From positions 1 to 63,610 of the forward strand of contig JACPRA010000039.1 of NCBI GenBank assembly GCA_016190215.1: a DNA stretch of 63,610 bases. The letters run 5' to 3'. The position numbers were made by a program, and so were the translations under genes. Shown here piece after piece: positions 1 through 63,610 of this stretch. The notes beneath the pieces are model-generated. The model saw only the letters and a program-made list of their open reading frames with translations, did not search any database and was not told where the DNA came from. The stretch's first letter is position 1. Every line of letters begins with the position of its first letter. The stretch comes from Candidatus Omnitrophota bacterium. GTDB lineage: Bacteria > Omnitrophota > Gorgyraeia > Aquiviventales > Aquiviventaceae.

Positions 1-24
1 GCAGGGGGCGAGGGGCAGGGGACA
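1..24. repeat. G-rich heptamer-array arm (gcagggg gcgaggg gcagggg aca), probably cut by the window edge; inverted partner at 397-430
   Basis: Approximate reverse complement of the C-rich array at 397-430; the two arms bracket the four-helix-bundle ORF. Confidence 0.6.
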
Positions 25-486
25 TTAGAGCTTTCTCCCCAATGTAATAAGCATGGCTCTCAACCGATTGATGCGCGTTGACGTTGTCTCGAGTTCTTGT
101 TCACCCATAAAACCCAACTCTTTAGTTAAGCACAATTGTGTTTCTAGCTCGGCTAGAGAACCAATGGCAATATAGGTGGACTGACGGTATTCCGCACGGT
201 GATTCTTAGAGTGGCCCTCAGCCATGTTCGACGGTACAGATATTGCCGCGCGTTTCATTTGACTTGCTAAAGCGTAACGTTCTTCTGTTGGCAGCTTTCC
301 ACACAGACGATAGACTTCTTTCGTTAGCTCAATAGCTTCTTGCCAAACTCGAAGGTCTCTAAAACTCGCGATGGGCCGCGTATTGTTCGTGGTGCTTTCC
401 CCTGCCCTTGTCTCATGCCCCTTGCCCCTTAAAGATTGCGGACCCGATCCGCACGATGTCCGCGCCCTCTTCCACCGCGACTTCAA
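25..486 (-). CDS. four-helix-bundle protein (23S rRNA intervening-sequence protein family); true start probably near 372
   Basis: Translation FRDLRVWQEA...SVPSNMAEGH...GSLAELETQL fits the four-helix-bundle (S23p-like) family. The body is visibly AT-richer than its neighbours. The ORF-track N-terminus (TTG at 486) overlaps yggS and looks artefactual. No ATG/GTG/TTG lies near the expected start; an in-frame ATC is at 370-372. Confidence 0.75.
   Translation of the reverse strand: MKSRWKRARTSCGSGPQSLRGKGHETRAGESTTNNTRPIASFRDLRVWQEAIELTKEVYRLCGKLPTEERYALASQMKRAAISVPSNMAEGHSKNHRAEYRQSTYIAIGSLAELETQLCLTKELGFMGEQELETTSTRINRLRAMLITLGRKL
397..430. repeat. C-rich heptamer-array arm (cccctgc ccttgtc tcatgcc ccttgcc cctt), inverted partner of 1-24
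   Basis: 7-nt periodicity read directly; overlaps the last codons and stop codon of yggS. Confidence 0.6.
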
Positions 487-1102
487 AATCGTGCGACATG
501 CCCATCGAGAGCTTCAGCTCCCCCGGCGCGCGCGACAGCGACGAGGCGACCGCATCGCGGAGCCGCCGCAACCCCTGAAAACAGGGCCGCGCCGCCTCCG
601 GCGACTCGGCCAAGGGCGCAATCGTCATCAGGCCGGTCAAGTCCAACTGCCGGCAGGCCGCCACGGCTTGGGCCAGGCGCAGCGCCTCTTCCGGAGCGCA
701 CCCGAACTTCGTCGCTTCCCCGGAAACGTTTACCTGCACGAACACGCTCAGCCATTTCCGGCGGGCGGCGGCGTCGCGCTCCAAAACGCCGATCAGCTCC
801 AGGGAATCCACGGAGTGCACCGCGTCAAACACCTCCACCGCCGGCTTGGACTTGTTGCGCTGCAAGTGGCCGATGAGATGCCACCGCGCGCCGGTCCCGG
901 AGAGGATGGCCTGCTTTTCGCGGGCCTCTTGGACGCGGTTTTCCCCCACGTCGGTCAGGCCGCAGCGGATCGCCTCAGCCATGCGGTCCGCGTCCACGCC
1001 TTTGGTCACGCCGATGAGGAGCACTGAGGCAGGGTCGCGGCCGCAGCGCCGGCAGGCATCGGCAAGACGGATGTGGATGTGACGTAAGCGGTCGGCGATC
1101 AC
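413..1102 (-). CDS. yggS: YggS-family pyridoxal-phosphate homeostasis protein
   Basis: MIADRLRHIHIRLADACRRCGRDP..VLLIGVTKG...HLIGHLQRNK...SMGMSHDFEVAVEEGADIVRIGSAIF is the typical YggS/alanine-racemase N-terminal fold pattern; GTG start. Confidence 0.9.
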   Translation of the reverse strand: MIADRLRHIHIRLADACRRCGRDPASVLLIGVTKGVDADRMAEAIRCGLTDVGENRVQEAREKQAILSGTGARWHLIGHLQRNKSKPAVEVFDAVHSVDSLELIGVLERDAAARRKWLSVFVQVNVSGEATKFGCAPEEALRLAQAVAACRQLDLTGLMTIAPLAESPEAARPCFQGLRRLRDAVASSLSRAPGELKLSMGMSHDFEVAVEEGADIVRIGSAIFKGQGA

Positions 1103-1109
1103 GCGGGGT

Positions 1110-1139
1110 ACTCTAGCACAGGCACGGAGGGAGCGTCAA
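1110..1139 (-). promoter_or_regulatory. candidate sigma70 promoter for yggS (TTGACG-18-TAGAGT)
   Basis: Minus strand reads ttgacg ctccctccgtgcctgtgc tagagt, ending 7 nt before the GTG start, so the leader would be very short or absent. Confidence 0.35.
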
Positions 1140-1142
1140 CGA

Positions 1143-1227
1143 AGCACACAGCAGACAGCACACAGCATATAGAATATGACTCCTCTATCGAGGTGTGGTG
1201 TGCTGTAACCTGTGTGCTGTCTGCTGC
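1143..1227. repeat. heptamer-arm hairpin (agcacac agcagac agcacac agca / tgtggtg tgctgta acctgtg tgctgtc tgctgc)
   Basis: A 17-nt perfect complement (ctgtgtgctgtctgctg) sits within longer imperfect arms. The AT-rich loop is about 26 nt. The element abuts the ftsA stop codon (1229-1231). Confidence 0.7.
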
Positions 1228-1228
1228 C

Positions 1229-2398
1229 TTAAAAGTATTCAGTCAGGAGAGACTTGGCGCGGCCCAGCACGCGGTCTACGAAGCCGGCGCTGGAGCTGAG
1301 CTCCGGCGAGACGGCGGACGCGGCCTGGCCGGCGTGCGCGGCCCATAACCATTCCATCGCCCCGATGGCCGGGGTCAGCGCCACCTGGCGGGCGAGGTCG
1401 CCCAAGCGCCCGGCCCGGCTGCTTCGTCCCAGGGCCGCGCGCACCTGTGTCGCCGCTTCGACCCATTCGACGACGCCGTCCACCAGCGCGCCGCGCCCTG
1501 TGACAATCGCCGCGTCCGGCAGCGGCCGTCCGCTGAGCAATTGTGACATCCCGTCGCGCACCGGCTGCAAGTGCCGCTCGGCCAGCTCGCGCACTTCCGG
1601 CTTGAAGGCGGCCAATCCTTCCAGGCACATGGCCAGCGCTTGCTCATGGGTCAACCGGCAGGCCGCCGCAATCTCCTGCACGAGGGCCTGAAACCCCCAG
1701 GGAATGGTCACAGCGGCGGTCAACCGGCTGCCCTCGAAGAGCCCCAGCTCGGTGCTGCGGCCGCCGAGATCAATCAGCATCTGCGGCCCATCGGCCGAAC
1801 GCGCCCCGCGCTCCAGACAGGCCACGGCCGACGCCTGCAGCCCATACAGCAGGCGCTCGACCTCCAATCCCACCGACTCGCAGGCTTGCACCACCGCCTG
1901 CCGCACCGAGACCGGCACCGTCACCAGATGGAACCGGCCGTGCAGGCGCGTCGCGGCCAAGCCGCAGGGGTCGAGCACCCCGTCAAACCCGTTGCCGGCG
2001 TAGCCGAGCGGCTGCAGCCACAGCACATCGCGGTCCAAACTCAAGGCGTGGCTCACCGCCTGGGCTTGGAGCCGCTCAACATCGCGGCGCTTGACCAGGA
2101 CCGGCTCATCCGCCAATTGAATATGCGCGGTCACCTCCTGGTGGCCGAGATCTGGATGGTTCAGGACGACACTCGCCCGCTCCGGCAGCAACGTGATCCG
2201 GCTGTCCTGCAGGGCCTGCTCCAGCACCGGCCCGATGCGGGAGGGCTCCCCGGGCCAGGCCGGCAGGCCCAGCGGAAACGCCGCAACCCCCACTCCCAGG
2301 ATGTCTCCGCCATGCACGGGACCGTACCGCTGGGCCACCACGCACGCGATTTTTGTCGCGCCCAGGTCAATCGCCAACAACGGCCGACGCTTGATCAT
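1229..2398 (-). CDS. ftsA: cell division protein FtsA (actin-like ATPase)
   Basis: N-terminus LLAIDLGATKIACVV, DLGGRSTELGLF phosphate motif, amphipathic C-terminal tail VDRVLGRAKSLLTEYF; sits directly after ftsQ. Confidence 0.8.
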   Translation of the reverse strand: MIKRRPLLAIDLGATKIACVVAQRYGPVHGGDILGVGVAAFPLGLPAWPGEPSRIGPVLEQALQDSRITLLPERASVVLNHPDLGHQEVTAHIQLADEPVLVKRRDVERLQAQAVSHALSLDRDVLWLQPLGYAGNGFDGVLDPCGLAATRLHGRFHLVTVPVSVRQAVVQACESVGLEVERLLYGLQASAVACLERGARSADGPQMLIDLGGRSTELGLFEGSRLTAAVTIPWGFQALVQEIAAACRLTHEQALAMCLEGLAAFKPEVRELAERHLQPVRDGMSQLLSGRPLPDAAIVTGRGALVDGVVEWVEAATQVRAALGRSSRAGRLGDLARQVALTPAIGAMEWLWAAHAGQAASAVSPELSSSAGFVDRVLGRAKSLLTEYF

Positions 2399-2425
2399 GC
2401 ACCCATCCTTGAGTCCCTATCCGTG

Positions 2426-3229
2426 TTACGTTCGCGGCCCGATCACCGGCTCGGGAAACCGCACGTCAATGTAGCGGACCGCCAAGCGGTTGGCGGCAAT
2501 CCGCTCCAGCGCCGCCTTCAGCCGGTCCAAATGCTCCGCCAACTCCGCCTCCGATCCGCAGCGCACTTCAATCTCGTCGTCCATCACAAACAGCAGCTGG
2601 TTCGGATCTCCGACATCAATGGACATCACGCGGTGCCGGCCCAGGGCCGAGGAGCGGCTGAGCTGTTCGGTCACGCGAAACGCCAACTGCAGCCGCTCAT
2701 GGTCGTGTTCCCGGCCTTCCTTCAGCGCGGGCCGCCCCGGGCCCGTCACCCCCTCGAGCATCACCAAGCCGTCAATCGGCGCCGCGGCGGAGTCCGGAAA
2801 CACGAACCCGGCCCGGTCCACCGCATGCCATCCGCCTGTTTTCACTTGTGCGACCGGCAGGCGCTGCACCACGTCCACGCGCAGGGTATTGGGCAGGCGC
2901 CGCGTCACCCGAATGTACTTCAGGGACGGCTGCTGCGCCTTCAACTGGCCGGCCAGGGCGCTCAGGTCTACGTCCCAGATATTGCGGCCGATCACGGTAT
3001 TGGGCACGCGCACCGGCGAATCCGCCGGGGCCTGCACCGTCACGATGCGGAACAACTCCGCCTGCCGCGCCCACGCCTGGCCCGCCACCCAGCAGCCGAT
3101 CAGCACCACGGCCAGCGCCGCCGGCTGGGGATGCCCGGCCAGCCACTCCACCGCCTTCCACGCCGCCGCGACCGCGCGAGGCAGCAGCCCCGGAGCAGTC
3201 CGCCGTCGCCGTCGTCGAGCGTTCGCCAC
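2426..3229 (-). CDS. ftsQ: cell division protein FtsQ (POTRA domain)
   Basis: Arg-rich N-terminus, one TM helix, POTRA-like FRIVTVQ..., position between ddl and ftsA; GTG start. Confidence 0.75.
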   Translation of the reverse strand: MANARRRRRRTAPGLLPRAVAAAWKAVEWLAGHPQPAALAVVLIGCWVAGQAWARQAELFRIVTVQAPADSPVRVPNTVIGRNIWDVDLSALAGQLKAQQPSLKYIRVTRRLPNTLRVDVVQRLPVAQVKTGGWHAVDRAGFVFPDSAAAPIDGLVMLEGVTGPGRPALKEGREHDHERLQLAFRVTEQLSRSSALGRHRVMSIDVGDPNQLLFVMDDEIEVRCGSEAELAEHLDRLKAALERIAANRLAVRYIDVRFPEPVIGPRT

Positions 3230-3231
3230 GG

Positions 3232-4233
3232 TTAGCCTGCCGTCACCAAATGAGACGCCAGCGCCATGCCGATCAATTCCTCGCAGACATCCTCATAGGA
3301 CAATCCCACGCAGGCTGCCGCTTTCGGCAGCAGGCTGGTCGCGGTAAACCCGGGGATCGTATTCACCTCCAGAATCACCGGCGTGCCGTCCGCCGCCAGG
3401 ATGAAGTCCGCCCGGGACACGTGCCGGCATCCCACCGCCTGGTGCGCCCGCAGCCCGGCATCTTGCAGCCGCGCGGCCATCTCCGAGGGGATCTGCGCCG
3501 GCACGATGTACTGCGTTTGGCCCGCGGTGTATTTGGCGGCGAAGTCGAACATCCGCGAGCGGCCGGTAGCGGCCACGGGCTGAATTTCGATCACCGGCAG
3601 GGCGCGGTCGCCCAGCACCCCGACGGTCATCTCGCGCCCGACGATGAATTCCTCAATCAGCACGCGCGCATCATAGCGGGCGGCATCCGCCACGGCCGCC
3701 TCGCACTCCGCGGCGGTGCGCGCCAGCGACACGCCGATGCTGGAGCCCTGATTCGTCGGCTTGACCACCACCGGAAACGCCAGGCGCTCCACGGCGCGGC
3801 GCAGCCGATCGGCCGAGATGGGCCGCTCGATCAGGATGGATGCCGGAACGCGCAGCCCGGCTTCCTCGAAACAGTTCCGGGAGGCGACTTTGTCCAATCC
3901 GATGCGGCTGGCGCGGGGGTCGGAGCCGGTATACGGCAACCCCAGCTCTTCGCAGACCTGCTGCACGGCCCCGTCTTCCCCGAAGGGCCCGTGCAACGCC
4001 ACGAACACGACGCCGGGCCGCGCGGCCTGGAGCGCCTCGCGGGCCGAGCGGACCGCGTCCTCCACGCGGCCCTCTTTCGAAATCACCAGCGAGCGGACCG
4101 GCCATCCCCGGGCGGCCAGCGCCGCGGCTATGCCCTGCCCGCTGCGCAGCGAGATCTCGTGTTCGGAGGACGGCCCGCCCATCACCACCGACACGCTCAC
4201 GCGGGACGAGATCGCCTGCTGCTCTTCCGGCAT
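3232..4233 (-). CDS. ddl: D-alanine--D-alanine ligase
   Basis: VSVVMGGPSSEHEISLRSG, VFVALHGPFGEDG, VVKPTNQGSSIGV, LEVNTIPGFT. The ATG at 4231-4233 overlaps the murB TGA (ATGA). Confidence 0.9.
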   Translation of the reverse strand: MPEEQQAISSRVSVSVVMGGPSSEHEISLRSGQGIAAALAARGWPVRSLVISKEGRVEDAVRSAREALQAARPGVVFVALHGPFGEDGAVQQVCEELGLPYTGSDPRASRIGLDKVASRNCFEEAGLRVPASILIERPISADRLRRAVERLAFPVVVKPTNQGSSIGVSLARTAAECEAAVADAARYDARVLIEEFIVGREMTVGVLGDRALPVIEIQPVAATGRSRMFDFAAKYTAGQTQYIVPAQIPSEMAARLQDAGLRAHQAVGCRHVSRADFILAADGTPVILEVNTIPGFTATSLLPKAAACVGLSYEDVCEELIGMALASHLVTAG

Positions 4234-5144
4234 CAATGCCCTCCTGCTCTGCGGCCGTACCATCGCTCGCCCAACACCCGCACCTCCGGCTCCAGCCACA
4301 CGCCGGCGCGCTGCGCCACCCCCCGCTGGATGTGCTCCATGAGGGAGAGCACGTCCTCGCAGGTCGCCTGCCCCAGATTCACGATGAAGTTGGCATGGCG
4401 CTGCGAGACTTGCGCATCCCCGATGCGCGCGCCTTTGAATCCGGATTGGTCAATGAGCCGGCCGGCCGGCATGCCGGCCGGATTTTTGAACGCGCAGCCG
4501 GCCGAGGGCAAGCAGACATCCTGGGTGGTGTTGCGGTAGCGCAGCGCGCCCTGGATCCGCTCGCTGGAGGCTTCCGGCGTCACCATGGGAAACCGCAGGT
4601 CGGCGCTGACGACCACACCCGGCTCCAGCGCGGTGTATCGGTAGGCAAACCGCAGCTCTCCCGGTGTCAAGTGGCGCACCGCGCCCGTGGTGGTCACCAA
4701 GGTCACCTGGTCCACAAACCGTCCGATGTTTTGCGCGTTCATGGCCAGCGCGCCGCCGATCTGGCCCGGCAGGCCGGCAAGCAGCTCGAGGTCGCCCCAG
4801 CCATGGCGGCACGCCAGCATCACCAGGTGCTGCGTCGTCACTGCCGCGCCGCAGCGCACGCGGGCGTCCGACGCGTCCGGCTGGTCGTTCAAGACCTCGA
4901 CGGTGCGGAAGGTACGGCCTAAATGAATCATCAGCCCGCGCAGCCCGCGGTCGGCCACCAGCAGGTTCGTGCCGCCGCCGACCACGCAGACCGGCACCCC
5001 CGCCCGATGGGCCTCCCCCATCAGCTCGATGAGCTCCTCCATCGTCGAGGGCTCGGCAAACCACTCCGCCGGCCCGCCGATGCGGAAGCTCGTATGGTTA
5101 GCGAGCGGCTCGTTGGACCGTACGCAATCGAGCGGCCACGTCAT
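4233..5144 (-). CDS. murB: UDP-N-acetylenolpyruvoylglucosamine reductase
   Basis: NEPLANHTSFRIGGPAEWF, VVGGGTNLLV, SAGCAFKNP. Start taken at the internal ATG (5144); the ORF-track extension overlaps murC. Confidence 0.88.
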   Translation of the reverse strand: MTWPLDCVRSNEPLANHTSFRIGGPAEWFAEPSTMEELIELMGEAHRAGVPVCVVGGGTNLLVADRGLRGLMIHLGRTFRTVEVLNDQPDASDARVRCGAAVTTQHLVMLACRHGWGDLELLAGLPGQIGGALAMNAQNIGRFVDQVTLVTTTGAVRHLTPGELRFAYRYTALEPGVVVSADLRFPMVTPEASSERIQGALRYRNTTQDVCLPSAGCAFKNPAGMPAGRLIDQSGFKGARIGDAQVSQRHANFIVNLGQATCEDVLSLMEHIQRGVAQRAGVWLEPEVRVLGERWYGRRAGGH

Positions 5145-7770
5145 GGTACAACTCTCCGATGTCGCCCGCGCCGAGAAAGAACACCGTATCTCGAGGCTGG
5201 ATGAAATGCGCCAGAAACTCCCGCAGCTCCTGCCGCGGCACATACCGCACGCACGGGTGCCCGTGCGCTTTAATCAACTCGACCAGCCGCTCCCCGCTCA
5301 CGCCCGGAATCGGCTCTTCGAACGCGCTGTAGATATCGGTGACGATGACGCCGTCCGCGCGGTCGAAGCAGGTCGTAAATTGCTCTTCCAGCATCTTGGT
5401 CCGGGAGAACCGGTGCGGCTGGAACACCGCGATCTGGTGCCGCCCATGAAACGGGTCCGCCGCGAGGGTGGCGCGAATCTCCGAGGGATGGTGCGCGTAA
5501 TCGTCCACCAGCCAGATGTCGTTGGGCAGCTCCACCACCTGGAAGCGCCGGGCCGTGCCCTGGAACGCCAGCAGTGCCTCCCGCACCACCAGCATCGGTA
5601 AATCCAGGGTGAGGCCCACGCTGACGATGGCCAGCGCGTTGAGGATGTTGTGGGTGCCCGGGATCTGCAGCTGGAAGCTGCCCAGCCGCTGGCCCTGGTA
5701 GCTGGCCAGGAATTCGCTGCCCCAGCCGCAGCGGCGGATCCGCGTGGCGCGCACATCCGCGTCGTCGTGCAGGCCGTAGGTCAGCTCGCGGGGATGAGAG
5801 AGCGCCTCCCGCGCGATCGGATCATCGGCGCAGCGGATCAGCGTGCCCTCCGGCCCCAAACGGCTGGTGAACTGGCGGAACGCCGCCACGAGCTTCTCAA
5901 AGGTGTGGTAATGGTTCAGGTGTTCGCGGTCAACGTTGGTCACCACGGCGATGGACGGGGTGAGCAGCAGGAATGAGCCGTCGGACTCATCGGTCTCCGC
6001 CACGAGATACCGGCCGCGCCCGAAGCGGACGTTGCTGCCCAGGGAGAGCATGTGCCCGCCCACGATGACGGTCGGGTCCCAGCCGGCGTGGATCAGGAGC
6101 TGTCCCGCCATGCCGGACGTCGTCGTTTTCCCGTGCGCGCCGGCGACGGCCACCAGCCGCTTGGTGGACGCCAGCTCCGCCAGCAACTCGCCTCGGCTGA
6201 TGGTGGGGATGCCCAAGCTGCGGGCCTTGCGCAGCTCCGGCTCGTTGGACGAGATCGCGGAGCTGTAGATCACCAACCCCACCTCGTCGGTGATATGGCT
6301 GGGGTGGTGGCCCAATCCCACCGTCAAGCCCTGCTGCTGCAGCTCGCGCTGGGACCGGCCGTGCTTGGCATCGCAGCCGCTGACCGCATGCCCGCGTTCC
6401 CGCAAGATTTTCGCCAAGCCGCTCATGCCGATCCCGCCGATGCCGATGAAATGAATCAGCTTGCCGTTGAGCAGCGGCCGCCCCGACCCGGGACTATTGT
6501 GGTAGGTCGGGGGAGCCGGCGGGGCCATGGCGACAACCGCCGGCGGGGTGAGTGGCTCGCGCCGGTTGTCGGAAAGCTGCGGGGCGGCCTTGGCCGGCTC
6601 CGGCGCCGCCACGGCTGGAGCGGCAGGCGCCGCCGGGGCGGCGGACCGCTTGGCTTTCGCCTTGATCCGCCGGGCGACCCCTAGGATCGTCTTGGCCAAA
6701 TGCAGCGTCGCGTGCGGGCGCGCCAGGATCTGCATCCGATCGCCCATCCGGCGGCGCAGCGGCGCGTCGTCCATGAGTTGCCGGACCACGCCGAGCAGGT
6801 GCCGCGGGCTCGTGGTGGCTTCCTCGAGCCAGATGCCCGCCCCCACCGATTCCACCAGCTTCGCGTTCGCCCGCTGATGGCGGGTCGCGTACGCGTACGG
6901 CAGGAGGATCGCCGGCTTGCCGCAGCGCGCCAGCTCCGCCACGGTGGACGCGCCGGCCCGCGCAATGACCACGTCCGACATCGCGTAGGCCAACTCGATT
7001 TCCGAGAGGTGGGAGCGGACCAGGGCGTTCGACACGCCGGCGGCGGCGTACGCCTCCTGCACCGCCGCCTGCTGGCCGGCGCCCGTCAAGTGCACGAATT
7101 GCCACGTCGCGCGCTGCTCGCCGGACAGCTCCCGCAGCAGGCGGGTCACCAGCTGGTTGATCGCCCGCGATCCTTGGCTGCCCCCGACGATCAGCACCGT
7201 CGGCCCGTGCGACCGGCCTCCGAGGCGGGAGGCGCCGGCTTCGCGCCCGATCATGCCGATCGGCTGCCGGATCGGCAAGCCGGTGACGGTCGCGGGCGTG
7301 CCGTTGATCTGCGCCCGGGTGGCCTCGAACGACACCGCCACGTGATCCACCCACGGCAGGAGAAACCGGTTGGCCCGCCCGAAGGTCACGTTCTGCTCGT
7401 GTAATACGATCGGGACGTTGCGCTGCCGCGCGGCCAGCACCACCGGCACGCTCACCCACCCGCCGAACCCGACGACCGCGTGCGGCTGGAAAGTCCGCAG
7501 GTGCCGGTGCGCCATCCGCCACACGCCGCCGGCCGCCCACATCCGCTGCGGGCCGCGGAGCGGGCCGGAGGCCTTGAGGAAGGCGTGGGCGTCAACCGTC
7601 ACGCCGCCGCGCGTCATCAGCTCTTGCACGAGGTCTGCCGTTTGCTTGCGGTGGGCGTAGAGCAGCCGCACCTGGGCGCCCGCCTCCTGCAACGCCCTGG
7701 ACACCTCCAGCGCCGGGATCACGTGCCCGCCGCTGCCTTCCGCCACCAAGAGAATGCGCACGTTCGTCAT
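5098..7770 (-). CDS. murG-murC: fused MurG (lipid II GlcNAc transferase) - MurC (UDP-MurNAc--L-alanine ligase)
   Basis: N-terminal half has RILLVAEGSGGHVIPALEV ... GGSQGSRAINQ ... ARAGASTVAEL (MurG). An Ala/Pro-rich linker of about 70 aa lies at roughly 6465-6669. C-terminal half has IHFIGIGGIGMSGLAKIL ... VAGAHGKTTTSGM ... DDYAHHPSEI (MurC). A single uninterrupted frame covers all of it. Confidence 0.85.
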   Translation of the reverse strand: MTNVRILLVAEGSGGHVIPALEVSRALQEAGAQVRLLYAHRKQTADLVQELMTRGGVTVDAHAFLKASGPLRGPQRMWAAGGVWRMAHRHLRTFQPHAVVGFGGWVSVPVVLAARQRNVPIVLHEQNVTFGRANRFLLPWVDHVAVSFEATRAQINGTPATVTGLPIRQPIGMIGREAGASRLGGRSHGPTVLIVGGSQGSRAINQLVTRLLRELSGEQRATWQFVHLTGAGQQAAVQEAYAAAGVSNALVRSHLSEIELAYAMSDVVIARAGASTVAELARCGKPAILLPYAYATRHQRANAKLVESVGAGIWLEEATTSPRHLLGVVRQLMDDAPLRRRMGDRMQILARPHATLHLAKTILGVARRIKAKAKRSAAPAAPAAPAVAAPEPAKAAPQLSDNRREPLTPPAVVAMAPPAPPTYHNSPGSGRPLLNGKLIHFIGIGGIGMSGLAKILRERGHAVSGCDAKHGRSQRELQQQGLTVGLGHHPSHITDEVGLVIYSSAISSNEPELRKARSLGIPTISRGELLAELASTKRLVAVAGAHGKTTTSGMAGQLLIHAGWDPTVIVGGHMLSLGSNVRFGRGRYLVAETDESDGSFLLLTPSIAVVTNVDREHLNHYHTFEKLVAAFRQFTSRLGPEGTLIRCADDPIAREALSHPRELTYGLHDDADVRATRIRRCGWGSEFLASYQGQRLGSFQLQIPGTHNILNALAIVSVGLTLDLPMLVVREALLAFQGTARRFQVVELPNDIWLVDDYAHHPSEIRATLAADPFHGRHQIAVFQPHRFSRTKMLEEQFTTCFDRADGVIVTDIYSAFEEPIPGVSGERLVELIKAHGHPCVRYVPRQELREFLAHFIQPRDTVFFLGAGDIGELYHDVAARLRTVQRAAR

Positions 7771-7792
7771 CGTCTCGCTGAGAATCTCCCGA

Positions 7793-9001
7793 TCAGTGTG
7801 ACTGTTGTGAACAGGCTTCCGCTGGAACACCACCCAGCCGCGCCGCTCCCTGAGGCGCCGTCCACGGGCGCGATGCCCGCGGCTCCGGCGCGGCCGACTG
7901 GCCGCCCTCCCAGGCCCGCCGTCCATGCCGGCTGGCGTGGATGATCAAGCTGCAGGCGATCAGGCTGCTGACGATGGACGTCCCGCCGTACGACACCAGC
8001 GGCAGAGGCAAGCCCTTGGTGGGCATCAGGCCGGTCACCACGGCCATATGGACGACGGCCTGCAGGCCGATCAGCCCCACGCAGCCGCAGATGAGATACC
8101 GGCTGAAGGGGTCCTCCGCCGCGTGCGCCATGCGCACGCCGCAACTAACGAACAGCGCGAAGAGGCCCAACACCACCGTCGTGCCGACCAGCCCCATCTC
8201 TTCGCCGATGATCGCGAAAATAAAATCGGTGTGCGCCCCCGGCAGGTAAAACAGCTTTTGGACCGACATCCCCAGCCCGCTGCCCCACACGCCGCCCCGG
8301 CCCATCGCGAAAAACGACTGCAAAATTTGAAATCCCACGCCCTGCGGATCCTGCCAGGGATTCAAAAACGCCAGGATTCTCCGCCGGCGATAGGCTTCGC
8401 CCGCCACCAGCAGCACGAGCACCGGCATCGCGGCCGCCAAGGTCAGGCCCAAATGCGACCACGTGGCCCGGGCCACGACCAGCATGATGACCGCGACCGC
8501 GCCCAGGGCGGTGGCGGTGCCCAAATCCGGCTGGAGCAGGATCAGACCGGCCATTAGCCCGGCCACCAGCATCGGCGGCAAGAACCCCCGCCGGAACTCC
8601 TGCAGTTGTTCCTGCCGGCGCGCCAGGAAATCCGCGAGATACACGATCAACGCGAGCTTGGCGAATTCCGAGGGCTGCACGCTCAAGCGGCCGAGCCGGA
8701 ACCAGCGCTGCGCCCCGCCGACTTCCCGGCCAAAGAGCAGCACGGCAACGAGGGCGACGACGCTGATCAGCACCATCGGCTTGGCCATCCGCCGCAGCGT
8801 GGCATACGGCACGGCCAGGCAGGCCAGCGCGCACCCCAATCCCAGGACAATGGCGACGAGGTGGTTCGCCAGGAACTGCCACGTATTGCCGTACGTGGCG
8901 TCCGCCATCATCGCCGTCGTGGAGTAGACCGCCACGCACCCCACGCCCAACAGAGCGGCGATGATCGCGGCCAAGACGCGTCGCAACTCGCGGTCCGTCA
9001 T
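7793..9001 (-). CDS. ftsW: FtsW (SEDS-family peptidoglycan polymerase / lipid II flippase)
   Basis: Multi-TM protein with RWFRLG..SVQPSEFAKLALIVYLA and LPLVSYGGTSIV. ATG at 8999-9001 overlaps the murD stop (ATGA). Confidence 0.9.
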   Translation of the reverse strand: MTDRELRRVLAAIIAALLGVGCVAVYSTTAMMADATYGNTWQFLANHLVAIVLGLGCALACLAVPYATLRRMAKPMVLISVVALVAVLLFGREVGGAQRWFRLGRLSVQPSEFAKLALIVYLADFLARRQEQLQEFRRGFLPPMLVAGLMAGLILLQPDLGTATALGAVAVIMLVVARATWSHLGLTLAAAMPVLVLLVAGEAYRRRRILAFLNPWQDPQGVGFQILQSFFAMGRGGVWGSGLGMSVQKLFYLPGAHTDFIFAIIGEEMGLVGTTVVLGLFALFVSCGVRMAHAAEDPFSRYLICGCVGLIGLQAVVHMAVVTGLMPTKGLPLPLVSYGGTSIVSSLIACSLIIHASRHGRRAWEGGQSAAPEPRASRPWTAPQGAARLGGVPAEACSQQSH

Positions 9002-10425
9002 GAGCTGTGGGCGCGCCGCTCCAATTGCCGGACCATCTGCTTGAAGGCGCGGCCCCGCTCCTGAAAATTGGCGAACATGTCGAAGCTGGCGCAGGCGGGC
9101 GAAAACAGCAGCGTGTCCCCGGCATGGCACAAGCCCATGGCGGCGCTGACGGCCTGCTCCAGCGTCGCGCACTCCTCCACAGGGGCGCTGCCGCCAAGCA
9201 GTTGCCGCAGCCGGTGGCGCACTTCACCGATCAGCACCACCCCGCGCACCCGCTCCTGCGCGATCGCGTCCGGCAGCAGGCGGAAATCCATGCCTTTGTC
9301 TTTTCCGCCCAAGATCAGCACCACCGGGCCCGCGCAGCGCTCCAAGGCGTAGAGGAAACTGTCCGGCGTCGTGGATTTGGCGTCGTTGACGACGTGCACG
9401 CCGCGAATGGTGGCCACGCGTTCCAACCGGTGCTCCAGCCCGCGGAACTGGCGGATCGCCTGGTAGGTCAGCGGATCGGGCAGGCCGAGCGCCCGGCCGG
9501 TCTGCAGGACCGCCTGCGCCGCCAACGGCAAGGCGCGGCAGGTCGCCGGGTCCAACCGAAACCGGCCGGCCTGCTCCGGTCCGCACCGGGGCCCGTACCA
9601 GATCTGCCGGGCCGCCACCCGCGCGCCGATGCGGGCCACCACCGGGTCCTCGCCGTTCAACACGGCGCGGTCGTCCGGACGCATCTGCCGGAACAGCCGC
9701 GCCTTTGCGTCCACATAGTTCGCAAAATCTCCATGCCAGTCCACGTGGTTGGTGCCGACGTTCAAGAACGCGCCGATGGCGGGCCGGAATTCATCGCACC
9801 AGACCAATTGGAATGAGCTGACCTCCACCACCGCCACCGCGCTGGGCGGCAACCCTGGGGCCACCTCGGAGAACGGCGTGCCCAGGTTGCCGCAGGCCGT
9901 GGCCTCGCGGCGGGCCGTCTGGAGGGCGTGCTGAATCATCGTCACCACCGAGCTTTTCCCGTTGGTGCCGGTCACCGCCACGATCTCCGCGCGGCAAAAC
10001 TGAAACGCCAACTCAATCTCGCTGATGATCGGCACGCGCCGCGCCGTCGCCCAGGCCACCGGTGCAGCCGCCGGAGGAATGCCGGGGCTGATGACGACCA
10101 GATCGCACCCCTCGAGCATGTCGGCATGGTGCCCGCCGAGCTCCACCGCTTCGACCCCGTCGGCCAACAGCCCCTGGGCCGCCTGTGACAGCGCCTCCCC
10201 GGCGCCGCGCTCCGACACGCGCACCCGGCAGCCGGCCCGGCACAGCAGCCGCGCGGCCGCCAGGCCGCTTTTCCCCAATCCCAGGACGGTGACGCGGCGG
10301 CCGGCCCAGCTCAACCCGCGCCGGTCGCGCAGAACGTCGGAGGAGCTCTTCGGCTGCTCCCAGGAAGGCATGGTCCCCGGCAACACCAGAGACGACGAGG
10401 GAGCAGCCGCAGCGACCGGCGTCAT
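8998..10425 (-). CDS. murD: UDP-N-acetylmuramoylalanine--D-glutamate ligase
   Basis: VTVLGLGKSGLAAARLL, VTGTNGKSS, NDAKSTTPDS. ATG overlaps the mraY stop (ATGA). Confidence 0.9.
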   Translation of the reverse strand: MTPVAAAAPSSSLVLPGTMPSWEQPKSSSDVLRDRRGLSWAGRRVTVLGLGKSGLAAARLLCRAGCRVRVSERGAGEALSQAAQGLLADGVEAVELGGHHADMLEGCDLVVISPGIPPAAAPVAWATARRVPIISEIELAFQFCRAEIVAVTGTNGKSSVVTMIQHALQTARREATACGNLGTPFSEVAPGLPPSAVAVVEVSSFQLVWCDEFRPAIGAFLNVGTNHVDWHGDFANYVDAKARLFRQMRPDDRAVLNGEDPVVARIGARVAARQIWYGPRCGPEQAGRFRLDPATCRALPLAAQAVLQTGRALGLPDPLTYQAIRQFRGLEHRLERVATIRGVHVVNDAKSTTPDSFLYALERCAGPVVLILGGKDKGMDFRLLPDAIAQERVRGVVLIGEVRHRLRQLLGGSAPVEECATLEQAVSAAMGLCHAGDTLLFSPACASFDMFANFQERGRAFKQMVRQLERRAHSS

Positions 10426-11429
10426 GGCAGTCTCATCGCCGACAAGGCCAGGGCGGCCAATAGCGCGCTGATGACCCACAACCGCACGACCAGCTTGGGC
10501 TCCGCCACCCCGCCGAGCTGAAAATGATGATGCAGCGGCGCGACGCGGAACACGCGCCGCTTGTTGCGAAACCGGTAGGAGGCCACCTGCAGGATCACGG
10601 AGCCGGCTTCGGCGACGAAGACCCCGCCGAGCAGCACGAGGACCAGCGCCGCATGGCCTAGGAGGGCGAGCATGCCCAGCGCCCCGCCCAACCCCAGCGC
10701 CCCCACATCGCCGAGAAACACGGACGCCGGAAACCCGTTAAACCAGAGAAATCCCGCGCACGCGCCGGCCAGACTCGCCGCCCAAATCCCCCTCACCCGC
10801 TCCGGGCCCATCGGATCCTGCGTCCCGCTGAACACGGCGGCCAATCCCAGCGCCGCGAACGCGATCGCCAGGCAGCCGCCGGCCAGGCCGTCCATGCCGT
10901 CCGTCAAATTGACCGCGTGCGCCGAGCCGGCGACGACCACCATCGCCAACGGAATCCACCAGATGCCGGCATCCACCCGGGCGGCCATCCACGGCACGTC
11001 AATCTGCCGGTAGCCCAGCGCCGGATTGGAGAGGAGCCAGCCCATGACACCCCCGATGCCCAACGCGGCGAGAAGCTTCGGCCGGCAGCGCAGGCCGCGG
11101 GCATTCGGGCTGCTGAATTTCACCAGATCATCCACCGCGCCGATCAGCCCGAGCCCCAGCATGGTCACCAAGACCATGCGGCCCTCGGGGCGGGCGAGCG
11201 CCCCGGACCAGGCCGCCACCGCCGACGCCACGCCCAGCACCAAAAGCCCGCCCATCGTCGGCGTGCCCTGCTTGGGCTGCTGATGGGGCTGCAGCGGCGG
11301 GCAATCGTCATACCGCGTCGGCTGGATCCATCCCTGGCGCGCCATCCAGCGGATCGCGCGCCCTCCAAGGACGAGGGTGGCGATCAGGCTGGCCAGCCCG
11401 GCCCACACGATGTGGTCAATGCGTCCCAT
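10422..11429 (-). CDS. mraY: phospho-N-acetylmuramoyl-pentapeptide transferase
   Basis: PTMGGLLVL, VDDLVKF, NLTDGMDGLA, APLHHHFQL. Confidence 0.95.
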   Translation of the reverse strand: MGRIDHIVWAGLASLIATLVLGGRAIRWMARQGWIQPTRYDDCPPLQPHQQPKQGTPTMGGLLVLGVASAVAAWSGALARPEGRMVLVTMLGLGLIGAVDDLVKFSSPNARGLRCRPKLLAALGIGGVMGWLLSNPALGYRQIDVPWMAARVDAGIWWIPLAMVVVAGSAHAVNLTDGMDGLAGGCLAIAFAALGLAAVFSGTQDPMGPERVRGIWAASLAGACAGFLWFNGFPASVFLGDVGALGLGGALGMLALLGHAALVLVLLGGVFVAEAGSVILQVASYRFRNKRRVFRVAPLHHHFQLGGVAEPKLVVRLWVISALLAALALSAMRLP

Positions 11430-12822
11430 GGCCGTTTCGTCCTTGGCACAGCCACTCGGTCACCTGCTCCAGGCGCGCGCCCCGCGATCCCTTGATGAGC
11501 ACGCCGTCGCCCGGCCGGATCAGCGTCGAGAGCATCGGCAGCAGCTCCGACACGTCGGCCGCCGCCACCAGGCGCGCCGGGGCGGAAGGCGACGCGGCCG
11601 CGCCGTCGAGGATCGCCTGCGCGAACGCCCCCACGCCGATCAGCAGCCCGCAGCCGGATGTCGCGGCCAGCTCGCCGATGGACCGGTGCGCGCCCACGGC
11701 GTGCGCGCCCAGCTCGAGCATGTCGCCGGCGATCACCACCTTGCGCTGAGCCTCCACGTCCTGCAGGATTTCCAACGCCCGCGCGAACGAGAGCGGGTTG
11801 GCGTTGTAGCAGTCGTTCACGATCGTCACGTCCCCGCAGCGGAAGACTTCGGAGCGCATCGGCAGCCCGGCGAAGCGGCTGAGCGGCTCTTGCACGGATT
11901 CCAGGGGCACGCCGAGGGCGGACACGCATGCCAGCGCCGCGAGGGCGTTTTCCACGTTATGCGATCCTGGCAGCGACATGACGAACTCGCCGGCCACACC
12001 CCGCAGCCGCAGCGACCAGCCCTCCGGACGCTTGCGAATCGCCACCGCCTGCACGTCGCACCGCTCGGTGCTGCCAAACGTTACCACCCGCGCGCCCTCC
12101 GGCAGGCGCGCCTGGGCCTGCAGCAGCACGTCCAATTGGTCTCCCGGCAGCACGGCGGTCCCGCCCGGCGGCAGCGCCGACAGCAGCGACAGCTTCTCGC
12201 GGAAAATGGCCTCGATCGATCCGAAGAATTCCAGATGGGCCGGCCCCACGTTGGTGATCACCGCCATCGTCGGCGAGGCCAATCCCGCCAGATAGGCGAT
12301 TTCCCCGCTGTGGTTCGATCCAAGCTCCACCACCGCCATCTCATGCGCGGCGGACAATTGCAGCAGCGTCAGCGGCACGCCGATGTGATTGTTCTGCGTG
12401 CCGGCCGTCTTGAGCACCCGGTGTTGGTGGCTGAGCAGATGCGCGAGCAATTCCTTCGTGGTGGTTTTGCCGCAGGAGCCGGTGACGGCCACCACCGGCA
12501 GCGCGAACCGTCGCCGGTGCGCGGCGGCCAGCCGGCCCAAGGCGCGGGTGGTGTCCTCAACCTGGATCGTCGGCACCGAGACGAGCTGCTCCAGCGCGCG
12601 GGAGACCACCAGGCACGCGGCCCCCCGGCCCACCGCTTCGGGAATGAACGCGTGCGCGTCCAGCCGCCGGCCGGTGAGCGCGACGAACGCTTCGCCGGGA
12701 TTGACGCGGCGGGAATCCAGCGCGATCCGCTCCACCGGGATGCGCCGCAGCGTCTCCGGGGCGAGGGCCTGCTCCATCAGCCGCCCCTCCACGGCTTCCA
12801 AGATGCCCGCGACTGTCCACAT
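11416..12822 (-). CDS. murF: UDP-MurNAc-tripeptide--D-alanyl-D-alanine ligase
   Basis: AVTGSCGKTTTKE, NNHIGVPLTLL, VNDCYNANPLS. Confidence 0.9.
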   Translation of the reverse strand: MWTVAGILEAVEGRLMEQALAPETLRRIPVERIALDSRRVNPGEAFVALTGRRLDAHAFIPEAVGRGAACLVVSRALEQLVSVPTIQVEDTTRALGRLAAAHRRRFALPVVAVTGSCGKTTTKELLAHLLSHQHRVLKTAGTQNNHIGVPLTLLQLSAAHEMAVVELGSNHSGEIAYLAGLASPTMAVITNVGPAHLEFFGSIEAIFREKLSLLSALPPGGTAVLPGDQLDVLLQAQARLPEGARVVTFGSTERCDVQAVAIRKRPEGWSLRLRGVAGEFVMSLPGSHNVENALAALACVSALGVPLESVQEPLSRFAGLPMRSEVFRCGDVTIVNDCYNANPLSFARALEILQDVEAQRKVVIAGDMLELGAHAVGAHRSIGELAATSGCGLLIGVGAFAQAILDGAAASPSAPARLVAAADVSELLPMLSTLIRPGDGVLIKGSRGARLEQVTEWLCQGRNGHGTH

Positions 12823-12827
12823 GGCGT

Positions 12828-14375
12828 TTACGCCACCGCCTTCGTGTGCGAGAAAAACCGTTCCATGACGCCGCGGTCGGAAAACGGCACCGTCACGTGC
12901 TCAAAAATCTGCTGCGCTTCGTGGCCCTTCCCCGCCACGAGGACCGCATCCTCCGGCCGCACCATCGCCAGGGCGGCCAGGATGGCCTGCTCGCGGTCCG
13001 CCTGGACCTGGTAGCGCGCGAACCCCGGCGCCAGGCCGCCGCGAATCTGCTCAATGATCGCCGCCGGGTCTTCGCTGCGCGGGTTGTCCGACGTGAGCAC
13101 CACGTGATCCGCCAGCAGGCTGGCGACCCGGCCCATGGCCGGCCGCTTGCTCTGATCGCGATCGCCGCCGCACCCGAACACCACGATCACCCGCCCGCGC
13201 ACCAGATCCCGCAGCGTCAGGAGGGCCAGCCGCAGCGCATCCGCCGTGTGCGCGAAATCCACCACCGCATGCACGCCCGCGTCGTTGGGGATGCGCTCCA
13301 GCCGTCCCGGCACCTGTGGGAACGCCTCGACGGCCCGCTGCACGGTTTCGGGCGGCACGCCCAGCGCCAGCGACGCCGCGCACGCCCCGGCGACGTTCAT
13401 CGCGTTATGCCGGCCCAGCAGCGGCGAATGTATCGGCAGCAGCCCCCACGGCGTGCGCAGCACCACGCGCGTGCCGGCCCAGGTGCACTCGGCCTGCTCG
13501 ATGCCGACGTCCACCGAGGGATCCACACCGTAGGAGAGCACGCGACTCGTACCCGCGCCGATCGGCGCCGGGCCGGCGCGCCATGCCGAGCGTAACGCCT
13601 CAAGGAGGATCCGCCCATAGGCGTCGTCGCCGTTGACGACGGCGTATCCGCCGGGCTTGACGTACGAGAAGATGCGGCGCTTGGCCTCCGCGTACCGCTC
13701 CAGCGTCTGGTGGTAATCCAAATGGTCGGAGCCGAGGCAGGTGAAGATCGCCGCGTCGAATTGGAGCCCGTCAATGCGCCCTTGGTCCAGCGCGTGCGAG
13801 GACACTTCCATGACGCACCATCCCAGGCCTTGGCGGACCATCTGCGCCAGGAAGCGCTGCAGGTCCATCGCGCCGGGCGTGGTGTTGCCGGAGGGCAGGC
13901 GCCGCGCGCCGATCTCATAGGCCACCGTGCCGAGGAGCCCGGCCGGCTGCCCGGCAGCCTGCAGGATCGCGCGCAGGAGATAGACGGTCGTCGTTTTTCC
14001 ACACGTGCCCGTCACCCCGACGGTGCGCAGCCGTTTCGCCGGCTCGCCGAACCAGCGCGCCGCGATGGTCGGCAGCAGACGCTTGGTGTCGTCCACCGTC
14101 ACCAGCGGGCACGGCATCGGCCACGCGGGAGCCTGCTCGGCCACCACGGCGGCCGCGCCCCGGCCCACAGCCTCCTGGATGAAGGCATGGCCGTCCTGGG
14201 AGGCGCCGCGCACGGCGACAAACACTTCCCCGGGCCGCAACTGCTTGGAATGGCAGGTCAGCCCGGCGACGGACACGGAGGGCACCGGTCCCGGAGCCAA
14301 ATCGTGCAAGAGTTGGCGAAGGTTCATTTCACGCGGTTCTTCAAGCTGATCGAACGATTCCTGTGAATCGCTCAC
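12828..14375 (-). CDS. murE: UDP-MurNAc-L-Ala-D-Glu--2,6-diaminopimelate ligase
   Basis: GVTGTCGKTTT, VMEVSSHALDQGR, DFAHTADAL, FGCGGDRD..KRP. GTG at 14375; an alternative ATG at 14327 (MNLRQLL). Confidence 0.9.
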   Translation of the reverse strand: MSDSQESFDQLEEPREMNLRQLLHDLAPGPVPSVSVAGLTCHSKQLRPGEVFVAVRGASQDGHAFIQEAVGRGAAAVVAEQAPAWPMPCPLVTVDDTKRLLPTIAARWFGEPAKRLRTVGVTGTCGKTTTVYLLRAILQAAGQPAGLLGTVAYEIGARRLPSGNTTPGAMDLQRFLAQMVRQGLGWCVMEVSSHALDQGRIDGLQFDAAIFTCLGSDHLDYHQTLERYAEAKRRIFSYVKPGGYAVVNGDDAYGRILLEALRSAWRAGPAPIGAGTSRVLSYGVDPSVDVGIEQAECTWAGTRVVLRTPWGLLPIHSPLLGRHNAMNVAGACAASLALGVPPETVQRAVEAFPQVPGRLERIPNDAGVHAVVDFAHTADALRLALLTLRDLVRGRVIVVFGCGGDRDQSKRPAMGRVASLLADHVVLTSDNPRSEDPAAIIEQIRGGLAPGFARYQVQADREQAILAALAMVRPEDAVLVAGKGHEAQQIFEHVTVPFSDRGVMERFFSHTKAVA

Positions 14376-14388
14376 GCGGTCCTCTCGG

Positions 14389-16143
14389 TTAGGGCGCTCG
14401 CGCCAAGACCGGGGCCGGCTTCAAGCCCCAGTAGGAGGCCAACGATTCCACCACCCGGCGGAACACCGGCGCGGCCACGACACCGCCGAAGTACAGCGGG
14501 CGGGGCTCGTCAATGGTCACCACGACGACGAACTTGGCGCCCTCGGCTGCCGGCGCGGCCTCCGGCACCGGCCCGTAGCCGATGAACGACGCGACAAACT
14601 TGCTGTGGGAGTAGCGGCCGTTGGGCTCGAGTTTCTGCGCCGTGCCGGTTTTCCCGCCCACCGCGAGGCCCGGCACTTTGGCGAGCTGGCCGGTGCCGGA
14701 TTCCACGACGCTGGAGAGCATGGGATGCAGCGCAGCCGCCGTCTCGGGCTTCAGCAGCCGCTCCGGTTTTCCGGCCCGGTGCGCGCGGATCACGCGGCCG
14801 TCCGGCGCTTCCACGCGCTCGATAAGATAGGGGTGGACCGTGAGGCCGCCGTTGGCGATCACCGACATCATGACGGCCAATTGGATCGGCGTGACGGCGA
14901 TTTCCTGGCCGATGGGAATGATGAACGGCGAGAGCTTCGACCAGCGCGCCGGCTTCGGCACGATGCCGCTGACCTCGCCGGGCAGCTCGATGCCTGTCTT
15001 GCTCCCGAAGCCGAACGCCCGGATGTACCGGTAGAGCTCGTCCGGCTTCAGCCGCGAGGCTGCCTTGGCCGTGCCGATGTTGGAGGACATGGCGATCACA
15101 TCGTGGAAAGACAGCCAGCCGTGCGGCCGGTGGTCATGCAGCACGTGGCGGCCGATGGTGGGATACTTGCCGTTCTCGCAGAAAAATTGCTCGGAGGGCT
15201 CGACACGGCCTTCTTCCAGCAGCGCGGCGGCGGTCACGACTTTAAAGACGCTGCCGGGCTCGGCCAAGTCGGTGATCGCGCGGTTGCGCCGAGCCTCGGT
15301 TTTCGCCCGGCCGGCCGCGTGGGGGTCGAACGTGGGGCGGGTCGCCATCGCCAGGATCGCGCCGGTGTCCGGGTCCATCACGATCACGGAGCCGCCCTTG
15401 GCGTGGAACTTTTCGACGCCGAAGCTCAGCGCGTCTTCCGCGATCCCCTGCACCACGCTATCCACCGTCAGCACGACGCTGGAGCCGGGGGCCGCCTCCC
15501 GCTGCACCGTCCACGGGCCGATGAGCAGATCGCCTTTGGCGTCCCGCAGCGTTTCAAAGGCGCCGGGATGCCCCTGCAACGCGCCGTCCAGCGCCAGCTC
15601 CAGCCCTTCCAAACCATACTGGTCAATGTCCACATGGCCCAGCACGTGGCTGGCGAGGCGCCCGTTCGGGTAGACCCGCTGGACTTCCTCCACGACGCCG
15701 ATGCCCTCCGACCGCAGCATCGCCAGCTTCGGCAGCAGCGCCGGATCCACGTGGCGCGCCAGCCAGACAAACCCTTTCCGGCGGGCCAACCGGCGCGCCA
15801 CCAGCGGCTTGGGCTGCCCCAGGAGCGAAGCCATATCTGAAGCAAGGCGGGTGGATGTGACCTGGCGGGGATTGCCGAACACCGAGGGCACGCGCACGCT
15901 CATGGCCAGGATGCGGCCGGTCCGATCATACACCGTGCCCCGCGGCGCCGGGACCGCGCGCGACACCCAATGCTGGGCCGCCGCCCGCCGGGAGAGCTCA
16001 CCGGATTGAATGACTTGCAACCAGAGGCACCGGACCCACAACACGCCCAGCAGCGCCAGGAATCCCGCATAGACGATCAAGAGCCGCCGGCTCGTTTCCG
16101 CCCGGCCCAACGGCGCCACGCGCTCGAGTCCCCATGCCGGCAT
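14389..16143 (-). CDS. ftsI: penicillin-binding protein, FtsI-type transpeptidase
   Basis: N-terminal TM helix, PBP dimerisation region, EPGSVFKV (SxxK), SSN and GKTGTA (KTG) motifs. Confidence 0.9.
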   Translation of the reverse strand: MPAWGLERVAPLGRAETSRRLLIVYAGFLALLGVLWVRCLWLQVIQSGELSRRAAAQHWVSRAVPAPRGTVYDRTGRILAMSVRVPSVFGNPRQVTSTRLASDMASLLGQPKPLVARRLARRKGFVWLARHVDPALLPKLAMLRSEGIGVVEEVQRVYPNGRLASHVLGHVDIDQYGLEGLELALDGALQGHPGAFETLRDAKGDLLIGPWTVQREAAPGSSVVLTVDSVVQGIAEDALSFGVEKFHAKGGSVIVMDPDTGAILAMATRPTFDPHAAGRAKTEARRNRAITDLAEPGSVFKVVTAAALLEEGRVEPSEQFFCENGKYPTIGRHVLHDHRPHGWLSFHDVIAMSSNIGTAKAASRLKPDELYRYIRAFGFGSKTGIELPGEVSGIVPKPARWSKLSPFIIPIGQEIAVTPIQLAVMMSVIANGGLTVHPYLIERVEAPDGRVIRAHRAGKPERLLKPETAAALHPMLSSVVESGTGQLAKVPGLAVGGKTGTAQKLEPNGRYSHSKFVASFIGYGPVPEAAPAAEGAKFVVVVTIDEPRPLYFGGVVAAPVFRRVVESLASYWGLKPAPVLARAP

Positions 16144-16451
16144 CAACGGTCGTCAGGCTCCGCCTGGGCCACCCGCATCCGCGCCGGCGCGTTCGGGAGC
16201 TCAGACCATGCCACCAATTTGTCCTGGTCGCGCCGGTTTCGCATCATGCCCGCCAGCCGGGTCGGCGAATGGAGCGACAGCACGTCGGCGTGCAGCCAGG
16301 CGGTTTCATTTTCCAGCGCATGCAGCCGTTGGACATCGGCGCCCACGCGGTACGCCGCCCGCCAGACTGCCGTTTGCTGGGCCACGCGCAGCATCCCGAC
16401 AGCCACGAGGATGCCGAGGACGAACAGCCAACGCCGCAGCTTCACGGTCAT
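16143..16451 (-). CDS. ftsL: FtsL-like cell division protein
   Basis: About 100 aa, one TM helix followed by a coiled-coil-like segment, sits between rsmH and ftsI with 4-nt overlaps on both sides. Confidence 0.6.
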   Translation of the reverse strand: MTVKLRRWLFVLGILVAVGMLRVAQQTAVWRAAYRVGADVQRLHALENETAWLHADVLSLHSPTRLAGMMRNRRDQDKLVAWSELPNAPARMRVAQAEPDDR

Positions 16452-17395
16452 GCCAGCCGCTCCACCGCGCGCAACCGGGCCGAGCGGCTTCGGGGATGCT
16501 CCGCGATCTCCTGTTCAGACGCGCGCTGCGGCTTGCGGGTCAGCACGCGGTACACGCCCTCCCGGCCGCCGCGCTGAAACGCCTGCTTGACCGCGCGGTC
16601 CTCCAGCGAATGGAACGCGATGATGGCGGCGCGCCCGCCGGGGGCCAGCACGTCGGGCAGCGCGCGCAGTAACGCCTCCAGGGAGGATAATTCATCGTTG
16701 ACCGCGATGCGCAGCGCCTGGAAGGTCCGGGTGGCGGGATGGATCCGCTGCCCGTGCCCGCGGCCGCCCGGCACCGCCTCCGCCACGAGCTGCGCGAGCT
16801 GCGCGGTGGTGCGGATCGGCTCGCGCCGTCGGGACTCGACGATCCGGCGCGCAATGCGCCGCGCCCAGCGCTCTTCCCCCTGGCTGAAGAGCAGCTCCGC
16901 CAGGTCCCGCTCCGGCCAGCGCGACACGATCTCTTGGGCCGTCAGCGGCTGCGCGGGATCCATGCGCATGTCCAACGGACCCTCCCGCAGGAAACTGAAT
17001 CCCCGCTCCGGCGTATCCACCTGGAAGCTCGACATGCCCAGGTCGGCCAGGACGCCGTGGACGCGCGCGAGGCCAAGGGACGACAGCGTGTGGGGCAGGT
17101 CGCGGAAGTTGGCGTGCACGAATTCGACGTGCGGGGCGAATTCCGCCAGGCGGGTCCGAGCGAGGTCGAGCGCCTGCGGGTCCGCGTCGAGACCAATAAG
17201 TCGTCCAGCCTCCATCAGGCGCGGCAGGAGGGCCAACGCGTGGCCGCCGAGTCCGAGGGTGCAATCCACGATCACCTGGCCGGGCTGCGGGGCGAGCAGC
17301 TCCACCACGGCCTCCCGCAGGACGGGATGATGACGCGGCGCGTCATCGTTGGAGCGGAACGCAGAGATCGGCGGTTCCATCTCACACAGCTGCAT
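16448..17395 (-). CDS. rsmH: 16S rRNA (cytosine1402-N4)-methyltransferase
   Basis: HHPVLREAVVELL, DCTLGLGGH, LADLGMSSFQ, SLEDRAVK. Confidence 0.95.
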   Translation of the reverse strand: MQLCEMEPPISAFRSNDDAPRHHPVLREAVVELLAPQPGQVIVDCTLGLGGHALALLPRLMEAGRLIGLDADPQALDLARTRLAEFAPHVEFVHANFRDLPHTLSSLGLARVHGVLADLGMSSFQVDTPERGFSFLREGPLDMRMDPAQPLTAQEIVSRWPERDLAELLFSQGEERWARRIARRIVESRRREPIRTTAQLAQLVAEAVPGGRGHGQRIHPATRTFQALRIAVNDELSSLEALLRALPDVLAPGGRAAIIAFHSLEDRAVKQAFQRGGREGVYRVLTRKPQRASEQEIAEHPRSRSARLRAVERLA

Positions 17396-17468
17396 TACGT
17401 CCGTCGGGTCGTCACCGGCATCGCCGGTTGATCACACGTCGTGTTGGACGGTCTGCCCGGCTTGCGGA

Positions 17469-17906
17469 CTAGTCCAACAGCACGCGTTCTGCCAGGTCTT
17501 CAAAACTTGCTCGCGAGGTCTCGTAAAATTCCCGCCATCGGGCTTTGGCCCAAATCTCCAGGCGGCTGGACACCCCGACGATCACCACGTCTTGCTTGAT
17601 CTGCGCAAACTCTTGAAGGTGCTTGGGAATCAGGAGGCGGCCGAGGCGGTCCAACTGGATTTCCACCGCCCCGGAAAAGAACAATCGGTTGAACTTGCGG
17701 CTCTCGGACTTGGTAAACGAGACATCCTTGAACCGGGCTTCCGCCGAGCGCCATTCCGGCTCGCCGAAGACGAACAAACAGCCGTCCAATCCGCGCGTCA
17801 GAAAGACCGTCTCGACGTGCTGCGCTTCGAACCCTTGGCGCAGCTTGGCCGGAATGATGATCCGGCCTTTCGGATCCATGGCATGCTCGTATTCCCCGTA
17901 AAACAT
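17469..17906 (-). CDS. mraZ: transcriptional regulator MraZ
   Basis: MFYGEYEHAMDPKGRIIIPAKLR plus a second DRLGRLLIPKHL repeat (duplicated SpoVT/AbrB fold); start taken at the internal ATG. Confidence 0.9.
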   Translation of the reverse strand: MFYGEYEHAMDPKGRIIIPAKLRQGFEAQHVETVFLTRGLDGCLFVFGEPEWRSAEARFKDVSFTKSESRKFNRLFFSGAVEIQLDRLGRLLIPKHLQEFAQIKQDVVIVGVSSRLEIWAKARWREFYETSRASFEDLAERVLLD

Positions 17907-17951
17907 TCGTCCTCGCAGGGGTAGCTCACCGCGCGCAATTCCGGTGAGAAA

Positions 17952-17975
17952 CCACTTCTTTCCACTTCTCACCAC
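17952..17975 (-). promoter_or_regulatory. candidate MraZ operator: three GTGG direct repeats at 10-nt spacing
   Basis: Minus strand reads ctGTGGtgagaaGTGGaaagaaGTGGttt, between the predicted -10 box and mraZ. Confidence 0.5.
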
Positions 17976-17987
17976 AGGATGTTTCAA

Positions 17988-18016
17988 ACTATATCGTGTC
18001 CCCCCACCAGTGTCAA
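17988..18016 (-). promoter_or_regulatory. dcw cluster promoter (Pmra-like), TTGACA-17-TATAGT
   Basis: Minus strand reads ttgaca ctggtgggggggacacga tatagt, preceded by an A-tract; about 80 nt upstream of the mraZ ATG. Confidence 0.7.
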
Positions 18017-18084
18017 GGGTGGAAATGATTTTTTTTACGCAACTCTAAGTTTTTCTAGGGGGTATTTGAGATCGGGAGGGCTGT

Positions 18085-18112
18085 GGAAAACTTTTCCGGC
18101 GCGCGGAAAAAA
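18085..18112. terminator. palindromic hairpin after ribF (ggaaaac ttttccg gcgcg cggaaaa)
   Basis: 7-bp stem TTTTCCG/CGGAAAA with a 5-nt loop and T-rich flanks on both strands; lies 13 nt beyond the ribF stop. Confidence 0.45.
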
Positions 18113-18124
18113 TGTGGCAGGATT

Positions 18125-19054
18125 TCAGAAAAACTTGGCGAGGAGGCGCCCCGCCCGGCGCACATCCCGGGCGATTTGGCGCTGGAGCGCCTGAGCGCTG
18201 GAAAACTTCCGCTCATCCCGCAGGCGCGCGCGCAACAGCACCGCGATGGCGCGGCTGTAGAGGCGGCCGCGAAAACCGATGAGATGCACTTCACACACCG
18301 TCGTGGATGCGGTCCGGAACGTCGGCCGCATGCCGACGTTCATGACCCCCGGCCATCGGCGACGGCCGACCCACACCTCCACGGCATACACGCCGCGCGG
18401 AGGGGCCACGCTGCTCCCCACAGCCAAATTCGCCGTCGGAAACCCCAGCCGCGCGCCGCGCCCGGCGCCGCGCACCACGCGGCCGGTGAGCTCCACCGGG
18501 TGCCCCAAGAGCTGCGCGGCGCGCCGCCAGCGTCCCTGCTGCAGCAGCGCGCGAATGCGCGAGCTGGACACCGCCGCGCCGCCCCGCGTCACCGGCGGCA
18601 CGACGACGACGCGCATGCCGTGCGGACGGCTCAGCTCGCGCAGCATGCGCAAATCGCCGCGCCGGTCGCGGCCGAAGGCAAAGGTATCGCCGACGACGAC
18701 CGCCGCGGCTCGCAGCCGATCGCGCAGCACTTCACGCACAAACGCCTCCGGCGTAATGCGGGAAAACGCGCGCGTAAAGGGCAGCACCCACACCACGTCG
18801 GCGCCCAGCGCCTTGATGAGGTCCAGCCGCCGATCCAGCGACGTCAGCGGGGGCGGCGTGTGCGCGTTGAGCACCTGCTGCGGATCGGGATGAAACGTCA
18901 CCACCACGCTCGTCGCGCGCAGCCGGCGGGCCAATCGCACCGTCGTGCGGATCAGCCGCTGATGGCCCGGATGCACCCCGTCGAACATGCCGATGGTCGC
19001 CACCGCCCGCGGCAGCGGTGCTGCGGCAGGCTTACGCCCGCGCCAGATTTTCAT
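18125..19054 (-). CDS. ribF: bifunctional riboflavin kinase / FMN adenylyltransferase
   Basis: ATIGMFDGVHPGHQRLI, FTRAFSRITPEAFV, PTANL, GVMNVGMRPTF. Start taken at the internal ATG. Confidence 0.9.
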   Translation of the reverse strand: MKIWRGRKPAAAPLPRAVATIGMFDGVHPGHQRLIRTTVRLARRLRATSVVVTFHPDPQQVLNAHTPPPLTSLDRRLDLIKALGADVVWVLPFTRAFSRITPEAFVREVLRDRLRAAAVVVGDTFAFGRDRRGDLRMLRELSRPHGMRVVVVPPVTRGGAAVSSSRIRALLQQGRWRRAAQLLGHPVELTGRVVRGAGRGARLGFPTANLAVGSSVAPPRGVYAVEVWVGRRRWPGVMNVGMRPTFRTASTTVCEVHLIGFRGRLYSRAIAVLLRARLRDERKFSSAQALQRQIARDVRRAGRLLAKFF

Positions 19055-19793
19055 GCGACGGCCCCGTGGGGTCGAACGGTTGCAGCGCCTGCAGGGCATG
19101 GGCCGGATCCGCCCGCAGCCATTCCAGCTCCCGCGCCTGCTCGAGGCGCCAGGGTCCGGCGGACAGCCGCACCAGGCGGGCAAGATGGCCGCGCGTGCCC
19201 AGGCGTTGGGCCAGCGTCTCCGCCAGGGCGCGGATGTACGTGCCGGAGGAGCATTCGATGGTGCAGCGGATGGTGTCGGCGGTGCGCTCGACGAGCGCGG
19301 CCTCGGAAATCTCCACGCGCCGCGTCGGCAGCTCCACGTGCATGCCGCGGCGGGCCCACCAATACAGGGGCCGGCCTCGATGCTTCACGGCGCTGAAGGC
19401 CGGCGGGGCTTGGTCCAGCGAGCCGACGAGCGACTGCAGCGCGCCGCGAACGCGGCCGTCGTCGAGCAGGGGCACCTCGGCGGTGTGGCTTGGCGCGCCC
19501 CAGGCATCGCCGGTTTCAGTGTCGAACCCCAGCCGGATCGTCGCGTCATACCGCTTGCGGTGCGACTGCAACACCTGCTGAAACGCCAAGGCCGTTCCCG
19601 CCAGCACGACCAGCACGCCTTCCGCCATCGGATCCAGCGACCCGGCATGGCCCACCCGCCGCGTCTGCAGCGCGCGGCGGAGGATTTGCACGACGTCGTG
19701 GGACGTCGGGCCCTGCGGCTTATTGACGATGAGCACGCCGGTGGGCGCGAGCGCGGTTTCAGGCATGAGGTGGTCGGTTGTCCTGGTGATCAC
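19032..19793 (-). CDS. truB: tRNA pseudouridine(55) synthase
   Basis: GVLIVNKPQGPTSHDVV, GHAGSLDPMAEGVL, SSGTYIRAL. GTG at 19793 or ATG at 19766. Confidence 0.9.
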   Translation of the reverse strand: MITRTTDHLMPETALAPTGVLIVNKPQGPTSHDVVQILRRALQTRRVGHAGSLDPMAEGVLVVLAGTALAFQQVLQSHRKRYDATIRLGFDTETGDAWGAPSHTAEVPLLDDGRVRGALQSLVGSLDQAPPAFSAVKHRGRPLYWWARRGMHVELPTRRVEISEAALVERTADTIRCTIECSSGTYIRALAETLAQRLGTRGHLARLVRLSAGPWRLEQARELEWLRADPAHALQALQPFDPTGPSHENLARA

Positions 19794-20146
19794 GCCGAGG
19801 CCGGCGGACGCTTCAATTGGTCGAGCTTTTCCGCCATCTCGATGGACTGGGCGATGCTCTCGTCATACCGGAAGACCAGCGTCGGGATGACTTTCAGCCG
19901 AAACCGCTTCTTCAGCAGGCTGTGGATGAACCCCGCGGAGCGATCCAGCGCGGCTTGCGTCCCGGCCCGCTCGGCCTCGCCGCCTAAACAACTGAACCCG
20001 ACCTTCGCATAGCTCAGATCGTTGGACAGCTCCACCTTGGTGACGGTGACAAACCCCAGCGCGGGATGCTTGAGCTCGCGGTGGATGATCATGGCGATCT
20101 CCTGCTGCAACTGGCCGCTCACCCGGTCTTTCCTGATGGAACGCAT
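19790..20146 (-). CDS. rbfA: ribosome-binding factor A
   Basis: RVSGQLQQEIAMIIHRELKHP..GFVTVTKVELSNDLSYAKV. Confidence 0.9.
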   Translation of the reverse strand: MRSIRKDRVSGQLQQEIAMIIHRELKHPALGFVTVTKVELSNDLSYAKVGFSCLGGEAERAGTQAALDRSAGFIHSLLKKRFRLKVIPTLVFRYDESIAQSIEMAEKLDQLKRPPASA

Positions 20147-20172
20147 CCTCTACTCCTTCGACAGGTCAACTG

Positions 20173-20257
20173 CGTCCATGGTCGACAGTCCACAGTCTAC
20201 GGTACCAATCGAAAATGATTGCTCGTACTGTGGACTGTGGTCTATGGACTGTGGACG
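20173..20257. repeat. heptamer-arm hairpin (gtcgaca gtccaca gtctacg / gtactgt ggactgt ggtctat ggactgt)
   Basis: Two 33-nt arms are imperfect reverse complements (about 24 of 33 positions by eye). The AT-rich loop is about 19 nt. Lies upstream of rbfA. Confidence 0.6.
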
Positions 20258-20273
20258 CCTTATCGCCAGAACG

Positions 20274-20296
20274 CCCCCCAACCTCCACCCTTCACC
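20274..20296. repeat. C-rich heptamer-like array (cccccca acctcca cccttca cc), direct partner of 21054-21082
   Basis: Shares c(c/t)acccttcacc with the 21054-21082 array in the same orientation; the two flank the nucleotidyltransferase gene. Confidence 0.45.
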
Positions 20297-20331
20297 GAGA
20301 GCGCCATAGAGTTCTAGTGCTAGGCGCTCTC
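20297..20331. repeat. 9-bp inverted repeat gagagcgcc / ggcgctctc around the stop codon of the upstream gene
   Basis: Perfect 9-bp arms and a 17-nt loop that contains the TAG at 20320-20322. Confidence 0.5.
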
Positions 20332-21033
20332 AACCCACCGGCCCAGGCACGCCAGGCATGCCGCCGGATCCGGCTCCTCGAGCATGCGCCGCAGCTCCTT
20401 GCGCGCGCGCCCGAGATTGAGGCGGTCGAGCACGCCGGCGCGGACCGCGGAGCGCAGCTCCCGCGCCGTGCCCGCGTCCAACCGGCCGCGAAACCGCGGC
20501 AGAAAACGGGCCGCCCGAAGAATCCGGCTGGGATCGTCGATGAAGCTGCGCGCATGCAGAATGCGCAGCCGCCGCGCGCGCAAATCCTTCGTTCCGCCGA
20601 AGGGATCCACCAGCCGCCCGAACGCCCCGGGCGACAAGGCCATCGCCATGGCGTTGATGGTGAAATCCCGCCGCCGCAGATCGTCTTCCAGCGTGCCGGC
20701 CGTCACCTTCGGATAGGCGGCCGGCTCGCGATACGTTTCTTTGCGGCAGGTGGCGAAATCCACGCGCTGCAGGAGGGCCGGCGCGTCCCAACTCAGGGTG
20801 GCGGTGCCGAACTGCTCATGCGCGCTGACGGCGGCGTTCCATAGGGCCGCCATCTGCCGCGCAAACGCCACCGCGTCGCCCTCGATGACGAGGTCCACGT
20901 CGGGCGTGTCCGAGCGGCGCAGCAGCCAGTCGCGCACGCAGCCGCCCACCGCGTGGGCGCGCAACCCCTGCGCGTGCGCCAGACGCCCGACCTCCTGCAG
21001 CCAAGGCCGAAGCGCCGGTGGAACGCGCAACAT
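20320..21033 (-). CDS. tRNA nucleotidyltransferase / poly(A) polymerase family protein, short form (head/neck motifs only)
   Basis: GGCVRDWLL..DVDLVIEGD, RRRDFTINAMA, DPFGG..DL, FIDDPSRILRAARF. About 237 aa, much shorter than typical CCA-adding enzymes. Confidence 0.7.
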   Translation of the reverse strand: MLRVPPALRPWLQEVGRLAHAQGLRAHAVGGCVRDWLLRRSDTPDVDLVIEGDAVAFARQMAALWNAAVSAHEQFGTATLSWDAPALLQRVDFATCRKETYREPAAYPKVTAGTLEDDLRRRDFTINAMAMALSPGAFGRLVDPFGGTKDLRARRLRILHARSFIDDPSRILRAARFLPRFRGRLDAGTARELRSAVRAGVLDRLNLGRARKELRRMLEEPDPAACLACLGRWVESA

Positions 21034-21053
21034 ACGCTCACGCGTTGTTGTTG

Positions 21054-21082
21054 CCTTCACCCCTCACCCCCTACCCTTCACC
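21054..21082. repeat. C-rich heptamer array (ccttcac ccctcac cccctac ccttcac c)
   Basis: Four tandem 7-nt units read directly; fills the xerD-to-nucleotidyltransferase junction. Confidence 0.6.
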
Positions 21083-21087
21083 TGTAT

Positions 21088-22021
21088 TTACGGCCTCGGG
21101 TGAAACTGCTCATGCACGCTTTTCAGCCGGGTCGAGTCCACGTGAGTATACCGCTGCGTGGTGGCGATGTTCGCGTGCCCGAGCAGCTCCTGCACCGTGC
21201 GCAGGTCCGCGCCGTGCGCCAGCAGGTGCGTGGCGAACGAATGCCGCAGGGTGTGCGGGCTGACCCGCTTGGCCGGATGGCTCGCGCTCGCGTAGCGGCG
21301 CACGAGCTGCCAGATCCGCTGGCGGGTCATGCCCTGCCCGCGGCGGTTCACGAACAGCGCCGTCGTCTGGGGGGCTCGCGACACCAGCGCCGGGCGCACC
21401 GTCTGGAGGTAGCTTTCCAGCGCCGCCTTGGCCAGCTTGCCCACCGGCACGATCCGTTCCTTGCTGCCCTTCCCGAAGCAGCGCAGGAAGCCGGCATCCA
21501 GGTTCACGCTGGCCACGTCCAAACCGGCCGCTTCCGAGACCCGAAGCCCGGCCCCGTAGAGCAGCTCCAGCAGCGCCATATCCCGCACGGCCAGCGCCGC
21601 CGCCGACCGCCGCCGGCGCGGCGAGGCGGCAGGCTTCTCCGCGCCGACACGCTGCGGCTCCGCCAGCAGAGCGGGGATCTCAGACTCGTTCAACACCGTC
21701 GGAAGCCGCCGCCACAGGCGCGGCGTTTCAATGAACCCGGCGGGATTCTGCGACAGCGCGCCTTGCGCCATCAGAAACTTGAACCAGCTCTTTAAACACG
21801 AGAGCTTCCGCGCCGCCGTCGCCGGGGTCAAGGCTTTGCGCGAGGGTTGGTCCGCCCGCAGCCATTGCAAAAAATCCCGGATCAGGCGCGGCGTTACGCG
21901 CGAGGCCGCCCCCACGCGCCGCGCGCGGCAGAAGGCCTCAAACAGCTTTAAGTCCTGCGCATAGCTGGAGACGGTCGTCGGGCTCATGCCCCGCTCCAGC
22001 TTCAACGCCAGCAGGAAGGAA

Positions 22022-22038
<17 letters not shown>
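21088..22038 (-). CDS. xerD: site-specific tyrosine recombinase XerC/XerD family
   Basis: SPTTVSSYAQDLKLFEAF, ELLYGAGLRVSE, HTLRHSFATHLL..GADLRTVQELLGHANIATTQRYTHV. Confidence 0.85.
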
Positions 22039-24656
<2,618 letters not shown>

Positions 24657-24932
24657 TTAATAGCGGATGTCAAAATCTTTAAACAACTCGACGGGGGGGC
24701 CCCAGACGATCTCGACATCCTTGATGAAATTGGCCATCGGCCCGGTGCGGAGCGCTTGGAGGAGCTGCTCCACGGCCGGCTCTTCGCCTTGCGCGACCAG
24801 CTCCACCCGCCCGTCCCGAAGATTTTTGACCCAGCCGACGACCCCCACGCTGTGGGCCGTTTCATCGGCCGTCATCCGGAACCCCACCCCCTGCACTCGG
24901 CCGCTGTAATACACATGGACCTGCCGCTTCAT
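24657..24932 (-). CDS. acyP: acylphosphatase
   Basis: VYYSGRVQGVGFRMT...GWVKNLRDGRVELVAQGE; about 91 aa from the internal ATG. Confidence 0.85.
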   Translation of the reverse strand: MKRQVHVYYSGRVQGVGFRMTADETAHSVGVVGWVKNLRDGRVELVAQGEEPAVEQLLQALRTGPMANFIKDVEIVWGPPVELFKDFDIRY

Positions 24933-25000
24933 CGAAACCGTCTCATGGGACAATTATTGTAGCAGCCCTGGGCAAAAACGGCTATGCTCGGGTACGGCCC

Positions 25001-26596
25001 ATGTCCCACTCACCTCGCGGCCTGCTCCCCTCGTGGCCACGGCTGCTTCCCTGGCTGATCGTCCTCACCGGCCTGGCCGCCTATGCCGGCAGCCTATCGG
25101 GGCCGTTTCTTCACGACGACATCCTCTCGATCGTGGATAACCCCGGCATCCGCCGCCTCCGGCCGATCGGGGCGGTCCTCGCCGTCCCGCCCGGGATCGA
25201 GCCGCTGCTCCACCGTCCGATCCTCACGCTCTCCTTCGCGCTGAACTATGCCGTCGGCGGACTGCAAGTGTTCGGCTACCACGCGGTCAATCTCGCCATC
25301 CACCTCCTGGCCGGTCTGGTCCTCTACGGGCTGCTCCGGCGCACGCTCCTGCTGCCCCGCCTCCGGGCGCGCGTCGGACACGCGGCGTCCGGCCTGGCCG
25401 CCGCCGCCGCGCTCATCTGGGTGGCGCATCCGCTGCTGACGGAGAGCGTCACTTATATCATCCAGCGGGCCGAATCGCTGATGGGCCTCTGGTACCTGCT
25501 GACCCTCTATTGCCTGGCGCGCAGCGCGGACGCGCCTCACCCGCGCCGCTGGATGCTAGCCGCCGTGGCTTGTTGCGCGCTGGGCATGGGCACCAAGCAA
25601 ACGATGGTCACCGCCCCGGTGGCGGCCTGGCTGTATGACGCCATCTTCCTCCGCCAGGCTGACGGGCGGCGGCGATGGCTCTTGCATGCCGGGCTCATGG
25701 CTACCTGGCTGGTGCTCGCCGTCCTGGTGTTGGGCGGGCCCCGCATCGAATCAGCCGGGCCCGGGCCGGCTTACCTGAGTCCGTGGACCTATGGGACGAC
25801 ACAGCTGGGGGTGATCGCCCATTACCTGCGTCTCGCCGTGTGGCCGCAGGGGCTGGCGTTTGATTACGAGGATTGGCCCGTCTCGCGCAGCGTGGCCGAT
25901 GTGTGGCCGCAGGCCATGCTCGTCGGCGCCTGGCTCATCGCAACCGTGATTGCGCTGCGCCGGTGCCCGGAGCTGGGCTTCCTGGGCGCCTGGTTTCTGC
26001 TGGTACTGGCCCCGACCTCAAGCGTGTGGCCGCTCTTCACGGAAATCGCGGCGGAGCGGCGGATGTACCTGCCGCTGATCGCGGTGGTCGTGCTGGTCAC
26101 GCTGGGGGGATGGCTGGGGCTTCAGCGCCTGCTGCCTGGCGCAGGCCGGGACCGGGTGCGGGCGCGCGTCGGCATCGGCCTGGCCGCCGCGCTGATCGGC
26201 GCGCTGGCCTTCGCCACCACCCAGCGCAACCGGGATTACCACAACGAAGTCGCCATGTGGCAGGACGTGGCCGCCAAGCGGCCCTGGAATGTCCGGGCCC
26301 GCTATAATCTGGCCCTCGCCCTGGATAAAGAAGGCCGGAGTACTGAGGCCATTCCTTACTATCTCCAAGTGCTCCGCCGCAACCCCGCTCACTCAGGCAG
26401 CTACAACAACTTGGGCGTTGATCTGGCGCTCCAGGGCCAATGGATGGACGCGGCGGGGTATTTTTCCCGAGCCCTTGAGCTGGATGGGAACAATGTAGAA
26501 GCGCGCAACAACTTGGCGGCGGTGTGGGTTCAACTGGGCCGGCCGGAGGATGCCGCCCGCCATCTCGAGGCCGCCGGCAGCGTCAGGCGTCAATGA
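25001..26596 (+). CDS. TMTC/PMT-like multi-pass membrane protein with C-terminal TPR repeats (putative protein O-glycosyltransferase)
   Basis: GPFLHDDILSIVDNPGIR N-terminal motif, about 10 TM helices, C-terminal TPR-like YNLALAL..EAIPYY and YNNLGVDL.. repeats. The only plus-strand gene. Confidence 0.65.
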   Translation: MSHSPRGLLPSWPRLLPWLIVLTGLAAYAGSLSGPFLHDDILSIVDNPGIRRLRPIGAVLAVPPGIEPLLHRPILTLSFALNYAVGGLQVFGYHAVNLAIHLLAGLVLYGLLRRTLLLPRLRARVGHAASGLAAAAALIWVAHPLLTESVTYIIQRAESLMGLWYLLTLYCLARSADAPHPRRWMLAAVACCALGMGTKQTMVTAPVAAWLYDAIFLRQADGRRRWLLHAGLMATWLVLAVLVLGGPRIESAGPGPAYLSPWTYGTTQLGVIAHYLRLAVWPQGLAFDYEDWPVSRSVADVWPQAMLVGAWLIATVIALRRCPELGFLGAWFLLVLAPTSSVWPLFTEIAAERRMYLPLIAVVVLVTLGGWLGLQRLLPGAGRDRVRARVGIGLAAALIGALAFATTQRNRDYHNEVAMWQDVAAKRPWNVRARYNLALALDKEGRSTEAIPYYLQVLRRNPAHSGSYNNLGVDLALQGQWMDAAGYFSRALELDGNNVEARNNLAAVWVQLGRPEDAARHLEAAGSVRRQ

Positions 26597-28599
26597 GCCG
26601 GCGCGGGGGCCGCTGAGGCGGAGCGGGAGAGCGATTCGGCAAAAACCCGGCTTGAGAGCACCATGCTGTGAAGCCCGGCGAATTGCAGGCGGTGTTGAAG
26701 CTGATAGGCGGTTTCGTTGTGCAAGAGGGACTGGTACCAGCGCTCCTGCTGGAAGATGAGTTTGTTGGCGAAGAACATCGCTTTGGGAAACTCCCGGCTG
26801 ATGGCCAAGCAGAGCGTCTCGGCCTCGTCGAGCACCTCGATCCCCACGCTCATGCGGTAATCGGCCGCCAGCCCTAATCCCCGGCCGAGCGTGACATACC
26901 GCTGCAGCTCGCGGTCCGTGCGCTCCCGGACGTGATCCACCTCTTCCACGCCTTTCATCGCGGCCGCATCAATCGCCCCAATGGACACAAAGATGAAGTT
27001 CTTGAAATGCCCGGGAAAGAGCTGCTGGATCGTCAGCAATCCGTGGATGCCCAGCCCATCGTAGCGATTCACCAACAGCACCGCCGTCGGCATGGCGCGG
27101 CGGATCGGCACCAGCTTGTCCGGCGCCGGCATGACCGCCCCGTGGATGGTTTCCTCCAGTTGCTTCAAGCTGTCTTTCACGCGCTCATAATGGCCGCGAA
27201 TCCAAAAGCACAGGCCGACGAGGAGTGAGGTGATGATCAGGGTCACCCAGGCTCCCTCGCGGAATTTCTCGATGACGACCACCGTCAGGATCGTCGAGCA
27301 GAGGCCCAGCCCGATGAGATGGATCGGCAGCGAGCGTTTCCATTCCGGCAGCTTCTTGCGCTTCCGGATCCAGAAGCGGGACATGCCGAGTTCCGTGAGC
27401 GAGAACGTTAGGAAGACATTGATGGAATACATCGTGACCAGCGCGGTGATGTTGCCGCGGGTATACCACAAGGTCGCCAAAGCGGCTGATCCGATCAACA
27501 GCACCCCATTTTGGCTAGTCAGCCGGTTGGACAACTGGGCGAACCGGTGCGGCAGCCAGGAGTCCAGCGCCATGTTGGACATGACACGCGGGCCGTCAAT
27601 GAATCCGGCCTGCGCGGCAACGAAGAGCAGCCCGGCTTCCGCCGCCAGCGTCAACACCACGAAGGCGTGGCCCACCGGCAAGCCCCACACGCTCCATTCG
27701 CCCGCGAAGCGCTGCAGGAGCACGGCGTTCATCGTCTTCCCCGGCTCCGGACTGGCGTGGAACAGCAGGTAGCACAGCATGATCCCCCCGGCGGTCAACG
27801 CCAAGGAGATCGCCATGTACAGCATCGTGCGCTTCCCCGTCTCCACCTTGGGCTCGCGCATGATCTGCAACCCGTTGGAGACGGCTTCGATCCCGGTGTA
27901 GGTGCCGCCGCCCATTGCGTAGGCCCGCATGAAGAGAGCGAGCATGCCTCCCAGCCCCAAGGTGGCGAGCCCCGCGTGAAAGTTCTGGCGCACTTCCATC
28001 GCCACCTGAGGCACGGCACCCAGATGGGAGCCGATGCCCCCGAAGATAAGCACCGCGTGCGTCACGATGAAGAGGGCGAAGATGGGCGTGAGGACCGCCA
28101 CTGATTCCCGGACCCCGCGCAAGTTCAGCAGCACCATCAGCCCGATCACCACAGCCTCGGCCAGGAGCTTATACCGCGCGGCCTCGGGCGGGAGCACGCT
28201 GAACACTTGGTCCGCCCCGCCGGCGATGGAGACGGAGATGGTCAAGACGTAGTCCACGAGCAGCGCGGCGCCGGAGACGACCCCGAACTTCGGCCCCAGC
28301 AGGCGGCTGGCGACGATGTACCCGCCGCCTCCGTAGGGAAAGTGCTCGATGATGCGGCTGTAGGCGAAGGAGATGATGAAGACCGTGAGGGCGATGGCCA
28401 GCGTAAACGGCACGGCCAAATACGTATGCTCGCCCAGCGCCCGGAAGGCTTCATCAGGGCCATAGGCGGACGAGGAGAGCCCGTCCGCGCCCAGCCCGAC
28501 CCAGGCCAGCAGCGCCACCAGAGAGATGTTGTGGTAGGTCCGCGGGTCAAAAATGTTGCGCGGCGCTCCCAAGAGCAACCGCTTCAGCCGTGTGAGCAT
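26590..28599 (-). CDS. kimA: KimA-type K+/H+ symporter (APC superfamily) with cytoplasmic C-terminal domain
   Basis: LKRLLLGAP, GADGLSSSAYGPDEA, FPYGGGGYIVASRLLG, ALLVDYVLTISVSIAGGAD, LNLRGVRES, TGIEAVSNG and a C-terminal QERWYQSLLHNETAYQL all parallel B. subtilis KimA as I recall it. Start at ATG 28599. Confidence 0.8.
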   Translation of the reverse strand: MLTRLKRLLLGAPRNIFDPRTYHNISLVALLAWVGLGADGLSSSAYGPDEAFRALGEHTYLAVPFTLAIALTVFIISFAYSRIIEHFPYGGGGYIVASRLLGPKFGVVSGAALLVDYVLTISVSIAGGADQVFSVLPPEAARYKLLAEAVVIGLMVLLNLRGVRESVAVLTPIFALFIVTHAVLIFGGIGSHLGAVPQVAMEVRQNFHAGLATLGLGGMLALFMRAYAMGGGTYTGIEAVSNGLQIMREPKVETGKRTMLYMAISLALTAGGIMLCYLLFHASPEPGKTMNAVLLQRFAGEWSVWGLPVGHAFVVLTLAAEAGLLFVAAQAGFIDGPRVMSNMALDSWLPHRFAQLSNRLTSQNGVLLIGSAALATLWYTRGNITALVTMYSINVFLTFSLTELGMSRFWIRKRKKLPEWKRSLPIHLIGLGLCSTILTVVVIEKFREGAWVTLIITSLLVGLCFWIRGHYERVKDSLKQLEETIHGAVMPAPDKLVPIRRAMPTAVLLVNRYDGLGIHGLLTIQQLFPGHFKNFIFVSIGAIDAAAMKGVEEVDHVRERTDRELQRYVTLGRGLGLAADYRMSVGIEVLDEAETLCLAISREFPKAMFFANKLIFQQERWYQSLLHNETAYQLQHRLQFAGLHSMVLSSRVFAESLSRSASAAPAPAH

Positions 28600-28619
28600 C
28601 GCGCCACCCAAGGCTCCCA

Positions 28620-28815
28620 AGAGTGCGCCCCAGCATCTCGCGTGGCCGCGCTGGGCCGCAAATCGGCCCAGCCCTTCGGGGTGCGGCGGCAGCCGGTCAT
28701 CTCCGTCGTCTCTTCTCCTCAACGTACTCCAGGGAGTACGCCTTCGTCGTCGTTCCTCGGAGCTGACCAGCTGGCGCTCGCACCGCGGCTCGCCCGAGAT
28801 GCTGGGACGCACTCT
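28620..28815 (-). promoter_or_regulatory. 196-nt structured 5' leader of kimA closed by a 21-bp helix (candidate riboswitch)
   Basis: 28795-28815 pairs with 28620-28640 (20 Watson-Crick pairs plus 1 G-U). Internal hairpins include cgtact/agtacg and ctgggcc/ggcccag. Confidence 0.4.
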
Positions 28816-28849
28816 AAGAAAAAATCGCCGCACCAGAAGCACGGCGATT
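28816..28849 (-). terminator. intrinsic terminator-like hairpin (aatcgccg-11 nt-cggcgatt followed by TTTTTCTT)
   Basis: Read on the minus strand downstream of the tonB-like gene, immediately upstream of the kimA leader helix. Confidence 0.55.
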
Positions 28850-28914
28850 GACCGACTGCAACAATTGTCTACTGCAATAGCGTGTAAATCAGTCTAGCAG
28901 AACAGCGCTCCGTG

Positions 28915-29679
28915 TCAACTTGACCCGGTGGCCATGAACTCGATGGGCAGCAGCAGCGTTAGGCTGGACTCCTCGAACGAGGGTGGAAACGGCGGAAACG
29001 GGGTGGAGGTCGTCACCAGCCGCACCGCGGTGTCGCACAGCGACGCGGGGGCTTGCGAACGGCCCTGCAGCCAGGACACGGCGTGGACCTGCCCCGCCCG
29101 GTCAACCGCAAACTCCACGTAGACGACCCCGCCCCCCTTGGCGGCAGTCGTTTCCCAGTGCTGAACATCCGCGGTGCGCTGAACCCGCTCCCGGATGGCG
29201 CTGAAATAGGCAAAGCGCACCGGATCGCCTTGCGCGGCTGCGGTAAGATTTGTCAGATCGATCGCCGCCGACCCGGCGCCGCTGGAGAGCGCCGGCGCGG
29301 ACCAGGACGCTCCTGAGCCGCCCACGGCCACGCGCGAGAGATCCCCGGTGGCCGCCCCGCCCCCCGCGGCCAGGGACCCCGGCCCTCCGGCAAACGCGCC
29401 GGCTGCGGGACCCAGGGCCGGCGCCGGCAGTTGGCCCAACCGTTCCGTGGATCGCGACGGCTCCGGCCGCCATTGCATCCGGTCGGTCGAAGGGGCTTGC
29501 GGTTGGTAGACCAATTTGGCGGACGTGACGGGCTCCGGCAGCATCTCTGAGAGCGCGCCGTGGCGGGACGTCGCCACCAGCGCGCCCAGGATCAGCGCAT
29601 GCCCGATCAGGGAGGCGATCACCGCGCGGAACAGCAGGCGGTCGGCGGAAGGCGCCATCGGGTGCACGATCGGTCCCAT
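28915..29679 (-). CDS. TonB-like energy transducer (C-terminal TonB_C-like domain)
   Basis: N-terminal TM helix LIGHALILGALVA, low-complexity Ala/Gly/Pro middle, C-terminal GGVVYVEFAVDRAGQV...PFPPFP; follows exbB-exbD. Confidence 0.65.
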   Translation of the reverse strand: MGPIVHPMAPSADRLLFRAVIASLIGHALILGALVATSRHGALSEMLPEPVTSAKLVYQPQAPSTDRMQWRPEPSRSTERLGQLPAPALGPAAGAFAGGPGSLAAGGGAATGDLSRVAVGGSGASWSAPALSSGAGSAAIDLTNLTAAAQGDPVRFAYFSAIRERVQRTADVQHWETTAAKGGGVVYVEFAVDRAGQVHAVSWLQGRSQAPASLCDTAVRLVTTSTPFPPFPPSFEESSLTLLLPIEFMATGSS

Positions 29680-29701
29680 CCGGGGGTTGGAGAGGCGCGC
29701 G

Positions 29702-30088
29702 CTAGTCGGCCAGTGTCGCGATGCGGATTTCACCGAACCCGGCGGCGCGGCAGAGATCCCACAGCTCGATCAGCCGGCTGACATAGGCGTTGCGGTCTGA
29801 CCGGATCAGGAGCGGCTGGTTGCGCGGCACCTCCGCCAGCTTCCGGCGCAGCTCGGCCATCGTCACCAGCTCCCGGTTCAGGTAGACGGCGTGCTCTTTG
29901 GTCAGCGTGATGTTCAGCCCCGACTGGTCCATCTGCTGGCCGGTCTGGGCTTTGGGCAGCGCGACCCGGATGCCTTGGTCGAGGAGCGGGGCCGTCACCA
30001 TGAAGATGATGAGGAGCACCAGCATCACGTCCACGAGGGGCGTGACGTTGATCTCAGACGCGAGGGAGTGCGGTGAGTTGGTCTGCAT
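29702..30088 (-). CDS. exbD: ExbD/TolR biopolymer transport protein
   Basis: EINVTPLVDVMLVLLIIFM and about 128 aa. Confidence 0.85.
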   Translation of the reverse strand: MQTNSPHSLASEINVTPLVDVMLVLLIIFMVTAPLLDQGIRVALPKAQTGQQMDQSGLNITLTKEHAVYLNRELVTMAELRRKLAEVPRNQPLLIRSDRNAYVSRLIELWDLCRAAGFGEIRIATLAD

Positions 30089-30713
30089 TCGCTTCGTTCA
30101 CCCGCGCTTGAAAGTCCTGGGCAAACGCGTCCACCTGGCGCGCCAGGCGGCGGTTCCAGCTCAGAAAGGTATTGTAGGCCATCACCGCCGGGATGGCGGC
30201 CAGCAACCCGGCCGCCGTCGTGATGAGGGCTTCGGCGATCGCCGGAGACACCACGGCCAGCGAGGCGGACCCGGCCGCGCCGATCCCTCGGAAGGCATCC
30301 ATGATGCCCCACACGGTGCCGAGCAGCCCGATGAACGGAGCGGCGGACCCGGTGGTCGCCAAAAACGTCAACGACGATTGCAGGCGCTCCAGCTCCGCGG
30401 CGACCGCCTTGGCGACCGCGCGCTCGAATGCCGCCGCGGAGACCTGGCGGGCCGGGTAGGCGGCGAGCAACACCCGCGCCATCGGGCTGATCGGAAACGA
30501 GGGGGCCAACTCCGCCACCGCGTCGAGATCGCCTTGCTGATCGAACAACTTCAGCCACGCCGCCGATTCCCGTGAGGCCGCCCGCAGCAGGCTGGATTTA
30601 TACAGGATGAGCCCCCAGGACACGACGGAGAGAGCGGCCAGGATCACGAGGATCAGCTTGACGATCAGACTCGCTTGAGAGATCAACTGCCATGCGGTTG
30701 GATACATCGTCAT
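30054..30713 (-). CDS. exbB: ExbB/TolQ/MotA-family proton channel
   Basis: Three TM helices and APFIGLLGTVWGIM..F, the hallmark of the family. Confidence 0.85.
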   Translation of the reverse strand: MTMYPTAWQLISQASLIVKLILVILAALSVVSWGLILYKSSLLRAASRESAAWLKLFDQQGDLDAVAELAPSFPISPMARVLLAAYPARQVSAAAFERAVAKAVAAELERLQSSLTFLATTGSAAPFIGLLGTVWGIMDAFRGIGAAGSASLAVVSPAIAEALITTAAGLLAAIPAVMAYNTFLSWNRRLARQVDAFAQDFQARVNEANADQLTALPRV

Positions 30714-30732
30714 TCCCTCATCATGCCTTCTT

Positions 30733-30759
30733 CAAAAATATCGGGGCGGGAGGATTTGG
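30733..30759. repeat. 27-nt direct duplicate (1 mismatch) of the tRNA-Pro 3' end plus flank
   Basis: tcaaaaaTatcggggcgggaggatttg at 30733-30759 versus tcaaaaaCatcggggcgggaggatttg at 30894-30920. Confidence 0.8.
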
Positions 30760-30902
30760 CTCCTCCGCTCCCCGCCTGTGGGCGGGTCGCTCCGGTAGCC
30801 GCCCGGCCCTCCCAAGGATGTCGCTGCTCCCTGTTCAGTCGCAGCTCCATGCAAGTTGGGTCGGGCCTCCCTTCAAATCCTCCCACCAACTTATCAAAAA
30901 CA

Positions 30903-30976
30903 TCGGGGCGGGAGGATTTGAACCTCCGACCTCTTGGTCCCGAACCAAGCGCTCTACCAAACTGAGCCACGCCCCG
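30903..30976 (-). tRNA. tRNA-Pro (anticodon CGG), CCA not encoded
   Basis: Minus strand CGGGGCG TG GCTC AGTTTGGTA GAGC G CTTGG TTCGGGA CCAAG AGGTC GGAGG TTCAAAT CCTCC CGCCCCG A folds as a canonical cloverleaf. Confidence 0.92.
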
Positions 30977-31000
30977 TCGAAACAGAAACCTAATTTTACC

Positions 31001-31306
31001 TTAAAACACCCAGATCCGCCATGCGACGATCCCGCCCGCGACCCATAACACCGCCAGGCCGCCGGCCAGGCCGATTTGTTTCCATCGGCTCCCGGCGGTC
31101 ATCTTCTTGACGCGCGCGTTCACCATCTTGAGGAGCTCTGTGAGGCGCTTCAAGAGCCGACGAGCCCACGGCACCTCCGATGAGAGAATCGCCAGGCCGG
31201 CCACGACGATGGGGAGTCCCGGACCAGGCAGCGGCATGAAGAGCGCGCCCAGCAGCACGATCAGCCCCCCGCCGCCGATCACGAACCAGCGTCTCAGGCG
31301 CTTCAT
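31001..31306 (-). CDS. small PGPGW-type membrane protein
   Basis: MKRLRRWFVIGGGGLIVLLGALFMPLPGPGLPIVVAGLAIL; ATG overlaps the ribE stop (ATGA). Confidence 0.6.
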   Translation of the reverse strand: MKRLRRWFVIGGGGLIVLLGALFMPLPGPGLPIVVAGLAILSSEVPWARRLLKRLTELLKMVNARVKKMTAGSRWKQIGLAGGLAVLWVAGGIVAWRIWVF

Positions 31307-31905
31307 CGGCGAGTGCGGCGGCCCGCCAGCTGCGCGATGAGCTTGGCGAAATAATCCACTTCGATATTCACCAGGTCGCCGGCTTGCAGCCGCCACACGG
31401 TAGTGCGATGCATCGTCTCCGGGATGATGAACACCTGGCACCGGGTAGACGACACCCGGCTCCCCAGCGTCAGGCTCACTCCATCGATCGTGATGGGCCC
31501 TTTGGGCACCAGGTAGCGCCCCACCGAGCGATCCACGGCCAGCTCCAGCCCGACCTCGCGCGCCTTGACGGCGCGCCGGAGCACGCGGCCCATGCCGTCC
31601 ACGTGGCCGAGGACCAGATGCCCGCTCAACCGATCCGTGATCCTCAAGCTGCGCTCCAGGTTCACCGCATCGCCGCGCGCGATCCGTCCCAGCGTCGTCA
31701 GCCGCTGCGTCTCAGGGATCACCTCGGCGGTGAACGCGCTCCGGCCGGCCCGGACGACGGTCAGGCACACGCCGTTGACCGCCACGCTCTCGCCCGCCTT
31801 CAATCCCTCGCAGGCGGCCGAGGCGCGCACCTCCAGCTCCGTCACCGCGTCGCGGCGGCGCACCTGGCTGATCGTGCCGATGTGCTGGATGATGCCGGTA
31901 AACAT
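31303..31905 (-). CDS. ribE: riboflavin synthase
   Basis: MFTGIIQHIGTI, SVAVNGVCLTV, duplicated barrel with ITIDGVSLT. Confidence 0.9.
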   Translation of the reverse strand: MFTGIIQHIGTISQVRRRDAVTELEVRASAACEGLKAGESVAVNGVCLTVVRAGRSAFTAEVIPETQRLTTLGRIARGDAVNLERSLRITDRLSGHLVLGHVDGMGRVLRRAVKAREVGLELAVDRSVGRYLVPKGPITIDGVSLTLGSRVSSTRCQVFIIPETMHRTTVWRLQAGDLVNIEVDYFAKLIAQLAGRRTRR

Positions 31906-31923
31906 CCGCTGTCCTGCTGGGTG

Positions 31924-33024
31924 TTAGCGCGCGCCCGGATAGACGACCGCGGCTTCGCAGACCAAGTCCGGGCCGAGACGCCGCACCTGCAGGCCGCGCA
32001 AGCGCGCGGCCTGGGCCAGCCGCGCGATCCCCGCGCCGCCGACCGACGAAGGGCTGGCGCGCCCGCCCACCAAGAGGGGAGCCAGAATCCACACGGCGCG
32101 ATCCACCAGCCGCTCCTCGAGCGCGCCGGCTACCAGCTCGCCTCCGCCCTCGATCAGCACGGAGGTCGCCTCAAACTGCTCGCTGAGCGCCCGGCACAAC
32201 TGCCGCAGCGGCACGCGCCCGCGCCTGGGCCGAAACGCCAGCACCCGCACGCCCAGCCGCTCAAACGGCTTCCAGGCGCGGGGCGAACGGTTCGTCGTCG
32301 CGATGATCACCGGCGCCGGCGGCGTCGGCCGCAGGCAACGGCTCGTCAGCGGGGTGCGCAAGCGGCTGTCCACGATCACCCTCATCGGCCGGCCGGGCCG
32401 CGCCGGGCGCGCGGAATCACGCACGGAGAGCCGGGGGTCATCTTGCCGCACGGTATTGACGCCGACCAGCACCGCGTCGGCGTCGCGCCGAAGCTCATGG
32501 GCCAGCCGCCGGGATGCCGGCGACGAGATCCAGCGGGATTCCCGAGAGGCGGTGGCGATTTTCCCGTCGAAGCTTTGCGCGATTTTCACCACCACCCAGG
32601 GGAGCTTCCGAGTCATGCGTTTGATAAAGGGCGCGTTAAGGCGCGCCGCCTCCGGCGCTCCGACCCCCAGCGCGACCTCGATCCCCGCCCGGCGCAGGCG
32701 CGCGAGGCCCCGCCCGTTCGTCAGGGGATTCGGATCGCGCATCGCCGCCACGACCCGCGACAGGCCTGCCTTGATGAGCGCTTCGCAGCACGGCGGCGTG
32801 CGGCCGTGATGCCGGCACGGCTCGAGGTTCACGTACAGGGTCGCCCCGCGCGCGTGCGGGCCGGCCTGGCGCAAGGCCTCCACTTCCGCGTGCGGCCCTC
32901 CGGCGCGACGATGATACCCGGCACCCACGATCCGCCCGCGCGCGCTCACGACGACCGCCCCCACCATCGGGTTCGGCGACGTGTCGCCCTGCGCGCGGCG
33001 CGCCAATTGCAGCGCCCGCGTCAT
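31924..33024 (-). CDS. ribD: bifunctional pyrimidine deaminase / uracil reductase
   Basis: MTRALQLARRAQG.TSPNPMVGAVVV, HAEVEAL, YVNLEPCRHHGRTPPC. ATG at 33024 overlaps the stop of the PHP gene. Confidence 0.9.
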   Translation of the reverse strand: MTRALQLARRAQGDTSPNPMVGAVVVSARGRIVGAGYHRRAGGPHAEVEALRQAGPHARGATLYVNLEPCRHHGRTPPCCEALIKAGLSRVVAAMRDPNPLTNGRGLARLRRAGIEVALGVGAPEAARLNAPFIKRMTRKLPWVVVKIAQSFDGKIATASRESRWISSPASRRLAHELRRDADAVLVGVNTVRQDDPRLSVRDSARPARPGRPMRVIVDSRLRTPLTSRCLRPTPPAPVIIATTNRSPRAWKPFERLGVRVLAFRPRRGRVPLRQLCRALSEQFEATSVLIEGGGELVAGALEERLVDRAVWILAPLLVGGRASPSSVGGAGIARLAQAARLRGLQVRRLGPDLVCEAAVVYPGAR

Positions 33025-33869
33025 GAAGCGGGCGTCGGATGCGCGGCTTTCCATGCCTTGAGGGCCTCAACCAGTTCGTACGGAATCGGCGCCGAGCCGA
33101 TCGGGACCCCTTCCCGTGACGTGCCGTGAAAATCGCTGCCGCCGGTCTTCAGCAACCCCAGCCGGTCGGCCAATTTCTTGTAGCGGTTCACCACCTCCGG
33201 CGTGTGGCTTGAATGATAGACTTCCAGCCCCACCAGCCCCTCGCGGGCCCACTGCTCGATCAGCGCATCGTTCTTGACGTAGATCGGATGCGCCAGGACC
33301 GGAATGCCGCCGGCCTCCCGGATCGCCCGGATGGCCTCCTGCGGCGCAGTCGGCGTGCCCGGCACGTAGGCGGGGCCGTTGTTGCCGATGTAGCGGTCGA
33401 ACGCTTCGCGCGGTGTGGCCACATAGCCGTGCGTGACCAGCACCTGCGCGACGTGCGGGCGGCCCACCGCCCCCTCGCCGGCGACGGCGAACACTTCCTC
33501 GATGCTGATGTTCAATCCCAGGGCGCGCAGCCGCTCCACCATCTCATGCGTCCGCCGGATGCGCCGGGTGCGCTGCTCGGCCAGCCGCTGCTGAAACGGC
33601 GCGTGGTGGAGGTCCATAAACAACCCCAGCATGTGCACGTCCACCTCGCCGTTGGGCCCCAGGAGGCCGGCCGACATCTCCAGGCCGGGGATCAGCTCAA
33701 GCCCCTGCGCCGCGGCGAAGGGCGCGGCCTGCTCATACGCGTCCATGATGTCATGGTCCGTAATCGCCATCGCCGACAATCCGGCCTCAACGGCCATCTC
33801 CACGACGCGCTGGGGCGTTTCCGTGCCGTCGGAATAGCGGGTATGCACGTGCAAATCTGCTGTGGGCAT
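33021..33869 (-). CDS. PHP-domain phosphoesterase (TrpH/YciV-like)
   Basis: ADLHVHTRYSDGT, AITDHD, HPIY; AAGGTG Shine-Dalgarno before ATG 33869. Confidence 0.8.
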   Translation of the reverse strand: MPTADLHVHTRYSDGTETPQRVVEMAVEAGLSAMAITDHDIMDAYEQAAPFAAAQGLELIPGLEMSAGLLGPNGEVDVHMLGLFMDLHHAPFQQRLAEQRTRRIRRTHEMVERLRALGLNISIEEVFAVAGEGAVGRPHVAQVLVTHGYVATPREAFDRYIGNNGPAYVPGTPTAPQEAIRAIREAGGIPVLAHPIYVKNDALIEQWAREGLVGLEVYHSSHTPEVVNRYKKLADRLGLLKTGGSDFHGTSREGVPIGSAPIPYELVEALKAWKAAHPTPAS

Positions 33870-33882
33870 GATCACCTTGGAG

Positions 33883-34338
33883 TTACGCGGCGGGCGGAGC
33901 GTCAAGCGCGGCGGACGACGGGGGAACGGACGCAGCCGGCCGCGTCTTGTGGATCGTATCTAAGATGCCGTTGACGAATTTGCTCGATTCCTCATCGCCG
34001 AACCGCTTGGCCAGCTCCACCGCTTCGTTCAGGCACACTTTCGGCGGCACGTCCTCGGTGTAGAGCAGCTCATAGGCGCCCAGGCGCAGGATGTTGCGGT
34101 CCACCACGGCCATGCGGCCGATGTCCCAGTTGCTGGCGTGCGCGCTGATCAAGCGGTCAATGGCGGCCAGGTGGCTCAGCGTGCCTTGCACCAGGCGCGT
34201 GGCGAACTCCTTGATGTCGCCGGCCACCGTCTGCCGGACTTGGAAGTCATGCAGGGCGGCCTGCGGGTCGGCGTGCGTCAGATCCACCTGGTAGAGAATC
34301 TGCAGGGCGTATTCGCGCGCTCGGGTGCGGTTTCGCAT
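33883..34338 (-). CDS. nusB: transcription antitermination factor NusB
   Basis: RTRAREYALQILYQ, RMAVVDRNILRLGAYELLY, PPKVCLNEAVELAK. Confidence 0.9.
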   Translation of the reverse strand: MRNRTRAREYALQILYQVDLTHADPQAALHDFQVRQTVAGDIKEFATRLVQGTLSHLAAIDRLISAHASNWDIGRMAVVDRNILRLGAYELLYTEDVPPKVCLNEAVELAKRFGDEESSKFVNGILDTIHKTRPAASVPPSSAALDAPPAA

Positions 34339-34345
34339 GGGTAAG

Positions 34346-34792
34346 TTAGAGTGTCGCAAGCTGTGTCATCATGTCGAGGGCGGCTTCGGCGGCTTCTTCG
34401 CCCCGGTGGCCGCATCGGCCGCCGGCCCGCTGGCGCGCTTGGGCAAACGTATCGGCGATGATGACGCCGAAGGCCACCGGCACCCGCGTCGAGACCGCCA
34501 CCTGCGTCAATCCGTCGGCGACCGCCTGGCCGATCGCCGCGTACTGGGGGGTCTCGCCCTTGATCAGGCACCCCAGCGCGATCACCGCGTCCGGCCGCCG
34601 TGCTGCGATCGCGGCCGCGGCCGCCACCGGCAATTCAAACGCGCCGGGCACCCAGACCGTGCCGATGTCCTCTGCCGCCACACCGGCCCGCCGCAGCACG
34701 CGGCGCGCGCCGTCAACCAGCTCCGAGGTCACCGCCTGATTAAACCGGGCGGCCACCAGCACGACGCGCCGCGCGCGCCGGTTACGAGCCAT
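34346..34792 (-). CDS. ribH: 6,7-dimethyl-8-ribityllumazine synthase
   Basis: [32 protein letters not shown]. Confidence 0.9.
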
Positions 34793-36005
34793 TCAACAGA
34801 TGGCCCAGCTTCTCGCGCTTGGTGGAGAGATAGCGGGCGTTTTCCGGGCGCGCGGCCATTTCAATGGGCACGCGCTCCACCACGCGCAATCCATAGCCTT
34901 CCAGCCCGACGATCTTGCGCGGGTTGTTGGTCAGCAATTGCAGCTCTTTCAAGCCGAGATCCACCAGGATCTGCGCGCCGATGCCGTAGTCCCGCAAGTC
35001 CGGCTCGAACCCCAGCGCGGCGTTGGCTTCGACGGTATCCATGCCTTCGTCCTGCAGAGCGTAGGCTTTGACCTTGTTGCCCAAGCCGATGCCCCGGCCT
35101 TCCTGGTTGATGTAGAGGATGACCCCCCGCCCCGCCTCGCTGATTTTTTCCATGGCGCGGCGCAACTGGGGGCCGCAGTCGCAGCGCAGGCTGCCGAACA
35201 CGTCGCCGGTCAGGCACTGGGAATGGACGCGCACCATCACGGGGGCGCCGTCATCCACCCGGCCGCGCACCAGGGCGACGTGCTGGCGGTCGTCCACGCT
35301 GGTGTCGTAGAGCATCAGCCGAAACTCCCCGAACTCCGTCGGCAGCTTGGTGCTGGCCATCCGCCGGACGAGCTTTTCGAACTTCCGGCGATAGTCAATC
35401 AAGCTGGCGATCGTGCAAATCTTCAACTGATGCTGCGCGGCGAACTCGAAGAGCTGGGTGGAGCGGGCCATCGTGCCGTCGTCGTGCATGATCTCGCAAA
35501 TGACGCCGGCCGGGTAGACGCCCGCCAGCCGGGCCAGGTCCACGCCCGCCTCAGTGTGGCCGGCGCGGCGCAGGACCCCGCCTTCCTTGGCCCGCAGCGG
35601 AAACACATGCCCGGGGCGGGCGAGATCGTCCGGCTTGGTCTGCGAGTTGATCAAAATTTGGATGGTCCGGGCCCGGTCAGGCGCGGAGATGCCGGTCGAG
35701 ACCCCTTCCCGGGCATCCACGGAGATGGTCCAGGCCGTCTTCATCGGGTCTTGCGAGGGGGACACCATCTGATGTAGGCCGAGCTGGTCCAGCCGCCCCC
35801 CCTCCATGGGGACGCAAATGATGCCCCGGCCGAAGCGCGCCATGAAGTTGATGTGCTCCGGCGTGACGAAGGTGGCCGCCATCACCAGATCGCCCTCGTT
35901 CTCGCGGTCGCCGTCGTCTACGACAATGACCATCCGGCCCTCCCGGAGCTCTTCCAGGATTTCCGGAATGGCATGAAATGTGGAGGTGGCGGAGTCAGAT
36001 GACAT
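34782..36005 (-). CDS. ribBA: bifunctional 3,4-dihydroxy-2-butanone-4-phosphate synthase / GTP cyclohydrolase II
   Basis: [56 protein letters not shown]. Confidence 0.92.
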
Positions 36006-36013
36006 AACAGTTC

Positions 36014-36042
36014 AGTATACGGAAGTTCGTGCCGCGGGTCAA
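36014..36042 (-). promoter_or_regulatory. rib operon promoter TTGACC-17-TATACT
   Basis: Minus strand reads ttgacc cgcggcacgaacttccg tatact. Only 8 nt separate the -10 box from the ribBA ATG. Confidence 0.65.
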
Positions 36043-36095
36043 GCGCACCGGATGATGAATAACTCGTTGTGGATCAATAGGATAGAGATAAAAAA

Positions 36096-39000
36096 CTAGG
36101 CGGGAACGGCGTCGGTATCGGCCGGGGCCGTCACGGCGGCCTCCGGGGCGGCCGCCTCGACAGCCGGCTGGGCGGACGCCGCTGACTCAGCAGTCGGGGC
36201 CGGAGCGACCGAGGGCGTTTTCGTGCGGGTCAATTTGACCGAGACGACCTTGGAAATGCCCGCCTGCTCCATGGTGACGCCGTAGAGGGAGTCGGCCTTG
36301 GTGATGGTCTTCTTGTTGTGGGTGATGAGGATGAACTGGGAGAGGCTCAAGAACTCTTCCAGCACGCTGGTGAACCGGTCCACATTGGCCTCATCCAAGG
36401 GGGCGTCAATCTCATCCAGGATGCAGAACGGCGAGGGGCGCACCTTGAACAAGGCGAACAACAGGGCGATGGCGGTCAGGGCCCGCTCCCCGCCGGAGAG
36501 CAAGCTGATGGTCTGCAGCCGCTTGCCGGGCGGCCGGGCCACGATCTCGATGCCGGACTCCAGCACATCCTCTTCGTCCAGGAGAATGAGGTTGGCCTCG
36601 CCGCCGCGGAAGAGCTGGGTGTAGTAATGCTGGAATTCCGCGGTGATCTTCGCGAAGGTGTCGCGGAACTGCTGGCGCGCGGTCCGGTTGATCTGCGCGA
36701 TGGAGGCCTTCAGGTCTTCCCGCGCCTTCACCAAGTCCTGCTGCTGGGTCTGCAGGAACTCCAGGCGCTGCTTCAAAGTGTCGTATTCTTCCACCGAGCC
36801 GAGATTGACCGGCCCGATGGTGCCCAGCTTGCCTTTGAGCTTCTCCACCTGCTCGGTCAGGGCCTGCCGTTCCTCCTCCGACAGCGGGGCAGCACCCTCC
36901 TGGCCCTGCTGGGCCAGCACCTGCGCTTCGTCAATCTGGTAGACGTCCCGCAGCCGCTCGACGATGCGGGCGCGGCGGAAGCTGCGCTCGGCGAACTGGC
37001 TCTCCTGCTGCTGGAGCGAATGGGTGAGGGCCAGCAAGTCCCGCTCGATGGCGGAGAGTGTCGGCAGCACCTGGTCGCGCGTGAGCTCCTCGGCGTGCAG
37101 CCGGTCCGCCACGGCGGCCACCTGCCCTTCCAGCGTCACGCGCTCGTCGGCCAGCGTCTTGGCGTCCTGCTCGTGCGCTTCCCGCTCCCGCGTCAGCTCG
37201 GCGATCCGCTCGGCACTGGCGCGGTGTTGCGCGCGCTTGGCCTCCACGTCCGACTGCAGCCGGACGTACTCGCTCTGCAGCTCGCTCACGCGCGCCGCCC
37301 CTTCGCGCAGCCGCTCGCGGCAGGCGCCGAGGGCGCCATCCACTTGCGCGCCGGAGACCAGCAGGCTCTGGCGGCGCTGATGCGACTCGTCGTGCCGGCG
37401 CTGGGAAGCCTGCAGCGTCTCCTGCGCCGCCTGATGCCGCGCTTCCGATTCGGCCACCGCTTGCTGGGCATCGGCTTGCGCCTGAGTCAACTGTGCCTGC
37501 TGCGCGCGAAGCTCCTGCAGGTCGAGGGCGTGGGTTTCCAACTCCTCGCGCAAGCGCTTGATGTCATGCGCAAGCTGGGCCGATTGGCTCTCCAGCTTCG
37601 CCAGGGCCGGCACCGCGCGGTCGAACTGCTCCCGCGCCTGCGTTTCCGTAGCCGCGCAGGAACGGCGCATCTCGTCCGCCTGCTGGCACGCGGACTGGCA
37701 GCCGGCCAGGTCGCGCTCCAGGACGCCGAGCTCTTCCGTGGCGCGTTCCCAGCGCTGTCGGCGCCCGACCATGCTGGAGATGCGGGGCGTCCCGCCGGAA
37801 AATTGCCATCCCTGCCCGTCCCACCGGTCGCCGGAGGGGCTGACCCACTGCTTGGGAGAACGAAACGCGGGGTCCATGACGCGGCCGAGATCATCCGCCA
37901 CCCACCACGGGTTCAGCAGCCAGTCCATAAACGGCCGCGCCACAGGGTCGTCTTTCACGAAGGTCAGCAGCGGGCCCAACACGCCGGGCTGTGACGACAC
38001 TCCGGGCGGCACCGGCGCTGCGGACGCCAATTCCGCATCGGCCAGGACGATGAAGCGCGCTTCGCCGAGCTGGTCCGCGCTCAGGAGCTCTCGGCAGCGC
38101 TTGAGCGCGTGCCGGTCCCGGACGACGATGGCGCTCGCCAGCGGGCCCATCGCCGCTTCCAGCGCCCGCTCGTATCCCGGCTGCGCATCCAGGAGATCAG
38201 CCAGCAACCCCAACACGCCATCCGGCGGGTTCGCCAGCAAGGCTTTCACCCCGTCGGGAAACCCTTCGTGGCGCCGCCAGACCTCTTCCAACAACTGCAC
38301 TTGGGCGCGCTGCCGCAGCGTGCGCTCCTGCACTTCCTGCACCCGGCCCAGCGACTCCTGATGGCGGCCGTGCGCCTCGTCCAAGGCGCGCTTCGATTGT
38401 TCCGTCTGCTGCTTCAACGACGACACCTGTTCTTGCGCGGCGCGCCGCTGCTGCTCCACCGCGTCAGATTTCCCCGTCAGGGCGTCGAGCCGCTGCTGCG
38501 CGGCGGCCTGGGCCGCCGTCACGCGGGCCGCCTGCGCATCCACGGCCTGCAGGCGCAGCCCGCAGGAGGCGAACGCGTTGCGCTGCTGCGACGCCTGCGA
38601 CGCGGCCGCGAACAAGGCCTGCTTGGCCTCGTCGATCGCCGTGAGCGCGCCGGCGATACCCTGCTCCAGCGCTGCCACGTCCCGCGTCACAGCCTGGCGC
38701 TGCTCATCCAGCTCGCGCTCCTGCTGTGTCAAGGTCTGCTGCTGCGCGGTCAGCCGCTCCACCTGCTCGGCCGCCTGCTTGCCCCGCTCTTCCAACTGGA
38801 TTTCTTCGCGGCTGAGCTGCTCGCTCTGCTGGGCGAGCTGCTCGAGCCACTGCCCCTTGAGGGCCAGTTGGCTGGCGTGCTGTTCGATGCGGCTGGAGAC
38901 TTCGACCAACCGCGTGCGCGCCTCCTGCAGCTCGGCCTGCACCGAGGAGACGGCGGTCTGGCAGACTTCCAATTGCGTCAGATGCTCCTGGCGGCGGGTT

Positions 39001-39776
39001 TCCAACTCTCCCTGCTGCTGTTTGAGCGTCTCCACCTGAGCCGAGAGCTGCTGGTGCAGCTCTTCGCCCCGGCGAAGCTCGTCGGCGGCCAAGCGTACCT
39101 CGCCGGATTTGAGCTGCTCCCACTGGCCTTGATATTGCCGGGCTTTGGCCGCCTGCCGCTCCAGCAACGCCACCTGCCGGCGGACTTCGGAGGTAATATC
39201 CACCAGCCGCACGAGGTGCTGTTCCACTTCATCGAGGCGGCGCAGCGTCTCTTGCTTCTTGGAGAGGTATTTGGCGACCCCGCTGGCTTCTTCAAACACG
39301 ATGCGGCGCTCCTCCGGGCGGGAGGACAGGATCATGTCAATGTGGCCCTGCTCGATGATGGCGTACGTGCCCCCGCCCAGGCCGGTGCCGAGGAACAGCT
39401 CCTGGATGTCCTTCAGGCGGCAGGGGCTTTGGTTGATGAAGTATTCGCTCTCGCCGGAACGGTAGACGCGGCGGGTGAGGAGCACTTCGGTGAACGCGAT
39501 GGGCAGCAGGCCCCGCTCGTTCTCGATGAGGAGGTTCACCTCCGCCATGGACAGCGGGGCGGCGGTGTCGGTGCCGTTGAAGATGACGTCTTCGAGGCGG
39601 GGGGCGCGCACGTCGCGGGGGTTGTGCTCCCCCAGGACCCAGCGCATGGCGTCGACTAAGTTTGACTTCCCGGAACCGTTCGGCCCGACGATGGCCGTGA
39701 CCCCGGGCTCGAAATGGATGGCGGTTTTCTTGGCGAAGGATTTAAAACCGAAGACGTCGAGGCGCTTGAGACGCAT
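36096..39776 (-). CDS. smc: chromosome segregation protein SMC
   Basis: Walker A GPNGSGKSN, long Q/E/A/L-rich coiled coils, central hinge, C-terminal LSGGERALTAIALLFA signature and Walker B ILDEIDAPLD. Confidence 0.95.
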   Translation of the reverse strand: MRLKRLDVFGFKSFAKKTAIHFEPGVTAIVGPNGSGKSNLVDAMRWVLGEHNPRDVRAPRLEDVIFNGTDTAAPLSMAEVNLLIENERGLLPIAFTEVLLTRRVYRSGESEYFINQSPCRLKDIQELFLGTGLGGGTYAIIEQGHIDMILSSRPEERRIVFEEASGVAKYLSKKQETLRRLDEVEQHLVRLVDITSEVRRQVALLERQAAKARQYQGQWEQLKSGEVRLAADELRRGEELHQQLSAQVETLKQQQGELETRRQEHLTQLEVCQTAVSSVQAELQEARTRLVEVSSRIEQHASQLALKGQWLEQLAQQSEQLSREEIQLEERGKQAAEQVERLTAQQQTLTQQERELDEQRQAVTRDVAALEQGIAGALTAIDEAKQALFAAASQASQQRNAFASCGLRLQAVDAQAARVTAAQAAAQQRLDALTGKSDAVEQQRRAAQEQVSSLKQQTEQSKRALDEAHGRHQESLGRVQEVQERTLRQRAQVQLLEEVWRRHEGFPDGVKALLANPPDGVLGLLADLLDAQPGYERALEAAMGPLASAIVVRDRHALKRCRELLSADQLGEARFIVLADAELASAAPVPPGVSSQPGVLGPLLTFVKDDPVARPFMDWLLNPWWVADDLGRVMDPAFRSPKQWVSPSGDRWDGQGWQFSGGTPRISSMVGRRQRWERATEELGVLERDLAGCQSACQQADEMRRSCAATETQAREQFDRAVPALAKLESQSAQLAHDIKRLREELETHALDLQELRAQQAQLTQAQADAQQAVAESEARHQAAQETLQASQRRHDESHQRRQSLLVSGAQVDGALGACRERLREGAARVSELQSEYVRLQSDVEAKRAQHRASAERIAELTREREAHEQDAKTLADERVTLEGQVAAVADRLHAEELTRDQVLPTLSAIERDLLALTHSLQQQESQFAERSFRRARIVERLRDVYQIDEAQVLAQQGQEGAAPLSEEERQALTEQVEKLKGKLGTIGPVNLGSVEEYDTLKQRLEFLQTQQQDLVKAREDLKASIAQINRTARQQFRDTFAKITAEFQHYYTQLFRGGEANLILLDEEDVLESGIEIVARPPGKRLQTISLLSGGERALTAIALLFALFKVRPSPFCILDEIDAPLDEANVDRFTSVLEEFLSLSQFILITHNKKTITKADSLYGVTMEQAGISKVVSVKLTRTKTPSVAPAPTAESAASAQPAVEAAAPEAAVTAPADTDAVPA

Positions 39777-39910
39777 ATGTAGGGATCGTCACCCAGTACT
39801 CGGTCCACGGTCACGAATAGCGTTACGGTGCACGGCCTTCGATCTTGACATCATTCGTCACCGCATTCCGTCACGTCTAACGTGACCGACCCCCGACTGC
39901 CGGCAACCAT

Positions 39911-40717
39911 TTATCCGACGATGTCTTCCGCTCCGTCAACGCCGATGACATTGCCGGTGATCCAATGCGTCTCCGGCGATGAGAGGGCGACGATCGCCTG
40001 CGCCACCTCGTCCGGCGTCGTCAGGCGATGGTGGGGATTCCGCAGCTTCGCGAACTCGATCATCTGGTCGCTGCCGGGGATCTTGCGCAAGGCGGGCGTG
40101 TCCGTCACCCCGGCGCGGATGGTATTCGCGCTGATGCCGTGCGGCGCCAATTCCATGGCGAGCTGGCGCATATGGGACTCCAGCGCCGCTTTCGCCGCGG
40201 ACACCGCGCCGTAATTGTGCCACACCCGCGTGCCGCCGGAGCTGGTCATCGCGAAAATCTTTCCGCCCTGCCCCAGCAGCTTGCGCCAAAACAGGTCCTG
40301 CACCCAATAGACCAGGCTGTTGGCCATGACGTTCACGGTCATCTCCATCTGGTCCTGCGTGATGGAGTCTTTTGGCTCCGCCGCTAAGTACGGTTTGAGC
40401 GTGCCGAAAGCGAGGGAGTGCATGACCACTTGAACCGTGCCGGAGGGCTGGCTGGCGCGGAGCGTCTGCTCAAGCTGGGTCAGGATCTCCGCCCGCTTCT
40501 CCGCGTCGGCCGCGTTGGCGTTGAAAAACAGCGCCTCGCGCCCGGTCTGCTTGATCTGCTGGATGACCTGTTCCGCATTCGCCATGGTGCCTTTTCGATC
40601 CAAGTGCACCCCGGCGATGTGAAACCCATGCTTGGCCAGCGCGAGCGACGCGGCCGCGCCGAACCCGCTGGAAGCGCCCAAAATCAACGCCCAACGATTG
40701 GAAGAAGGTGTGCTCAT
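39911..40717 (-). CDS. SDR-family oxidoreductase (FabL-like enoyl-ACP reductase candidate)
   Basis: LILGASSGFGAA Rossmann motif, YGAVSAAKAALE (YxxxK); overall resemblance to FabL-type reductases judged by eye. Confidence 0.6.
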   Translation of the reverse strand: MSTPSSNRWALILGASSGFGAAASLALAKHGFHIAGVHLDRKGTMANAEQVIQQIKQTGREALFFNANAADAEKRAEILTQLEQTLRASQPSGTVQVVMHSLAFGTLKPYLAAEPKDSITQDQMEMTVNVMANSLVYWVQDLFWRKLLGQGGKIFAMTSSGGTRVWHNYGAVSAAKAALESHMRQLAMELAPHGISANTIRAGVTDTPALRKIPGSDQMIEFAKLRNPHHRLTTPDEVAQAIVALSSPETHWITGNVIGVDGAEDIVG

Positions 40718-40767
40718 GGTGCGGCTAGATTAGCATCCGCCGCACCGTCGCGCAAGCGCAATTCAAA

Positions 40768-41604
40768 TCAGCTCTTCTGACACAGCAAAACTGTCGCAAA
40801 CGCAGGGCGGCTGTCCGCGGAAGCTGAGGTACCGGTGACCGAGCCGGTGCCACCGGATGCGGTTGACCCAGACACGGCGTGTGGGCCTTGCGTAGTCCAT
40901 CCGCTCATTAAAGGTTCGCCTCCGCCACCTCCATAGGGCCACGCATTATCATTTGTCTGCAACGTGCCAGCAGCGTGCGTGTGGCTCGGCCCCGCGTAGC
41001 TGCCTGTTCCATGCGTATGCGTATCCGATCCGCCGGCCGCAGCGTTGTACGAACCGCCCCCAACCAAAAACCGGCCATCAAGGACCGTAAGTCGCGTATA
41101 GCCAGCCGGACAACTGGCGCCAGTCCACATGATGACGGCGCCTGACGGCACCAGCTTGTTGGCGTCATCGGTGATCGTCGAGGTTGTCGTCGGCTGCGCC
41201 AGCCCTTCCGCCACCGCTGCCCGCAACGCCAGCGGGACGCTGACGATGCGCTGCCGAGGCAGCAGCTCCGGGTCGGTGCCGATCTGGACAGTCAGCCAGC
41301 GCGGCTGGCTCCAGTCTACGGGGACGAGGGAGGTCACTTGGCCGAGGAAGACGGCGAAGTGGCCGCGCGAGACGGGGATGTTCGGTTGGATTTCTTGCCA
41401 AACGACCTGGCCGTCGGTTTCGGCATCGTAGAGCCGGAAGGTCAAGGTGTAGGGCCCCTCTAACGCAATGCCCTGCTGATCCACCGCCTGGCCTTGGTAG
41501 CGGATGAGGGGGGGAATCTCAGCAGCGAGGGGCTGTACGAGGGCCATACTCACGACCCCAACCAAACCCCACGCAAAAACGTGGCGATACCGCCAACTGC
41601 TCAT
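40768..41604 (-). CDS. secreted tail-fibre-like protein, paralog A (shared N-terminal module plus tail-collar-like, HxH-rich C-terminus)
   Basis: Signal peptide. N-terminal ~125 aa are highly similar by eye to the 42140-42988 product. C-terminus VIMWTGASCPAGYTRL..GRFLVGGG..DTHTHGTG..SHTHAAG resembles phage tail-collar / MdpB-type domains. Confidence 0.6.
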   Translation of the reverse strand: MSSWRYRHVFAWGLVGVVSMALVQPLAAEIPPLIRYQGQAVDQQGIALEGPYTLTFRLYDAETDGQVVWQEIQPNIPVSRGHFAVFLGQVTSLVPVDWSQPRWLTVQIGTDPELLPRQRIVSVPLALRAAVAEGLAQPTTTSTITDDANKLVPSGAVIMWTGASCPAGYTRLTVLDGRFLVGGGSYNAAAGGSDTHTHGTGSYAGPSHTHAAGTLQTNDNAWPYGGGGGEPLMSGWTTQGPHAVSGSTASGGTGSVTGTSASADSRPAFATVLLCQKS

Positions 41605-41625
41605 GTCGCTTTCTCCTGCAGTTCA

Positions 41626-41655
41626 CTGCATCATTGCAAGACCTGACCCCTATCT
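41626..41655. repeat. 30-nt repeat ctgcatcattgcaagacctgacccctatct (copy 1 of 4)
   Basis: Near-identical copies at 42090-42119, 43061-43090 and a 22-nt core at 43094-43115, all in the same orientation. Three copies lie upstream of gene starts at 41604, 42067 and 42988. Confidence 0.8.
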
Positions 41656-41689
41656 TCGCGAGTTTCGTTACGGTCTCGGGCGTGCCCGT

Positions 41690-42067
41690 TCAGCATGGCA
41701 CGGCTAGTAACGCCTCCGGTTTTCCCAGCAAGTGGGCCTCCTTTTCAACCAGGATGGCTGTATACCGGCCCTGGAAGACGTGGCCGACCCGGTGGTGGCG
41801 AGCATTGAAGGCTTGGGTGTACGAACCATTCAGGTGGCGCATGCCGATCGACAAGGTCGCCGCCAACGTCTCGATCAGCAGGTGGTAGTGGTTGTCCATC
41901 AAGCAATAGGCATAGCAGCGCCAGGCATAGCGCGACACCGCCTGGGCCAGAAGGCGACCGAAGTGCTGGCGATCTTCCTCGGACAGAAAGATGGCCTGTC
42001 GGGCGTTGCCGCGGCTGGTCAGATGATACACCGCGCCGGGGAACTGAATCCGTAAGGGCCTCGCCAT
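41690..42067 (-). mobile_element. truncated IS200/IS605-superfamily Y1 (RAYT-like) transposase gene
   Basis: RIQFPGAVYHLTSRGN, NHYHLLIE (HUH), HVFQGRYTAILVE (catalytic Tyr region). The frame stops about 10 aa later, where full-length homologs continue (..YIHLNPVRA..). 10-bp inverted repeat tagtaacgcc (41705-41714) / ggcgttacta (42125-42134). Confidence 0.65.
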
Positions 42068-42089
42068 CCTCCTCCTCCTCAACCCGTCC

Positions 42090-42119
42090 CTGCATTATTG
42101 CAAGACCTGACCCCTGTCT
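42090..42119. repeat. 30-nt repeat, copy 2 (ctgcattattgcaagacctgacccctgtct)
   Basis: Direct comparison with 41626-41655. Confidence 0.8.
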
Positions 42120-42139
42120 ACACTGGCGTTACTAACATT

Positions 42140-42988
42140 TTACCGACAACAAACTACAAAGACCGAGCTAGATAAAAATGGATTCTTGTCCGAGCAAGAC
42201 AGATGCTGGCCATTTTCCCCGAACGCTACAACACACCATCGCCCATCATCCTGGCATGCCGACGCGCCAGTACGTCCAGCCTGCAGGTTCAAGGTGAGGC
42301 ACTGGTGCTCATGGGGTTGGGAGGCAAAGCCAGTCGCATCCCTCCCATCCAATAGATCTGCGTCGAGACCCGATCCTGATCCCTGTGGGTTGATGGAGAG
42401 GGGTGGAAAGGTTCCGGTAATGGTTGAGGTAGATTGGGTTCCTGTGTGGTTGGCCCGGTTGAGCAAATCACTGACACGCTTACCATCCACCGTGTCGGCG
42501 TCCAGACCACTGCCTGAGCCTTGGGGACTAATCACGGACGGGGCGAATGTTCCTGTAACCATTGAGGTAGTGATAGGAGTGGTAAGCCTTTCAGCAGCTT
42601 CAGCCCGGATCGCCAGCGGGACGCTGACAATGCGCTGGCGGGGCAGCAGCTCCGGGTCGGTGCCGATCTGGACGGTCAGCCAGCAGGGTTCGCTCCAGTC
42701 AACGCTCGCGAGGGAGGTCACTTGGCCCAAGAAGACGGCGAAGTGACCGCGGGAGAGGGGGATGTTCGGCTGGATTTCTTGCCAGACGACCTGGCCGTTC
42801 GTTTCGGCATCGTAGAGCCGAAAGGTCAAGGCATACGGCCCCTCCAACGCCACGCCTTGCTGATCCACCGCCTGGCCTTGGTAGCGAACCAGGTGGGGGA
42901 TTTCCGCAGCGAGGGGCTGCGCGAATAGAACCCCCAGCAGCCCGACGACGCCCCACGTCATAGCGATGCGATACACCAACTTACTCAT
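42140..42988 (-). CDS. secreted tail-fibre-like protein, paralog B (shared N-terminal module plus GSGLDAD repeats and a Cys-rich C-terminus)
   Basis: Same N-terminal module as paralog A. C-terminus has two SPQGSGSGLDADxxDG repeats, typical of tail-fibre/needle proteins, then a Cys-rich tail. Confidence 0.6.
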   Translation of the reverse strand: MSKLVYRIAMTWGVVGLLGVLFAQPLAAEIPHLVRYQGQAVDQQGVALEGPYALTFRLYDAETNGQVVWQEIQPNIPLSRGHFAVFLGQVTSLASVDWSEPCWLTVQIGTDPELLPRQRIVSVPLAIRAEAAERLTTPITTSMVTGTFAPSVISPQGSGSGLDADTVDGKRVSDLLNRANHTGTQSTSTITGTFPPLSINPQGSGSGLDADLLDGRDATGFASQPHEHQCLTLNLQAGRTGASACQDDGRWCVVAFGENGQHLSCSDKNPFLSSSVFVVCCR

Positions 42989-43060
42989 TTGTTCTTCTCC
43001 TGTGAATTCGGCCTGGCACTATCAGGAACGCCTCCGGTTTTTTCTGACCCCCCGTTTCCC

Positions 43061-43115
43061 CTGCATCATTGCAAGACCTGACCCCTATCTTCAGTGCAAG
43101 ACCTGACCCCTGTCT
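43061..43115. repeat. 30-nt repeat copy 3 plus 22-nt core copy 4 in tandem
   Basis: ctgcatcattgcaagacctgacccctatct tca gtgcaagacctgacccctgtct. Flanked by cgcctccggtttt motifs at 43029-43044 and 43126-43140; a third copy is at 41711-41725. Confidence 0.8.
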
Positions 43116-43147
43116 TACGGTTTTCCGCCTCCGGTTTTCCTGAATCC

Positions 43148-43450
43148 TCATAGATACTCCACCGTCTCTCCGTATTTCTCAAAATTTCCTACCACCGTCT
43201 TGACGATGAAGTCGTAGTCGGCATCAGAAACGGCTTCGTGCTCGTGAGGAGGTAACCACTTTCTATCTTTCGAAGGATAAATCAGTATGCTGGGCTTCCC
43301 GGGAAATCGCTCCATGAATATTTCAATTTTCCTTCCTTTAAACTCGACGAGGACAGAGTCTCTCGTTCCTCCGACAATGTAGCAGTCTTTGGCAATTCGT
43401 ATCTTCAATGCCTGTTTAACATATCCAACTAGCGTTCGGAATAACTTCAT
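43148..43450 (-). CDS. putative immunity protein for the upstream RHS C-terminal toxin
   Basis: 100-aa ORF, visibly AT-richer. Its ATG overlaps the RHS TGA by 1 nt (TGATG). No family recognised; the call rests on position. Confidence 0.55.
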   Translation of the reverse strand: MKLFRTLVGYVKQALKIRIAKDCYIVGGTRDSVLVEFKGRKIEIFMERFPGKPSILIYPSKDRKWLPPHEHEAVSDADYDFIVKTVVGNFEKYGETVEYL

Positions 43451-46400
43451 CACAACCTCCGCAGTACGGTGTTCTTGAAAAACTTCAGGACTGGATTTTC
43501 GATCCGATTGAACACACTATTTACCCTTGGATTCCTCAAGAACGCATATACGGTTCCCTTCGCATTAGCAGCAAAAGTACCTGATGCAGCGTCCCAGATG
43601 CCCTGTGGCAGATTCCTTCTAAGGAATTTTCTTGAGAGAAATTCCAGGCCATTCAACAGCCTGCCTCCAAGCGTTTGTTCCATGAGCTGCCCGACGCGGG
43701 CCCCTCGCGCTACCCCCAAAGCGCCTTCTCCCGAGTACAACACTGTCCGACTGCCAGCATTTAAGGACCCGGCGCCCCCAGCGGCAAGGCTGAGACCAAA
43801 CCCAGCCACTTTTCCCATCTTATAGAGTCCGCTCGATTTGTTCACATACTCGTTTAATCCCAACCGTCCACGAACCCAATCGGTCACTCCGAACGAGAAC
43901 ATATCACCCGTGCCCGCAAAGAAATCCGAAGCTCCTGAGATCAATGGCTCAGCCAGCACAGCAGGGTCGGCAGTTCGGAGCCGAGTTGCCAATTGTTGCA
44001 TTGCTTTGATGTTGAGAACTGCACCCGTACCCACCCCACCAACCTGCGCTGCCTGACCGAACTGTGCGAAGGTCACGCCTGGCAGGGATACCAAGGAACT
44101 GAATGGGGTGGACTCAATCGGACCGGGAGGAAGACTCGGCGAACCTCCTCCCCTTCCGCCGAAGAGCTTAAATCCGAGAAAGATAAGACCGCCGATGATC
44201 CCAATGGCTCCAAGGGCACCTAACCACGGAGCAGCAGCCCCCCACACATCCGATAACGCCGCGACCGCTCCACTGCCGAGACTGACTGGCTCAACCACTA
44301 ATCCTGAGGGATCCGTGAATCGCAGGGGATTATTGCGAACGTAGGCGAAGCGATTGAGGAATTGTGGATCGGCTGGGTTCTGGACGAGGGGGTCGGCGGA
44401 AAGGAAGCGGCCTAGGGATGGGTCGTAGTAGCGGGCTTGGTAGAAGTAGAGGCCGGTTTCAGGGTCGGCGAGCTGGCCGGTGAATTGGTGGGCGACGTCC
44501 ACCGGGCCGGTTTTTTGGCGGACCTCGCCGAAGGGGGCGTAGGCGTAGCGGGCTACGGCGGCGCCGGCGGCATCGGTGACGACGTTGGTGGAGCCCAGGT
44601 GATCCGGGTGGTAGAAGCGCGCGGGGCCACCGGAGGGCTTGGACGCCACCAACATGCCGCCGGCGAAGATGTGCTTCGTGGTGTCGGCCGCGCTGCGCTC
44701 GTACAGATCACCGACGTACGTCGTGCTGGAGGAGGCGGTGGCTTTCTTCACGCGCACGCCGTCGCCGTCGTAGGTCAAGCGGGTGGCGGTGTCTTTGGGC
44801 AGCGGCGGCGCCCACGCGGCTTGGCGGACGGCGTGCAGATAATAAGCGCCGGCCGGGTGGACCTCGGCGGTCTCGACCAGCGAACCGCTGGCTGGGTCGT
44901 ACTCGGCGAAGGCATCGTAATCTTCGCCCCGAACCAGCGGATCCAGCAACCAGCCAGCGGGCTGCGCCGTCAGGGCGCTGGAACCGATAAGGTGCGAGCC
45001 AGGCTCAAGGGAGAAGGCGGGTTTCCTGGTCGGGGTCTTGCCGGTCAGCGTGACTGTCAGGCCGGCGGGAGTGGCGCAGTAGACCTGGTAGCCGCGGCCG
45101 TATTCCAGCGTGGAGAAGTCGTCAAACTGCGGATCGCCGACGTGATCTTCGAGCCGATGGGTCTGCGGGTTGTAGCGGCTGATCTGTTGGATGTCGGCGC
45201 CGAAGGAGGGGAAGACGGCGCGGATGCTGAGGTCATCCGGGATGACCGGCAGGCTGAAGAAGTTCCAGCCGAACTGGAGCGCCACGCTCACCGTCTCCGT
45301 CGTCGGGGCGGCGACATGCACCATCCGGTTGTCGGCGTCCACGTCAAACCGGGTGGCTGACAGTTCGCGGGCGGCGGGGCTTTGCGCGGCGGAGAATTTG
45401 GCGGCCATGCTGCCATTGGCGTCGTACTCAAAGGCCCAGCCTTCGGAGGTGGCCGTCACAGCATGCGGCCGGCGGCCGTTGGGCTGGTCGTAGGAGAGCG
45501 TGGTAGAGCCTTTGACCGTGAGGTTGCCCAACGGATCGTACGCGAACGTCCAGGCTTGATCGGGTTCGTCGGCGCGGGCAAGCCGGTCCAGATCGTCGTA
45601 GGCAAAGGTCTCCACTTCTCCGGCTCGGACGTCCTCTACTCGAGTGAGGTTGCCCACGGCATCATACGCGTACGCAATATCCTGCAGGACGGCCGAGGAC
45701 GCACCGCGGGTGGTCAAATGCGTGGCGCGCAGGGTGCGCGGGTCATAGGCATAGCTGGTGGTGGTGCCGTTGCCCAGCGTCAGCACTGTCGGTTGATCGG
45801 CCGCGTTGTACTCGATGCCCTGGACGTAGCTGGTCGCATCGGACGCCACCGTCTCCACCCCGCCTTGCGCATTGTAGGTATACGCCACCCGCTCACCGTC
45901 GGGATACGTCAGGCTCGTCAGCCGGTCCAATAGATCGAAATTGGCCTCAAACACGTTAGAGGCGCCTTCGATGGTGTGCGTTTCTTTGATCGTCCGGCCC
46001 AGGTTGTCATATTCGAAATGCGCCGAGCTCACCGGGTCTTGGCGGCCCGTCAGGCGGCCAATGGAGAAGGACCCGGCCGAGCCATCATAGGTATAGGTGA
46101 TGGGGCCGGCGTCGGGAATGCCGGAGCCGGCCGGGATCGCAAACTCCACGCGCGTGGGCCGATCCAGCGGGTCGTAGTTGACGCCTTGCTCTACACCCCG
46201 GGCGTCCGTCTGCCGGATAAGGTTGTCCACCGCGTCATACGCCGACGTCCAGCGGCCCATATCCGGATCGTCGAGCTCAGTCCGCCGGCTGAGCGAATCG
46301 TAGGCGGCGCGCGTGACGTTGCCGCGGGCGTCGGTCACCTGAGTCAGGTTGTCGAGCGGGTCGTACTGGTAGGCGGTGCGGAAGATCTGCGAGCCGGCGA

Positions 46401-49400
46401 ACTCCTCCATCTGAGCGAGCCGTCCCTGCGCATCGGCGGTGGAGCGGGAGCGGTGGCCGTTGGCATCGGTGCTCGTGACGGTCCAGTCGTCGTAGGCCGT
46501 GGCCCACGTGGAGCCGTCCGGCTCAACCGTTTCCACAGGACGGCCCACCGCGTCGTACGTGTACGAGACCGCCGCGATGCTCGCGGCCGACGGCTCCTGG
46601 CTCATGGGCACATAGGACGAGGAGAGCGCGGAGCGATACGGAAGCCACTGTTTGGTCACGAGACCACGGTCGTCAAGCTCGGCCGCCCCGGTCACGATTT
46701 GTTGGGCAGGGTCTTCCGCGGGAGCGCGCGTCTGGACGGCGCGGCCCACACCGTCGAAAAAGGTGTAGCTTGTGAGCAACTTCGATTCGCCGCTGCGCTC
46801 CCGGACCTGTGTCGTCACCCGCGAGGGCACTGTGGACACCTCATACGCGAAGGCCATCGTGGGCAACGCCGCGGAGTCATTCGGGCCGATGAGCGCGCTG
46901 GGGCGCCCAAACACATCGTAGCGGGCCTGGGTCGTCACCCCGTTCGGATCAGTGGAGCGGGTCACCAGGCCGAACCGGGCGTCCCGCTCCATCTGCTGGA
47001 CATGGCCGGCGGCATTGGTGAGGCGCACGAGGAAGGCGTGAGACTCGTCATCGTAGCCAAGGGTAGTGGTTCGGGCGAGCGGATCGGTGAGGCGGGTGAC
47101 GTTGCCGTACTGATCGTACGCCAGATGGGTCGTCAGATACTCGTTGGTGGCGTTGAGCCATTCTGACACGGCGGTCAGGTTGCCTGTCGTCGGCGGATCG
47201 GTCAGGGCGGGATGATTGTCGTAGAAGAACCGCTGTTCCTTGAGGCGCGTGGTGCCATCCGGCCCGGCCACGGTAATCACGGCAGGCCGGTTGACGATCC
47301 ATGCCGATGGGTTGAGGGCGTAGCCGACGCGCGTGGTGCGCTCATCCCCGCTCACGCTCGTGTCGCCTTCTTCCGTGATCCGCGTCACGTTGCCGAAATC
47401 GTCGTACTCCAGCGACACGGCTGTCTCTTTCGACGACGCGTTCCCATCTAAGATGGTCTGCGCTTGGCGCTCCAACCGGCAGAAGCTGACCCCGGGGTCA
47501 GGGTCCGTGCATCGCCATGCGCTGGCCTGCTCCGCATAGCGGGCCCCCGACACATCGGTGACGGTGGAGCGCTCGAGGCGGCCTTTCAGGCGGTCATCCT
47601 GATGGAACCGCAACTCCGTGGTGGTGCCCGCGGCGTCGCGCGCCTGCACCACGGCGAACCCACGGAATTCTTTCGTCGCCGGATCGTACCGGCCGCCCTC
47701 GTAGCTGTAGCGCGTCGTCACCTGATGGTCGAGGCCGTCGTCCAGCGTCACGGCATCCACCACCGGCACCACAAAGGGTAAATCCGGCAGCGCATCGTCG
47801 CCGGTGTTGTCCAGGAGCCCGGAGGGGCGGTAGGTGAACGCGGCACTGCCCCCGATCCCATTCATTTGGCGGCTCAGCAGGTCCACGATCGCGCCGGTGG
47901 ATTGCGCCAGCTCGCCGGCGCCGGTGATCGGATCGAACACCCCTGGGTCGGCCAGCCCGTCGCCGTTGAAGTCGCCCACCTGGACCTGGTCGTTGGCGTC
48001 GCGCATGCTGAAGGTGGCAGCTACCGTCCGGGGGCTTCCAAATCCCGCGCCGGTGGCGGGAGCGTAGATCACCTGGCCCGCCGCCCGATTGTAGTACGCG
48101 ACGTCGCTGAGCCCGTCGCCGTTGAAGTCGGCGACAAGATGCTCTTGCCCTGCCCCGAACCCCTCCAGCCAGTTGGCCGATTCGACGAACTGCGATCCGT
48201 TGGAGAGGGCAACGCTGATCTGGCCGGAAGAGCGGTTGGCGAGGCCGATATCCGTCAGCCCATCGCCGTTGAAGTCGCCGGTCAGCGGTTCATGATTCCC
48301 CGAGCCCCAAGTGAGGGCAAAGGAACTCGCCGGCGAAAACACGCTCCCGCTGCTGAGCGCGACGGACCATGCGCCCACATTGTAGGTAGCCAGGTCGGAT
48401 GCGCCGTCGCCGTTGAAATCGCCGACGAACGGAGTGCCGCCGCCGAACGATAGGGCCGGCAGCGCGTCCGGCTGAAAACTCGAGCCGGTGGACCGCGCGA
48501 ACCGCCAGCTCCCGGCCTGATACGTCGCCACGTCGGTTCGGCCGTCGCCGTCCCAATCCCCCAGCACCGGGGCGGTCTGGACGGTGCCGAATCCGGAGAG
48601 CCAGGCGCTTCCCACCTCGAACAATCCGGCCCGGGATGCGGACACCGCCCACGTGCCGCTGGGCTGATCGAAGAAGGCTAGATCGCTGAGCCCATCGCCG
48701 TTGAAATCGCCGGAGAGCGACGGTTGGAGGAACTGCACCGGGTTCATAATGTCCACTTGGCCGGCGGGAGAACCGCTGAGCTGCCAGCCGAAGCCGCTGT
48801 TCTGGTTATAGGAGGTAATTTCAACGAGGTTCCATCCGGCGTTGAGCGACAAGGATTTGGCGGGCCAGCCAGGAATCTCTTGGAGCGTGCCGTTCAGGAA
48901 GACGCGGATCTGGGAATCCTCGGACGTGCTGAACGTGAGCGACGCCGTCTTGGGGCTTGCGACGAACAGATAGGTCCAGAAGTACAGATTCATGTCCCGA
49001 TCAGCGCCGACGGACAGGTTGCCTTGGCCGTTGATATTCCACGTGAGGCCGGGCGCGCTGCCGGAGGGCTGCGTGAACGTCGGAGAGGTTTCGGACCAGC
49101 TCACAATCTGGCTGGGATACAGGGGGGCGCCGTTTTCATCCCCCCAGTCCTTGCTCGCAAACCGCACGTTCCACAAGTTCGAGCCGCGCAACCCCGTATT
49201 CGAGGAGACGATATAGGTGGGTTGCGCGTCCGACTGGTAGGTGAAGGTGGTGGGCGGCAAGGCGGACACGCCGTCCGTTCCCACCTGCGTGACCGATGCC
49301 AGCAGGCTGCGTCCGGTGCGGGGGCTGAGCTGATAGGCCAGTTGATACCGGCGCACGAGCTGATCGGCAGCGGTCACGACGATCTCCTTCAACCGTTTCG

Positions 49401-50181
49401 CGGTCGTGATCCGCGCGCCGCTGCGGGCCGAAGTCTCCGCGTCGGGACGCTCTTCAAGGATGAACTCGACGGCGTTCGACGGAGCCAGCCCGCTCGGCTC
49501 ATGCCCCGCGTAGTCAATCCGTGAGAGATACGATTGCCCGCGGTCCTGCGCGTAGCCGACAGTCAGCGTGTTGCCGTTCGGGGTCATCACCGTTCGCAAG
49601 ACCCACCGGAACACGCCAGCAGGAGCGGCTTGCTCGGTCTCCGGAGTCCCGCCGAAGAGATAGCGCGTGCCGGAGGGATCCCGCGCCTCCCAGCCGTCGG
49701 CGCCCTTCTGCTCCACGCGAAAGAACGCGCCCTCATCCTTCGCCCGGTAGGTGCCGTCCGGAATCCGCGCCAGCTCCAGGCTGATCCCGTGGAGATTCAG
49801 CAAGAACGTGTCGGTGCCGTCGTACCGCGGCACGCCGTTTTTGGTGGAACGCTCGATCGCGCCGACTTCCATATTCCATCCGACCCCCACCCACCCGTTC
49901 CGGCTTGAGGACGCATAGGTCAGGGCGAGGGCAGGCTGCAGGCCGCGCCGGCCCGGCGGGAGGAGAATGGGCACCGACGTGGTCGCGCGCCCGGTGAACC
50001 GATCCGCCTGAAACCCCTCAATCAGCGTGGCGGCAGGCGGCGGCGCGGATCCCGCCGATTCGATGGTCGAGCCCAGGTGAGCCGCTTCAACATGAGGCGG
50101 AAATGCCGCTTGAGCGATGACCAGCGCGAGCGCCGTGACCGCCGCAATTGTTCGTCGGAAAAGAGCGGCTGGAGAATCCAT
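43450..50181 (-). CDS. RHS/YD-repeat polymorphic toxin with Tc-toxin B-C-fusion-like architecture
   Basis: Signal peptide. SpvB-type N-terminus (FTGRATTSVPILLPPGRRGLQPALALTYASS..GWGVGW-like). About seven FG-GAP/VCBS repeats (GDFNGDGLSD). Many YD repeats (YDxxGN). RHS core YYDPSLGRFLSADP...NPLRFTDPSGL. Then a 282-aa AT-richer C-terminal module. Confidence 0.9.
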   Translation of the reverse strand: MDSPAALFRRTIAAVTALALVIAQAAFPPHVEAAHLGSTIESAGSAPPPAATLIEGFQADRFTGRATTSVPILLPPGRRGLQPALALTYASSSRNGWVGVGWNMEVGAIERSTKNGVPRYDGTDTFLLNLHGISLELARIPDGTYRAKDEGAFFRVEQKGADGWEARDPSGTRYLFGGTPETEQAAPAGVFRWVLRTVMTPNGNTLTVGYAQDRGQSYLSRIDYAGHEPSGLAPSNAVEFILEERPDAETSARSGARITTAKRLKEIVVTAADQLVRRYQLAYQLSPRTGRSLLASVTQVGTDGVSALPPTTFTYQSDAQPTYIVSSNTGLRGSNLWNVRFASKDWGDENGAPLYPSQIVSWSETSPTFTQPSGSAPGLTWNINGQGNLSVGADRDMNLYFWTYLFVASPKTASLTFSTSEDSQIRVFLNGTLQEIPGWPAKSLSLNAGWNLVEITSYNQNSGFGWQLSGSPAGQVDIMNPVQFLQPSLSGDFNGDGLSDLAFFDQPSGTWAVSASRAGLFEVGSAWLSGFGTVQTAPVLGDWDGDGRTDVATYQAGSWRFARSTGSSFQPDALPALSFGGGTPFVGDFNGDGASDLATYNVGAWSVALSSGSVFSPASSFALTWGSGNHEPLTGDFNGDGLTDIGLANRSSGQISVALSNGSQFVESANWLEGFGAGQEHLVADFNGDGLSDVAYYNRAAGQVIYAPATGAGFGSPRTVAATFSMRDANDQVQVGDFNGDGLADPGVFDPITGAGELAQSTGAIVDLLSRQMNGIGGSAAFTYRPSGLLDNTGDDALPDLPFVVPVVDAVTLDDGLDHQVTTRYSYEGGRYDPATKEFRGFAVVQARDAAGTTTELRFHQDDRLKGRLERSTVTDVSGARYAEQASAWRCTDPDPGVSFCRLERQAQTILDGNASSKETAVSLEYDDFGNVTRITEEGDTSVSGDERTTRVGYALNPSAWIVNRPAVITVAGPDGTTRLKEQRFFYDNHPALTDPPTTGNLTAVSEWLNATNEYLTTHLAYDQYGNVTRLTDPLARTTTLGYDDESHAFLVRLTNAAGHVQQMERDARFGLVTRSTDPNGVTTQARYDVFGRPSALIGPNDSAALPTMAFAYEVSTVPSRVTTQVRERSGESKLLTSYTFFDGVGRAVQTRAPAEDPAQQIVTGAAELDDRGLVTKQWLPYRSALSSSYVPMSQEPSAASIAAVSYTYDAVGRPVETVEPDGSTWATAYDDWTVTSTDANGHRSRSTADAQGRLAQMEEFAGSQIFRTAYQYDPLDNLTQVTDARGNVTRAAYDSLSRRTELDDPDMGRWTSAYDAVDNLIRQTDARGVEQGVNYDPLDRPTRVEFAIPAGSGIPDAGPITYTYDGSAGSFSIGRLTGRQDPVSSAHFEYDNLGRTIKETHTIEGASNVFEANFDLLDRLTSLTYPDGERVAYTYNAQGGVETVASDATSYVQGIEYNAADQPTVLTLGNGTTTSYAYDPRTLRATHLTTRGASSAVLQDIAYAYDAVGNLTRVEDVRAGEVETFAYDDLDRLARADEPDQAWTFAYDPLGNLTVKGSTTLSYDQPNGRRPHAVTATSEGWAFEYDANGSMAAKFSAAQSPAARELSATRFDVDADNRMVHVAAPTTETVSVALQFGWNFFSLPVIPDDLSIRAVFPSFGADIQQISRYNPQTHRLEDHVGDPQFDDFSTLEYGRGYQVYCATPAGLTVTLTGKTPTRKPAFSLEPGSHLIGSSALTAQPAGWLLDPLVRGEDYDAFAEYDPASGSLVETAEVHPAGAYYLHAVRQAAWAPPLPKDTATRLTYDGDGVRVKKATASSSTTYVGDLYERSAADTTKHIFAGGMLVASKPSGGPARFYHPDHLGSTNVVTDAAGAAVARYAYAPFGEVRQKTGPVDVAHQFTGQLADPETGLYFYQARYYDPSLGRFLSADPLVQNPADPQFLNRFAYVRNNPLRFTDPSGLVVEPVSLGSGAVAALSDVWGAAAPWLGALGAIGIIGGLIFLGFKLFGGRGGGSPSLPPGPIESTPFSSLVSLPGVTFAQFGQAAQVGGVGTGAVLNIKAMQQLATRLRTADPAVLAEPLISGASDFFAGTGDMFSFGVTDWVRGRLGLNEYVNKSSGLYKMGKVAGFGLSLAAGGAGSLNAGSRTVLYSGEGALGVARGARVGQLMEQTLGGRLLNGLEFLSRKFLRRNLPQGIWDAASGTFAANAKGTVYAFLRNPRVNSVFNRIENPVLKFFKNTVLRRL

Positions 50182-53072
50182 CAAGGCGCCTGGGGCGGAA
50201 CCGCCGGCCGCGCCACGTAGACATCCACCGGCTTCGAGGCTTGCCCGCCGAAGCCGTCCCGCACCCGAATCTCAAACCGTCGGCGTCCGAGGATGTCGGA
50301 CGGCGGCGTCCAGGCATGCGCAGCCTGCGGTGTCCAGTCCGCCAGCACTTGACCGTCCAACAGTATTTGGTACATCAGCGGGTCACCCTCGCGGTCGAGG
50401 GCCGTCACCGTGATCGTCGTCGGGATCTCTATGTGGACTTTGGGACCATCCGTCAGCTCGACCGCGGCAATCTCCGGCACCGTGCCGCGCACGACAGTGT
50501 AGGTGCGTACGGTCTGAAAGCCTCGAGGGCTGACGGCGGTGACCGTGATGGTGTTGGGACCCTCCGCCAGCGGCACGGTTCCTTCAAATTTCCGCCCGGC
50601 GCGGCTCGCCGGTTGGCCGTTGATGTCCACCCGGGTCAGGCTGTCATCCACGGTCCCCGTGAACACCAGCGGGGTGAGGTTGGTTTTTGCCGGCGGAGCG
50701 GCCTCCATCACCGGAGGAAGCTGGTCCAGGATGACATTGGCCGTCGCCGACGTGCTGACCACGCCTGAACGGCTCTTCGCGACGATCGCGAAGAGGTTGT
50801 CCCCTTCCGTCAGCCCGACGACCGCCGTCCACGTCGTGGCATCGCCGGCCGGAACCACCTCGACCCCATTGATCCAAATGGAGGTGCCGGGGGTTTTCGT
50901 GCCGGACAACGCGGCGGAATCGGCATCCGTCACGATCAATGATTGTCCGACAGTGGGACGCGGCGGTGGTGCGGTATCCAGGGTGACGGAGATCGCGTGC
51001 GAGGCCTGGTTGCCGGCCGGATCCACCGCTGTCGCCGTGATCGCGTTGGCCCCTTCGGTCAGCGTCATTACCGCAGAGAACGTTCCAAGCGTGACCGGCG
51101 CGGGGATATCATTCACGCGCACGGTGGCTTGCGGGTCATCCACGGTGCCCAACACCGTCAGCGAACTCGTGCCGGAGGGAATCATCGGAGCCTCGGTGGG
51201 ATAGCCAGCCCACAGCGTCAGGATGCCGTTGGTGACCGCCCCCGCCGTCAACGATCCGACGCTCACGACGCTGCGCACGCCTCCGGCCTCCGCCACGCCG
51301 CCACCCACACTGGCCAGGACGTATTGGACCATGGTGAAGACGTTGTTTGACAATAGCGCGATGGGAAACGGCCCGTGGGGCTGTGATGTTTTTGGCGTCG
51401 CGGGCCTGGACCAAAAATAGTTCAACGCGCTGCCGGGCCCCAGCACGGCACCGTCTGTCGGCTGGGTGATCTGAATGCGTGGAGGTGTCGTGTCCGGAGC
51501 CCCGGGCACCGTCAATGGCAGCGTGACGGACGCGCTCCGATGGGTCGGGTCGGACACGATGAACGTCACCGCATGGCTGCCGCCCTGATCCGCGCCCGGG
51601 ACCCAGCGGAAGAACCGTCGCTCGGGATCGAACGCGGCCCCCGTCGGCAGACCGGTTGCACTGTAGGTCAGCGGCTCGTCGTCTTCGTCCTTCCCCTGCA
51701 CATAGAAGACCACAATCTTATTCGGTGCGAGATTACTGGGCGGCCACCGGAGGCCGAAGTCCGTCACCAGGACACTGAAATCCACGGCGCTGATGCGGCT
51801 GTCGCCGTCGAGATCAGCGCGGGGATCATACCGGGCGTCGCCGACGCTCGTCCCGAACGCCGTCACCAGGACGGAATAGTCCACGATATCCACGCCGCCA
51901 TCGCCGTTGATATCGGGGCTGAGAATCCGCAGGGTGGGCGGGTGCGGCTCCGGCGCGATGACCGTGATCGCCAGGGTCTGTGGAAGCGAGGCGAGGTCGC
52001 CGTCGTTGGCCACGGCCGTGAGGGTGTAGGTACCCGCCTGCGTCCGGGCGGGTTGCCAGAAGAAACAAAACCGGTTCGAACCAGGACCGCGATACCCGGC
52101 CACCAGGCGCAGGATATGGATGGAGTCCACACTACTCAGTTGGCCGTCTTGATCCACATCGGCTGCCGCTCGCTGCGCTGGGGTGAGTTGCTGGAGGCCC
52201 ACGACCTGTCGCAGCACGAACAGCGCATCTACACTCTCCACCTGCCCGTTGCGATTCACATCCCCCATCGGATATACCTGCGCGCCGGCCGGCAAGGGCG
52301 TCACCTGCAGGCTGACCCGGTGATCGTCCGGATCGGTGGCGGTCATCAGGACGCTCAGGGACTCCTCGGTCCGAATGGTCCGCGCCTCGAGGGGTCCGAG
52401 AATAGGAGCGCGGTTCCTCGGAGCGATGTCTGGAGCGGGTGTCCCGCTGGACGATGTATCGTTGGAAGAACCCTCGGAGGGAAGAGGCGTTGGGCTCAAC
52501 ACCGGTTGGGTTGCAGGCTTGAAGACGAGAGATGGCGCGGAGGACAGCGTCACCGGGGCAGCAGGTTTTCCTCGTATTCCCCGCGAGGAGGCCATGGGGG
52601 AGGACTGAGGAGTGACCGGCACAGCCTCTGGAACCGGTTTCAATGCGATATGGCGCTGGAGCTGATCTGTCCACGGCGACATCCACGTCGTGGTGGTCGC
52701 TGACTGATAGCCTGACGCGGTGGCTGACACGGTCACCCGCTGCCAACCGTGCGGGTGGGGCATGGTTGTCGTGTAGGCGCCCTCTATTGCCCGCACAGTT
52801 TGGGTCACCTTCGCCCGGGGAAGAGTGATCGTGACGCGAGCCTGCGGCAGGGGCTGCCGCGTAGCGGCATTGATGAGCCGTCCCTGGATCGTGACGGTCG
52901 GGCTGGCTGCGTTCCCGGATTCGGTCGCTTTCGCCTGAACGTCGACAGCACCGGCAAAACCCACGCATACCCCGAGCACGAAACGGCTGACCGCCAGCGG
53001 GCTACAGCCACAATGCTGACGCGGCGGTCGCGTTGAAGAAGAAGCGTAGCGGTCGTATGGCTTGGACATCAT
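50181..53072 (-). CDS. large secreted protein with CarboxypepD_reg-like, cadherin/Ig-like and dockerin-type repeats
   Basis: Signal peptide (..FVLGVCVGFAGAVDVQA). Two pairs of dockerin-like Ca-binding repeats (DVNRNGQVESVDALFVLRQV, DVDQDGQLSSVDSIHILRLV, DINGDGGVDIVDYSVLV, DLDGDSRISAVDFSVLV). Several Ig-like modules (TLTEGANAITATAVD..). Its TGA overlaps the RHS ATG. Confidence 0.7.
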   Translation of the reverse strand: MMSKPYDRYASSSTRPPRQHCGCSPLAVSRFVLGVCVGFAGAVDVQAKATESGNAASPTVTIQGRLINAATRQPLPQARVTITLPRAKVTQTVRAIEGAYTTTMPHPHGWQRVTVSATASGYQSATTTTWMSPWTDQLQRHIALKPVPEAVPVTPQSSPMASSRGIRGKPAAPVTLSSAPSLVFKPATQPVLSPTPLPSEGSSNDTSSSGTPAPDIAPRNRAPILGPLEARTIRTEESLSVLMTATDPDDHRVSLQVTPLPAGAQVYPMGDVNRNGQVESVDALFVLRQVVGLQQLTPAQRAAADVDQDGQLSSVDSIHILRLVAGYRGPGSNRFCFFWQPARTQAGTYTLTAVANDGDLASLPQTLAITVIAPEPHPPTLRILSPDINGDGGVDIVDYSVLVTAFGTSVGDARYDPRADLDGDSRISAVDFSVLVTDFGLRWPPSNLAPNKIVVFYVQGKDEDDEPLTYSATGLPTGAAFDPERRFFRWVPGADQGGSHAVTFIVSDPTHRSASVTLPLTVPGAPDTTPPRIQITQPTDGAVLGPGSALNYFWSRPATPKTSQPHGPFPIALLSNNVFTMVQYVLASVGGGVAEAGGVRSVVSVGSLTAGAVTNGILTLWAGYPTEAPMIPSGTSSLTVLGTVDDPQATVRVNDIPAPVTLGTFSAVMTLTEGANAITATAVDPAGNQASHAISVTLDTAPPPRPTVGQSLIVTDADSAALSGTKTPGTSIWINGVEVVPAGDATTWTAVVGLTEGDNLFAIVAKSRSGVVSTSATANVILDQLPPVMEAAPPAKTNLTPLVFTGTVDDSLTRVDINGQPASRAGRKFEGTVPLAEGPNTITVTAVSPRGFQTVRTYTVVRGTVPEIAAVELTDGPKVHIEIPTTITVTALDREGDPLMYQILLDGQVLADWTPQAAHAWTPPSDILGRRRFEIRVRDGFGGQASKPVDVYVARPAVPPQAP

Positions 53073-53106
53073 TTCGGAAGGTGAAGGCGCTCGCGCGAAC
53101 CAAAAT

Positions 53107-53135
53107 AGCATAGGAAGCGCCCGGCCCGTTGTCAA
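53107..53135 (-). promoter_or_regulatory. strong sigma70 promoter TTGACA-17-TATGCT for the Ig/dockerin-RHS-immunity operon
   Basis: Minus strand reads ttgaca acgggccgggcgcttcc tatgct, preceded by an AT-rich UP-like stretch; lies in the 103-nt gap after the secretin gene. Confidence 0.7.
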
Positions 53136-53175
53136 TAAATATTTCAGAAAATTCAAATCAGTGGGCCAAAAAATC

Positions 53176-55026
53176 TCAACTGGAGGGGTGATACTCCACC
53201 GCCAGCCGGAAGCGCACGGAGTCGGCCGCGACGGCATCGGGAAACGGCGGGAAGGGGGCCAGCGCCTCCAGCGCCTCGCGCGCGGCCTGGACGAACGCTT
53301 CCCCCTGCGCGCTGACGATCTGTGGCGAACCGGTGAGGCTGCCGTCGCGGGCGATCGTCAGGGCCAGCGACACCAAGCCGGGGCCTGCGGCGGCGTGCTG
53401 CAGCGCCTGGGCCAGCCGGGCGCTGATCAGCGCGCGCAGGAGCGCTTGGTACGCCTCCGGCACCGGCGGCTCACGCTCGCCCGCCGCGCGAGGCTCGTCC
53501 GGAAGCGCGGAGTCTGGAAACTGCGTGACGGGCTCGCCGGCGGTGGAGACGATTTGCGGCGTCAAGAAGACGACCAGCTCGGTTTTTCGGCTCGAATCCA
53601 CCCGGCTGCGGAAGGCCGCGCCCAGCAGCGGCACGCGGCCCAAGAGGGGCACTTGGGATTGGGCCCGCTCCGTCTTCGTATCAATCAGCCCGCCGATGAC
53701 CACCGTGGCGCCGCTTTTCACAAGGACGTTCGTTTCCGCTTCCGTCGTCGTCACGATGGGGATGCGGTTCGCCTGGAAGGTTTCCACCTTGGCCGTGCTG
53801 ACCTCCGGCCGGACCTTCAACTGCACGTGGCCGTCCCGCTTGATGCTGGGCGTGACGAACAGTTTCGTCCCCACGTCCACGAATTGCACTTGCGGGGCAT
53901 TGACCGTCGCCCCGGTGGCCGGCACGGTGGTTGTCACCGTGACGACGGCTTCTTTCGTGCCGACCAGGATGCGCGCCTCCTGCTTATCCGAGACGGTGAT
54001 CCGCGGGTTGGAGACCGTGTCTACCTTGCCGAATTTTTTGAGCGCCTCCATGATGACCTGGGTCTGCCCGTTGTCGCTCAAAAACTTCAAGGCCACGCCG
54101 GTCGCGCTGCCGCCGATGATATCGCTGAGCGCCCGGAAGTTGCCTCGCGTCTGCAGGTTCACCCCATCGAACACCCGCTGCCAATCAATGCCGAGGCTCT
54201 CCTCATCCGTCAGCTCCACCTTGATGATCTTCGCCTCGATCAGCACCTGCGCGTCCCGCTCGTCGAAGGCGCGGATCACCTGGTCAATCCGCGCGACCGC
54301 CTCCGGCACATCCGTCACGATGGCCGTATTGGTCCGCGCATCGAAGGTAAAGAGCCCCACGCCGGGCGTCAAGAACTCTTGCGTCTTCTCTTTCAATTTT
54401 TCCGCGTCGGCGTAATCCAGGGGGTACACGCGCGTCTCCGTCGGGCGATCCAGCCACTGCACCAGGCGCTCCATCTCCGCAAGGCGGAGCGGCCCGTCGG
54501 TCAGGATCACGGTATTGGACGGCTCGTCCACCACCACTTGGCCGACCGCCGACTTCAGTTGGTTCAGCACGGTCGCTACTTGCTCCGCCTTGGCATAGCG
54601 CAGCGGGATCACTATGTTGCGCCGGCGCTGCTGGAACGGCTGGCCGTAGAGCAGCTCGTACTCCCGCGCGGTCATCACGCTGATGACGTCGCCGGTGCGC
54701 TCGTACGCCAGCTCGTTGGCCTCCACGATCCGCTCAAACGCTTCCCACACGCCGACGTCCTTGGCGAAGACTGTCACCCGGCCGGTCACGTTATGCCCCG
54801 CCACGAAGCTCAGCCCGCTTTTTTGGGACAACAGCTTCAGGACATCCAGAATGTCCACACCTTTCAAATCCAGGGAGAAGCGCTGGTCCGGGCCGACGGG
54901 TTCCTCACCGGCCGCGGTCTCGGATTGGGCCCATGCCGTCGGGCTGAGCCCGGCCACGGATTCCGCCATGGCGCTTCCGAGGATGAGGACCAGCCACCAA
55001 CTCAGCGCACGTCTCATAACACTCAT
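53176..55026 (-). CDS. gspD: secretin (GspD/PilQ family) with a C-terminal TonB_C-like extension
   Basis: Signal peptide, N-domain repeats, secretin core (VVIGGLI....Q.VPLLG.VPLLG..F, VVFLTPQIV), then about 97 extra residues resembling a TonB C-terminal domain. Confidence 0.85.
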   Translation of the reverse strand: MSVMRRALSWWLVLILGSAMAESVAGLSPTAWAQSETAAGEEPVGPDQRFSLDLKGVDILDVLKLLSQKSGLSFVAGHNVTGRVTVFAKDVGVWEAFERIVEANELAYERTGDVISVMTAREYELLYGQPFQQRRRNIVIPLRYAKAEQVATVLNQLKSAVGQVVVDEPSNTVILTDGPLRLAEMERLVQWLDRPTETRVYPLDYADAEKLKEKTQEFLTPGVGLFTFDARTNTAIVTDVPEAVARIDQVIRAFDERDAQVLIEAKIIKVELTDEESLGIDWQRVFDGVNLQTRGNFRALSDIIGGSATGVALKFLSDNGQTQVIMEALKKFGKVDTVSNPRITVSDKQEARILVGTKEAVVTVTTTVPATGATVNAPQVQFVDVGTKLFVTPSIKRDGHVQLKVRPEVSTAKVETFQANRIPIVTTTEAETNVLVKSGATVVIGGLIDTKTERAQSQVPLLGRVPLLGAAFRSRVDSSRKTELVVFLTPQIVSTAGEPVTQFPDSALPDEPRAAGEREPPVPEAYQALLRALISARLAQALQHAAAGPGLVSLALTIARDGSLTGSPQIVSAQGEAFVQAAREALEALAPFPPFPDAVAADSVRFRLAVEYHPSS

Positions 55027-55628
55027 AGCATCAACTCGATTCGTTCACCGTTCAGCTCCAGCAGCACGCGGTTGTCCAGCACTTCACGCAACACCGCCCC
55101 TCCGACAATGCGCTGCCCTTCCGTGACAAAATAGGTCTTGTTCGTCTGCGCATCCTCGATGATGGCTTGAGGCGGCGCGCCGGAGACGATGCCCATCAGC
55201 GTTAGGCGGCTTGCCAGCGTGATCGCCGCCGCCGAGAGGGCTCCGCCCGGCTCGTCCGTGGCAGCGGACACGCCCGCCCGGCCCGCTGGGGGCGCAAAAA
55301 GCGACGGCGGCACGCGATCCGCGAGGGCGGGAACCGGCGCGGGCTGTGCCGGCGGCTCCCCGATCAGTGCCGCCGGCTCCGGGGGCGGCGCGGCGAAGCG
55401 CACGTCCGGCTGCGGCCGCGCCAGCGTGACGGCCAGCGCCATCAATTCAACGACGAGCAACCCGGCGCCGCCGGCCATGGCGATCCGACTCCACGACAGC
55501 CTGCGCTGCCAGCTCGCCAGCCGTGCCGCGATCGGCGGCCGCGAAGGGCGCGCTGCCGACGTCAACGCCGGGCGCTTGGCCGGGCCCCGGAGGAGCTGCA
55601 ACAGGCGTTCTTCAGGCAACAGCTTCAT
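55023..55628 (-). CDS. GspC/PilP-like inner-membrane secretin-interacting protein
   Basis: One TM helix, Pro/Ala-rich linker, C-terminal LMGIVSG.PPQAIIED..TNKTYFVTEGQRI..AVLREV..NRVLLE, typical of the GspC HR / PilP fold. 4-nt overlap with the secretin gene. Confidence 0.6.
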   Translation of the reverse strand: MKLLPEERLLQLLRGPAKRPALTSAARPSRPPIAARLASWQRRLSWSRIAMAGGAGLLVVELMALAVTLARPQPDVRFAAPPPEPAALIGEPPAQPAPVPALADRVPPSLFAPPAGRAGVSAATDEPGGALSAAAITLASRLTLMGIVSGAPPQAIIEDAQTNKTYFVTEGQRIVGGAVLREVLDNRVLLELNGERIELML

Positions 55629-56448
55629 GCGTCCATCGCGCTTCCGCTTGAATGAGGTTGTTCACCAGCGCCTCGTCCGCGAGGGGGAGATGGTCCATGA
55701 CCATCCGCTCCAGCGCCTGATGGCACAGCAACGTGATTTGGCGGGGATAGCCCTGCGTGGATCGGTAGATGGCGCGCACCGCCTCGTCGGAAAAGAGCCG
55801 CCGGCCCGCGGGGAGCCCGGCGGCGCGAAGCCGGAACTCCACCAGCTCCGCCGTTTCCGCCTCGCTCAGCGGGTTGAGCAGGTACTTGAACGCCGCCCGG
55901 TCGAGAAAATTCCGCAGGCGCTTCAGGCGCGCGAGCAGCTCCATCTGGGCGAAGATCACCACCTGCAGCAGCTTCGACTCGTTGGTTTCGTAATTCAGCA
56001 GCATGCGCAGGGTCTCGAGCATGTCCACCGAGAGCTTCTGGCCTTCATCAATGATCAAGACCGTGGTGGCGCCCTGCGTGACACCCTGCTGAAAGAGGTG
56101 GTGTTCGATCGCTTCCCGGCAGTCGAGGGTGGATTTCAACTGGCCCCGGATGCCGAACAAGCGCGAGAGATGAAAGAGAAATTGATATTCCGAGTCGAAG
56201 GTGGGATTTAAGACGATATGGAAGGCCAGCCGCGCGTCCTGGGGCACCTCGGCCAGCAGGGTGCGGGCCAAGGTGGTCTTCCCGGTGCCCACCTCGCCCA
56301 GGATCACCGACAAGCCCCGCTGGAGGCGAATCGCAATTTCCAAGCGCGTGAGCGCCTGCACGTGCGAGCTGGACCGGAAGAAAAACTTCGGGTCCGGGCT
56401 CGTTGAAAACGGCTCCTTCGCCAGGCCCAATACGGTGTAATAGCTCAT
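55612..56448 (-). CDS. ExeA/GspA-like AAA+ ATPase
   Basis: YYTVLGLAKEPFSTSPDPKFFF....H..AL..L, Walker A GEVGTGKTTL, Walker B LIIDEGQ; no C-terminal peptidoglycan-binding domain. Confidence 0.8.
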   Translation of the reverse strand: MSYYTVLGLAKEPFSTSPDPKFFFRSSSHVQALTRLEIAIRLQRGLSVILGEVGTGKTTLARTLLAEVPQDARLAFHIVLNPTFDSEYQFLFHLSRLFGIRGQLKSTLDCREAIEHHLFQQGVTQGATTVLIIDEGQKLSVDMLETLRMLLNYETNESKLLQVVIFAQMELLARLKRLRNFLDRAAFKYLLNPLSEAETAELVEFRLRAAGLPAGRRLFSDEAVRAIYRSTQGYPRQITLLCHQALERMVMDHLPLADEALVNNLIQAEARWTHEAVA

Positions 56449-56681
56449 GAGGCTTCCAGTAGGCTGCGGATTTCCGCTAAGCGCTTTCCGGATTTCTGCC
56501 AGGCGCGGATCTGCGACAACCGCTCCAGCGTGGTGTGATCGAAATAACGAAACCGGGTTTCCGGGCTTCGTCCAACTTCGCTGATCAGACCCATCTTCAG
56601 ATAAAATTTCACCGTATGAATCGAATGCCCGCTGAGTCGAGCAACATCTTTGAGCAGATAGAGTTCTGTAATAGTACTCAT
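56445..56681 (-). CDS. small MerR-family helix-turn-helix protein
   Basis: LLKDVARLSGHSIHTVKFYLKMGLI....S..G.RYFD..TLERL..I fits a MerR N-terminal HTH; 78 aa with no effector domain. 4-nt overlap with the exeA-like gene. Confidence 0.7.
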   Translation of the reverse strand: MSTITELYLLKDVARLSGHSIHTVKFYLKMGLISEVGRSPETRFRYFDHTTLERLSQIRAWQKSGKRLAEIRSLLEAS

Positions 56682-56703
56682 GAGTACTCTCTAGGTAGAG
56701 AGT
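56673..56703. promoter_or_regulatory. two adjacent perfect palindromes: AGTACTCATGAGTACT (spans the start codon) and ACTCTCTA-CC-TAGAGAGT (5' UTR)
   Basis: Read directly; located between the -10 box and the second codon of the MerR-like gene. Confidence 0.6.
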
Positions 56704-56711
56704 TGATGGAC

Positions 56712-56739
56712 ATTATACCGCCTGTCGCCTGCGGGTCAA
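56712..56739 (-). promoter_or_regulatory. strong sigma70 promoter TTGACC-16-TATAAT
   Basis: Minus strand reads ttgacc cgcaggcgacaggcgg tataat with an AT-rich upstream stretch; lies in the 109-nt gap between the gspM-like and MerR-like genes. Confidence 0.7.
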
Positions 56740-56790
56740 GCGGATAATTTGATCAATTTGAAAAATATCCCGCACACGAACGCCCCGACA

Positions 56791-57315
56791 CTAGGGCACA
56801 CGCAACACCTGAACCAGGAGGCTCGCACGAAGTTCCCGGTCGGCCATCGGCACGCTGGAGAGCTGTACCCGCTCAATGACCAACAATCGGTTCATGCCGA
56901 AAAGTCCGTCCACAAATCGCAACACCTGTTCCTGCGGACCCTCGATTTCCAGCTCCACCTCGCGACCGGTTCCCGCCGCGCCAGGCGCCTGCCGGGGTTT
57001 CAGGCTGAGGGGCAGCGCGACGTTTCGGGAGAGCGCCTCCAACTCGCTTAACACAGCATCAATGCCCTGCTCCTCCGCCGTCACGTAGGGGGCTGCCGCC
57101 CGGTACTCGCGTTCAATGGCCGGCGCCTCTTCCATCAGCCGGTTCAGCGCCTGCAGTTTCTCTGTGCGAGCTTCCACCAGGCTGGTGGCGGCCCGCACGT
57201 CATGCCACAGCGGCTCAACCACACCAGCCAGCAGCATCCAGCCGCCGATGATGATCGCGGCCAACAACCCCAGCCGGCGCTCGCGAGGTTGCAGATCCCG
57301 CATGATGCGCGGCAT
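56791..57315 (-). CDS. GspM/PilO-like assembly platform protein
   Basis: Short cytoplasmic N-terminus, one TM helix, coiled-coil, ferredoxin-like C-terminus; sits directly after the L-like gene. Confidence 0.55.
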   Translation of the reverse strand: MPRIMRDLQPRERRLGLLAAIIIGGWMLLAGVVEPLWHDVRAATSLVEARTEKLQALNRLMEEAPAIEREYRAAAPYVTAEEQGIDAVLSELEALSRNVALPLSLKPRQAPGAAGTGREVELEIEGPQEQVLRFVDGLFGMNRLLVIERVQLSSVPMADRELRASLLVQVLRVP

Positions 57316-58664
57316 TATTGCATCGCCATCTCTACCTCGAATTCCACGCGATCGCCCCCGGAGCCCGGCCGTGGCGTGGCATATTTCAGCGTCGAGCTTT
57401 CCACGCCGTCCACGCGCCCCAACTGTTTGGCGTAATCGAGCACCATCTGAGTCGAGGGGGCTTCTCCGCGCAGTACTAAACTCTGTCGAGCGCGCTCAAA
57501 CGCCACACGCTCCAATACCAGACCGACCGGCGCGCTCCCCAGCACCTCCCCCAGCATCACCGAGATCCGCCGGCGCGCCTCGATCGCCTCGCGCACGTGG
57601 CGGGAAACACGGCGCTGATCTTGCAGGCGGTTCACGTCCGGCTCCAGCGCGCGAATGGCTTCATCAAGCCGGCGCGCCGCCTGCTGCTGTCGGGACAGGC
57701 GCAGCTCCATCCACCCGATGCCCAGCGCCGCGGCCACGCTGAATAGCGCGCCCACGATCATCAGCTCTCGGGACTGCCGGCGGTGGCGCGCCTGGGCCCG
57801 CACCTCAGGCGGAGCCAGGTCCAGCACGTTCGCCAGGTCGGCCACCGCCAGAGCTCCCGCGACCACCGAGGCCCCTTCGATCACACTGACCTGAAGGCCG
57901 CATCGCTGAGCCAACAGCCCGTGCCACTCACTCAATGCGCCGAATCCGGTCAAGACCACGGAGCGCACCTCCGCCTCCGGCAATCCTTTGCGGAGGACCG
58001 CCCGGCACTGCTCCACCTCCTGAACCAACAGCTCCACCGCCTGTTCCGAGGTCGTCCAATCGTGCGCCCCCGCCGCCACCCCGCGGCTCGATAAGATCCG
58101 GCCGCCCTCAATGACCACCACGTCTGTCCGAGTGTCGTCCACGTTCACCACGAGGACGGGTTCGACGATGGGTGCCGCCGGTTGGTTGCGGCGATACCAC
58201 TCCGCAACCCCGGAGGAGCTGACCGCCAGCCGGTCGGGCGCAAACCCAGCCTCGCGAAAGAGCGTGAGGTAGCGTTCCACGACCTGGCGCTGGCACACTG
58301 CCAAGAGAACCGTGCTCACTCCGTCCCGCTGGCTCACCACGGAGAAGTCCGTCACCGCCTGCTCGGCCGGATACGGCAGATGGGCTTTGGCATGGAGGGC
58401 CACCATGCGCCCGAGCTCCTCCGCATCAACTGATGGAAAGTTCACCAAGCGGGTGATGACTTCCTCCCGAGGAATCACACCGATGACCTGGGCTGATCCA
58501 ACCTTGGCCCGCTTGCGCAGCTCGCGCAGCGCGTTGGCCGCGTCCGTCTCGGCATGGCGGCTGGCCGCCATCATTTCCGGTTGAACCTGGCCGCGGCGCC
58601 GCTGAGCCACCGCCATGCGCACGGACGCGCGCGTCCATTCCACCACCACTCGCACCGGCATCAC
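57315..58664 (-). CDS. GspL-like (PilM actin-like domain fused to a PilN-like TM/periplasmic domain)
   Basis: About 280-aa actin/FtsA-like cytoplasmic domain, TM helix LMIVGALFSVAAALGIGW, coiled-coil and periplasmic domain. Confidence 0.6.
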   Translation of the reverse strand: MMPVRVVVEWTRASVRMAVAQRRRGQVQPEMMAASRHAETDAANALRELRKRAKVGSAQVIGVIPREEVITRLVNFPSVDAEELGRMVALHAKAHLPYPAEQAVTDFSVVSQRDGVSTVLLAVCQRQVVERYLTLFREAGFAPDRLAVSSSGVAEWYRRNQPAAPIVEPVLVVNVDDTRTDVVVIEGGRILSSRGVAAGAHDWTTSEQAVELLVQEVEQCRAVLRKGLPEAEVRSVVLTGFGALSEWHGLLAQRCGLQVSVIEGASVVAGALAVADLANVLDLAPPEVRAQARHRRQSRELMIVGALFSVAAALGIGWMELRLSRQQQAARRLDEAIRALEPDVNRLQDQRRVSRHVREAIEARRRISVMLGEVLGSAPVGLVLERVAFERARQSLVLRGEAPSTQMVLDYAKQLGRVDGVESSTLKYATPRPGSGGDRVEFEVEMAMQ

Positions 58665-59629
58665 TCGCGCGCTCCTTCCCGCCAGGCCAGCACGGTGGGG
58701 CGCATCCCTTCCGCGCCTCGGCGCACCACCGCCTCCACGCGGGCTCGGGCCGGCACCGGCCCCTCCACCAGGCCTTCGGCCACCACGAGGAATGTCTTGG
58801 ATGTGACTCCGAACTTCGCCCGGACGTTCTGAAACTCCGAGTCGCCTGGGTCAAACGGCGCCGGCACGCTGGGATCGTCGGTGGCCACGTCCGGCGCGAG
58901 ACGAAGGAAGTAATGCCCGCGTCCGCGAAACGACATCACCGCCTCGATGAGCGCCGGGCTCAGGCCCACGGCTCGCAGCGCCTCCCGCCCGGCGGTATTG
59001 ATATTGACCAAACTACCGGGCTCCAGCCATGGGCTGGCCGCCTGCTGCAACGCCTGGAACATCTCGTCCGTCATCCCCGGAATCTCGCGAAGTTCTTCTG
59101 GCGCGGCAAATGGAGCATCCTTCGGGACATAGGGCGGACCAACGGACGCGGTTTCCGTAGCGTCGGGCGGGTCGCGATAGTCGAGGATGGCCGCCGCCAG
59201 CGCCTCCGGCACGCCCAACCGCGCCAACGTCTCAGGTTCGGCAGTATTGAGATTGATCTTCCGCTCCTCATCGCTCATGCGCACCGTGAGCGTGCTAGCC
59301 ATGGAGCCTGTCCCTGCTGGAAGTTGCACGACCCGCTGGGCGGGATTATCCGGCGCAGCTTCGGGCGGCGCCGCCCAGTCGTCGCCCAACCAGTCCACGG
59401 CGTCGGCCGCGGGCCGGCCGGGAGTCGCGTCGTCCATCAAGCGTTGCAGCGCCACCGTAATGCCGCTGCGTGCCAGCAGGCTGGCCTGGGCCTGGCTCAG
59501 GCGGTATTTCGTCAGCCGCACATCCACCGATAGATATCGCGCGATCGTCACCGCCAACACCGAGAGCACCACCACCAGCCACAATGTGATGAGAAGCAGC
59601 GAGCCGGAGCGCGCACCGAATCGGATCAT
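58661..59629 (-). CDS. gspK: GspK-like minor pseudopilin
   Basis: SGSLLLITLWLVVVLSVLA N-terminus; two helix-hairpin-helix-like motifs INLNTAEPETLARL and VNINTAGREALRAVG. Confidence 0.7.
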   Translation of the reverse strand: MIRFGARSGSLLLITLWLVVVLSVLAVTIARYLSVDVRLTKYRLSQAQASLLARSGITVALQRLMDDATPGRPAADAVDWLGDDWAAPPEAAPDNPAQRVVQLPAGTGSMASTLTVRMSDEERKINLNTAEPETLARLGVPEALAAAILDYRDPPDATETASVGPPYVPKDAPFAAPEELREIPGMTDEMFQALQQAASPWLEPGSLVNINTAGREALRAVGLSPALIEAVMSFRGRGHYFLRLAPDVATDDPSVPAPFDPGDSEFQNVRAKFGVTSKTFLVVAEGLVEGPVPARARVEAVVRRGAEGMRPTVLAWREGARE

Positions 59630-60321
59630 TCCGGAGAGCCGCCGGCGGCGTCCCGCGGGGGCAAAATGCCCGAGGGAATCGCGCACACCCGTCGGAGCGG
59701 CGGTCCGTTGGAGCGCTGGAGGACGACCTCCACCAGGCGCGGCAGCTCAGGCAGGCGATTCCATTGATCGCTCCATGCCGACGGCCCGCCGGCCTCCGGC
59801 GTCGCGACGGCGTAGCGGAACGCGGCGCGCTCGCAGCCCGGCAGCAGCAGACGCGCCAGCGGTTCCTGGCCGGCCCGGGCCTCTGTCGGCGATTGGCTCA
59901 GCCTCCAGAATCCCAACACGCCGTCGCGGGATTCACACACATAGCGCACCCATTCCACCCGCGCGGGGCTGCGGCCGGCGGACATCCAGGTCCGCCACTG
60001 GGCGGCCTCTGAGCCAAATCGGATCGCCGCGCCGCTGACCGAATCCTCCGGCGCCGGAACCTGCTCATCGCGGATGGCGCAGGACAGATCACGTTCCAGC
60101 CGATCGAGCGCGACCCATTGGCGCTGCCGATCTTCAGAGGTTTCCGACACCCGACGCCAGACCATGATCCCGCCCTGCAGATGGCTGAAGAACCCCACCA
60201 TCAGAATGGACGTCATCGTCGAGGCGACCATCAACTCCACCAAGGTAAATCCCAGAGCCGCTCGAGGCTCGAGGCTCGAGGCTCGAGGCAAAAGCGGATT
60301 TATCGACGGCGATTGCTGCAT
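59626..60321 (-). CDS. GspJ-like minor pseudopilin with a 24-aa leader
   Basis: Prepilin motif LG/FTLVELMVA after the leader MQQSPSINPLLPRASSLEPRAAL; position between the I-like and K-like genes. Confidence 0.6.
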   Translation of the reverse strand: MQQSPSINPLLPRASSLEPRAALGFTLVELMVASTMTSILMVGFFSHLQGGIMVWRRVSETSEDRQRQWVALDRLERDLSCAIRDEQVPAPEDSVSGAAIRFGSEAAQWRTWMSAGRSPARVEWVRYVCESRDGVLGFWRLSQSPTEARAGQEPLARLLLPGCERAAFRYAVATPEAGGPSAWSDQWNRLPELPRLVEVVLQRSNGPPLRRVCAIPSGILPPRDAAGGSPE

Positions 60322-60353
60322 GTCCCTTGAGCCTCGAGCCTTCAGCCTTGAGC
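60260..60353. repeat. heptamer-arm hairpin: (gctcgag)x4 / (ccttgag cctcgag ccttcag ccttgag)
   Basis: Complementary 7-nt arrays about 30 nt long. The 34-nt AT-richer loop holds the gspJ-like ATG (60319-60321). One arm is coding (PRASSLEPRAA). Confidence 0.8.
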
Positions 60354-60377
60354 TAAGACGTGTTTTCCCGCAACCTG

Positions 60378-60833
60378 TTAAAACCATTCCGGCGGCACCC
60401 AGTCGGTGGGATAGACGGCGGAGAGCGTCAGGGGAGCCGAAGAAGCTCCCTCCTGGCGCACCGTCAGCTCCAGCTCGCTCAACGGCACGCTGGTTCCCCG
60501 CGCAGGCAGCGCCTGCGCGCGAAGCGTCCAGCGCACCGCCTGGTTGGGCGCGGGAAACAGCACGTCGCGAATATCCCGAGGCAAACCGCGCGGGTCTGCG
60601 ACGAGACGGGCGTCAAGTTCCCGCCACTGCTCCTGGGCCAAGGCCAGCAGCCGGTCGCGCTCGTCCATCACCCGGATGGCGCGGAGTTGGCTGGACAGCC
60701 CCCGGCTGACGAACACGACCCCCACCGCCAGGACGACGGCTGAGAGGACAGCCTCAAGAAGGAGAAACCCGCTCCGTCTCTCCCTGCGAGACGGGCCGGC
60801 CTGTTGTGACGCGCGTTTCACCGGTTGTGTCAT
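60378..60833 (-). CDS. GspI-like minor pseudopilin
   Basis: SG/FLLLEAVLSAVVLAVG prepilin-type N-terminus; about 150 aa; overlaps the 3' end of the H-like gene, so the start is uncertain. Confidence 0.55.
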   Translation of the reverse strand: MTQPVKRASQQAGPSRRERRSGFLLLEAVLSAVVLAVGVVFVSRGLSSQLRAIRVMDERDRLLALAQEQWRELDARLVADPRGLPRDIRDVLFPAPNQAVRWTLRAQALPARGTSVPLSELELTVRQEGASSAPLTLSAVYPTDWVPPEWF

Positions 60834-61290
60834 CCACCGTAATCGTGTAGGCGAGGCCCTCCGCTTGGAGTATCAGCGTCGTGGCCTCGCTGGTCCCATC
60901 TGGAAACATCTGCAGGCAATCGCATGCCGCCCGCACCCCCTGCCTGGTGACCTGTACCGAGAGATTCTTCGAAAGCGGAGGGCCGTCCCGTCCCAGCTCA
61001 GCGTCGGAGCCCTGCGCTGCCGATTCGATCCGGGTCTGATGAGTGTTGGCATCCCACCGCCACGTCAGCGGGCGGGATTGCAGCACCGCCTGCGCCCGAG
61101 CGAGGCGAAGGCTTTGCGCCATCGTATACGCCGCCTGCTCGACCCGAAGGCGATGCGCCGTCTGCTGCAATCTCGGGACCGCCCCCGTCACCAGGATCGC
61201 CAGCGTGGCGGACACCAAGACCACCTCAATGAGCGTAAATCCTTGGAGGGGCACGGGGCGAGGGGCATGGGGCACAGGACTCAACCGCAT
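60754..61290 (-). CDS. GspH-like minor pseudopilin with a 17-aa leader
   Basis: MRLSPVPHAPRPVPLQG/FTLIEVVLV. Start taken at ATG 61290 in the hairpin loop. Confidence 0.6.
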   Translation of the reverse strand: MRLSPVPHAPRPVPLQGFTLIEVVLVSATLAILVTGAVPRLQQTAHRLRVEQAAYTMAQSLRLARAQAVLQSRPLTWRWDANTHQTRIESAAQGSDAELGRDGPPLSKNLSVQVTRQGVRAACDCLQMFPDGTSEATTLILQAEGLAYTITVDDTTGETRVTTGRPVSQGETERVSPS

Positions 61291-61330
61291 GATTCTGTTG
61301 TTTTCACCCTGCCCCCTGTCTCCTGCCCCA
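61245..61330. repeat. heptamer-arm hairpin: (aggggca cggggcg aggggca tggggca) / (ccctgcc ccctgtc tcctgcc cca)
   Basis: A G4-tract array faces a C-rich array. The 26-nt loop holds the gspH-like ATG. The G-rich arm is the antisense of the leader-peptide codons. Confidence 0.8.
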
Positions 61331-61333
61331 TAT

Positions 61334-61765
61334 TCATTGCCAGTTTGCAACGTCGTCGCGTCCCGGCTGGCCGTCCGGACCCAATGACGAGAGATCGTAA
61401 TCCTGACCGTGCTGTGATTCGCGTTGATACAGATACGGCCGCCCCCACGGGTCGTTCGGCAGCCCGCGCTTCAGATAGGGGCCGCGCCACCTGCCCCGAG
61501 TCTCTTCATCCAGCTCCGAGGGCGCATCCCGGGCGATCAACGGATCCAGCCTCGACGGATAGGCGCCGGTGTCCAATTCATACAAGTCTAACGCCAGCCC
61601 GATGGCCGCAAGATCGGAGGCGGCGCGGGCCGTCTTCGCCTGCTCGGTGCGGCCGGCCATCCGCGGCACCACCATGGCGGCCAACACGCCGATGATGACC
61701 ACCACCAGCATCAACTCCACCAGCGTGAATCCCTTGAGGGGCAAGGGGCATGGGGCAAGGGGCAT
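61334..61765 (-). CDS. gspG: major pseudopilin GspG
   Basis: MPLAPCPLPLKG/FTLVELMLVVVIIGVLAAMVVP....A.......DL..I..AL..Y..D.G.YP, then PNDPWG.PY.Y. An alternative upstream ATG at 61843 overlaps the gspF stop. Confidence 0.85.
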   Translation of the reverse strand: MPLAPCPLPLKGFTLVELMLVVVIIGVLAAMVVPRMAGRTEQAKTARAASDLAAIGLALDLYELDTGAYPSRLDPLIARDAPSELDEETRGRWRGPYLKRGLPNDPWGRPYLYQRESQHGQDYDLSSLGPDGQPGRDDVANWQ

Positions 61766-61819
61766 GGGACGACCCCGTGTATCCCAAGAGATTCTGCTTG
61801 GTTCACACCCCTGCCCCAT
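61736..61819. repeat. heptamer-arm hairpin: (aggggca aggggca tggggca aggggca tggg) / (cacacccctgccccat)
   Basis: Long G4-tract array with a shorter C-rich partner. The array covers the gspG start codon and leader codons. Confidence 0.7.
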
Positions 61820-61839
61820 AAGGCATGCGTTGACTGTGC

Positions 61840-63057
61840 TCATTGCACGACCAATCCGATTTGAAACACCGGCAGCAGCATTGCCAACACAATCACCATG
61901 ACCATCCCTCCAACGAACAGCAACAACACCGGTTCCAACACCGTGGTCAGCAGGCGCACGGCGCGCTCGATCTCCCGCTCGTAGACGGCGGCGATCTTCA
62001 GCAGCGCGCCATCCACCGTGCCGCTCTCTTCTCCCACCGCCACCATGTGATGCACCGCCGCCGGAAACGCTCCCGTCGCGGCCAAGGCGCCGGCCAACCC
62101 GGCCCCGCCCCGGATGGCATCCTGGACGCCGACGATCGCCTGCTGCAGCCAGCCGCGTCCCAGGTGCCGGCTCCCCACCTCCAGCGCCTGCAGCATGGGC
62201 ACGCCCTGGCGGACCATGATGCCCACACTGCGCACGAAGCGTTCGATCTCCAGCTTCCGCAGCAGCGCGCCAATCCCAGGAAGCCGCAGCAGCAGCCGAT
62301 CCAGCGCCTGGCGGCGCGCCGGATCTTTCAGCCACCGCATCCCAACACCCGCCGCGCCGATGCCGGCGATCGCCAGCGCCCACCACCAGCGCGTGAATAG
62401 CGCGCTGATGCTCACGAGCAGCCGGGTCGGCCACGGCAGCGCTTGGCCGGACTCGAGAAAGACCAACGACAGCTTTGGGATCACGTACACCAGCAAAAAG
62501 ACGGTCATGCCTAACGCCACGCACAGCACAAAGATGGGATAGGCCGCAGCGCCGGCCACCCGGTCCCGCAGATCAGCTTCATGCTCCCCCAGCTCCGCCA
62601 ACCGGTTGAGGGCGTCCTGCAAGGTGCCCCCGGCTTCTCCCGCGCGGATCATGCTGCGATAGAGCGGCGGAAAGATGTCCGGGTGGTCAGCCACCGCTTC
62701 GCTCACGGACCGCCCCTGCTGGACGGCCGCGGCCAGCTCGTTGATGACCTGCCGAAGCGCGGGATGCTCGGTCTGCTTGGCCAGCAGCGACAGCGCCCCG
62801 GCCACCGGCACGCCGCCGCCGAGCACATCCGCCCATTGCTGCGTCATCGTCGCCAGCGCCCTGACCGAGACGCGCCGGAACGCCAGCCGATGGCGCAACG
62901 AGGCCGGCGCACGGACTTCGGCCACCGACACCGGCACGATTCCGCTTCTTCCTAATTGGGTAATGGCGGCAATCTCATCATCCGCCTCCAGCGTGCCTTC
63001 TACCAGCTCGAATGCGGAGGTTTTGGCTCGATACGCAAATCGGGGCATGCGCGTCAC
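61840..63057 (-). CDS. gspF: GspF/PilC-family platform protein
   Basis: Two repeats of the T2SF domain (SM..AGE.GG.L...L and AVGEESG.VD..L), three TM segments. Confidence 0.9.
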
Positions 63058-63610
63058 GTCACCCGGAGCACTTCCTCAGGGGTGGTCACCCCCTGCGCGA
63101 TCCGCAGCCACCCATCCTGCCTGAGGGTCCGCATGTCGGCGGTTTGCAGCGCCAGGCGCGCCAGCTCATGGGAAGACGCGCGCCGCAGGATGGCTTGGCG
63201 GACCGGCTCGTTGAACACCAAGAACTCATAGATCGCCGTCCGGCCGTGGTAGCCGGTGCCCTTGCAGGCGGGGCAGCCCTGCCCGTAGCGCAGGGTGCGC
63301 GGCGGCGCCTCGCTCAGGCCGAACTCCTCCTGCAGCCCCGGCGGCGCCGGCTGCTCCGCTGCGCAGGCGCGGCAGATCACCCGAACGAGGCGCTGCGCGA
63401 TGAATCCCAGCACGGAGGAGGCCACCAGGAACGGCTCAATGCCCATGTCCAGCAACCGGGTGACGCCGCCGGCGGCATCATTCGTGTGCAGGGTCGAGAA
63501 AACCAGGTGGCCGGTCAGCGCGCTGCGGATGGTGATCTCCGCCGTTTCCGCGTCGCGCACCTCCCCCACCATCATGAGGTCCGGGTCATGCCGCAGCATC
63601 GAGCGCAGAC
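63054..63610 (-). CDS. gspE: GspE/PilB-family secretion ATPase, C-terminal part (5' end outside the window)
   Basis: [38 protein letters not shown], tetracysteine motif CRAC...[11 protein letters not shown]. Confidence 0.9.

Follow-up and report, generated by a model that had tools for sequence, protein, structure and literature searches.

Hairpins with arms of tandem 7-nt repeats at operon junctions of a Candidatus Omnitrophota contig (63,610 nt, analyzed in full; here, the window) are members of a widespread, little-studied class of stem-flanked intervening sequences (IVS) known from 23S rRNA, which come with or without a four-helix-bundle gene. The loci are probably IVS-type selfish cassettes and ORF-less derivatives of them lodged in operon junctions; we infer that they are mobile and that they are processed as double-stranded RNA. 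Here the elements lie between protein-coding genes and even provide parts of their coding ends.

The full form would consist of a G-rich array of ~4 to 5 heptamers, an S23p gene (PF05635), and a C-rich reverse-complement array, as in locus A, which lies, like all window features given below, on the (-) strand. Its 5' arm (positions 397 to 430; AAGGGGCAAGGGGCATGAGACAAGGGCAGGGG in mRNA sense) was delimited by TRF (period 7) and three-frame translation, its cargo (25 to 396) comprises a four-helix-bundle gene (S23p/23S_rRNA_IVP) with a short leader, and its C-rich 3' arm (1 to 24; CCCCTGCCCCTCGCCCCCTGC) is truncated by the window edge. The arms alone form a mini-hairpin of -36 kcal/mol. That one loop is a four-helix-bundle gene, as the earlier note had proposed, was confirmed by matches of the product to Pfam family PF05635 (E = 1.3e-34) and to XCC0516 (PDB 2GSC; E = 5e-35). 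The conserved part of the gene spans positions 25 to 372, with a TAA stop at 25 to 27, and the gene is called merely as a 66-aa ORF (P0167); AGC stands where relatives carry ATG, indicating that the canonical start was lost. Its base composition is foreign (GC, 0.47; GC3, 0.43 versus 0.85 in yggS). The final codons and stop of yggS (..AIFKGQGA*) come from the 5' arm, which supplies the tail KGQGA*. In relatives, proC comes after the 3' arm, and the order yggS-four-helix-bundle gene-proC is found in L220, L221, and L223; in L222 the cassette lies between wzy and a glycosyltransferase gene. The 5' arm type of locus A, including a GAGACA unit, recurs in L220, L222, and L223, and one idiosyncratic 5' arm (GGGGCAA GGGGCRT GAGACAR GGGGC) is present at both junctions. 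Cassettes in other hosts occupy the gspE-gspF, carA-carB, and accB-accC junctions. Gene and arms may thus be units that move together among sites and genomes.

The gene is paired with inverted heptamer arrays in many phyla. Flank and control windows were compared in two sets of 80 loci, independent of each other, that each carry a gene for a PF05635 (S23p) protein; the second set was obtained with a different query and ranges from 28 to 69% GC. Period-7 arrays were present in 81/151 flank windows of the first set (54%) versus 18/493 controls (p = 1e-42) and in 75/156 of the second (48%) versus 34/524 (p = 4.5e-30), i.e., in 4 to 6% of the controls in both sets; these controls are mostly coding, and relative to other junctions of the same loci, where the array rate is roughly 15% or less (an estimate based on 27 arrays within 186 kb), the enrichment is ~3- to 5-fold, not 13-fold. 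Periods of 4 to 6 and 8 to 12 reached at most 6/80 in the first set; in the second, periods 5, 6, and 9 were unenriched and period 8 was found in 7/156 versus 2/524 windows (p = 0.0007). With a relaxed detector, at least one arm was found at 71 of the 80 genes of the first set and both arms at 43. Arm pairs were inverted in 56 cases and direct in 12. Among cassettes with both arms, the upstream arm has more G than C in 40/43 and the downstream arm more C than G in 39/43. At 150 of the 160 loci, the gene is poorer in GC than the sequence on either side, and heptamer similarity rises with protein closeness (Spearman, -0.19; permutation p < 0.0005). The heptamer-armed architecture is also present in finished or isolate genomes, such as those of Xanthomonas vasicola and Adhaeretor mobilis, and the ortholog of the crystallized Xanthomonas S23p (PDB 2GSC, XCC0516) lies between accB and accC, flanked by GGGAATC repeats.

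The IVS likeness suggested in the earlier note thus held on anatomy, i.e., on the gene family, the complementary termini, and the stem heptamers as in the Coxiella IVS, and it recurs in many phyla. Ralph and McClelland reportedly worked on 23S rRNA IVS in 1993. The Coxiella 23S rRNA IVS has a 28-bp stem with tandem GACAGAT repeats, the number of which differs by strain, and RNase III cleaves the stem at the first repeat (PMC4990558). Like locus A, it has a PF05635 gene in its loop, complementary termini (a stem of ~28 bp), and heptamers (two to three GACAGAT units), which lie shortly upstream of the ORF within the 5' arm of the stem. The ORF of 23S rRNA IVS is often decaying, as is that of the window with its lost start codon, and ORF-less forms exist. 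Whereas these IVS occupy helix 9, 25, or 45, elements of the window type reside at mRNA-operon junctions (yggS-proC, gspF-gspG, and others), their arms are partly translated as host protein ends, and several heptamer families occur in one genome. The Coxiella IVS is cut by RNase III, and, by analogy, the RNA of the window hairpins may be processed as well.

At least eight window loci had been described as sharing one hairpin design. Period-7 arrays are present at every one of them and six loci fold, whereas the arrays at 20274 to 20296 and 21054 to 21082 are solo. TRF detected period-7 arrays at 405 to 430, 1143 to 1167, 1198 to 1226, 20227 to 20256, 21057 to 21082, 22525 to 22558, 22564 to 22597, 60260 to 60289, 60325 to 60353, 61247 to 61274, and 61737 to 61768. 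Lag autocorrelation (pass mark, 17/21 matches) yielded 7 strong period-7 segments in the window versus 0.07 expected from second-order Markov sequence (~100-fold), and 0 to 1 segments for each other period from 4 to 12. The longest four inverted repeats of the window are hairpins B, F, C, and E. The mRNA-sense RNA of six loci folded better than dinucleotide shuffles, with z scores of -4.9 for B (1135 to 1235), -6.9 for C (20165 to 20265), -3.1 for E (22515 to 22605), -3.3 for F (60250 to 60360), -2.05 for G (61240 to 61335), and -2.2 for H (61730 to 61825), the folding of G and H being weak. Two observations of the earlier note also held: the loops are AT-richer (GC, 0.37 to 0.60 versus 0.666 for the window), and no copy has a terminator-like site, in line with the view that these are not ordinary terminators. 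No Rfam family matched the elements. The claim that the heptamer is different in every copy was overstated; at least five unrelated kinds are present, several without G-tracts, with CAGCASA shared by B and E and GGGGCAN, with the odd GAGACA unit, by A, G, and H. A proposed A/C-rich loop motif was not upheld when locus A was compared with the short hairpins (p = 0.4 to 0.8); the loops of G and H alone are alike (p about 0.02).

Hairpin B (1143 to 1227; fold, -43.8 kcal/mol) occupies the ftsA-yggS junction, with arms of CAGCASA/TGTGCTG (three to four units) and a loop of GC 0.43. Hairpin E (22525 to 22599), between ligA and a downstream ORF, has arms of five CACAGCA/TGCTGTS units and a loop of 7 to 10 nt. 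B starts with TAAGGC and E with TAAGGCG, in which TAA is the stop of ftsA and ligA, respectively, and TAAGGCG also precedes hairpin C (20172 to 20258), which lies upstream of rbfA and has arms of four GTCCACA/TGTGGAC units and a loop of GC 0.37. The arm type of C also occurs in a relative (L217, positions 1 to 52) at a nonorthologous site with a different loop. The purine polarity of B, C, and E is opposite to that of the cassettes. The arrays GGTGAAG GGTGGAG GTTGGGG (20274 to 20296), downstream of the PolyA_pol-head gene, and GGTGAAG GGTAGGG GGTGAGG GGTGAAG (21054 to 21082; TRF), at the xerC-like/PolyA_pol-head junction, are G-rich, of one type, and on one strand on either side of that gene; the former has no partner arm and neither folds (z = +0.3 and +1.2), which makes each a solo array rather than part of a hairpin. 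A Logan contig (L015) ends within hairpin C, with 53 bases unaligned, as might be expected if the hairpins were chance or assembly products of a GC-rich metagenome bin. The probability of that reading is negligible, and we regard it as refuted: hairpin C is base-for-base identical in two independent contigs of other runs (L014 and L016), the period-7 excess is ~100-fold, and the architecture is found in finished and isolate genomes.

The remaining hairpins lie in the type II secretion (T2SS) operon. Hairpin F (60260 to 60353; gspI-gspJ) has a 5' arm of four GGCTCRA units and a 3' arm of four GCCTCGA units, the latter within the GspJ prepilin leader (MQQSPSINPLLPRASSLEPRAALG/FTLVE; ATG at 60321); its heptamer type recurs in L217 (15968 to 16046). 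Hairpin G (61245 to 61330; gspG-gspH) begins 4 nt past the gspG stop with a 5' arm of GGGGCAG GAGACAG GGGGCAG, of which the GAGACA unit is also found in cassette arms; its 3' arm (four GCCCCNN units, the last with an in-frame GTG) encodes the GspH leader (MRLSPVPHAPRPVPLQG/FTLIE), with ATG 61290 in the loop. Hairpin H (61736 to 61819; gspF-gspG) has a short 5' arm (GGGGCAGGGG) and a 3' arm of two ATGCCCC TTGCCCC pairs, which encodes the GspG leader (MPLAPCPLPLKG/FTLVE; ATG, 61765 to 61763) and in which an in-frame TTG gives MPLKG. Thus, parts of three prepilin leaders are encoded by hairpin 3' arms. The location at junctions stood, but the sites are not purely intergenic, since these 3' arms are inside leader-coding sequence, the yggS tail is read from locus A, and the TAA of ftsA and ligA is part of the B and E boundary TAAGGC. 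In hairpins F, G, and H, an RNase III cut inside the 3' arm would fall in or beside leader-coding sequence, which would be awkward for a harmless element.

GspG leaders are short in 37 of 117 homologs and long in 80, and 38 of the long ones have a 7-aa periodicity versus 4 to 7 at other lags. Such hypervariable leaders in orthologs, arrays inside the called GspG, GspH, and GspJ leaders, and a unit number that differs among Coxiella strains (PMC4990558) would suit contingency loci, in which the gain or loss of a 7-nt unit would move the reading frame by one position and switch pseudopilins on and off via their leaders. Phase variation of this kind is nevertheless very unlikely, given that most copies are noncoding, that ftsA-yggS, ligA, and rbfA are odd housekeeping sites for contingency, that the unit number of hairpin C is equal in L014 and L016, and that the ATGCCCC/TTGCCCC array has starts in three frames and would buffer frame shifts.

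Presence or absence at orthologous junctions, a test set beforehand, was found in relatives. The T2SS operon has no period-7 arrays over 20 kb in L219, three solo arrays at junctions in L218, and array pairs at about nine junctions in L217, so presence varies. The gspF-gspG junction, where hairpin H lies in the window, is an ATGA overlap in L219 and is filled in the others. Because L219, a close relative, has the same operon without hairpins, they are dispensable, which argues against host-serving intercistronic regulators grown in place, with the four-helix-bundle gene as a secondary passenger preferring hairpin loops. Under this unlikely alternative, slippage makes the heptamers, template switching at quasi-palindromes builds or keeps the partner arm, and the hairpins are retained, like REP/BIME, for mRNA-segment stability or translational coupling. 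In A, B, E, and G, the 5' arm begins 0 to 4 nt past the stop of the upstream gene, with downstream starts in the loop or 3' arm, a geometry that suits translational coupling. A TCAGAGG array at one common site in L217 and L218 shows inheritance in place with later elaboration, and common solo arrays, loops that differ among copies with the same arm heptamer, and strain differences in Coxiella unit number (PMC4990558) point the same way. However, slippage leaves unexplained the strong enrichment of period 7 only in all phyla, the irregular GAGACA arm that accompanies one gene subfamily at more than one junction, and the tracking of protein similarity by heptamer similarity. The mRNA-sense strand has no G-U wobble signature either, antisense RNA folding better in 5/6 window hairpins and 27/43 cassettes; a DNA-level or strand-neutral constraint fits this as well as an RNA function does, which counts against the IVS reading, too.

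The earlier view that this is not a described family was too strong. Heptamer repeats (STRR) were reportedly found in cyanobacteria by Mazel et al. in 1990. Rehm et al. (2015) described convergent pairs of heptamer arrays of ~4 units between co-directional Xanthomonas ORFs (70 to 75 pairs per genome), 50 bp or less from stops and starts, transcribed, and associated with xpsF (gspF), and arrays are also described in Nostoc (PMC4692102). Like those of the window, these are tandem 7-nt units, ~4 preferred, between co-directional ORFs, and it is precisely these Xanthomonas repeats that flank the XCC0516 ortholog; that study treats a single consensus, GGGAATC, as a G-quadruplex motif, with no link to mobile elements and no mention of the S23p gene, whereas five or more unrelated heptamers occur in the window. 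G-quadruplex formation at the level of either DNA or RNA, as suggested for GGGAATC and for GGGGAYT of Nostoc, with the hairpin as a competing structure, agrees with the G-tracts of GGGGCAN x4 (A, G, H) and GGTGARG arrays, with ~4 units per arm (median, 4.3 to 4.7) as the four tracts required, with G4 formation by such oligonucleotides in vitro (PMC4692102), and with the constant G-rich-upstream polarity, which fits a strand-specific role. We consider it quite unlikely, because arms of the CAGCASA, GTCCACA, or GCTCGAG type (those of B, C, E, and F) lack G-tracts with the architecture unchanged, many cassette arms elsewhere are not G-tract repeats (e.g., CAGTTTT, GGTATCA, and CAGTCGC), and the common feature is the inverted pairing of arms. 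STRR and the TAACTGA repeats of Beggiatoaceae (MacGregor 2015, PMC4679880) are also tandem, intergenic heptamers, in many cases reaching to within a few nucleotides of a start codon, in several phyla with suspected horizontal spread; unlike the window elements, most form arrays in direct orientation, with few inverted pairs (one in BOGUAY) and no reported cargo gene.

On the IVS-cassette reading, the short hairpins would be ORF-less relatives built from the same sort of arms (G and H having the arm type of locus A) and solo arrays decayed or half elements. Insertion would occur right behind a stop codon within a co-directional operon, so that the element is carried on the operon transcript, and it may be tolerated because the arms are readable as a C-terminal tail, new stop, new start, or dispensable prepilin leader. 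The transcribed arms would pair into a stem of ~21 to 35 bp. If the Coxiella S23p IVS is a guide, RNase III would cut this stem, so that the cistrons on either side come apart and the insert is set free, and an uncut stem would hide the downstream start region and tie translation to the upstream cistron. Array unit number and sequence may change fast. The data show the anatomy, the gene-array association across bacteria, the variable occupancy of orthologous junctions, one cassette at two different junctions, and a foreign base composition; RNase III processing, the mechanism of transposition, and any host benefit are inferred. A MITE-like nature found loose support: like MITEs, these are short hairpin insertions at junctions with presence/absence polymorphism, and, as in integron attC sites, structure is kept while sequence varies by copy. 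Unlike either, they have internally periodic arms and loops not conserved among copies, and no integrase or transposase nearby, R/L boxes, or visible target-site duplication; no transposase or other mobility signature was found, and an informal look by eye at the hairpin flanks revealed no target-site duplication. The loops are unrelated between hairpins with common arm heptamers, which lends no support to whole-element copy-and-paste of ORF-less forms, and loop homology between ORF-less hairpins and the cassette interior was not significant. Unlike diversity-generating retroelements, of which bAvd is an accessory protein, the window has neither a reverse transcriptase nor a template or variable repeat. 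Avd is a pentameric four-helix-bundle assembly. S23p is a pentamer and a four-helix-bundle assembly (PMC4990558), and the cargo has distant homology to bAvd (PF22296; E = 2.6e-4, below the curated cutoff).

The heptamer-array loci of the window are most likely elements of the 23S rRNA intervening sequence (IVS) type lodged at junctions of mRNA operons. The window (66.6% GC) carries nearly all of its genes on the minus strand and no rRNA (Rfam reported one tRNA alone); a gene map built from Pfam matches near the loci covers three regions. In region 1, ftsA (1229-2398) is followed by yggS (413-1102) and by a gene for a four-helix-bundle (4HB) protein (about 25-396, or up to 399), with locus B at 1143-1227 and locus A at 1-430. 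Region 2 comprises ligA (22602-24650), an ORF without an assigned function, genes for a xerC-like recombinase (21088-22038) and a PolyA_pol-head nucleotidyltransferase (20320-21033), and rbfA (19790-20146), followed by truB, ribF, and mraZ; it holds loci E (22525-22599) and C (20172-20258). Region 3 is a type II secretion system (T2SS) operon in which gspE is followed by gspF (61840-63057), gspG (61334-61765), gspH (60754-61290), gspI (60378-60833), gspJ (59626-60321), and gspK, gspL, and gspM; it holds loci H (61736-61819), G (61245-61330), and F (60260-60353). The nearest named homologs of both GspG (75-77% identity) and the 4HB protein (63-67% identity) are from "Candidatus Omnitrophica"; the source is accordingly an uncultured bacterium, probably related to Omnitrophota.

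Tandem Repeats Finder reported period-7 arrays at all sites proposed in the earlier note (e.g., 405-430 in the 5′ arm of locus A), with arms of three to five tandem 7-nt units. In a lag autocorrelation scan (pass threshold, 17/21 self-matches), seven segments passed at period 7, where a second-order Markov model predicts 0.07, and the remaining periods between 4 and 12 each yielded zero or one. Ranked by length, the top four inverted repeats in the window correspond to hairpins B, F, C, and E. When folded in the mRNA sense, six loci outperformed 200 dinucleotide shuffles (z = -2.05 to -6.9), hairpins G and H being weak; the arms of locus A (397-430 and 1-24) pair at -36 kcal/mol in an arms-only construct, the window edge cutting the 3′ arm. 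The same-strand G-rich arrays at 21054-21082 and 20274-20296, listed in the earlier note among the hairpin loci, did not fold and are therefore solo arrays. The loops are AT-richer than the window (GC of 0.37 to 0.60 versus 0.666) and no copy has a U-tract, both as first described. Short contigs nearly identical to the window were found in three public sequencing runs. The unit number of hairpin C is the same in two public contigs matching the window (L014 and L016); a third (L015), otherwise a 100% match, aligns only from inside the 5′ arm of hairpin C, leaving its positions 1-53 unaligned. This segment is probably a mis-join induced by the repeat or by fold-back during assembly, and the case shows that short-read assemblies break at these hairpins.

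The copies had been placed exactly at gene junctions; they are indeed lodged there, but their arms are also read as coding ends, so that the elements extend beyond intergenic space. The tail of yggS (KGQGA and the stop) is encoded by the locus A 5′ arm, and TAAGGC opens B, C, and E, the TAA being the ftsA stop in B and the ligA stop in E. In F, G, and H, the 3′ arm lies within the leader coding sequence of GspJ (MQQSPSINPLLPRASSLEPRAALG/FTLVE), GspH (MRLSPVPHAPRPVPLQG/FTLIE), and GspG (MPLAPCPLPLKG/FTLVE), respectively. Several heptamer types occur, but not one per copy: B and E share a type, and A, G, and H share another with an odd GAGACA unit. An A/C-rich motif common to the loops gained no statistical support, local alignments of locus A with G or H being not significant against shuffles. 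By the same procedure, the loops of G and H are weakly similar (p = 0.02); alignment of G with the 3′ interior of the cassette (CGGTTGAG) gave p = 0.0065, a value without correction for the ~12 tests made. On the minus strand, a sigma-70-like promoter match at 1110-1139 (TTGACG, 18 nt, TAGAGT, with TG), one of two such matches in 2.5 kb versus 0.2 expected, immediately follows the 3′ end of hairpin B and closely precedes the GTG start of yggS.

Terminator, CRISPR, and REP readings are excluded by anatomy, in agreement with the earlier note. Zero terminator-like sites were found in 1-2500, 19500-23000, and 59500-62500; the units are contiguous and 7 nt long, unlike the 24- to 48-nt repeats and unique spacers of CRISPR arrays; and the arms are internally periodic and locus specific, whereas REP/BIME elements are palindromes of ~35 nt with the same sequence genome-wide. 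No Rfam family matches any window hairpin. The proposed likeness to MITEs extends to the inverted arms, but visual inspection of the junctions revealed no direct duplication at the flanks, and window copies with common arms have unrelated loops, whereas a MITE has whole-element similarity. A telomere-like break-healing explanation of the G-rich-out polarity was set aside, since hairpins B, C, and E, on the same strand, are oriented the other way.

Locus A encodes a PF05635 (S23p) protein (E = 1.3e-34), so that one copy does have a 4HB gene as its loop, and the 4HB family of the window matches PDB 2GSC (E = 5e-35). The gene is called merely as a 66-residue fragment, with AGC in place of the ATG of its relatives and no canonical start; either it became a pseudogene recently or it uses a non-standard start. 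The same subfamily occurs at the same yggS/proC junction in three relatives (L220, L221, and L223) and at another junction, wzy/glycosyltransferase, in a fourth (L222). The cassettes (4HB gene plus both arms) of these four share the irregular 5′ arm GGGGCAA GGGGCRT GAGACAR GGGGC; gene and arms have moved together between junctions. The GC3 of the window 4HB gene is 0.43, versus 0.85 for yggS, and lies far under that of the yggS/proC copies in relatives (0.55-0.64), which hints at a recent replacement by a foreign allele. The gene order in L220 is ddl-ftsQ-ftsA-yggS-4HB-proC-yggT-ileS; there and in the window, yggS directly follows ftsA with no ftsZ between, and L223 has a peptidase S15 gene between the two. 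The called proC N termini of L220 (from 4372; MTLGPCPLPP..) and L223 (from 4375; MNRTPRPVPH..) are translated from the 3′ arm of the cassette.

The association of 4HB genes with heptamer arrays extends across phyla. Set 1 comprised 80 loci encoding 4HB (PF05635) relatives in species-representative genomes, retrieved with a query blind to repeats, and spans Proteobacteria, Acidobacteriota, Planctomycetota, Gemmatimonadota, Chloroflexota, Bacteroidota, Clostridia, Cyanobacteria, candidate phyla, and ANME archaea. A strict detector found period-7 arrays within 200 nt upstream in 41/80, downstream in 41/80, and on both sides in 30/80, no other period in the 4-12 range exceeding 6 of 80; with a relaxed detector, 71/80 genes had at least one arm. 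Counted by flank window, arrays were present in 81/151 versus 18/493 control windows (p = 1e-42). Set 2, for which the crystallised protein XCC0516 of Xanthomonas was the seed and which covers 28-69% GC, replicated this result (75/156 flank windows versus 34/524 controls; p = 4.5e-30); periods 5, 6, and 9 were not enriched in this set, and period 8 occurred in 7/156 versus 2/524 (p = 0.0007). The control windows are mostly coding sequence, and relative to other junctions of the same loci (an estimated ~15% or less with arrays) the enrichment is several-fold, not >10-fold. This caveat does not affect the inverse-complement relation of the flanks: the upstream and downstream arrays are reverse complements of each other (56 inverted versus 12 direct pairs), and the heptamer varies by locus. 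Polarity relative to the gene is fixed, with the G-rich arm first in 40/43 and the C-rich arm last in 39/43, and arms have a median of 4.3 to 4.7 units. Across 77 cassettes, heptamer similarity tracks protein identity (Spearman, -0.19; permutation p < 0.0005). The composition is foreign, the GC of the 4HB gene being below that of its flanks in 150/160 loci. Stop codons, which would serve as frame-independent stops, are modestly enriched in 5′ arms (39/77 versus 28.8 expected). For array-less 4HB loci, duplex folding gave uninterpretable long pairings.

Every 4HB gene in the pattern-fetched loci lies inside an inverted heptamer pair between co-directional operon genes, e.g., at gspE/gspF in Dokdonella and at carA/carB in Ramlibacter. 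The XCC0516 ortholog of Xanthomonas vasicola and its Pseudoxanthomonas counterpart are located between accB and accC, flanked by GGGAATC-type arrays. In-place slippage could generate hairpins that then serve a host function, and the arrays could instead be phase-variation loci or G-quadruplex motifs; each of these explains part of the data, but none accounts for the strong enrichment of period 7 only across phyla plus the linkage of gene and arms. In a Thermoanaerobaculia locus (L039, 3190-3370), a hairpin consists of two nested heptamer families, with outer GAGGCTN and inner GAGAGAY arms, which suggests hairpin growth by nesting or block addition.

We compared the T2SS operon with those of three relatives having the same gene order (L217, L218, and L219). 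No period-7 array occurs over 20 kb in L219; L218 carries solo arrays, three in all, at its T2SS junctions, and in L217 about nine junctions hold array pairs. This is the presence/absence polymorphism that the earlier note asked for, and it rules out ordinary conserved junction sequence. At gspF/gspG, all four sequences have a common gspF stop (CAATGA) and mature GspG start (GGATTYAC); in the empty form (L219) these landmarks are 19 nt apart with an overlapping stop and start (ATGA), and the filled forms have arrays of 37 to ~140 nt. L217 has the heptamers GGCTCAA and GTCCACA in common with the window and AATCCGC with a Pirellulaceae genome. Among 117 GspG homologs, 37 have ordinary leaders (≤9 residues) and 80 have longer ones, 38 of which show a seven-residue periodicity (neighboring lags, just 4 to 7), as results from three heptamers translated in three frames. 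Host proteins are systematically extended into arrays by gene callers, and many "long leader" GspG and proC N termini are array read-through. A complete, almost loopless hairpin with both arms lies within the called GspH leader of L217 (10520-10640; MILRIANCGLRIVNPKSQIRNPQCRVG/FTLVE). The CAATCCG array at gspF/gspG of L217 (10068-10135) is split by a 29-nt perfect-stem palindrome (CCTGCCTGCGCCGAGGCTTCGGCAGGCAGG), apparently a further small element nested in the array. Downstream of the T2SS operon of L217, smc (20530 onward; 1760 aa) has a LAGLIDADG intein; the smc products of L218 and L219 (~1200 aa) have none. A GspF-based scan of GTDB genomes was uninformative, yielding only homologs with ≤38% identity and no arrays.

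The IVS of Coxiella burnetii, in helix 45 of the 23S rRNA, contains an S23p ORF enclosed by terminal inverted repeats that form a 28-bp stem; two or three tandem GACAGAT heptamers, strain-variable in number, immediately precede the ORF, and RNase III cuts where the first repeat begins (Warrier et al., PMC4990558). The S23p protein of X. campestris is a homopentameric toroid, as cited in the same paper (PMC4990558). Locus A resembles S23p-type IVSs in its PF05635 ORF within the loop and in its complementary termini, which pair as a long stem enclosing the ORF, and resembles the Coxiella IVS in the tandem heptamers that its 5′ stem arm bears ahead of the ORF; the short ORF-less hairpins of the window match the many IVSs without an ORF. 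The suggestion of an IVS-like element was thus correct on anatomy, but S23p-type IVSs sit in helix 9, 25, or 45, whereas locus A follows yggS. Xanthomonas genomes have 70 to 75 convergently oriented pairs of GGGAATC arrays each, preferentially of four units and between co-directional ORFs; these were interpreted as G-quadruplex motifs, with no link to mobile elements reported and no mention of S23p (Rehm et al., PMC4692102). The window is alike in its convergent 7-nt arrays of ~4 units between co-directional ORFs. By sequence, the G-tract unit is present in GGGGCAN (A, G, and H) and absent from CAGCASA, GTCCACA, and GCTCGAG (B, C, E, and F). Calling the family undescribed was too strong, since convergent heptamer pairs were already described in Xanthomonas. 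Outside Coxiella, a link between PF05635/S23p and heptamers was not found in the literature searched, the coverage of which is incomplete, so this absence is not proof. What is new here is an IVS architecture, itself known, outside rRNA and joined to heptamer repeats and the S23p family.

If the window loci are IVS-type elements, locus A would be a full cassette, B, C, and E to H would be ORF-less forms, and the two solo G-rich arrays may be half or decayed forms. In the processing, insertion mechanism, and any host benefit that we infer, an element would enter directly after a stop codon and be transcribed with the operon, and its arms would pair into double-stranded RNA of 21 to 35 bp, a predicted stem length compatible with RNase III excision. 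Cleavage of the stem, by analogy with Coxiella, would divide the polycistronic transcript and set the insert free; an uncut stem may mask the downstream start region and thereby couple it to upstream translation. Weighing against this reading are the weakness of G and H, the purine polarity of B, C, and E (opposite to that of cassettes), the unrelated loops of arm-sharing copies, and the lack of a mobility enzyme and, by eye, of a target duplication. G-U wobble asymmetry did not support the sense strand, the antisense being favored in 5/6 window hairpins and 27/43 cassettes (not significant). A bolder version, which we consider rather unlikely, is that the S23p pentamer recognizes its own heptamer arms (about one subunit per unit, since arms have about four to five units), and that gene and arms form a hitherto unrecognized, pan-bacterial class of mobile cassette that lacks its own transposase and reverse transcriptase, colonizes rRNA helices and operon junctions, leaves ORF-less hairpins, and rewrites host termini such as prepilin leaders.

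Our results suggest that three subjects of separate literatures, i.e., IVSs that fragment 23S rRNA, unexplained excess heptamer repeats, and the function-unknown S23p family with its two orphan crystal structures, are one element. If so, the nature of IVSs and the origin of heptamer repeats would be testable in culturable bacteria, with accB/XCC0516/accC of Xanthomonas as a ready case; selfish hairpin cassettes would be routine within essential operons, where they may cleave polycistronic mRNAs and provide stop codons, start codons, and leader peptides, with a bearing also on operon expression in uncultured phyla.

Two other repeats were observed in the window. A 21-nt inverted repeat (28620-28640 and 28795-28815; 95% complementary, 154 nt apart) has no heptamer periodicity. 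Two copies of a 25-nt unit (92% match) occupy 43066-43116, just upstream of a 2244-aa ORF (43450-50184) and within the kilobase of lowest GC (43001-44000; 0.51), which has a strongly negative GC skew.

Follow-up and report, generated by a model that had tools for sequence, protein, structure and literature searches.

The yggS and proC genes of an uncultured, high-GC bacterium are separated by a cassette that is probably of the type known from 23S rRNA as an intervening sequence (IVS): a stem-loop enclosing a small open reading frame (ORF), placed here in an mRNA instead of an rRNA, and likely to be cut by RNase III. The closest public relatives of the host are labelled Omnitrophota or Planctomycetales. 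An S23p cassette of the IVS type in an mRNA is a known architecture in a new setting. To our knowledge, neither a function nor an origin has been accepted for the 23S rRNA IVS and its S23p ORF in ~30 years, and we know of no role for the “four helix bundle protein” family, which is annotated across many phyla. With the cassette in an operon, RNase III cutting of operons, stem-coupled translation, and binding of the four-helix-bundle (4HB) protein to its own arms become testable.

The cassette and the reading frames it joins

The window (i.e., the whole 63,610-nucleotide stretch of DNA analyzed) begins inside the second arm of the cassette. Three genes lie in its first 2.4 kb, all on the minus strand; one of these is ftsA (1229–2398). 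On the same strand are yggS (413–1102; PLP-binding, YggS/PROSC family; PF01168, E 6e-22) and an ORF with a match to the 4HB family PF05635 (25–486, with the profile match at residues 43–147). Genes on the yggS side of the cassette are ftsW, murG/C, murB, ddl, ftsQ, ftsA, and yggS, and those on the other side are proC and yggT, for an operon order of ftsQ-ftsA-yggS-[cassette]-proC-yggT.

The 5′ arm of the cassette (397–430, minus strand) reads AAGGGGCAAGGGGCATGAGACAAGGGCAGGGGAA on the mRNA strand and consists of five G-rich heptamer units (from 430 to 397: AAGGGGC, AAGGGGC, ATGAGAC, AAGGGCA, and GGGGAA); Tandem Repeats Finder reports positions 405–430 as a period-7 array. The 3′ arm (1–25, minus strand) is C-rich on the mRNA. 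It has 24 of its ~36 nt inside the window, where positions 1–24 read CCCCTGCCCCTCGCCCCCTGC on the mRNA strand (units from 24 to 1: (TGT)CCCCTGC, CCCTCGC, and CCCCTGC); the rest lies before position 1. The missing part is present in contig L174, which was reached through P0047, a shortened call of the 4HB gene. This contig matches the window over 1122/1122 bases and then runs 1.2 kb past position 1. Its sequence beyond the window start (...CTCTAATGTCCCCTGCCCCTCGCCCCCTGCCCCTCGCCCCCTTACGTGGTCAGCGGATTGGTGTGATCGGCGCTGGC) gives ProC as MSPAPRPLPLAPLRGQRIGVIGAG, and the complete 3′ arm is a 36-nt sequence, TGTCCCCTGCCCCTCGCCCCCTGCCCCTCGCCCCCTT. A query with the YggS protein gave two public contigs, both of which stop within the cassette, and among the three Logan contigs at the locus, L001 and L002 end inside the cassette while L174 passes through it. 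The arms break short-read assemblies and lead gene callers to mis-set the starts and stops of the neighboring genes.

The original prediction took the two arrays to be approximate reverse complements. With the sequence extended past position 1, the full left arm from L174 indeed pairs with 397–430, giving a duplex of 26 bp with an energy of −50.6 kcal/mol (z = −4.1 relative to shuffled versions of the C-rich arm). The structure predicted for the transcript is a 26-bp stem between the arms that closes a loop of ~370 nt holding the ORF, so that the terminal inverted repeats make up a long enclosing stem, as in an IVS. The long-range stem is kept in both the minimum-energy and the centroid folds of the whole 466-nt cassette (window/L174), and likewise in those of two related cassettes, L091 and L087; the arms of a third relative, L255, pair over 27 bp at −50.9 kcal/mol. 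Pairing energy alone is weak evidence, because shuffled G-rich and C-rich arms still pair well in a high-GC setting (mean −35 kcal/mol). Elsewhere in the 63-kb window, comparable pairing with the 5′ arm was found only for two hairpins of its own unit type, at ~61.3 and 61.8 kb.

Both arms run into the coding sequences of the neighboring genes. The upstream array overlaps the end of yggS and, as the original prediction had it, encodes the last five codons, KGQGA, together with the TGA, giving a YggS C-terminus of ...IGSAIFKGQGA. The same arm also supplies an ATG that overlaps the yggS stop codon (ATGA). The yggS 3′ ends of relatives bear out an origin of this tail in the array: a KGQGA ending occurs in 0 of 80 yggS orthologues from many phyla, 79 of which have a conserved G-x-R directly after ...IF, and KGQGA was found again only in L255, which has the same cassette. 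Other array-bearing YggS tails are a 23-residue array-encoded tail in L091 and KSSE in L004, where the array is AGTGAGT. Because the G-x-R tail is near-universal and the exceptions bear arrays, the native YggS C-terminus has been displaced by the element. On the other side, the TAA of the 4HB gene (27–25) overlaps the ATG that opens proC (25–23) as TAATG, as seen in L174; codons 2–8 of proC lie inside the window. The first 12 proC codons (MSPAPRPLPLAP) correspond to the full 3′ arm and are followed by the canonical LRGQRIGVIGAGNMG, and then by yggT. As read from these sequences, translation of the 3′ arm adds 12 residues to the N-terminus of ProC.

The cassette has several features in common with the 23S rRNA IVSs of Coxiella burnetii (helix 45) and Leptospira. 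The PF05635 family is common to both, and in both a stem formed by terminal inverted repeats holds the ORF in its loop. In the Coxiella IVS, RNase III cuts have been mapped within a 28-bp terminal stem (26 bp in the window); two to three tandem copies of GACAGAT and a degenerate fourth, in a number that varies between strains, are found shortly before the S23p start; and the decaying S23p ORF is unlikely to be translated (PMC4990558). The window cassette likewise has tandem heptamers in the 5′ side of its stem beside the start (five units at 397–430, with the ancestral starts inside), and it shares with the Coxiella element a decayed start and a protein that is probably not made. The earlier suggestion that the layout resembles that of 23S rRNA IVSs is therefore sound for the architecture, a stem closing a loop with a PF05635 gene, and extends to the stem heptamers of Coxiella (PMC4990558). 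The setting is different. The 23S rRNA IVS sits in an rRNA helix, whereas the window cassette is outside helices 25 and 45 of 23S rRNA and lies between yggS and proC, in an operon of protein-coding genes. Moreover, unlike those of the 23S rRNA IVS, the arms of the window cassette form translated parts of the neighboring proteins, whose stop and start codons they provide. No Rfam rRNA match, and no match to any other Rfam family, was found in positions 1–1400 of the window or in 20 related loci.

RNase III excision has been shown for the rRNA elements. By analogy with these rRNA-borne members in Coxiella and Leptospira, the stem of the window cassette would be an RNase III substrate, and cleavage would set the 4HB segment free and leave yggS and proC on separate messages. 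Translation may affect the stem as well. Ribosomes finishing yggS would have to unwind the 5′ arm, which would free the 3′ arm with the proC initiation region; translational coupling from yggS to proC would thereby survive an insertion of 400 nt. Since 7 is not divisible by 3, an array with this period would offer any stop, start, or Shine-Dalgarno-like triplet of its unit to every reading frame. There are two considerations that argue against an IVS acting in this mRNA: a cut between yggS and proC, in a housekeeping operon, could carry a cost, and, because both arms are partly translated, ribosomes may hold the stem open.

The 4HB gene and the decay of its start

The body of the 4HB gene (25–372, minus strand; stop codon at 27–25) has no internal stop codon and matches PF05635 (23S_rRNA_IVP) with 118.3 bits against a cut-off of 33.8 (E 2e-34, profile positions 1–105 of 106) and TIGR02436, “four helix bundle protein,” with 112.5 bits against a cut-off of 24. 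The closest solved structure to the encoded protein is PDB 2GSC (XCC0516), with an E value of 3e-19. None of the PADLOC anti-phage defense models matches the 4HB protein at E ≤ 0.01. The body is intact, with 115 codons that include all 20 invariant residues of the clade. It was predicted to be AT-richer than its surroundings, and it is, with a GC content of 46% (GC3 43%) as compared to 68% (GC3 84%) for yggS.

The 4HB fold is homologous to that of Avd, the accessory protein of diversity-generating retroelements, and both proteins are pentameric and associated with nucleic acids. The locus could in principle be the remnant of such an element, with the 4HB protein as its Avd; there are weak matches to bAvd (PF22296, 21 bits), to the Avd equivalog model NF033474 (27 bits), and to the PHROG “Avd protein of DGR” (E 1e-5). 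However, the scores for PF22296 and NF033474 fall under the curated cut-offs of 40 and 80 bits, respectively, so that the window match is under the equivalog cut-off. Furthermore, there is no reverse-transcriptase domain among the called neighbors, and no template/variable repeat pair was seen nearby. We regard a retroelement origin as exceedingly improbable.

As the original prediction noted, the gene has no ATG, GTG, or TTG near the family-typical start; none lies in frame between 483 and 372, and a complete, translatable 4HB gene with an in-frame start is therefore lacking. To this we add an ATG at 416–414 that misses the frame of the 4HB body by one base and opens an ORF of only 30 codons (324–416). 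This ATG lies in a decayed 5′ leader (373–416, minus strand), and it is homologous to the called start of a related gene, L083, which is a GTG within GGGGCGTGAGAC (GTGAGAC) and overlaps the upstream stop codon. The leader also holds AAG at 409–407, the site of the start codon in the closest relative, L255, where the 4HB ATG lies within GAGACATGGGGCAGGGG; there has been a T-to-A change at this site, which is also out of frame with the 4HB body, and from there to the ATC at 372 the window has 2 nt fewer than L255. The missing start is not an assembly error, because the window sequence is common to all three independent assemblies. As judged from these comparisons, it is explained by the decay of two recognizable ancestral start codons. 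Since both are lost or out of frame, the 4HB protein of the window is probably not made, and the window copy would then be one in which the RNA stem persists while the protein has probably been lost. The retention of every clade-invariant residue suggests that either the inactivation was recent or translation is unconventional.

Unconventional translation could begin at the ATC at 372 or at a TTG within yggS (486); alternatively, a +1 shift on GGG-G could yield a YggS-4HB fusion. Consistent with continued production of the protein, all 115 codons are intact at 46% GC; moreover, the 4HB frame is +1 relative to yggS, with a GGGG run before GCA TGA. The signals expected of a frameshift are nevertheless unconvincing: no X XXY YYZ slippery heptamer occurs in the relevant frame, that of the ATG included, and GGG in the P site would put GCA in the A site rather than a stop codon. 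The candidate programmed frameshift at the GGG-G run before the yggS stop was rejected, as it is not positioned like the prfB site. The only product reported by gene callers starts at an internal Met (66 aa, P0047), and two separate lesions hit the ancestral starts. We consider it doubtful that the 4HB protein is still made in any of these ways.

A second alternative for the missing start is a switch that works by slippage. Because seven is not a multiple of three, gain or loss of a unit in an array that includes the start codon would shift the frame, toggling the 4HB gene on or off and altering the YggS tail or the ProC N-terminus, and the window copy would be in its OFF state. In keeping with this, start codons in the clade fall within the array or at its edge; the number of heptamers in the Coxiella IVS varies among strains (PMC4990558); and the distance from the ATG at 416 to the ATC at 372 is exactly 7 nt less than the homologous GTG-to-ATC distance in L083. 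The shortfall relative to L083 fits a single lost unit, but the differences from L255, i.e., a T-to-A change in the ATG and a net loss of 2 nt, point to small lesions rather than a clean unit loss. Slippage would also be suppressed by the imperfect units, and for each of three alleles, the arrays are identical in 3–4 independent assemblies, with no variation in array copy number seen between samples. A slippage switch is accordingly improbable, and decay of the two ancestral starts is the reading we prefer.

Inheritance of the cassette in related genomes

The closest 4HB proteins are 60–77% identical to that of the window, and several come from Omnitrophota MAGs. In many of them, the N-terminus is encoded by the array and reads MGQG..., MGRG..., or MIRGHGARDTGRG. 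Of the relatives with DNA for comparison, the three closest, L255, L091, and L087, are divergent and carry the same cassette, all with G-rich and C-rich heptamer arms; in L255 and L091 it occupies the same junction between yggS and proC. In L255 (4HB 76.5% identical), yggS ends in ...KGQGA and a stop codon within AAGGGGCAAGGGGCGTGAGAC, and the 4HB ATG follows six bases on; at the other end, the 4HB TGA overlaps the proC ATG (ATGA), and the ProC N-terminus, MTRAPRPVPLAP, derives from the C-rich arm. The gene order in L091 (4HB 75% identical) is ftsQ-ftsA-yggS-4HB-proC-yggT-ileS, with ATGA overlaps on both sides of the 4HB gene. In L087 (4HB 71% identical), the neighbors are wzm, joined through TGATG, and wzt, joined through GTGA, and (CCCTCGC)n encodes the N-terminus of Wzt.

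Identity to the window is 42–50% for FtsA, 51–58% for ProC, 59–67% for YggS, and 75–77% for the 4HB protein. Between the window and L255, the identity of the 4HB gene at codon positions 1, 2, and 3 is 0.80, 0.85, and 0.43, respectively, a pattern that shows purifying selection on the protein in the lineage. The arms are identical at 31/35 positions (5′ arm) and 32/38 positions (3′ arm), whereas nearby synonymous sites are saturated. By this measure, the arms are constrained as well as the protein. The protein thus matters in the lineage, and a selfish element acting purely at the RNA level would leave the purifying selection unexplained. The shared junction, the diverged flanks, and the conservation of both the 4HB gene and the arms together argue that the cassette between yggS and proC is old, inherited, and constrained, and no fresh insertion. 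The original prediction that a cassette inserted at the end of yggS is thus correct insofar as the native tail has been displaced; it does not hold for a recent local event, since the junction is shared by genomes whose flanks are only 42–67% identical. There is no sign of mobility at this junction, where the cassette looks vertically inherited. Two further relatives, L004 and L003, have a gene-less heptamer hairpin with a 55–60-nt loop at the same junction; the units are AGTGAGT and GTGATTA, respectively.

Heptamer arrays across the protein family

The paired arms are not peculiar to this locus. We scored 7-nt periodicity at the ends of PF05635 ORFs (165 nt upstream and 150 nt downstream, with a threshold of ≥15/21) in two independent samples of the matches listed, 93 loci from one-per-species genomes and 72 from metagenomes. 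Both samples consist of broad relatives, 40–57% identical among the matches listed, and are not a census of the G-rich clade; the taxa sampled include Bacteroidota, Acidobacteriota, Clostridia, CPR groups, Planctomycetota, Chloroflexota, and Xanthomonadales. Flavobacterium, Elizabethkingia, Myroides, and Pseudoxanthomonas (loci L172, L123, L120, and L141) are examples of cultivable bacteria with a cassette embedded in an mRNA. Among the matches listed, an upstream array was found at 60% of the genome loci and 57% of the metagenome loci, and a downstream array at 65% and 64%, as compared to 2–4% of control windows for either side. Arrays on both sides were found at 44% of the 93 loci and 49% of the 72 among the matches listed, so that other 4HB genes are flanked too, as had been predicted, L255, L091, and L087 being the closest examples; about half of the ~165 sampled loci in these matches fall under the threshold on at least one side. 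When one mismatch is allowed, the upstream and downstream units are reverse complements of each other in 27/41 and 26/35 of the loci concerned among the matches listed, ~15 times the rate of ~4% under a permutation null. The unit itself varies by locus (e.g., GTGACAA, TAGTGGT, GTATTGA, GGGACCG, AGGAATC, and CGGTTTT). Because paired arrays match while the unit differs from locus to locus, this amounts to covariation of the two arms on a large scale. RNAduplex z-scores for the 150-nt flanks of ~90 loci gave no information, since long flanks of high GC content will pair with any sequence, and the comparison of heptamer consensus units was used instead.

Further regularities hold among the matches listed. 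Arrays usually have 4–5 units and lie no more than ~25 nt from the ORF ends; in 31 of 40 loci, the 5′ arm is purine/G-rich; the units of this arm cluster loosely around NAG[T/G]G[A/G]N; and at 71% of loci, the gene is closely flanked at either end by ORFs on its own strand. The 4HB gene has a lower GC content than its flanks in 92 of the 94 loci compared, by 8 points on average and with a slope of 0.82 against host GC, and AT-richness is therefore a trait of the family. At −22 points relative to its flanks, the window gene is extreme for the family. None of 20 4HB loci tested is in an rRNA. The architecture thus recurs across the whole protein family and many phyla among the matches listed, and the combination of stem and ORF is widespread in it, mostly within mRNAs and between genes of the same orientation; in about half of the ~165 sampled relatives, both sides bear clear arrays. 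In the literature searched, which left out most subscription journals, the Coxiella observation is the only one that connects the PF05635 family with heptamer repeats, and the generalization of paired heptamer arrays to the whole family appears to be unreported there.

Short G-rich and C-rich runs are abundant in high-GC genomes, and an ordinary small operon gene could find itself beside low-complexity repeats by chance. The array statistics already contradict this explanation. In addition to the frequency of two-sided arrays and the excess of reverse-complementary pairs in the family samples, the window has 13 period-7 arrays, as compared to 1.6 ± 1.1 after triplet shuffling. Chance has almost no standing as an account of the arms.

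Heptanucleotide arrays at gene boundaries have been described in other contexts, such as the cyanobacterial STRR and the TAACTGA repeats of Beggiatoaceae (PMC4679880), and the GGGACCG and MTYCTGA elements of Geobacter metallireducens (PMC2700814). Like the arrays described here, these intergenic repeats have 2–6 units at gene boundaries, often just upstream of starts; each genome has many copies, and several phyla are represented. They are direct repeats with one unit per genome, for which neither a linked gene family nor paired inverted arrays have been reported, save for one inverted case among 170 repeat sets (PMC4679880); neither study links heptamer arrays to the PF05635 family (PMC4679880, PMC2700814). 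By contrast, the arrays of the window and of other 4HB loci form reverse-complementary pairs around a specific gene, with a locus-specific unit.

The window contains six more heptamer hairpins at operon junctions. The arms of two of these, at 61246–61330 and 61737–61818, are homologous to those of the cassette and share with them the odd GGAGACA unit and a ATGGGGCAGGGG start. At other loci, e.g., L097 and L132, extra arrays near the resident cassette have the same unit as that cassette. These hairpins call to mind a mobile system. In REPtrons and REPINs, a RAYT transposase gene is flanked by inverted REP sequences, and many solo REP hairpins are present. In a comparable way, the small gene of the window is bracketed by inverted hairpin repeats and accompanied by gene-less hairpins at operon junctions. 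A pentameric, nucleic-acid-binding 4HB protein might thus recognize its own five-unit arms and spread or maintain hairpins, at the level of DNA or RNA, with the gene-less hairpins as non-autonomous derivatives. A typical array size of 4–5 units agrees with this, given that XCC0516 is a homopentamer (PMC4990558, citing Lin 2006), as does the clustering of 5′-arm units around one loose consensus, and mobile genes, like those of the 4HB family, are usually AT-richer than their hosts. However, the window gene has no Y1-transposase (RAYT) domain, only PF05635 and bAvd-like matches, and the 4HB family is without a known catalytic motif or a nuclease or recombinase fold. The repeats are periodic heptamers that vary between copies, as opposed to one conserved REP sequence, and most solo hairpins of the window have units unrelated to that of the resident cassette. 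We found neither a pair of filled and empty sites nor a target duplication, in line with the lack of signs of mobility for the cassette. The sole duplicated cassette seen, two identical copies in L217, was tried as a case of transposition and rejected, as it is a 1160-nt tandem duplication that takes in neighboring genes. Mobility of this kind is the most interesting alternative to an IVS-type cassette in an mRNA, although we judge it to be unlikely.

A broader version of the IVS interpretation, put forward here as a speculation that we would not expect to hold in full, is that PF05635 cassettes and their heptamer stems form one widespread, undescribed class of operon-embedded elements, of which the 23S rRNA IVS is the best-known special case. 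In such a class, a pentameric 4HB protein would read its own arms of about five units, the 7-nt period would serve any gene junction, and gene-less heptamer hairpins, including STRR-like ones, would be non-autonomous derivatives. The findings at this locus suggest a common origin for the heptanucleotide repeats of cyanobacteria, Beggiatoaceae, and Geobacter.

Rickettsia palindromic elements are palindromic insertions that lie in frame within genes. They differ from the repeats described here in sequence organization, with no known heptamer periodicity and no known associated gene; the likeness lies in hairpin repeats that occur within reading frames and leave the frames unbroken. Heptamer hairpin repeats do so in the ProC N-terminus, in prepilin leaders, and in internal loops of yggS (L003, L004, and L091).

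Heptamer hairpins at gene junctions

In addition to the four-helix-bundle (4HB) cassette, the window contains six hairpins of inverted heptamer arrays and one single array, all of which lie at junctions between co-directional, minus-strand genes. Heptamer arrays number 13 in the window, against 1.6 expected. The heptamer unit is specific to each of these additional elements, with the exception of AGGGGCA, which is present twice. The elements are found at the ftsA/yggS junction (1137–1230; unit AGCACAC), the 3' end of cca (20173–20258; ACTGTGG), the xerC-like/cca junction (21054–21082; TCACCCC), the 3' end of ligA (22520–22610; CAGCAGA), and type II secretion pseudopilin junctions (60251–60358, GCTCGAG; 61246–61330 and 61733–61818, both AGGGGCA).

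Heptamer elements within coding sequence

The prepilin leaders of three successive pseudopilin genes (GspJ-, GspH-, and GspG-like) each contain a heptamer hairpin that is translated in frame (60255–60387, 61246–61350, and 61737–61840, minus strand). The hairpin-encoded segment immediately precedes the G|FTL(V/I)E cleavage motif in all three, e.g., MGQGCEPSRISWDTRGRPMPLAPCPLPLK-GFTLVELM. The arms of both AGGGGCA-type hairpins are homologous to those of the 4HB cassette, and the similarity extends to the GGAGACA unit. These two hairpins may be gene-less derivatives of the cassette.

The yggS genes of three relatives contain in-frame insertions, each a heptamer hairpin or a single array: L004 (10194–10265 and 10601–10631), L003 (10193–10262 and 10646–10676), and the cassette-bearing L091 (about 2370–2425, 2560–2590, and 2840–2870). 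The insertions, which resemble in-frame palindromic elements, occupy two or three loop positions that are common to these genomes: after QEAR.KQ..L and before LSMGMS. Each genome has its own unit. The window yggS lacks these insertions. A 4HB gene from the same clade as the window copy (L083, about 4200–4380; protein P0021, 185 aa) has an in-frame, GC-rich insertion of ~60 residues (RLRRRPRPWPGRNAALLLRRDVAPWRGGGCLAEARRAKAGKRVPRACPGGSTI) midway through the helical bundle; this insertion may be a nested element.

Cassette arms and assembly breaks

Three independent assemblies stop at the C-rich arm (the ends of contigs L001 and L002, and window position 1), with break points no more than about 40 nt from the 3' end of the 4HB gene. 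Many contigs carrying relatives are only 0.5–2 kb. It is probable that short-read assemblies break up at the arms, leaving the genomic context of the 4HB family under-sampled.

Loci with several cassettes

At several loci (L097, L103, L116, L132, L133, L136, L155, and L185), two or three 4HB cassettes are packed into 2–3 kb. Neighboring cassettes usually have different heptamer units, and additional gene-less arrays nearby have units matching those of the resident cassettes. A further locus, L217, has an exact 1160-nt tandem duplication (901–3117) that spans a 4HB cassette together with TatA-like genes. This is either a genuine duplication or an artefact of assembly, and we rejected it as evidence of transposition. 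At L136, a truncated 4HB copy lies immediately upstream of a full copy, and both have GGTGAGG arrays.

What the first reader, a model, noticed from the sequence alone, without database searches (positions are those of the whole stretch)
43148..53135. Self-contained operon: Ig/dockerin protein, Tc-toxin BC-fusion-like RHS cocoon, immunity gene, with no TcA or T6SS partner
A strong promoter (53107-53135) precedes three genes joined by TGATG overlaps. The middle protein has the order SpvB N-domain, FG-GAP beta-propeller-like repeats, YD-repeat shell, RHS core (..DPSGL) and a variable C-terminal toxin. That is the order found in TcB plus TcC of insecticidal ABC toxins, fused here into one chain with its own Sec signal peptide. 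Canonical BC cocoons need a TcA translocator, and most proteobacterial Rhs effectors ride on T6SS (VgrG/PAAR). Neither is present in this window. Instead the upstream gene encodes a ~960-aa Ig/dockerin-repeat protein. The presence of an immunity-like gene points to an antibacterial or self-protective context rather than an insecticidal one. This combination may represent an undescribed delivery mode for an encapsulated toxin.
Basis: partly seen in the sequence, partly recalled or inferred. Interest (0 to 1): 0.8.

Follow-up and report, generated by a model that had tools for sequence, protein, structure and literature searches.

The report
Mobile Rhs toxin island with fibre partners
A 12.4-kb mobile island in a groundwater Omnitrophota genome encodes a secreted Tc-toxin-like Rhs "cocoon" carrying an NAD-destroying toxin with its immunity protein, and it travels with an Ig-domain protein and two phage-tail-fibre-like adhesins that probably aim it at target cells.

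Summary
The three overlapping genes, the promoter-like site and the domain order are all present as described.

1. A complete type II secretion system (gspE to gspD) lies directly upstream on the same strand. Two related contigs run gspD straight into fabI-like and smc. So window 40718-53175 is an inserted island, and the T2SS adjacency is secondary.

2. The island also holds two paralogous secreted fibre proteins (D, E) and a REP-transposase fragment. D and E have an N-domain homologous to the Bdellovibrio mosaic-adhesive-trimer (MAT) N-domain and alternative phage-tail-fibre-like tips.

In about 15 other loci (Omnitrophota, Nitrospiraceae, "Planctomycetales" MAGs) such fibre genes and an Ig protein matching the C-terminal 390 aa of protein A sit just upstream of an orthologous Rhs gene. 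The dockerin half of A is found only here.

The toxin is an ADP-ribosyl-cyclase-type NADase paired with Imm74, carried on a low-GC swapped cassette. A hydrophobic helix precedes it and is conserved across the family.

The Rhs protein belongs to the described "TcdB/TcaC" class of polymorphic toxins. I found no description of the Ig-plus-fibre accessory module. Verdict: new variant of a known kind; the mechanism is inferred.

The parts
40718..53175 (-). Inserted genomic island: the whole Rhs module between gspD and the fabI-like gene.
   Evidence: Metagenome contigs L113 and L112 are collinear with the window for gspL through gspD (L113 4667-6036 = window 54878-53512). They then continue after 118 nt into the FabI-like gene (74% aa identity; L113 6506-7287 = window 40696-39915) and smc.
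53107..53135 (-). Sigma-70-like promoter candidate for genes A-B-C, located inside the island.
   Evidence: TTGACA, 17-nt spacer, TATGCT; 10 of 12 positions match. Not statistically enriched.
50184..53072 (-). Gene A, a secreted 963-aa multi-domain protein. Signal peptide; CarboxypepD_reg-like domain; two type I dockerins (residues 269-324 and 384-440); He_PIG Ig domain; then the conserved C-terminal module.
   Evidence: Pfam; dockerin matches in PDB. The N-terminal 574 aa has no hit in 31 related loci.
50184..51350 (-). Conserved partner module of A (residues 575-963): Glucodextran_B x2, Cadherin-like and Big_9 Ig-like domains.
   Evidence: 37-49% identical over about 280-400 aa to proteins encoded next to Rhs orthologues in L004, L006, L009, L010, L011, L012, L093, L094, L098, L100, L101, L103 and others.
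43453..50181 (-). Gene B, a 2243-aa TcB-TcC-fusion-like Rhs cocoon protein. Signal peptide 1-33; SpvB N-domain; an unassigned beta-rich insert (about residues 320-490); six-bladed FG-GAP propeller (about 490-750); TcdB_toxin_midN; YD shell with an unassigned insert (about 1640-1830); Rhs core.
   Evidence: Pfam and NCBIfam; PDB sequence matches to TcdB2-TccC3, YenB, SpvB and T6SS Rhs; blade motifs; 1171 homologues at E<=1e-10 among the 8000 candidates scored, and all but a few of the 120 listed share the full domain set.
44299..44541 (-). Rhs-associated core (residues 1881-1961) ending in ...NNPLRFTDPSGL, the predicted autoproteolytic cleavage site.
   Evidence: TIGR03696 E=1.7e-23; motif conserved in homologues.
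44161..44217 (-). Hydrophobic helix ALGAIGIIGGLIFLGFKLF at the start of the cleaved C-terminal region; a Pro-rich linker (PSLPPGPI) follows it.
   Evidence: Kyte-Doolittle mean 2.07 over 19 aa. 77 of 108 homologues have such a segment within 70 aa of the core motif, against 0.12% of control windows. The segment is shared with the TNT-toxin homologue P0002.
43453..43929 (-). ADP-ribosyl-cyclase (CD38-like) NADase toxin domain, about residues 2085-2243. Low-GC cassette.
   Evidence: Foldseek hits 1-37 are all ARC-family or NADase structures (9ro8, 9ouf/Tac1, CD38, Aplysia cyclase, BST-1, Vibrio RDTND), on a low-pLDDT model. Profile hit to 5bnf over W..S..FA..A.G.V..FL...E, E=0.24. Pfam Rib_hydrolayse E=0.33. 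GC 0.47-0.54.
43151..43450 (-). Gene C, Imm74 immunity protein (100 aa).
   Evidence: Pfam PF15603 E=4.1e-10. Imm74 is the cognate immunity family of ARC toxins (PMC3482391; Tac1/Tci1 in PMC12356396).
42143..42988 (-). Gene D, a MAT-like secreted fibre protein (282 aa). Signal peptide; conserved beta-sandwich N-domain; 'SPQGSGSGLDADxxDG' repeats; Cys-rich tip.
   Evidence: NF053851 Bdello_MAT_N E=4.6e-8; PHROG tail-fibre hits; N-domain homologues (49-73% identity) upstream of Rhs in other loci.
41690..42082 (-). REP-associated tyrosine transposase (Y1_Tnp) ORF, probably truncated at the C-terminus.
   Evidence: Pfam Y1_Tnp E=4.6e-11 covering profile positions 6-109 of 121; NF047646 E=8e-13. 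Y1_Tnp genes also flank Rhs modules in L006, L007, L011, L012, L100 and L101.
40771..41604 (-). Gene E, a MAT-like secreted fibre protein (278 aa). Same N-domain as D (300 nt at 83% identity) but a phage tail-collar-like tip with an HTH..H.H motif.
   Evidence: NF053851 E=2.1e-7, and 35 of 35 family members hit it. AF2 N-domain pLDDT about 90. BFVD top hits are phage tail collar proteins, E=2e-6. 287 unannotated homologues.
41624..43121 (-). Four copies of a REP-like element (core GGGGTCAGGTCTTGCA) at 41635, 42099, 43070 and 43095. One or two copies lie upstream of each of D, the RAYT ORF and E.
   Evidence: 4 exact copies against 0.05 expected; none elsewhere in the window or in 110 loci.
53176..63599 (-). 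Neighbouring T2SS cluster, not part of the island. Gene order: gspE (cut by the window end), F, G, H, (I), J, K, L, M, merR, AAA_22/ExeA-like, gspC-like, gspD secretin with a TonB_C tail.
   Evidence: Pfam and NCBIfam. Candidate outer-membrane export route; the link is inferred only.

Best explanation
Window 40718-53175 is a horizontally acquired island in a high-GC groundwater Omnitrophota chromosome. It encodes a TcA-independent, Sec-exported Rhs-cocoon toxin system.

The toxin carrier (protein B). B is a single-chain TcB+TcC-type shell. Its Rhs core is predicted to cut after DPSGL. That leaves a 282-aa cargo inside the shell: a hydrophobic helix, a Pro-rich linker and an ADP-ribosyl-cyclase-type NAD(P)+ glycohydrolase. 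Imm74 (C) protects the producer and its kin.

The partners. Three further secreted proteins belong to the system. One is the C-terminal four-Ig module of A. The other two are the paralogous MAT-like fibres D and E. D and E share an N-terminal beta-sandwich 'attachment' domain and carry alternative phage-tail-fibre-like tips.

Inferred mechanism. The fibres, and possibly A, recognise surface structures of a target cell, either prey or a competitor. They dock through the Ig module and/or the six-bladed propeller of B. In this way they would supply the targeting function that TcA receptor-binding domains supply in Tc toxins. After release, the encapsulated hydrophobic helix would help the NADase enter the target membrane. 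NAD(P)+ depletion would then stop growth.

Export. Crossing the producer's outer membrane is presumed to use a T2SS-type route. One is adjacent here, but only by accident of insertion.

Shown versus inferred. Shown: gene content, homologies, synteny, island borders and the cassette structure. Inferred: physical association of the parts, surface display versus release, the route of entry and the target organism.
For: - B architecture and Rhs core.
- Conserved Sec-type signal peptides across homologues.
- ARC toxin with Imm74.
- Swapped cassette: GC falls to 0.47-0.54 at 43.0-44.0 kb. Identity to the closest homologue P0002 (TNT toxin) collapses after about residue 2045, while the pre-toxin helix and linker are shared.
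- Hydrophobic segment after the cleavage motif in 77 of 108 homologues, against 0.12% of control windows.
- Conserved synteny Ig module - (SpoVG or 4-helix IVP) - MAT-like fibre(s) - Rhs - small ORF(s), often followed by Y1_Tnp, in about 15 loci from Omnitrophota, Nitrospiraceae and 'Planctomycetales' MAGs. Fibre-to-Rhs gaps run from an overlap to 44 nt.
- Fibre and Rhs homologues co-occur on six more contigs, judged by matching contig lengths.
- D/E N-domain homologous to Bdello_MAT_N in 35 of 35 members.
- Tips are tail-collar-like, collagen (2.6e-10), CBM_4_9 or TNF-like, or carry the SDxxxK motif typical of S74 domains (seen by eye). This parallels the MAT family (PMC10769870).
- A, B, C, D and E were all acquired together in one island relative to L112/L113.
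- Organism: LigA is 81% and 68% identical to two Omnitrophota MAGs.
Against: - No experiment or complex prediction supports physical contact between B, A, D and E.
- Three fibre(+Ig) loci (L096, L102, L104) show no Rhs gene in the flank available, and L007/L008 has an Rhs gene without a fibre gene. The partnership is frequent but not obligatory.
- The MAT-N-like domain is a very large superfamily (26,910 cluster representatives). It also occurs in unrelated contexts, so it is not specific to Rhs systems.
- D and E are only about 280 aa and lack the long trimeric shaft of Bdellovibrio MATs.
- The ARC assignment rests on a low-confidence model (pLDDT 46) and sub-threshold profile hits, although these converge with the Imm74 match.
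- The rest of the genome is unseen. A TcA-like or other partner elsewhere cannot be excluded.
Confidence: 0.55

Rival explanations
1. It is an ordinary Tc (ABC) toxin B-C unit whose TcA translocator is encoded elsewhere in the genome. The Ig and fibre genes are irrelevant neighbours.
For: B matches TcdB2-TccC3, YenB and YenC2 in sequence and has SpvB, propeller and TcdB_toxin_midN domains in TcB order. Orphan TcC genes far from TcA are known (PMC7861908). Only 63.6 kb of this genome is visible.
Against: - There is no TcA-sized ORF in the window.
- No TcA-type Pfam family occurs in the nine related loci with listed genes.
- An immunity gene and polymorphic antibacterial-type toxins (ARC, TNT) are typical of the family.
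- B has its own signal peptide.
- TcdB_toxin_midC was not detected.
- The cargo carries a hydrophobic helix, which I do not recall being described for Tc cargos (own knowledge, not checked here).
Confidence: 0.07
2. The Rhs protein is a stand-alone Sec/T2SS-secreted (or cell-surface) polymorphic toxin of the TcdB/TcaC class. It needs no dedicated partners. The Ig and MAT-like fibre genes form an independent surface-adhesion unit that merely shares islands and regulation with it.
For: Fibre(+Ig) loci without a nearby Rhs gene exist (L096, L102, L104). An Rhs locus without a fibre gene exists (L007/L008). The MAT-N-like domain is widespread outside Rhs contexts. Bdellovibrio MATs act as adhesins with no reported Rhs link.
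Against: The order is tight and recurrent, and near-overlapping gene junctions span at least two or three phylum labels. All parts were co-acquired in one 12.4-kb island. The A-B junction is a TGATG overlap, which suggests translational coupling.
Confidence: 0.28
3. It is a T6SS-delivered Rhs effector whose T6SS, VgrG and PAAR are encoded elsewhere.
For: The best PDB sequence match over the YD shell is a T6SS Rhs (8qja, E=3.5e-35).
Against: B has a cleavable Sec signal peptide that is conserved in the family. It has no PAAR, prePAAR or VgrG domain. A TcB-type SpvB and propeller take the place of the T6SS N-terminal plug. No T6SS genes occur in the window or in the related loci.
Confidence: 0.02
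4. The module is a dedicated substrate set of the adjacent T2SS: a T2SS-plus-cargo operon, like the T2SS-like loci reported upstream of giant genes in Omnitrophota.
For: A complete T2SS ends 41 nt upstream of the A-B-C promoter hexamer (103 nt before the A start codon) on the same strand, with no predicted terminator between. All four exported proteins have Sec signal peptides. West-Roberts et al. 2023 report T2SS-like loci upstream of large Omnitrophota surface proteins.
Against: Related contigs L112 and L113 have the same T2SS followed directly by fabI-like and smc. No secretin or GspF hit occurs within 10 kb of the module in 31 other loci. The adjacency is therefore a local insertion, not a conserved linkage. 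Use of this or another T2SS for export remains plausible.
Confidence: 0.08

Closest known systems
'TcdB/TcaC' class of polymorphic toxins (Zhang, de Souza, Anantharaman, Iyer & Aravind 2012, PMC3482391)
   Same: Signal peptide, SpvB domain, integrin-like beta-propeller, RHS repeats, a variable C-terminal toxin and an adjacent immunity gene. The Tox-ARC/Imm74 pairing is listed in the same paper.
   Different: That catalogue does not list Tox-ARC under the TcdB/TcaC route. It does not list Omnitrophota under TcdB/TcaC, and it names only TcdB as a signature neighbouring gene. The Ig-module and MAT-like fibre partners, and the post-cleavage hydrophobic helix, do not appear in the passages I read.
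Tc (ABC) toxin B-C cocoon, for example Photorhabdus TcdB2-TccC3 and Yersinia YenB-YenC2
   Same: SpvB N-domain, six-bladed propeller, TcdB_toxin_midN, YD shell and an Rhs core with the DPxGL autoproteolysis motif. The toxin would be encapsulated. Sequence matches.
   Different: One polypeptide with a Sec signal. No TcA nearby. An immunity gene is present. The cargo begins with a hydrophobic helix. The organism is an environmental nanobacterium rather than an insect pathogen.
Tac1-Tci1 (Streptococcus parasanguinis T7SS ARC toxin with Imm74; PMC12356396) and the Pantoea T6SS ARC toxin (PDB 9ro8)
   Same: A CD38-like ADP-ribosyl-cyclase toxin domain paired with an Imm74 immunity protein. The W..S..FA and ..E.. 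active-site motifs are conserved.
   Different: Delivered here by an Rhs cocoon with a signal peptide rather than by an LXG/T7SS or T6SS carrier. The subfamily is very divergent: only 8 homologues were found among 5.8 billion proteins.
Bdellovibrio bacteriovorus MAT (mosaic adhesive trimer) chimeric fibre proteins (Caulton et al. 2024, PMC10769870)
   Same: Signal peptide, then immediately a conserved beta-rich N-domain (NF053851 hits in 35 of 35 members), then interchangeable C-terminal tips: collagen, TNF-like, CBM, tail-collar, or an SDxxxK/S74-type motif. The organism has a suspected predatory or host-dependent lifestyle.
   Different: D and E are about 280 aa rather than about 1000 aa and have no long beta-helical shaft. 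Their scores are below NCBI's family cutoff. They are genetically coupled to an Rhs toxin and an Ig protein, which is not reported for Bdellovibrio MATs.
WapA / teneurin-type surface YD-shell proteins
   Same: Sec-exported YD-shell proteins with a C-terminal toxin, used in contact-dependent antagonism (own knowledge). A TEN_YD-shell profile match is present.
   Different: B has a TcB-type SpvB and propeller front end. No cell-wall or membrane anchor is recognisable in B.

Membership tests
Tc (ABC) toxin complex | TcB-like module: SpvB N-domain, beta-propeller, TcdB_toxin_mid domains | tested here: met
   PF03534 E=9e-21, FG-GAP_3 E=1e-22 with six DxDGDG blades, PF12256 E=4.5e-23. TcdB_toxin_midC was not detected.
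Tc (ABC) toxin complex | TcC-like YD shell with an Rhs core and a hypervariable C-terminal cargo of 200-400 aa | tested here: met
   TIGR03696 E=1.7e-23; DPSGL motif; C-terminal region of 282 aa.
Tc (ABC) toxin complex | A TcA pentameric translocator encoded with or near the B and C genes | tested here: not met
   No TcA-sized ORF or TcA-type domain in the 63.6-kb window or in the nine related loci with listed genes. The rest of the genome could not be examined.
TcdB/TcaC-class polymorphic toxin (Zhang et al. 2012) | Signal peptide followed by SpvB and an integrin-like beta-propeller, then RHS repeats | tested here: met
   definition quoted.
TcdB/TcaC-class polymorphic toxin (Zhang et al. 2012) | Polymorphic C-terminal toxin with an adjacent cognate immunity gene | tested here: met
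   C-terminal regions differ among homologues (ARC here, TNT in P0002, others). Imm74 lies downstream. Low-GC cassette.
T6SS Rhs effector | N-terminal PAAR, prePAAR or VgrG-binding region, and T6SS genes | tested here: not met
   No such domains in B. A Sec signal peptide is present instead. No T6SS genes in the window.
ARC (CD38-like) NADase toxin with Imm74 | Imm74 immunity protein encoded immediately downstream | tested here: met
   PF15603 E=4.1e-10, above the gathering score (40.1 against 27.1 bits).
ARC (CD38-like) NADase toxin with Imm74 | ADP-ribosyl-cyclase fold with a catalytic Glu and the Trp/Ser motif | tested here: inconclusive
   Foldseek hits 1-37 are all ARC-family or NADase structures, but the model has pLDDT 46. 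Profile against 5bnf E=0.24 and Pfam PF02267 E=0.33, both below threshold. W, S, and E in RIExP are invariant in 7 homologues.
ARC (CD38-like) NADase toxin with Imm74 | NAD(P)+ hydrolysis and neutralisation by the immunity protein | not testable with these tools
   Needs an enzyme assay or a toxicity-rescue experiment.
MAT (mosaic adhesive trimer) fibre family | Conserved beta-rich N-domain of about 130 aa directly after the signal peptide | tested here: inconclusive
   NF053851 E=4.6e-8 (D) and 2.1e-7 (E), and 35 of 35 relatives hit it with best E=9.7e-11. All are below the curated 60-bit cutoff. The AF2 beta-sandwich has pLDDT about 90. The domain is homologous; family membership by NCBI's criterion is not reached.
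MAT (mosaic adhesive trimer) fibre family | Interchangeable C-terminal adhesive tips on a shared N-terminal part | tested here: met
   D and E share the N-domain (83% nt identity over 300 nt) but have unrelated tips. Tips in related loci: collagen, CBM_4_9, TNF-like, tail-collar-like.
MAT (mosaic adhesive trimer) fibre family | Long (about 1000 aa) intertwined trimeric beta-helical shaft | tested here: not met
   D is 282 aa and E is 278 aa; relatives are 230-600 aa. Trimerisation could not be tested.
Genomic island | Present or absent between conserved flanking genes in related genomes, with mobile-element traces | tested here: met
   L112 and L113 lack the 12.4 kb between gspD and fabI-like. 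A RAYT fragment and REP-like repeats lie inside it.

The most novel reading that the evidence does not exclude
This is a TcA-independent Rhs-cocoon delivery machine. Short trimeric MAT-like fibres with swappable tips, together with a four-Ig adaptor, would dock onto the TcB-type propeller of a secreted or surface-held cocoon. Binding to a prey or competitor surface glycan would open the gate. The released cargo would then insert itself through its own encapsulated transmembrane helix. Under this reading the Ig module or the cocoon would also be the long-sought binding partner type for the MAT N-domain, and the module would be a predation or antagonism weapon of Omnitrophota nanobacteria.
Probability: 0.2. 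Interest if true: 0.85.

Novelty: new variant of a known kind. Interest (0 to 1): 0.6.

Why it matters
BC-type Rhs cocoons with signal peptides but no TcA are very common in environmental genomes: this search found 1171 homologues at E<=1e-10. How their toxins reach a target is not known.

This locus and about 15 relatives point to a specific, testable set of partners:
- a four-Ig protein;
- short fibre proteins with a MAT-type attachment domain and exchangeable tail-fibre-like tips;
- a hydrophobic helix packaged with the toxin.

If these parts work together, the system links two fields that have not been connected: Tc/Rhs toxin encapsulation and the chimeric fibre adhesins of predatory bacteria. 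It would also give a first molecular handle on how uncultivated Omnitrophota attack or compete with other cells.

The finding also shows that the MAT-N-like domain is a very large family (26,910 cluster representatives) that matched no Pfam model here.

Tried and rejected
- Exact look-up of B in the contig index found nothing on record.
- A genome scan with B found only three distant Chloroflexota or Anaerolinea relatives.
- Pfam on D, E, the two unassigned inserts of B and the C-terminal region gave nothing significant.
- phmmer of the C-terminal region against PDB gave no hit. A profile that still contained Rhs-core columns only re-found Rhs cores.
- The AF2 model of the toxin domain was poor (pLDDT 46). 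I used it only because its hits 1-37 agree with the independent Imm74 evidence.
- Foldseek of the E model against PDB gave only generic transthyretin- or CnaB-like beta-sandwiches (best E=3.8e-3). I draw no functional inference from that.
- The secretin scan of GTDB genomes gave one distant hit. The metagenome scan was needed to find L112 and L113.
- The REP-like 16-mer is absent from all other fetched loci, so it is lineage-specific and not a conserved regulatory site of the module.
- A DGR explanation for the variable fibre tips was considered, because bAvd/23S_rRNA_IVP four-helix genes occur in related loci. I rejected it: no reverse transcriptase appears in any listed locus.
- A Tat signal for B (FRRT) was considered and rejected, because the twin arginine is not conserved in homologues.
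- A dedicated T2SS operon was considered and largely rejected on the insertion evidence.

Full report
**1. What is in the sequence**

Three ORFs lie on the minus strand.
- Gene A most plausibly starts at the ATG at 53072 and encodes 963 aa.
- Gene B starts at the ATG at 50181 and encodes 2243 aa.
- Gene C starts at the ATG at 43450 and encodes 100 aa.
- The A/B and B/C junctions both read TGATG, so each stop codon overlaps the next start.
- A consensus-like promoter lies between the secretin stop and the A start: TTGACA at 53135-53130, a 17-nt spacer, TATGCT at 53112-53107. Matches of this quality are as frequent as chance in the region (3 found, 2.7 expected). Only its position speaks for it.

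- SpvB (E=9e-21);
- FG-GAP_3 (E=1e-22), with six DxDGDG blades at residues 492-737;
- TcdB_toxin_midN (E=4.5e-23);
- RHS/YD repeats (E=1e-39);
- Rhs-associated core, TIGR03696 (E=1.7e-23), ending in ...NNPLRFTDPSGL at residue 1961.

The N-terminus of B is a Sec-type signal peptide. Its cleavage region (..EA|SHLGSSTASAGSAPPP) is conserved across homologues.

A carries two type I dockerins plus CarboxypepD_reg, He_PIG, Glucodextran_B x2, Cadherin-like and Big_9 domains.

C is Imm74 (E=4e-10).

No TcA-sized ORF, VgrG or PAAR was found among the window's ORFs.

**2.

The genes immediately upstream on the same strand form a complete type II secretion system. In order they are GspE (cut by the window end), F, G, H, a probable I, J, K, L, M, a MerR regulator, an ExeA-like AAA_22 ATPase, a GspC-like protein, and a GspD secretin with a TonB_C-like tail. 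The secretin stop is at 53176.

**3. The adjacency to the T2SS is secondary, and the module is an island**

Two metagenome contigs, L113 and L112, have a secretin 61% identical to the window's. They are collinear with the window from gspL to gspD. After 118 nt they continue into a FabI-like gene (74% aa identity to window 39911-40717) and then smc.

The 12.4 kb at window 40718-53175 is therefore an insertion relative to these relatives.

In 31 other loci carrying the Rhs module or its fibre genes, no secretin or GspF lies within 10 kb.

The T2SS remains a plausible export route, because all exported components have Sec signals in a diderm. It is not a conserved partner.

**4. The module extends downstream**

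Inside the island, downstream of C, lie three more genes:
- gene D (42988-42143, 282 aa);
- a REP-associated tyrosine transposase ORF (42082-41690; Y1_Tnp E=5e-11, NF047646 E=8e-13; probably truncated at the C-terminus);
- gene E (41604-40771, 278 aa).

D and E are paralogues. Each has a signal peptide, a shared N-domain of about 115 aa (300 nt at 83% identity) and an unrelated C-terminus.

Four copies of a REP-like element (core GGGGTCAGGTCTTGCA) sit upstream of D, the transposase ORF and E. The element occurs nowhere else in the window or in the other loci.

**5. Conserved partners in other genomes**

B has 1171 homologues at E<=1e-10 among the 8000 candidates scored. All but a few of the 120 listed carry the same full set of domains. 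Those with names are mostly Omnitrophota and Nitrospiraceae MAGs.

Gene tables and tblastn on 31 loci show a recurrent order:
- a divergent HTH+Cupin regulator;
- an Ig protein;
- SpoVG or a four-helix 23S_rRNA_IVP protein;
- one or two D/E-like genes;
- the Rhs gene;
- small ORF(s);
- often a Y1_Tnp gene.

The Ig proteins match A residues 575-963 at 37-49% identity over about 280-400 aa. The D/E-like proteins match the D/E N-domain at 49-73%.

All three components co-occur in about 15 distinct loci besides the window. Fibre-to-Rhs junctions run from an overlap to 44 nt.

In the closest relative, L009 (Rhs 62% identical), the fibre gene lies downstream of the Rhs gene, as it does in the window.

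The N-terminal 574 aa of A, including the dockerins, has no counterpart in any other locus.

There are exceptions.
- L007/L008 has an Rhs gene without a fibre gene.
- L096, L102 and L104 have fibre (and Ig) genes with no Rhs gene in the flank available.

**6. What D and E are**

Pfam finds nothing in D or E.

NCBIfam matches the N-domain to NF053851, the N-domain of the Bdellovibrio 'mosaic adhesive trimer' (MAT) chimeric fibre proteins. E-values are 4.6e-8 for D and 2.1e-7 for E. All 35 of 35 aligned relatives match, with best E=9.7e-11. All scores are below NCBI's 60-bit cutoff.

AF2 models the N-domain as a confident beta-sandwich (pLDDT about 90).

The tip of E matches phage tail-collar proteins in BFVD (E=2e-6 and 3e-5). 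The tip of D hits tail-fibre PHROGs.

Tips in other loci include:
- a collagen triple helix (E=2.6e-10);
- CBM_4_9 (weak);
- TNF-like (weak);
- an SDRKHK sequence that fits the SDxxxK S74 motif (the S74 reading is by eye).

This is the MAT blueprint described by Caulton et al. 2024: signal peptide, conserved N-domain, swappable tips, display on the predator surface, and an N-domain partner that is still unknown (PMC10769870). D and E differ in being much shorter. That paper mentions no Rhs or toxin linkage.

The N-domain superfamily is large: 26,910 cluster representatives at E<=1e-3. Distant members lie outside Rhs contexts.

**7. The toxin**

The 282-aa region after DPSGL has four parts: a strongly hydrophobic helix (ALGAIGIIGGLIFLGFKLF), a Pro-rich linker, a helical stretch and a C-terminal domain of about 160 aa.

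Four lines of evidence identify the C-terminal domain as an ADP-ribosyl-cyclase (CD38-like) NADase.
- The cognate Imm74 lies downstream. [quoted passage not shown]
- The motifs VLYSG, LxExT, W..S..FA..A.G.V..FL and RIExP are conserved in its 7-8 homologues.
- A profile hit to 5bnf covers exactly the active-site segment (E=0.24). 5bnf is deposited as an uncharacterised protein; from memory it is porcine CD38. Pfam PF02267 gives E=0.33.
- Foldseek hits 1-37 are all ARC-family or NADase structures: the Pantoea T6SS ARC toxin 9ro8 (E=9e-4), Tac1 (9ouf), CD38, Aplysia cyclase, BST-1 and the Vibrio RDTND NADase domain. The AF2 model itself is poor (pLDDT 46).

The toxin domain and Imm74 form a low-GC cassette (0.47-0.54 against about 0.65).

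The closest homologue, P0002, shares the helix and linker but switches to a TNT toxin after about residue 2045.

A hydrophobic 19-mer within 70 aa of the core motif is present in 77 of 108 homologues, against 0.12% of control windows.

**8. Organism**

LigA is 81% and 68% identical to two groundwater Omnitrophota MAGs; the next best matches are about 52%. The first 17 kb of the window is a dcw cell-wall cluster, so the context is chromosomal.

Omnitrophota are thought to be host-dependent or predatory nanobacteria. T2SS-like loci have been noted upstream of their giant surface proteins (bioRxiv 10.1101/2023.11.21.568195).

None of the Omnitrophota papers I could search describes this Rhs module.

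**9. Interpretation**

Established here:
- the island and its borders;
- the six genes;
- the TcB-TcC-type single-chain cocoon;
- the Rhs core;
- the Imm74 gene and the swapped cassette;
- the conserved linkage with an Ig module and MAT-like fibres.

Inferred, in decreasing order of confidence:
- the cargo is an NADase neutralised by C (high);
- B autoprocesses and encapsulates its cargo as Tc and Rhs shells do (high, by homology);
- the Ig module and the fibres function with B in target recognition (moderate);
- the packaged hydrophobic helix mediates membrane entry (low to moderate);
- export uses a T2SS (moderate);
- the target is another prokaryote (moderate; NAD is universal, and an immunity gene is needed for self-protection whatever the target).

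**10. Comparison with known systems and verdict**

B is a member of the published TcdB/TcaC class of polymorphic toxins. It works like a Tc B-C cocoon but fails the TcA criterion for membership of the Tc complex.

The toxin and immunity pair is a divergent member of the ARC/Imm74 kind.

D and E are MAT-like in domain homology and in logic, but not by NCBI's cutoff or by length.

The combination is, as far as I could find, undescribed: a cocoon, a four-Ig protein, short chimeric fibres and a cargo-borne hydrophobic helix, moving together as an island. I rate it a new variant of a known kind, of moderate to high interest, with all mechanistic steps still to be tested.

Noticed in passing
window 5098-7926 (-): A single 942-aa ORF combines MurG domains (Glyco_transf_28 N and C) with a complete MurC-type Mur ligase. 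This is an apparent MurG-MurC fusion inside the dcw cluster.
   Followed up: no
window 53176-55026 (-), residues 525-613: The GspD/PilQ-type secretin carries a C-terminal TonB_C-like domain (Pfam E=5e-5; NCBIfam tonB_Cterm E=1e-3). This seemed an unusual addition for a secretin.
   Followed up: no
window 56445-56681 (-) and 56712-56739: A MerR-family regulator gene is embedded in the T2SS cluster between the gspM-like gene and the ExeA-like AAA_22 gene. It is preceded by the best promoter-like site in the region (TTGACC, 16-nt spacer, TATAAT; 11 of 12). The same arrangement is conserved in L113.
   Followed up: partly
window 41635-41650, 42099-42114, 43070-43085, 43095-43110 (-): A REP-like element of about 38 nt with the exact 16-mer core GGGGTCAGGTCTTGCA occurs four times, only in the island. 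Copies lie upstream of D, the RAYT ORF and E (two upstream of D). A second short repeat, CGCCTCCGGTTTT, accompanies it. Recombination between the elements, or between the 300-nt repeat shared by D and E, could swap or delete fibre tips.
   Followed up: partly
window B residues about 320-490 (about 48710-49220) and about 1640-1830 (about 44690-45260): B has two segments with no Pfam match. One is a beta-rich segment between SpvB and the propeller that looks PA14- or lectin-like by eye. The other is an insert in the YD shell beginning VSVALQFGWNFFSLPVIP. In relatives, a GH115_C-type beta-sandwich is annotated inside one Rhs protein (L011/P0013) and in a separate gene upstream of another (L007).
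   Followed up: partly
related loci L006, L007, L010, L011, L012, L093, L094, L098, L115 and others: A divergently oriented HTH_31+Cupin_2 regulator (54-78% identical between loci) accompanies the module in other genomes. HisKA_7TM sensor kinases, response regulators and a SpoVG homologue often do too. All are absent from the window's island.
   Followed up: partly
L006 18625-19854; L010 24752-26935; L011 1-969; L106 677-2846: Orphan Rhs C-terminal fragments (TEN_YD-shell hits followed by small ORFs) lie near the main Rhs gene in relatives. This is typical of toxin-cassette displacement. The window has none.
   Followed up: no
L096, L102, L104: MAT-like fibre genes, with or without the Ig module and SpoVG, occur with no Rhs gene in up to 10 kb of available downstream sequence. 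The fibre and Ig pair may therefore also work without an Rhs cargo, or with another one.
   Followed up: partly
window 41185-41523 (E N-domain) against the protein library: The MAT-N-like beta-sandwich domain has 26,910 cluster representatives at E<=1e-3 and 5,483 at E<=1e-10. It is usually at residues about 25-135 of proteins of 230-600 aa, and sometimes occurs in three copies in proteins of about 1500 aa. D and E nevertheless matched no Pfam model.
   Followed up: partly
window 106-372 (-): An ORF resembles the 23S_rRNA_IVP/bAvd-type four-helix-bundle proteins that sit inside the Rhs module in other loci (42% identity over 89 aa). Here it is about 40 kb away from the island, next to the dcw cluster.
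   Followed up: no
window 21088-22038 (-): A tyrosine recombinase (Phage_integrase plus SAM_1), probably XerC/D-like, lies 19 kb from the island. No link to the island was seen.
   Followed up: no
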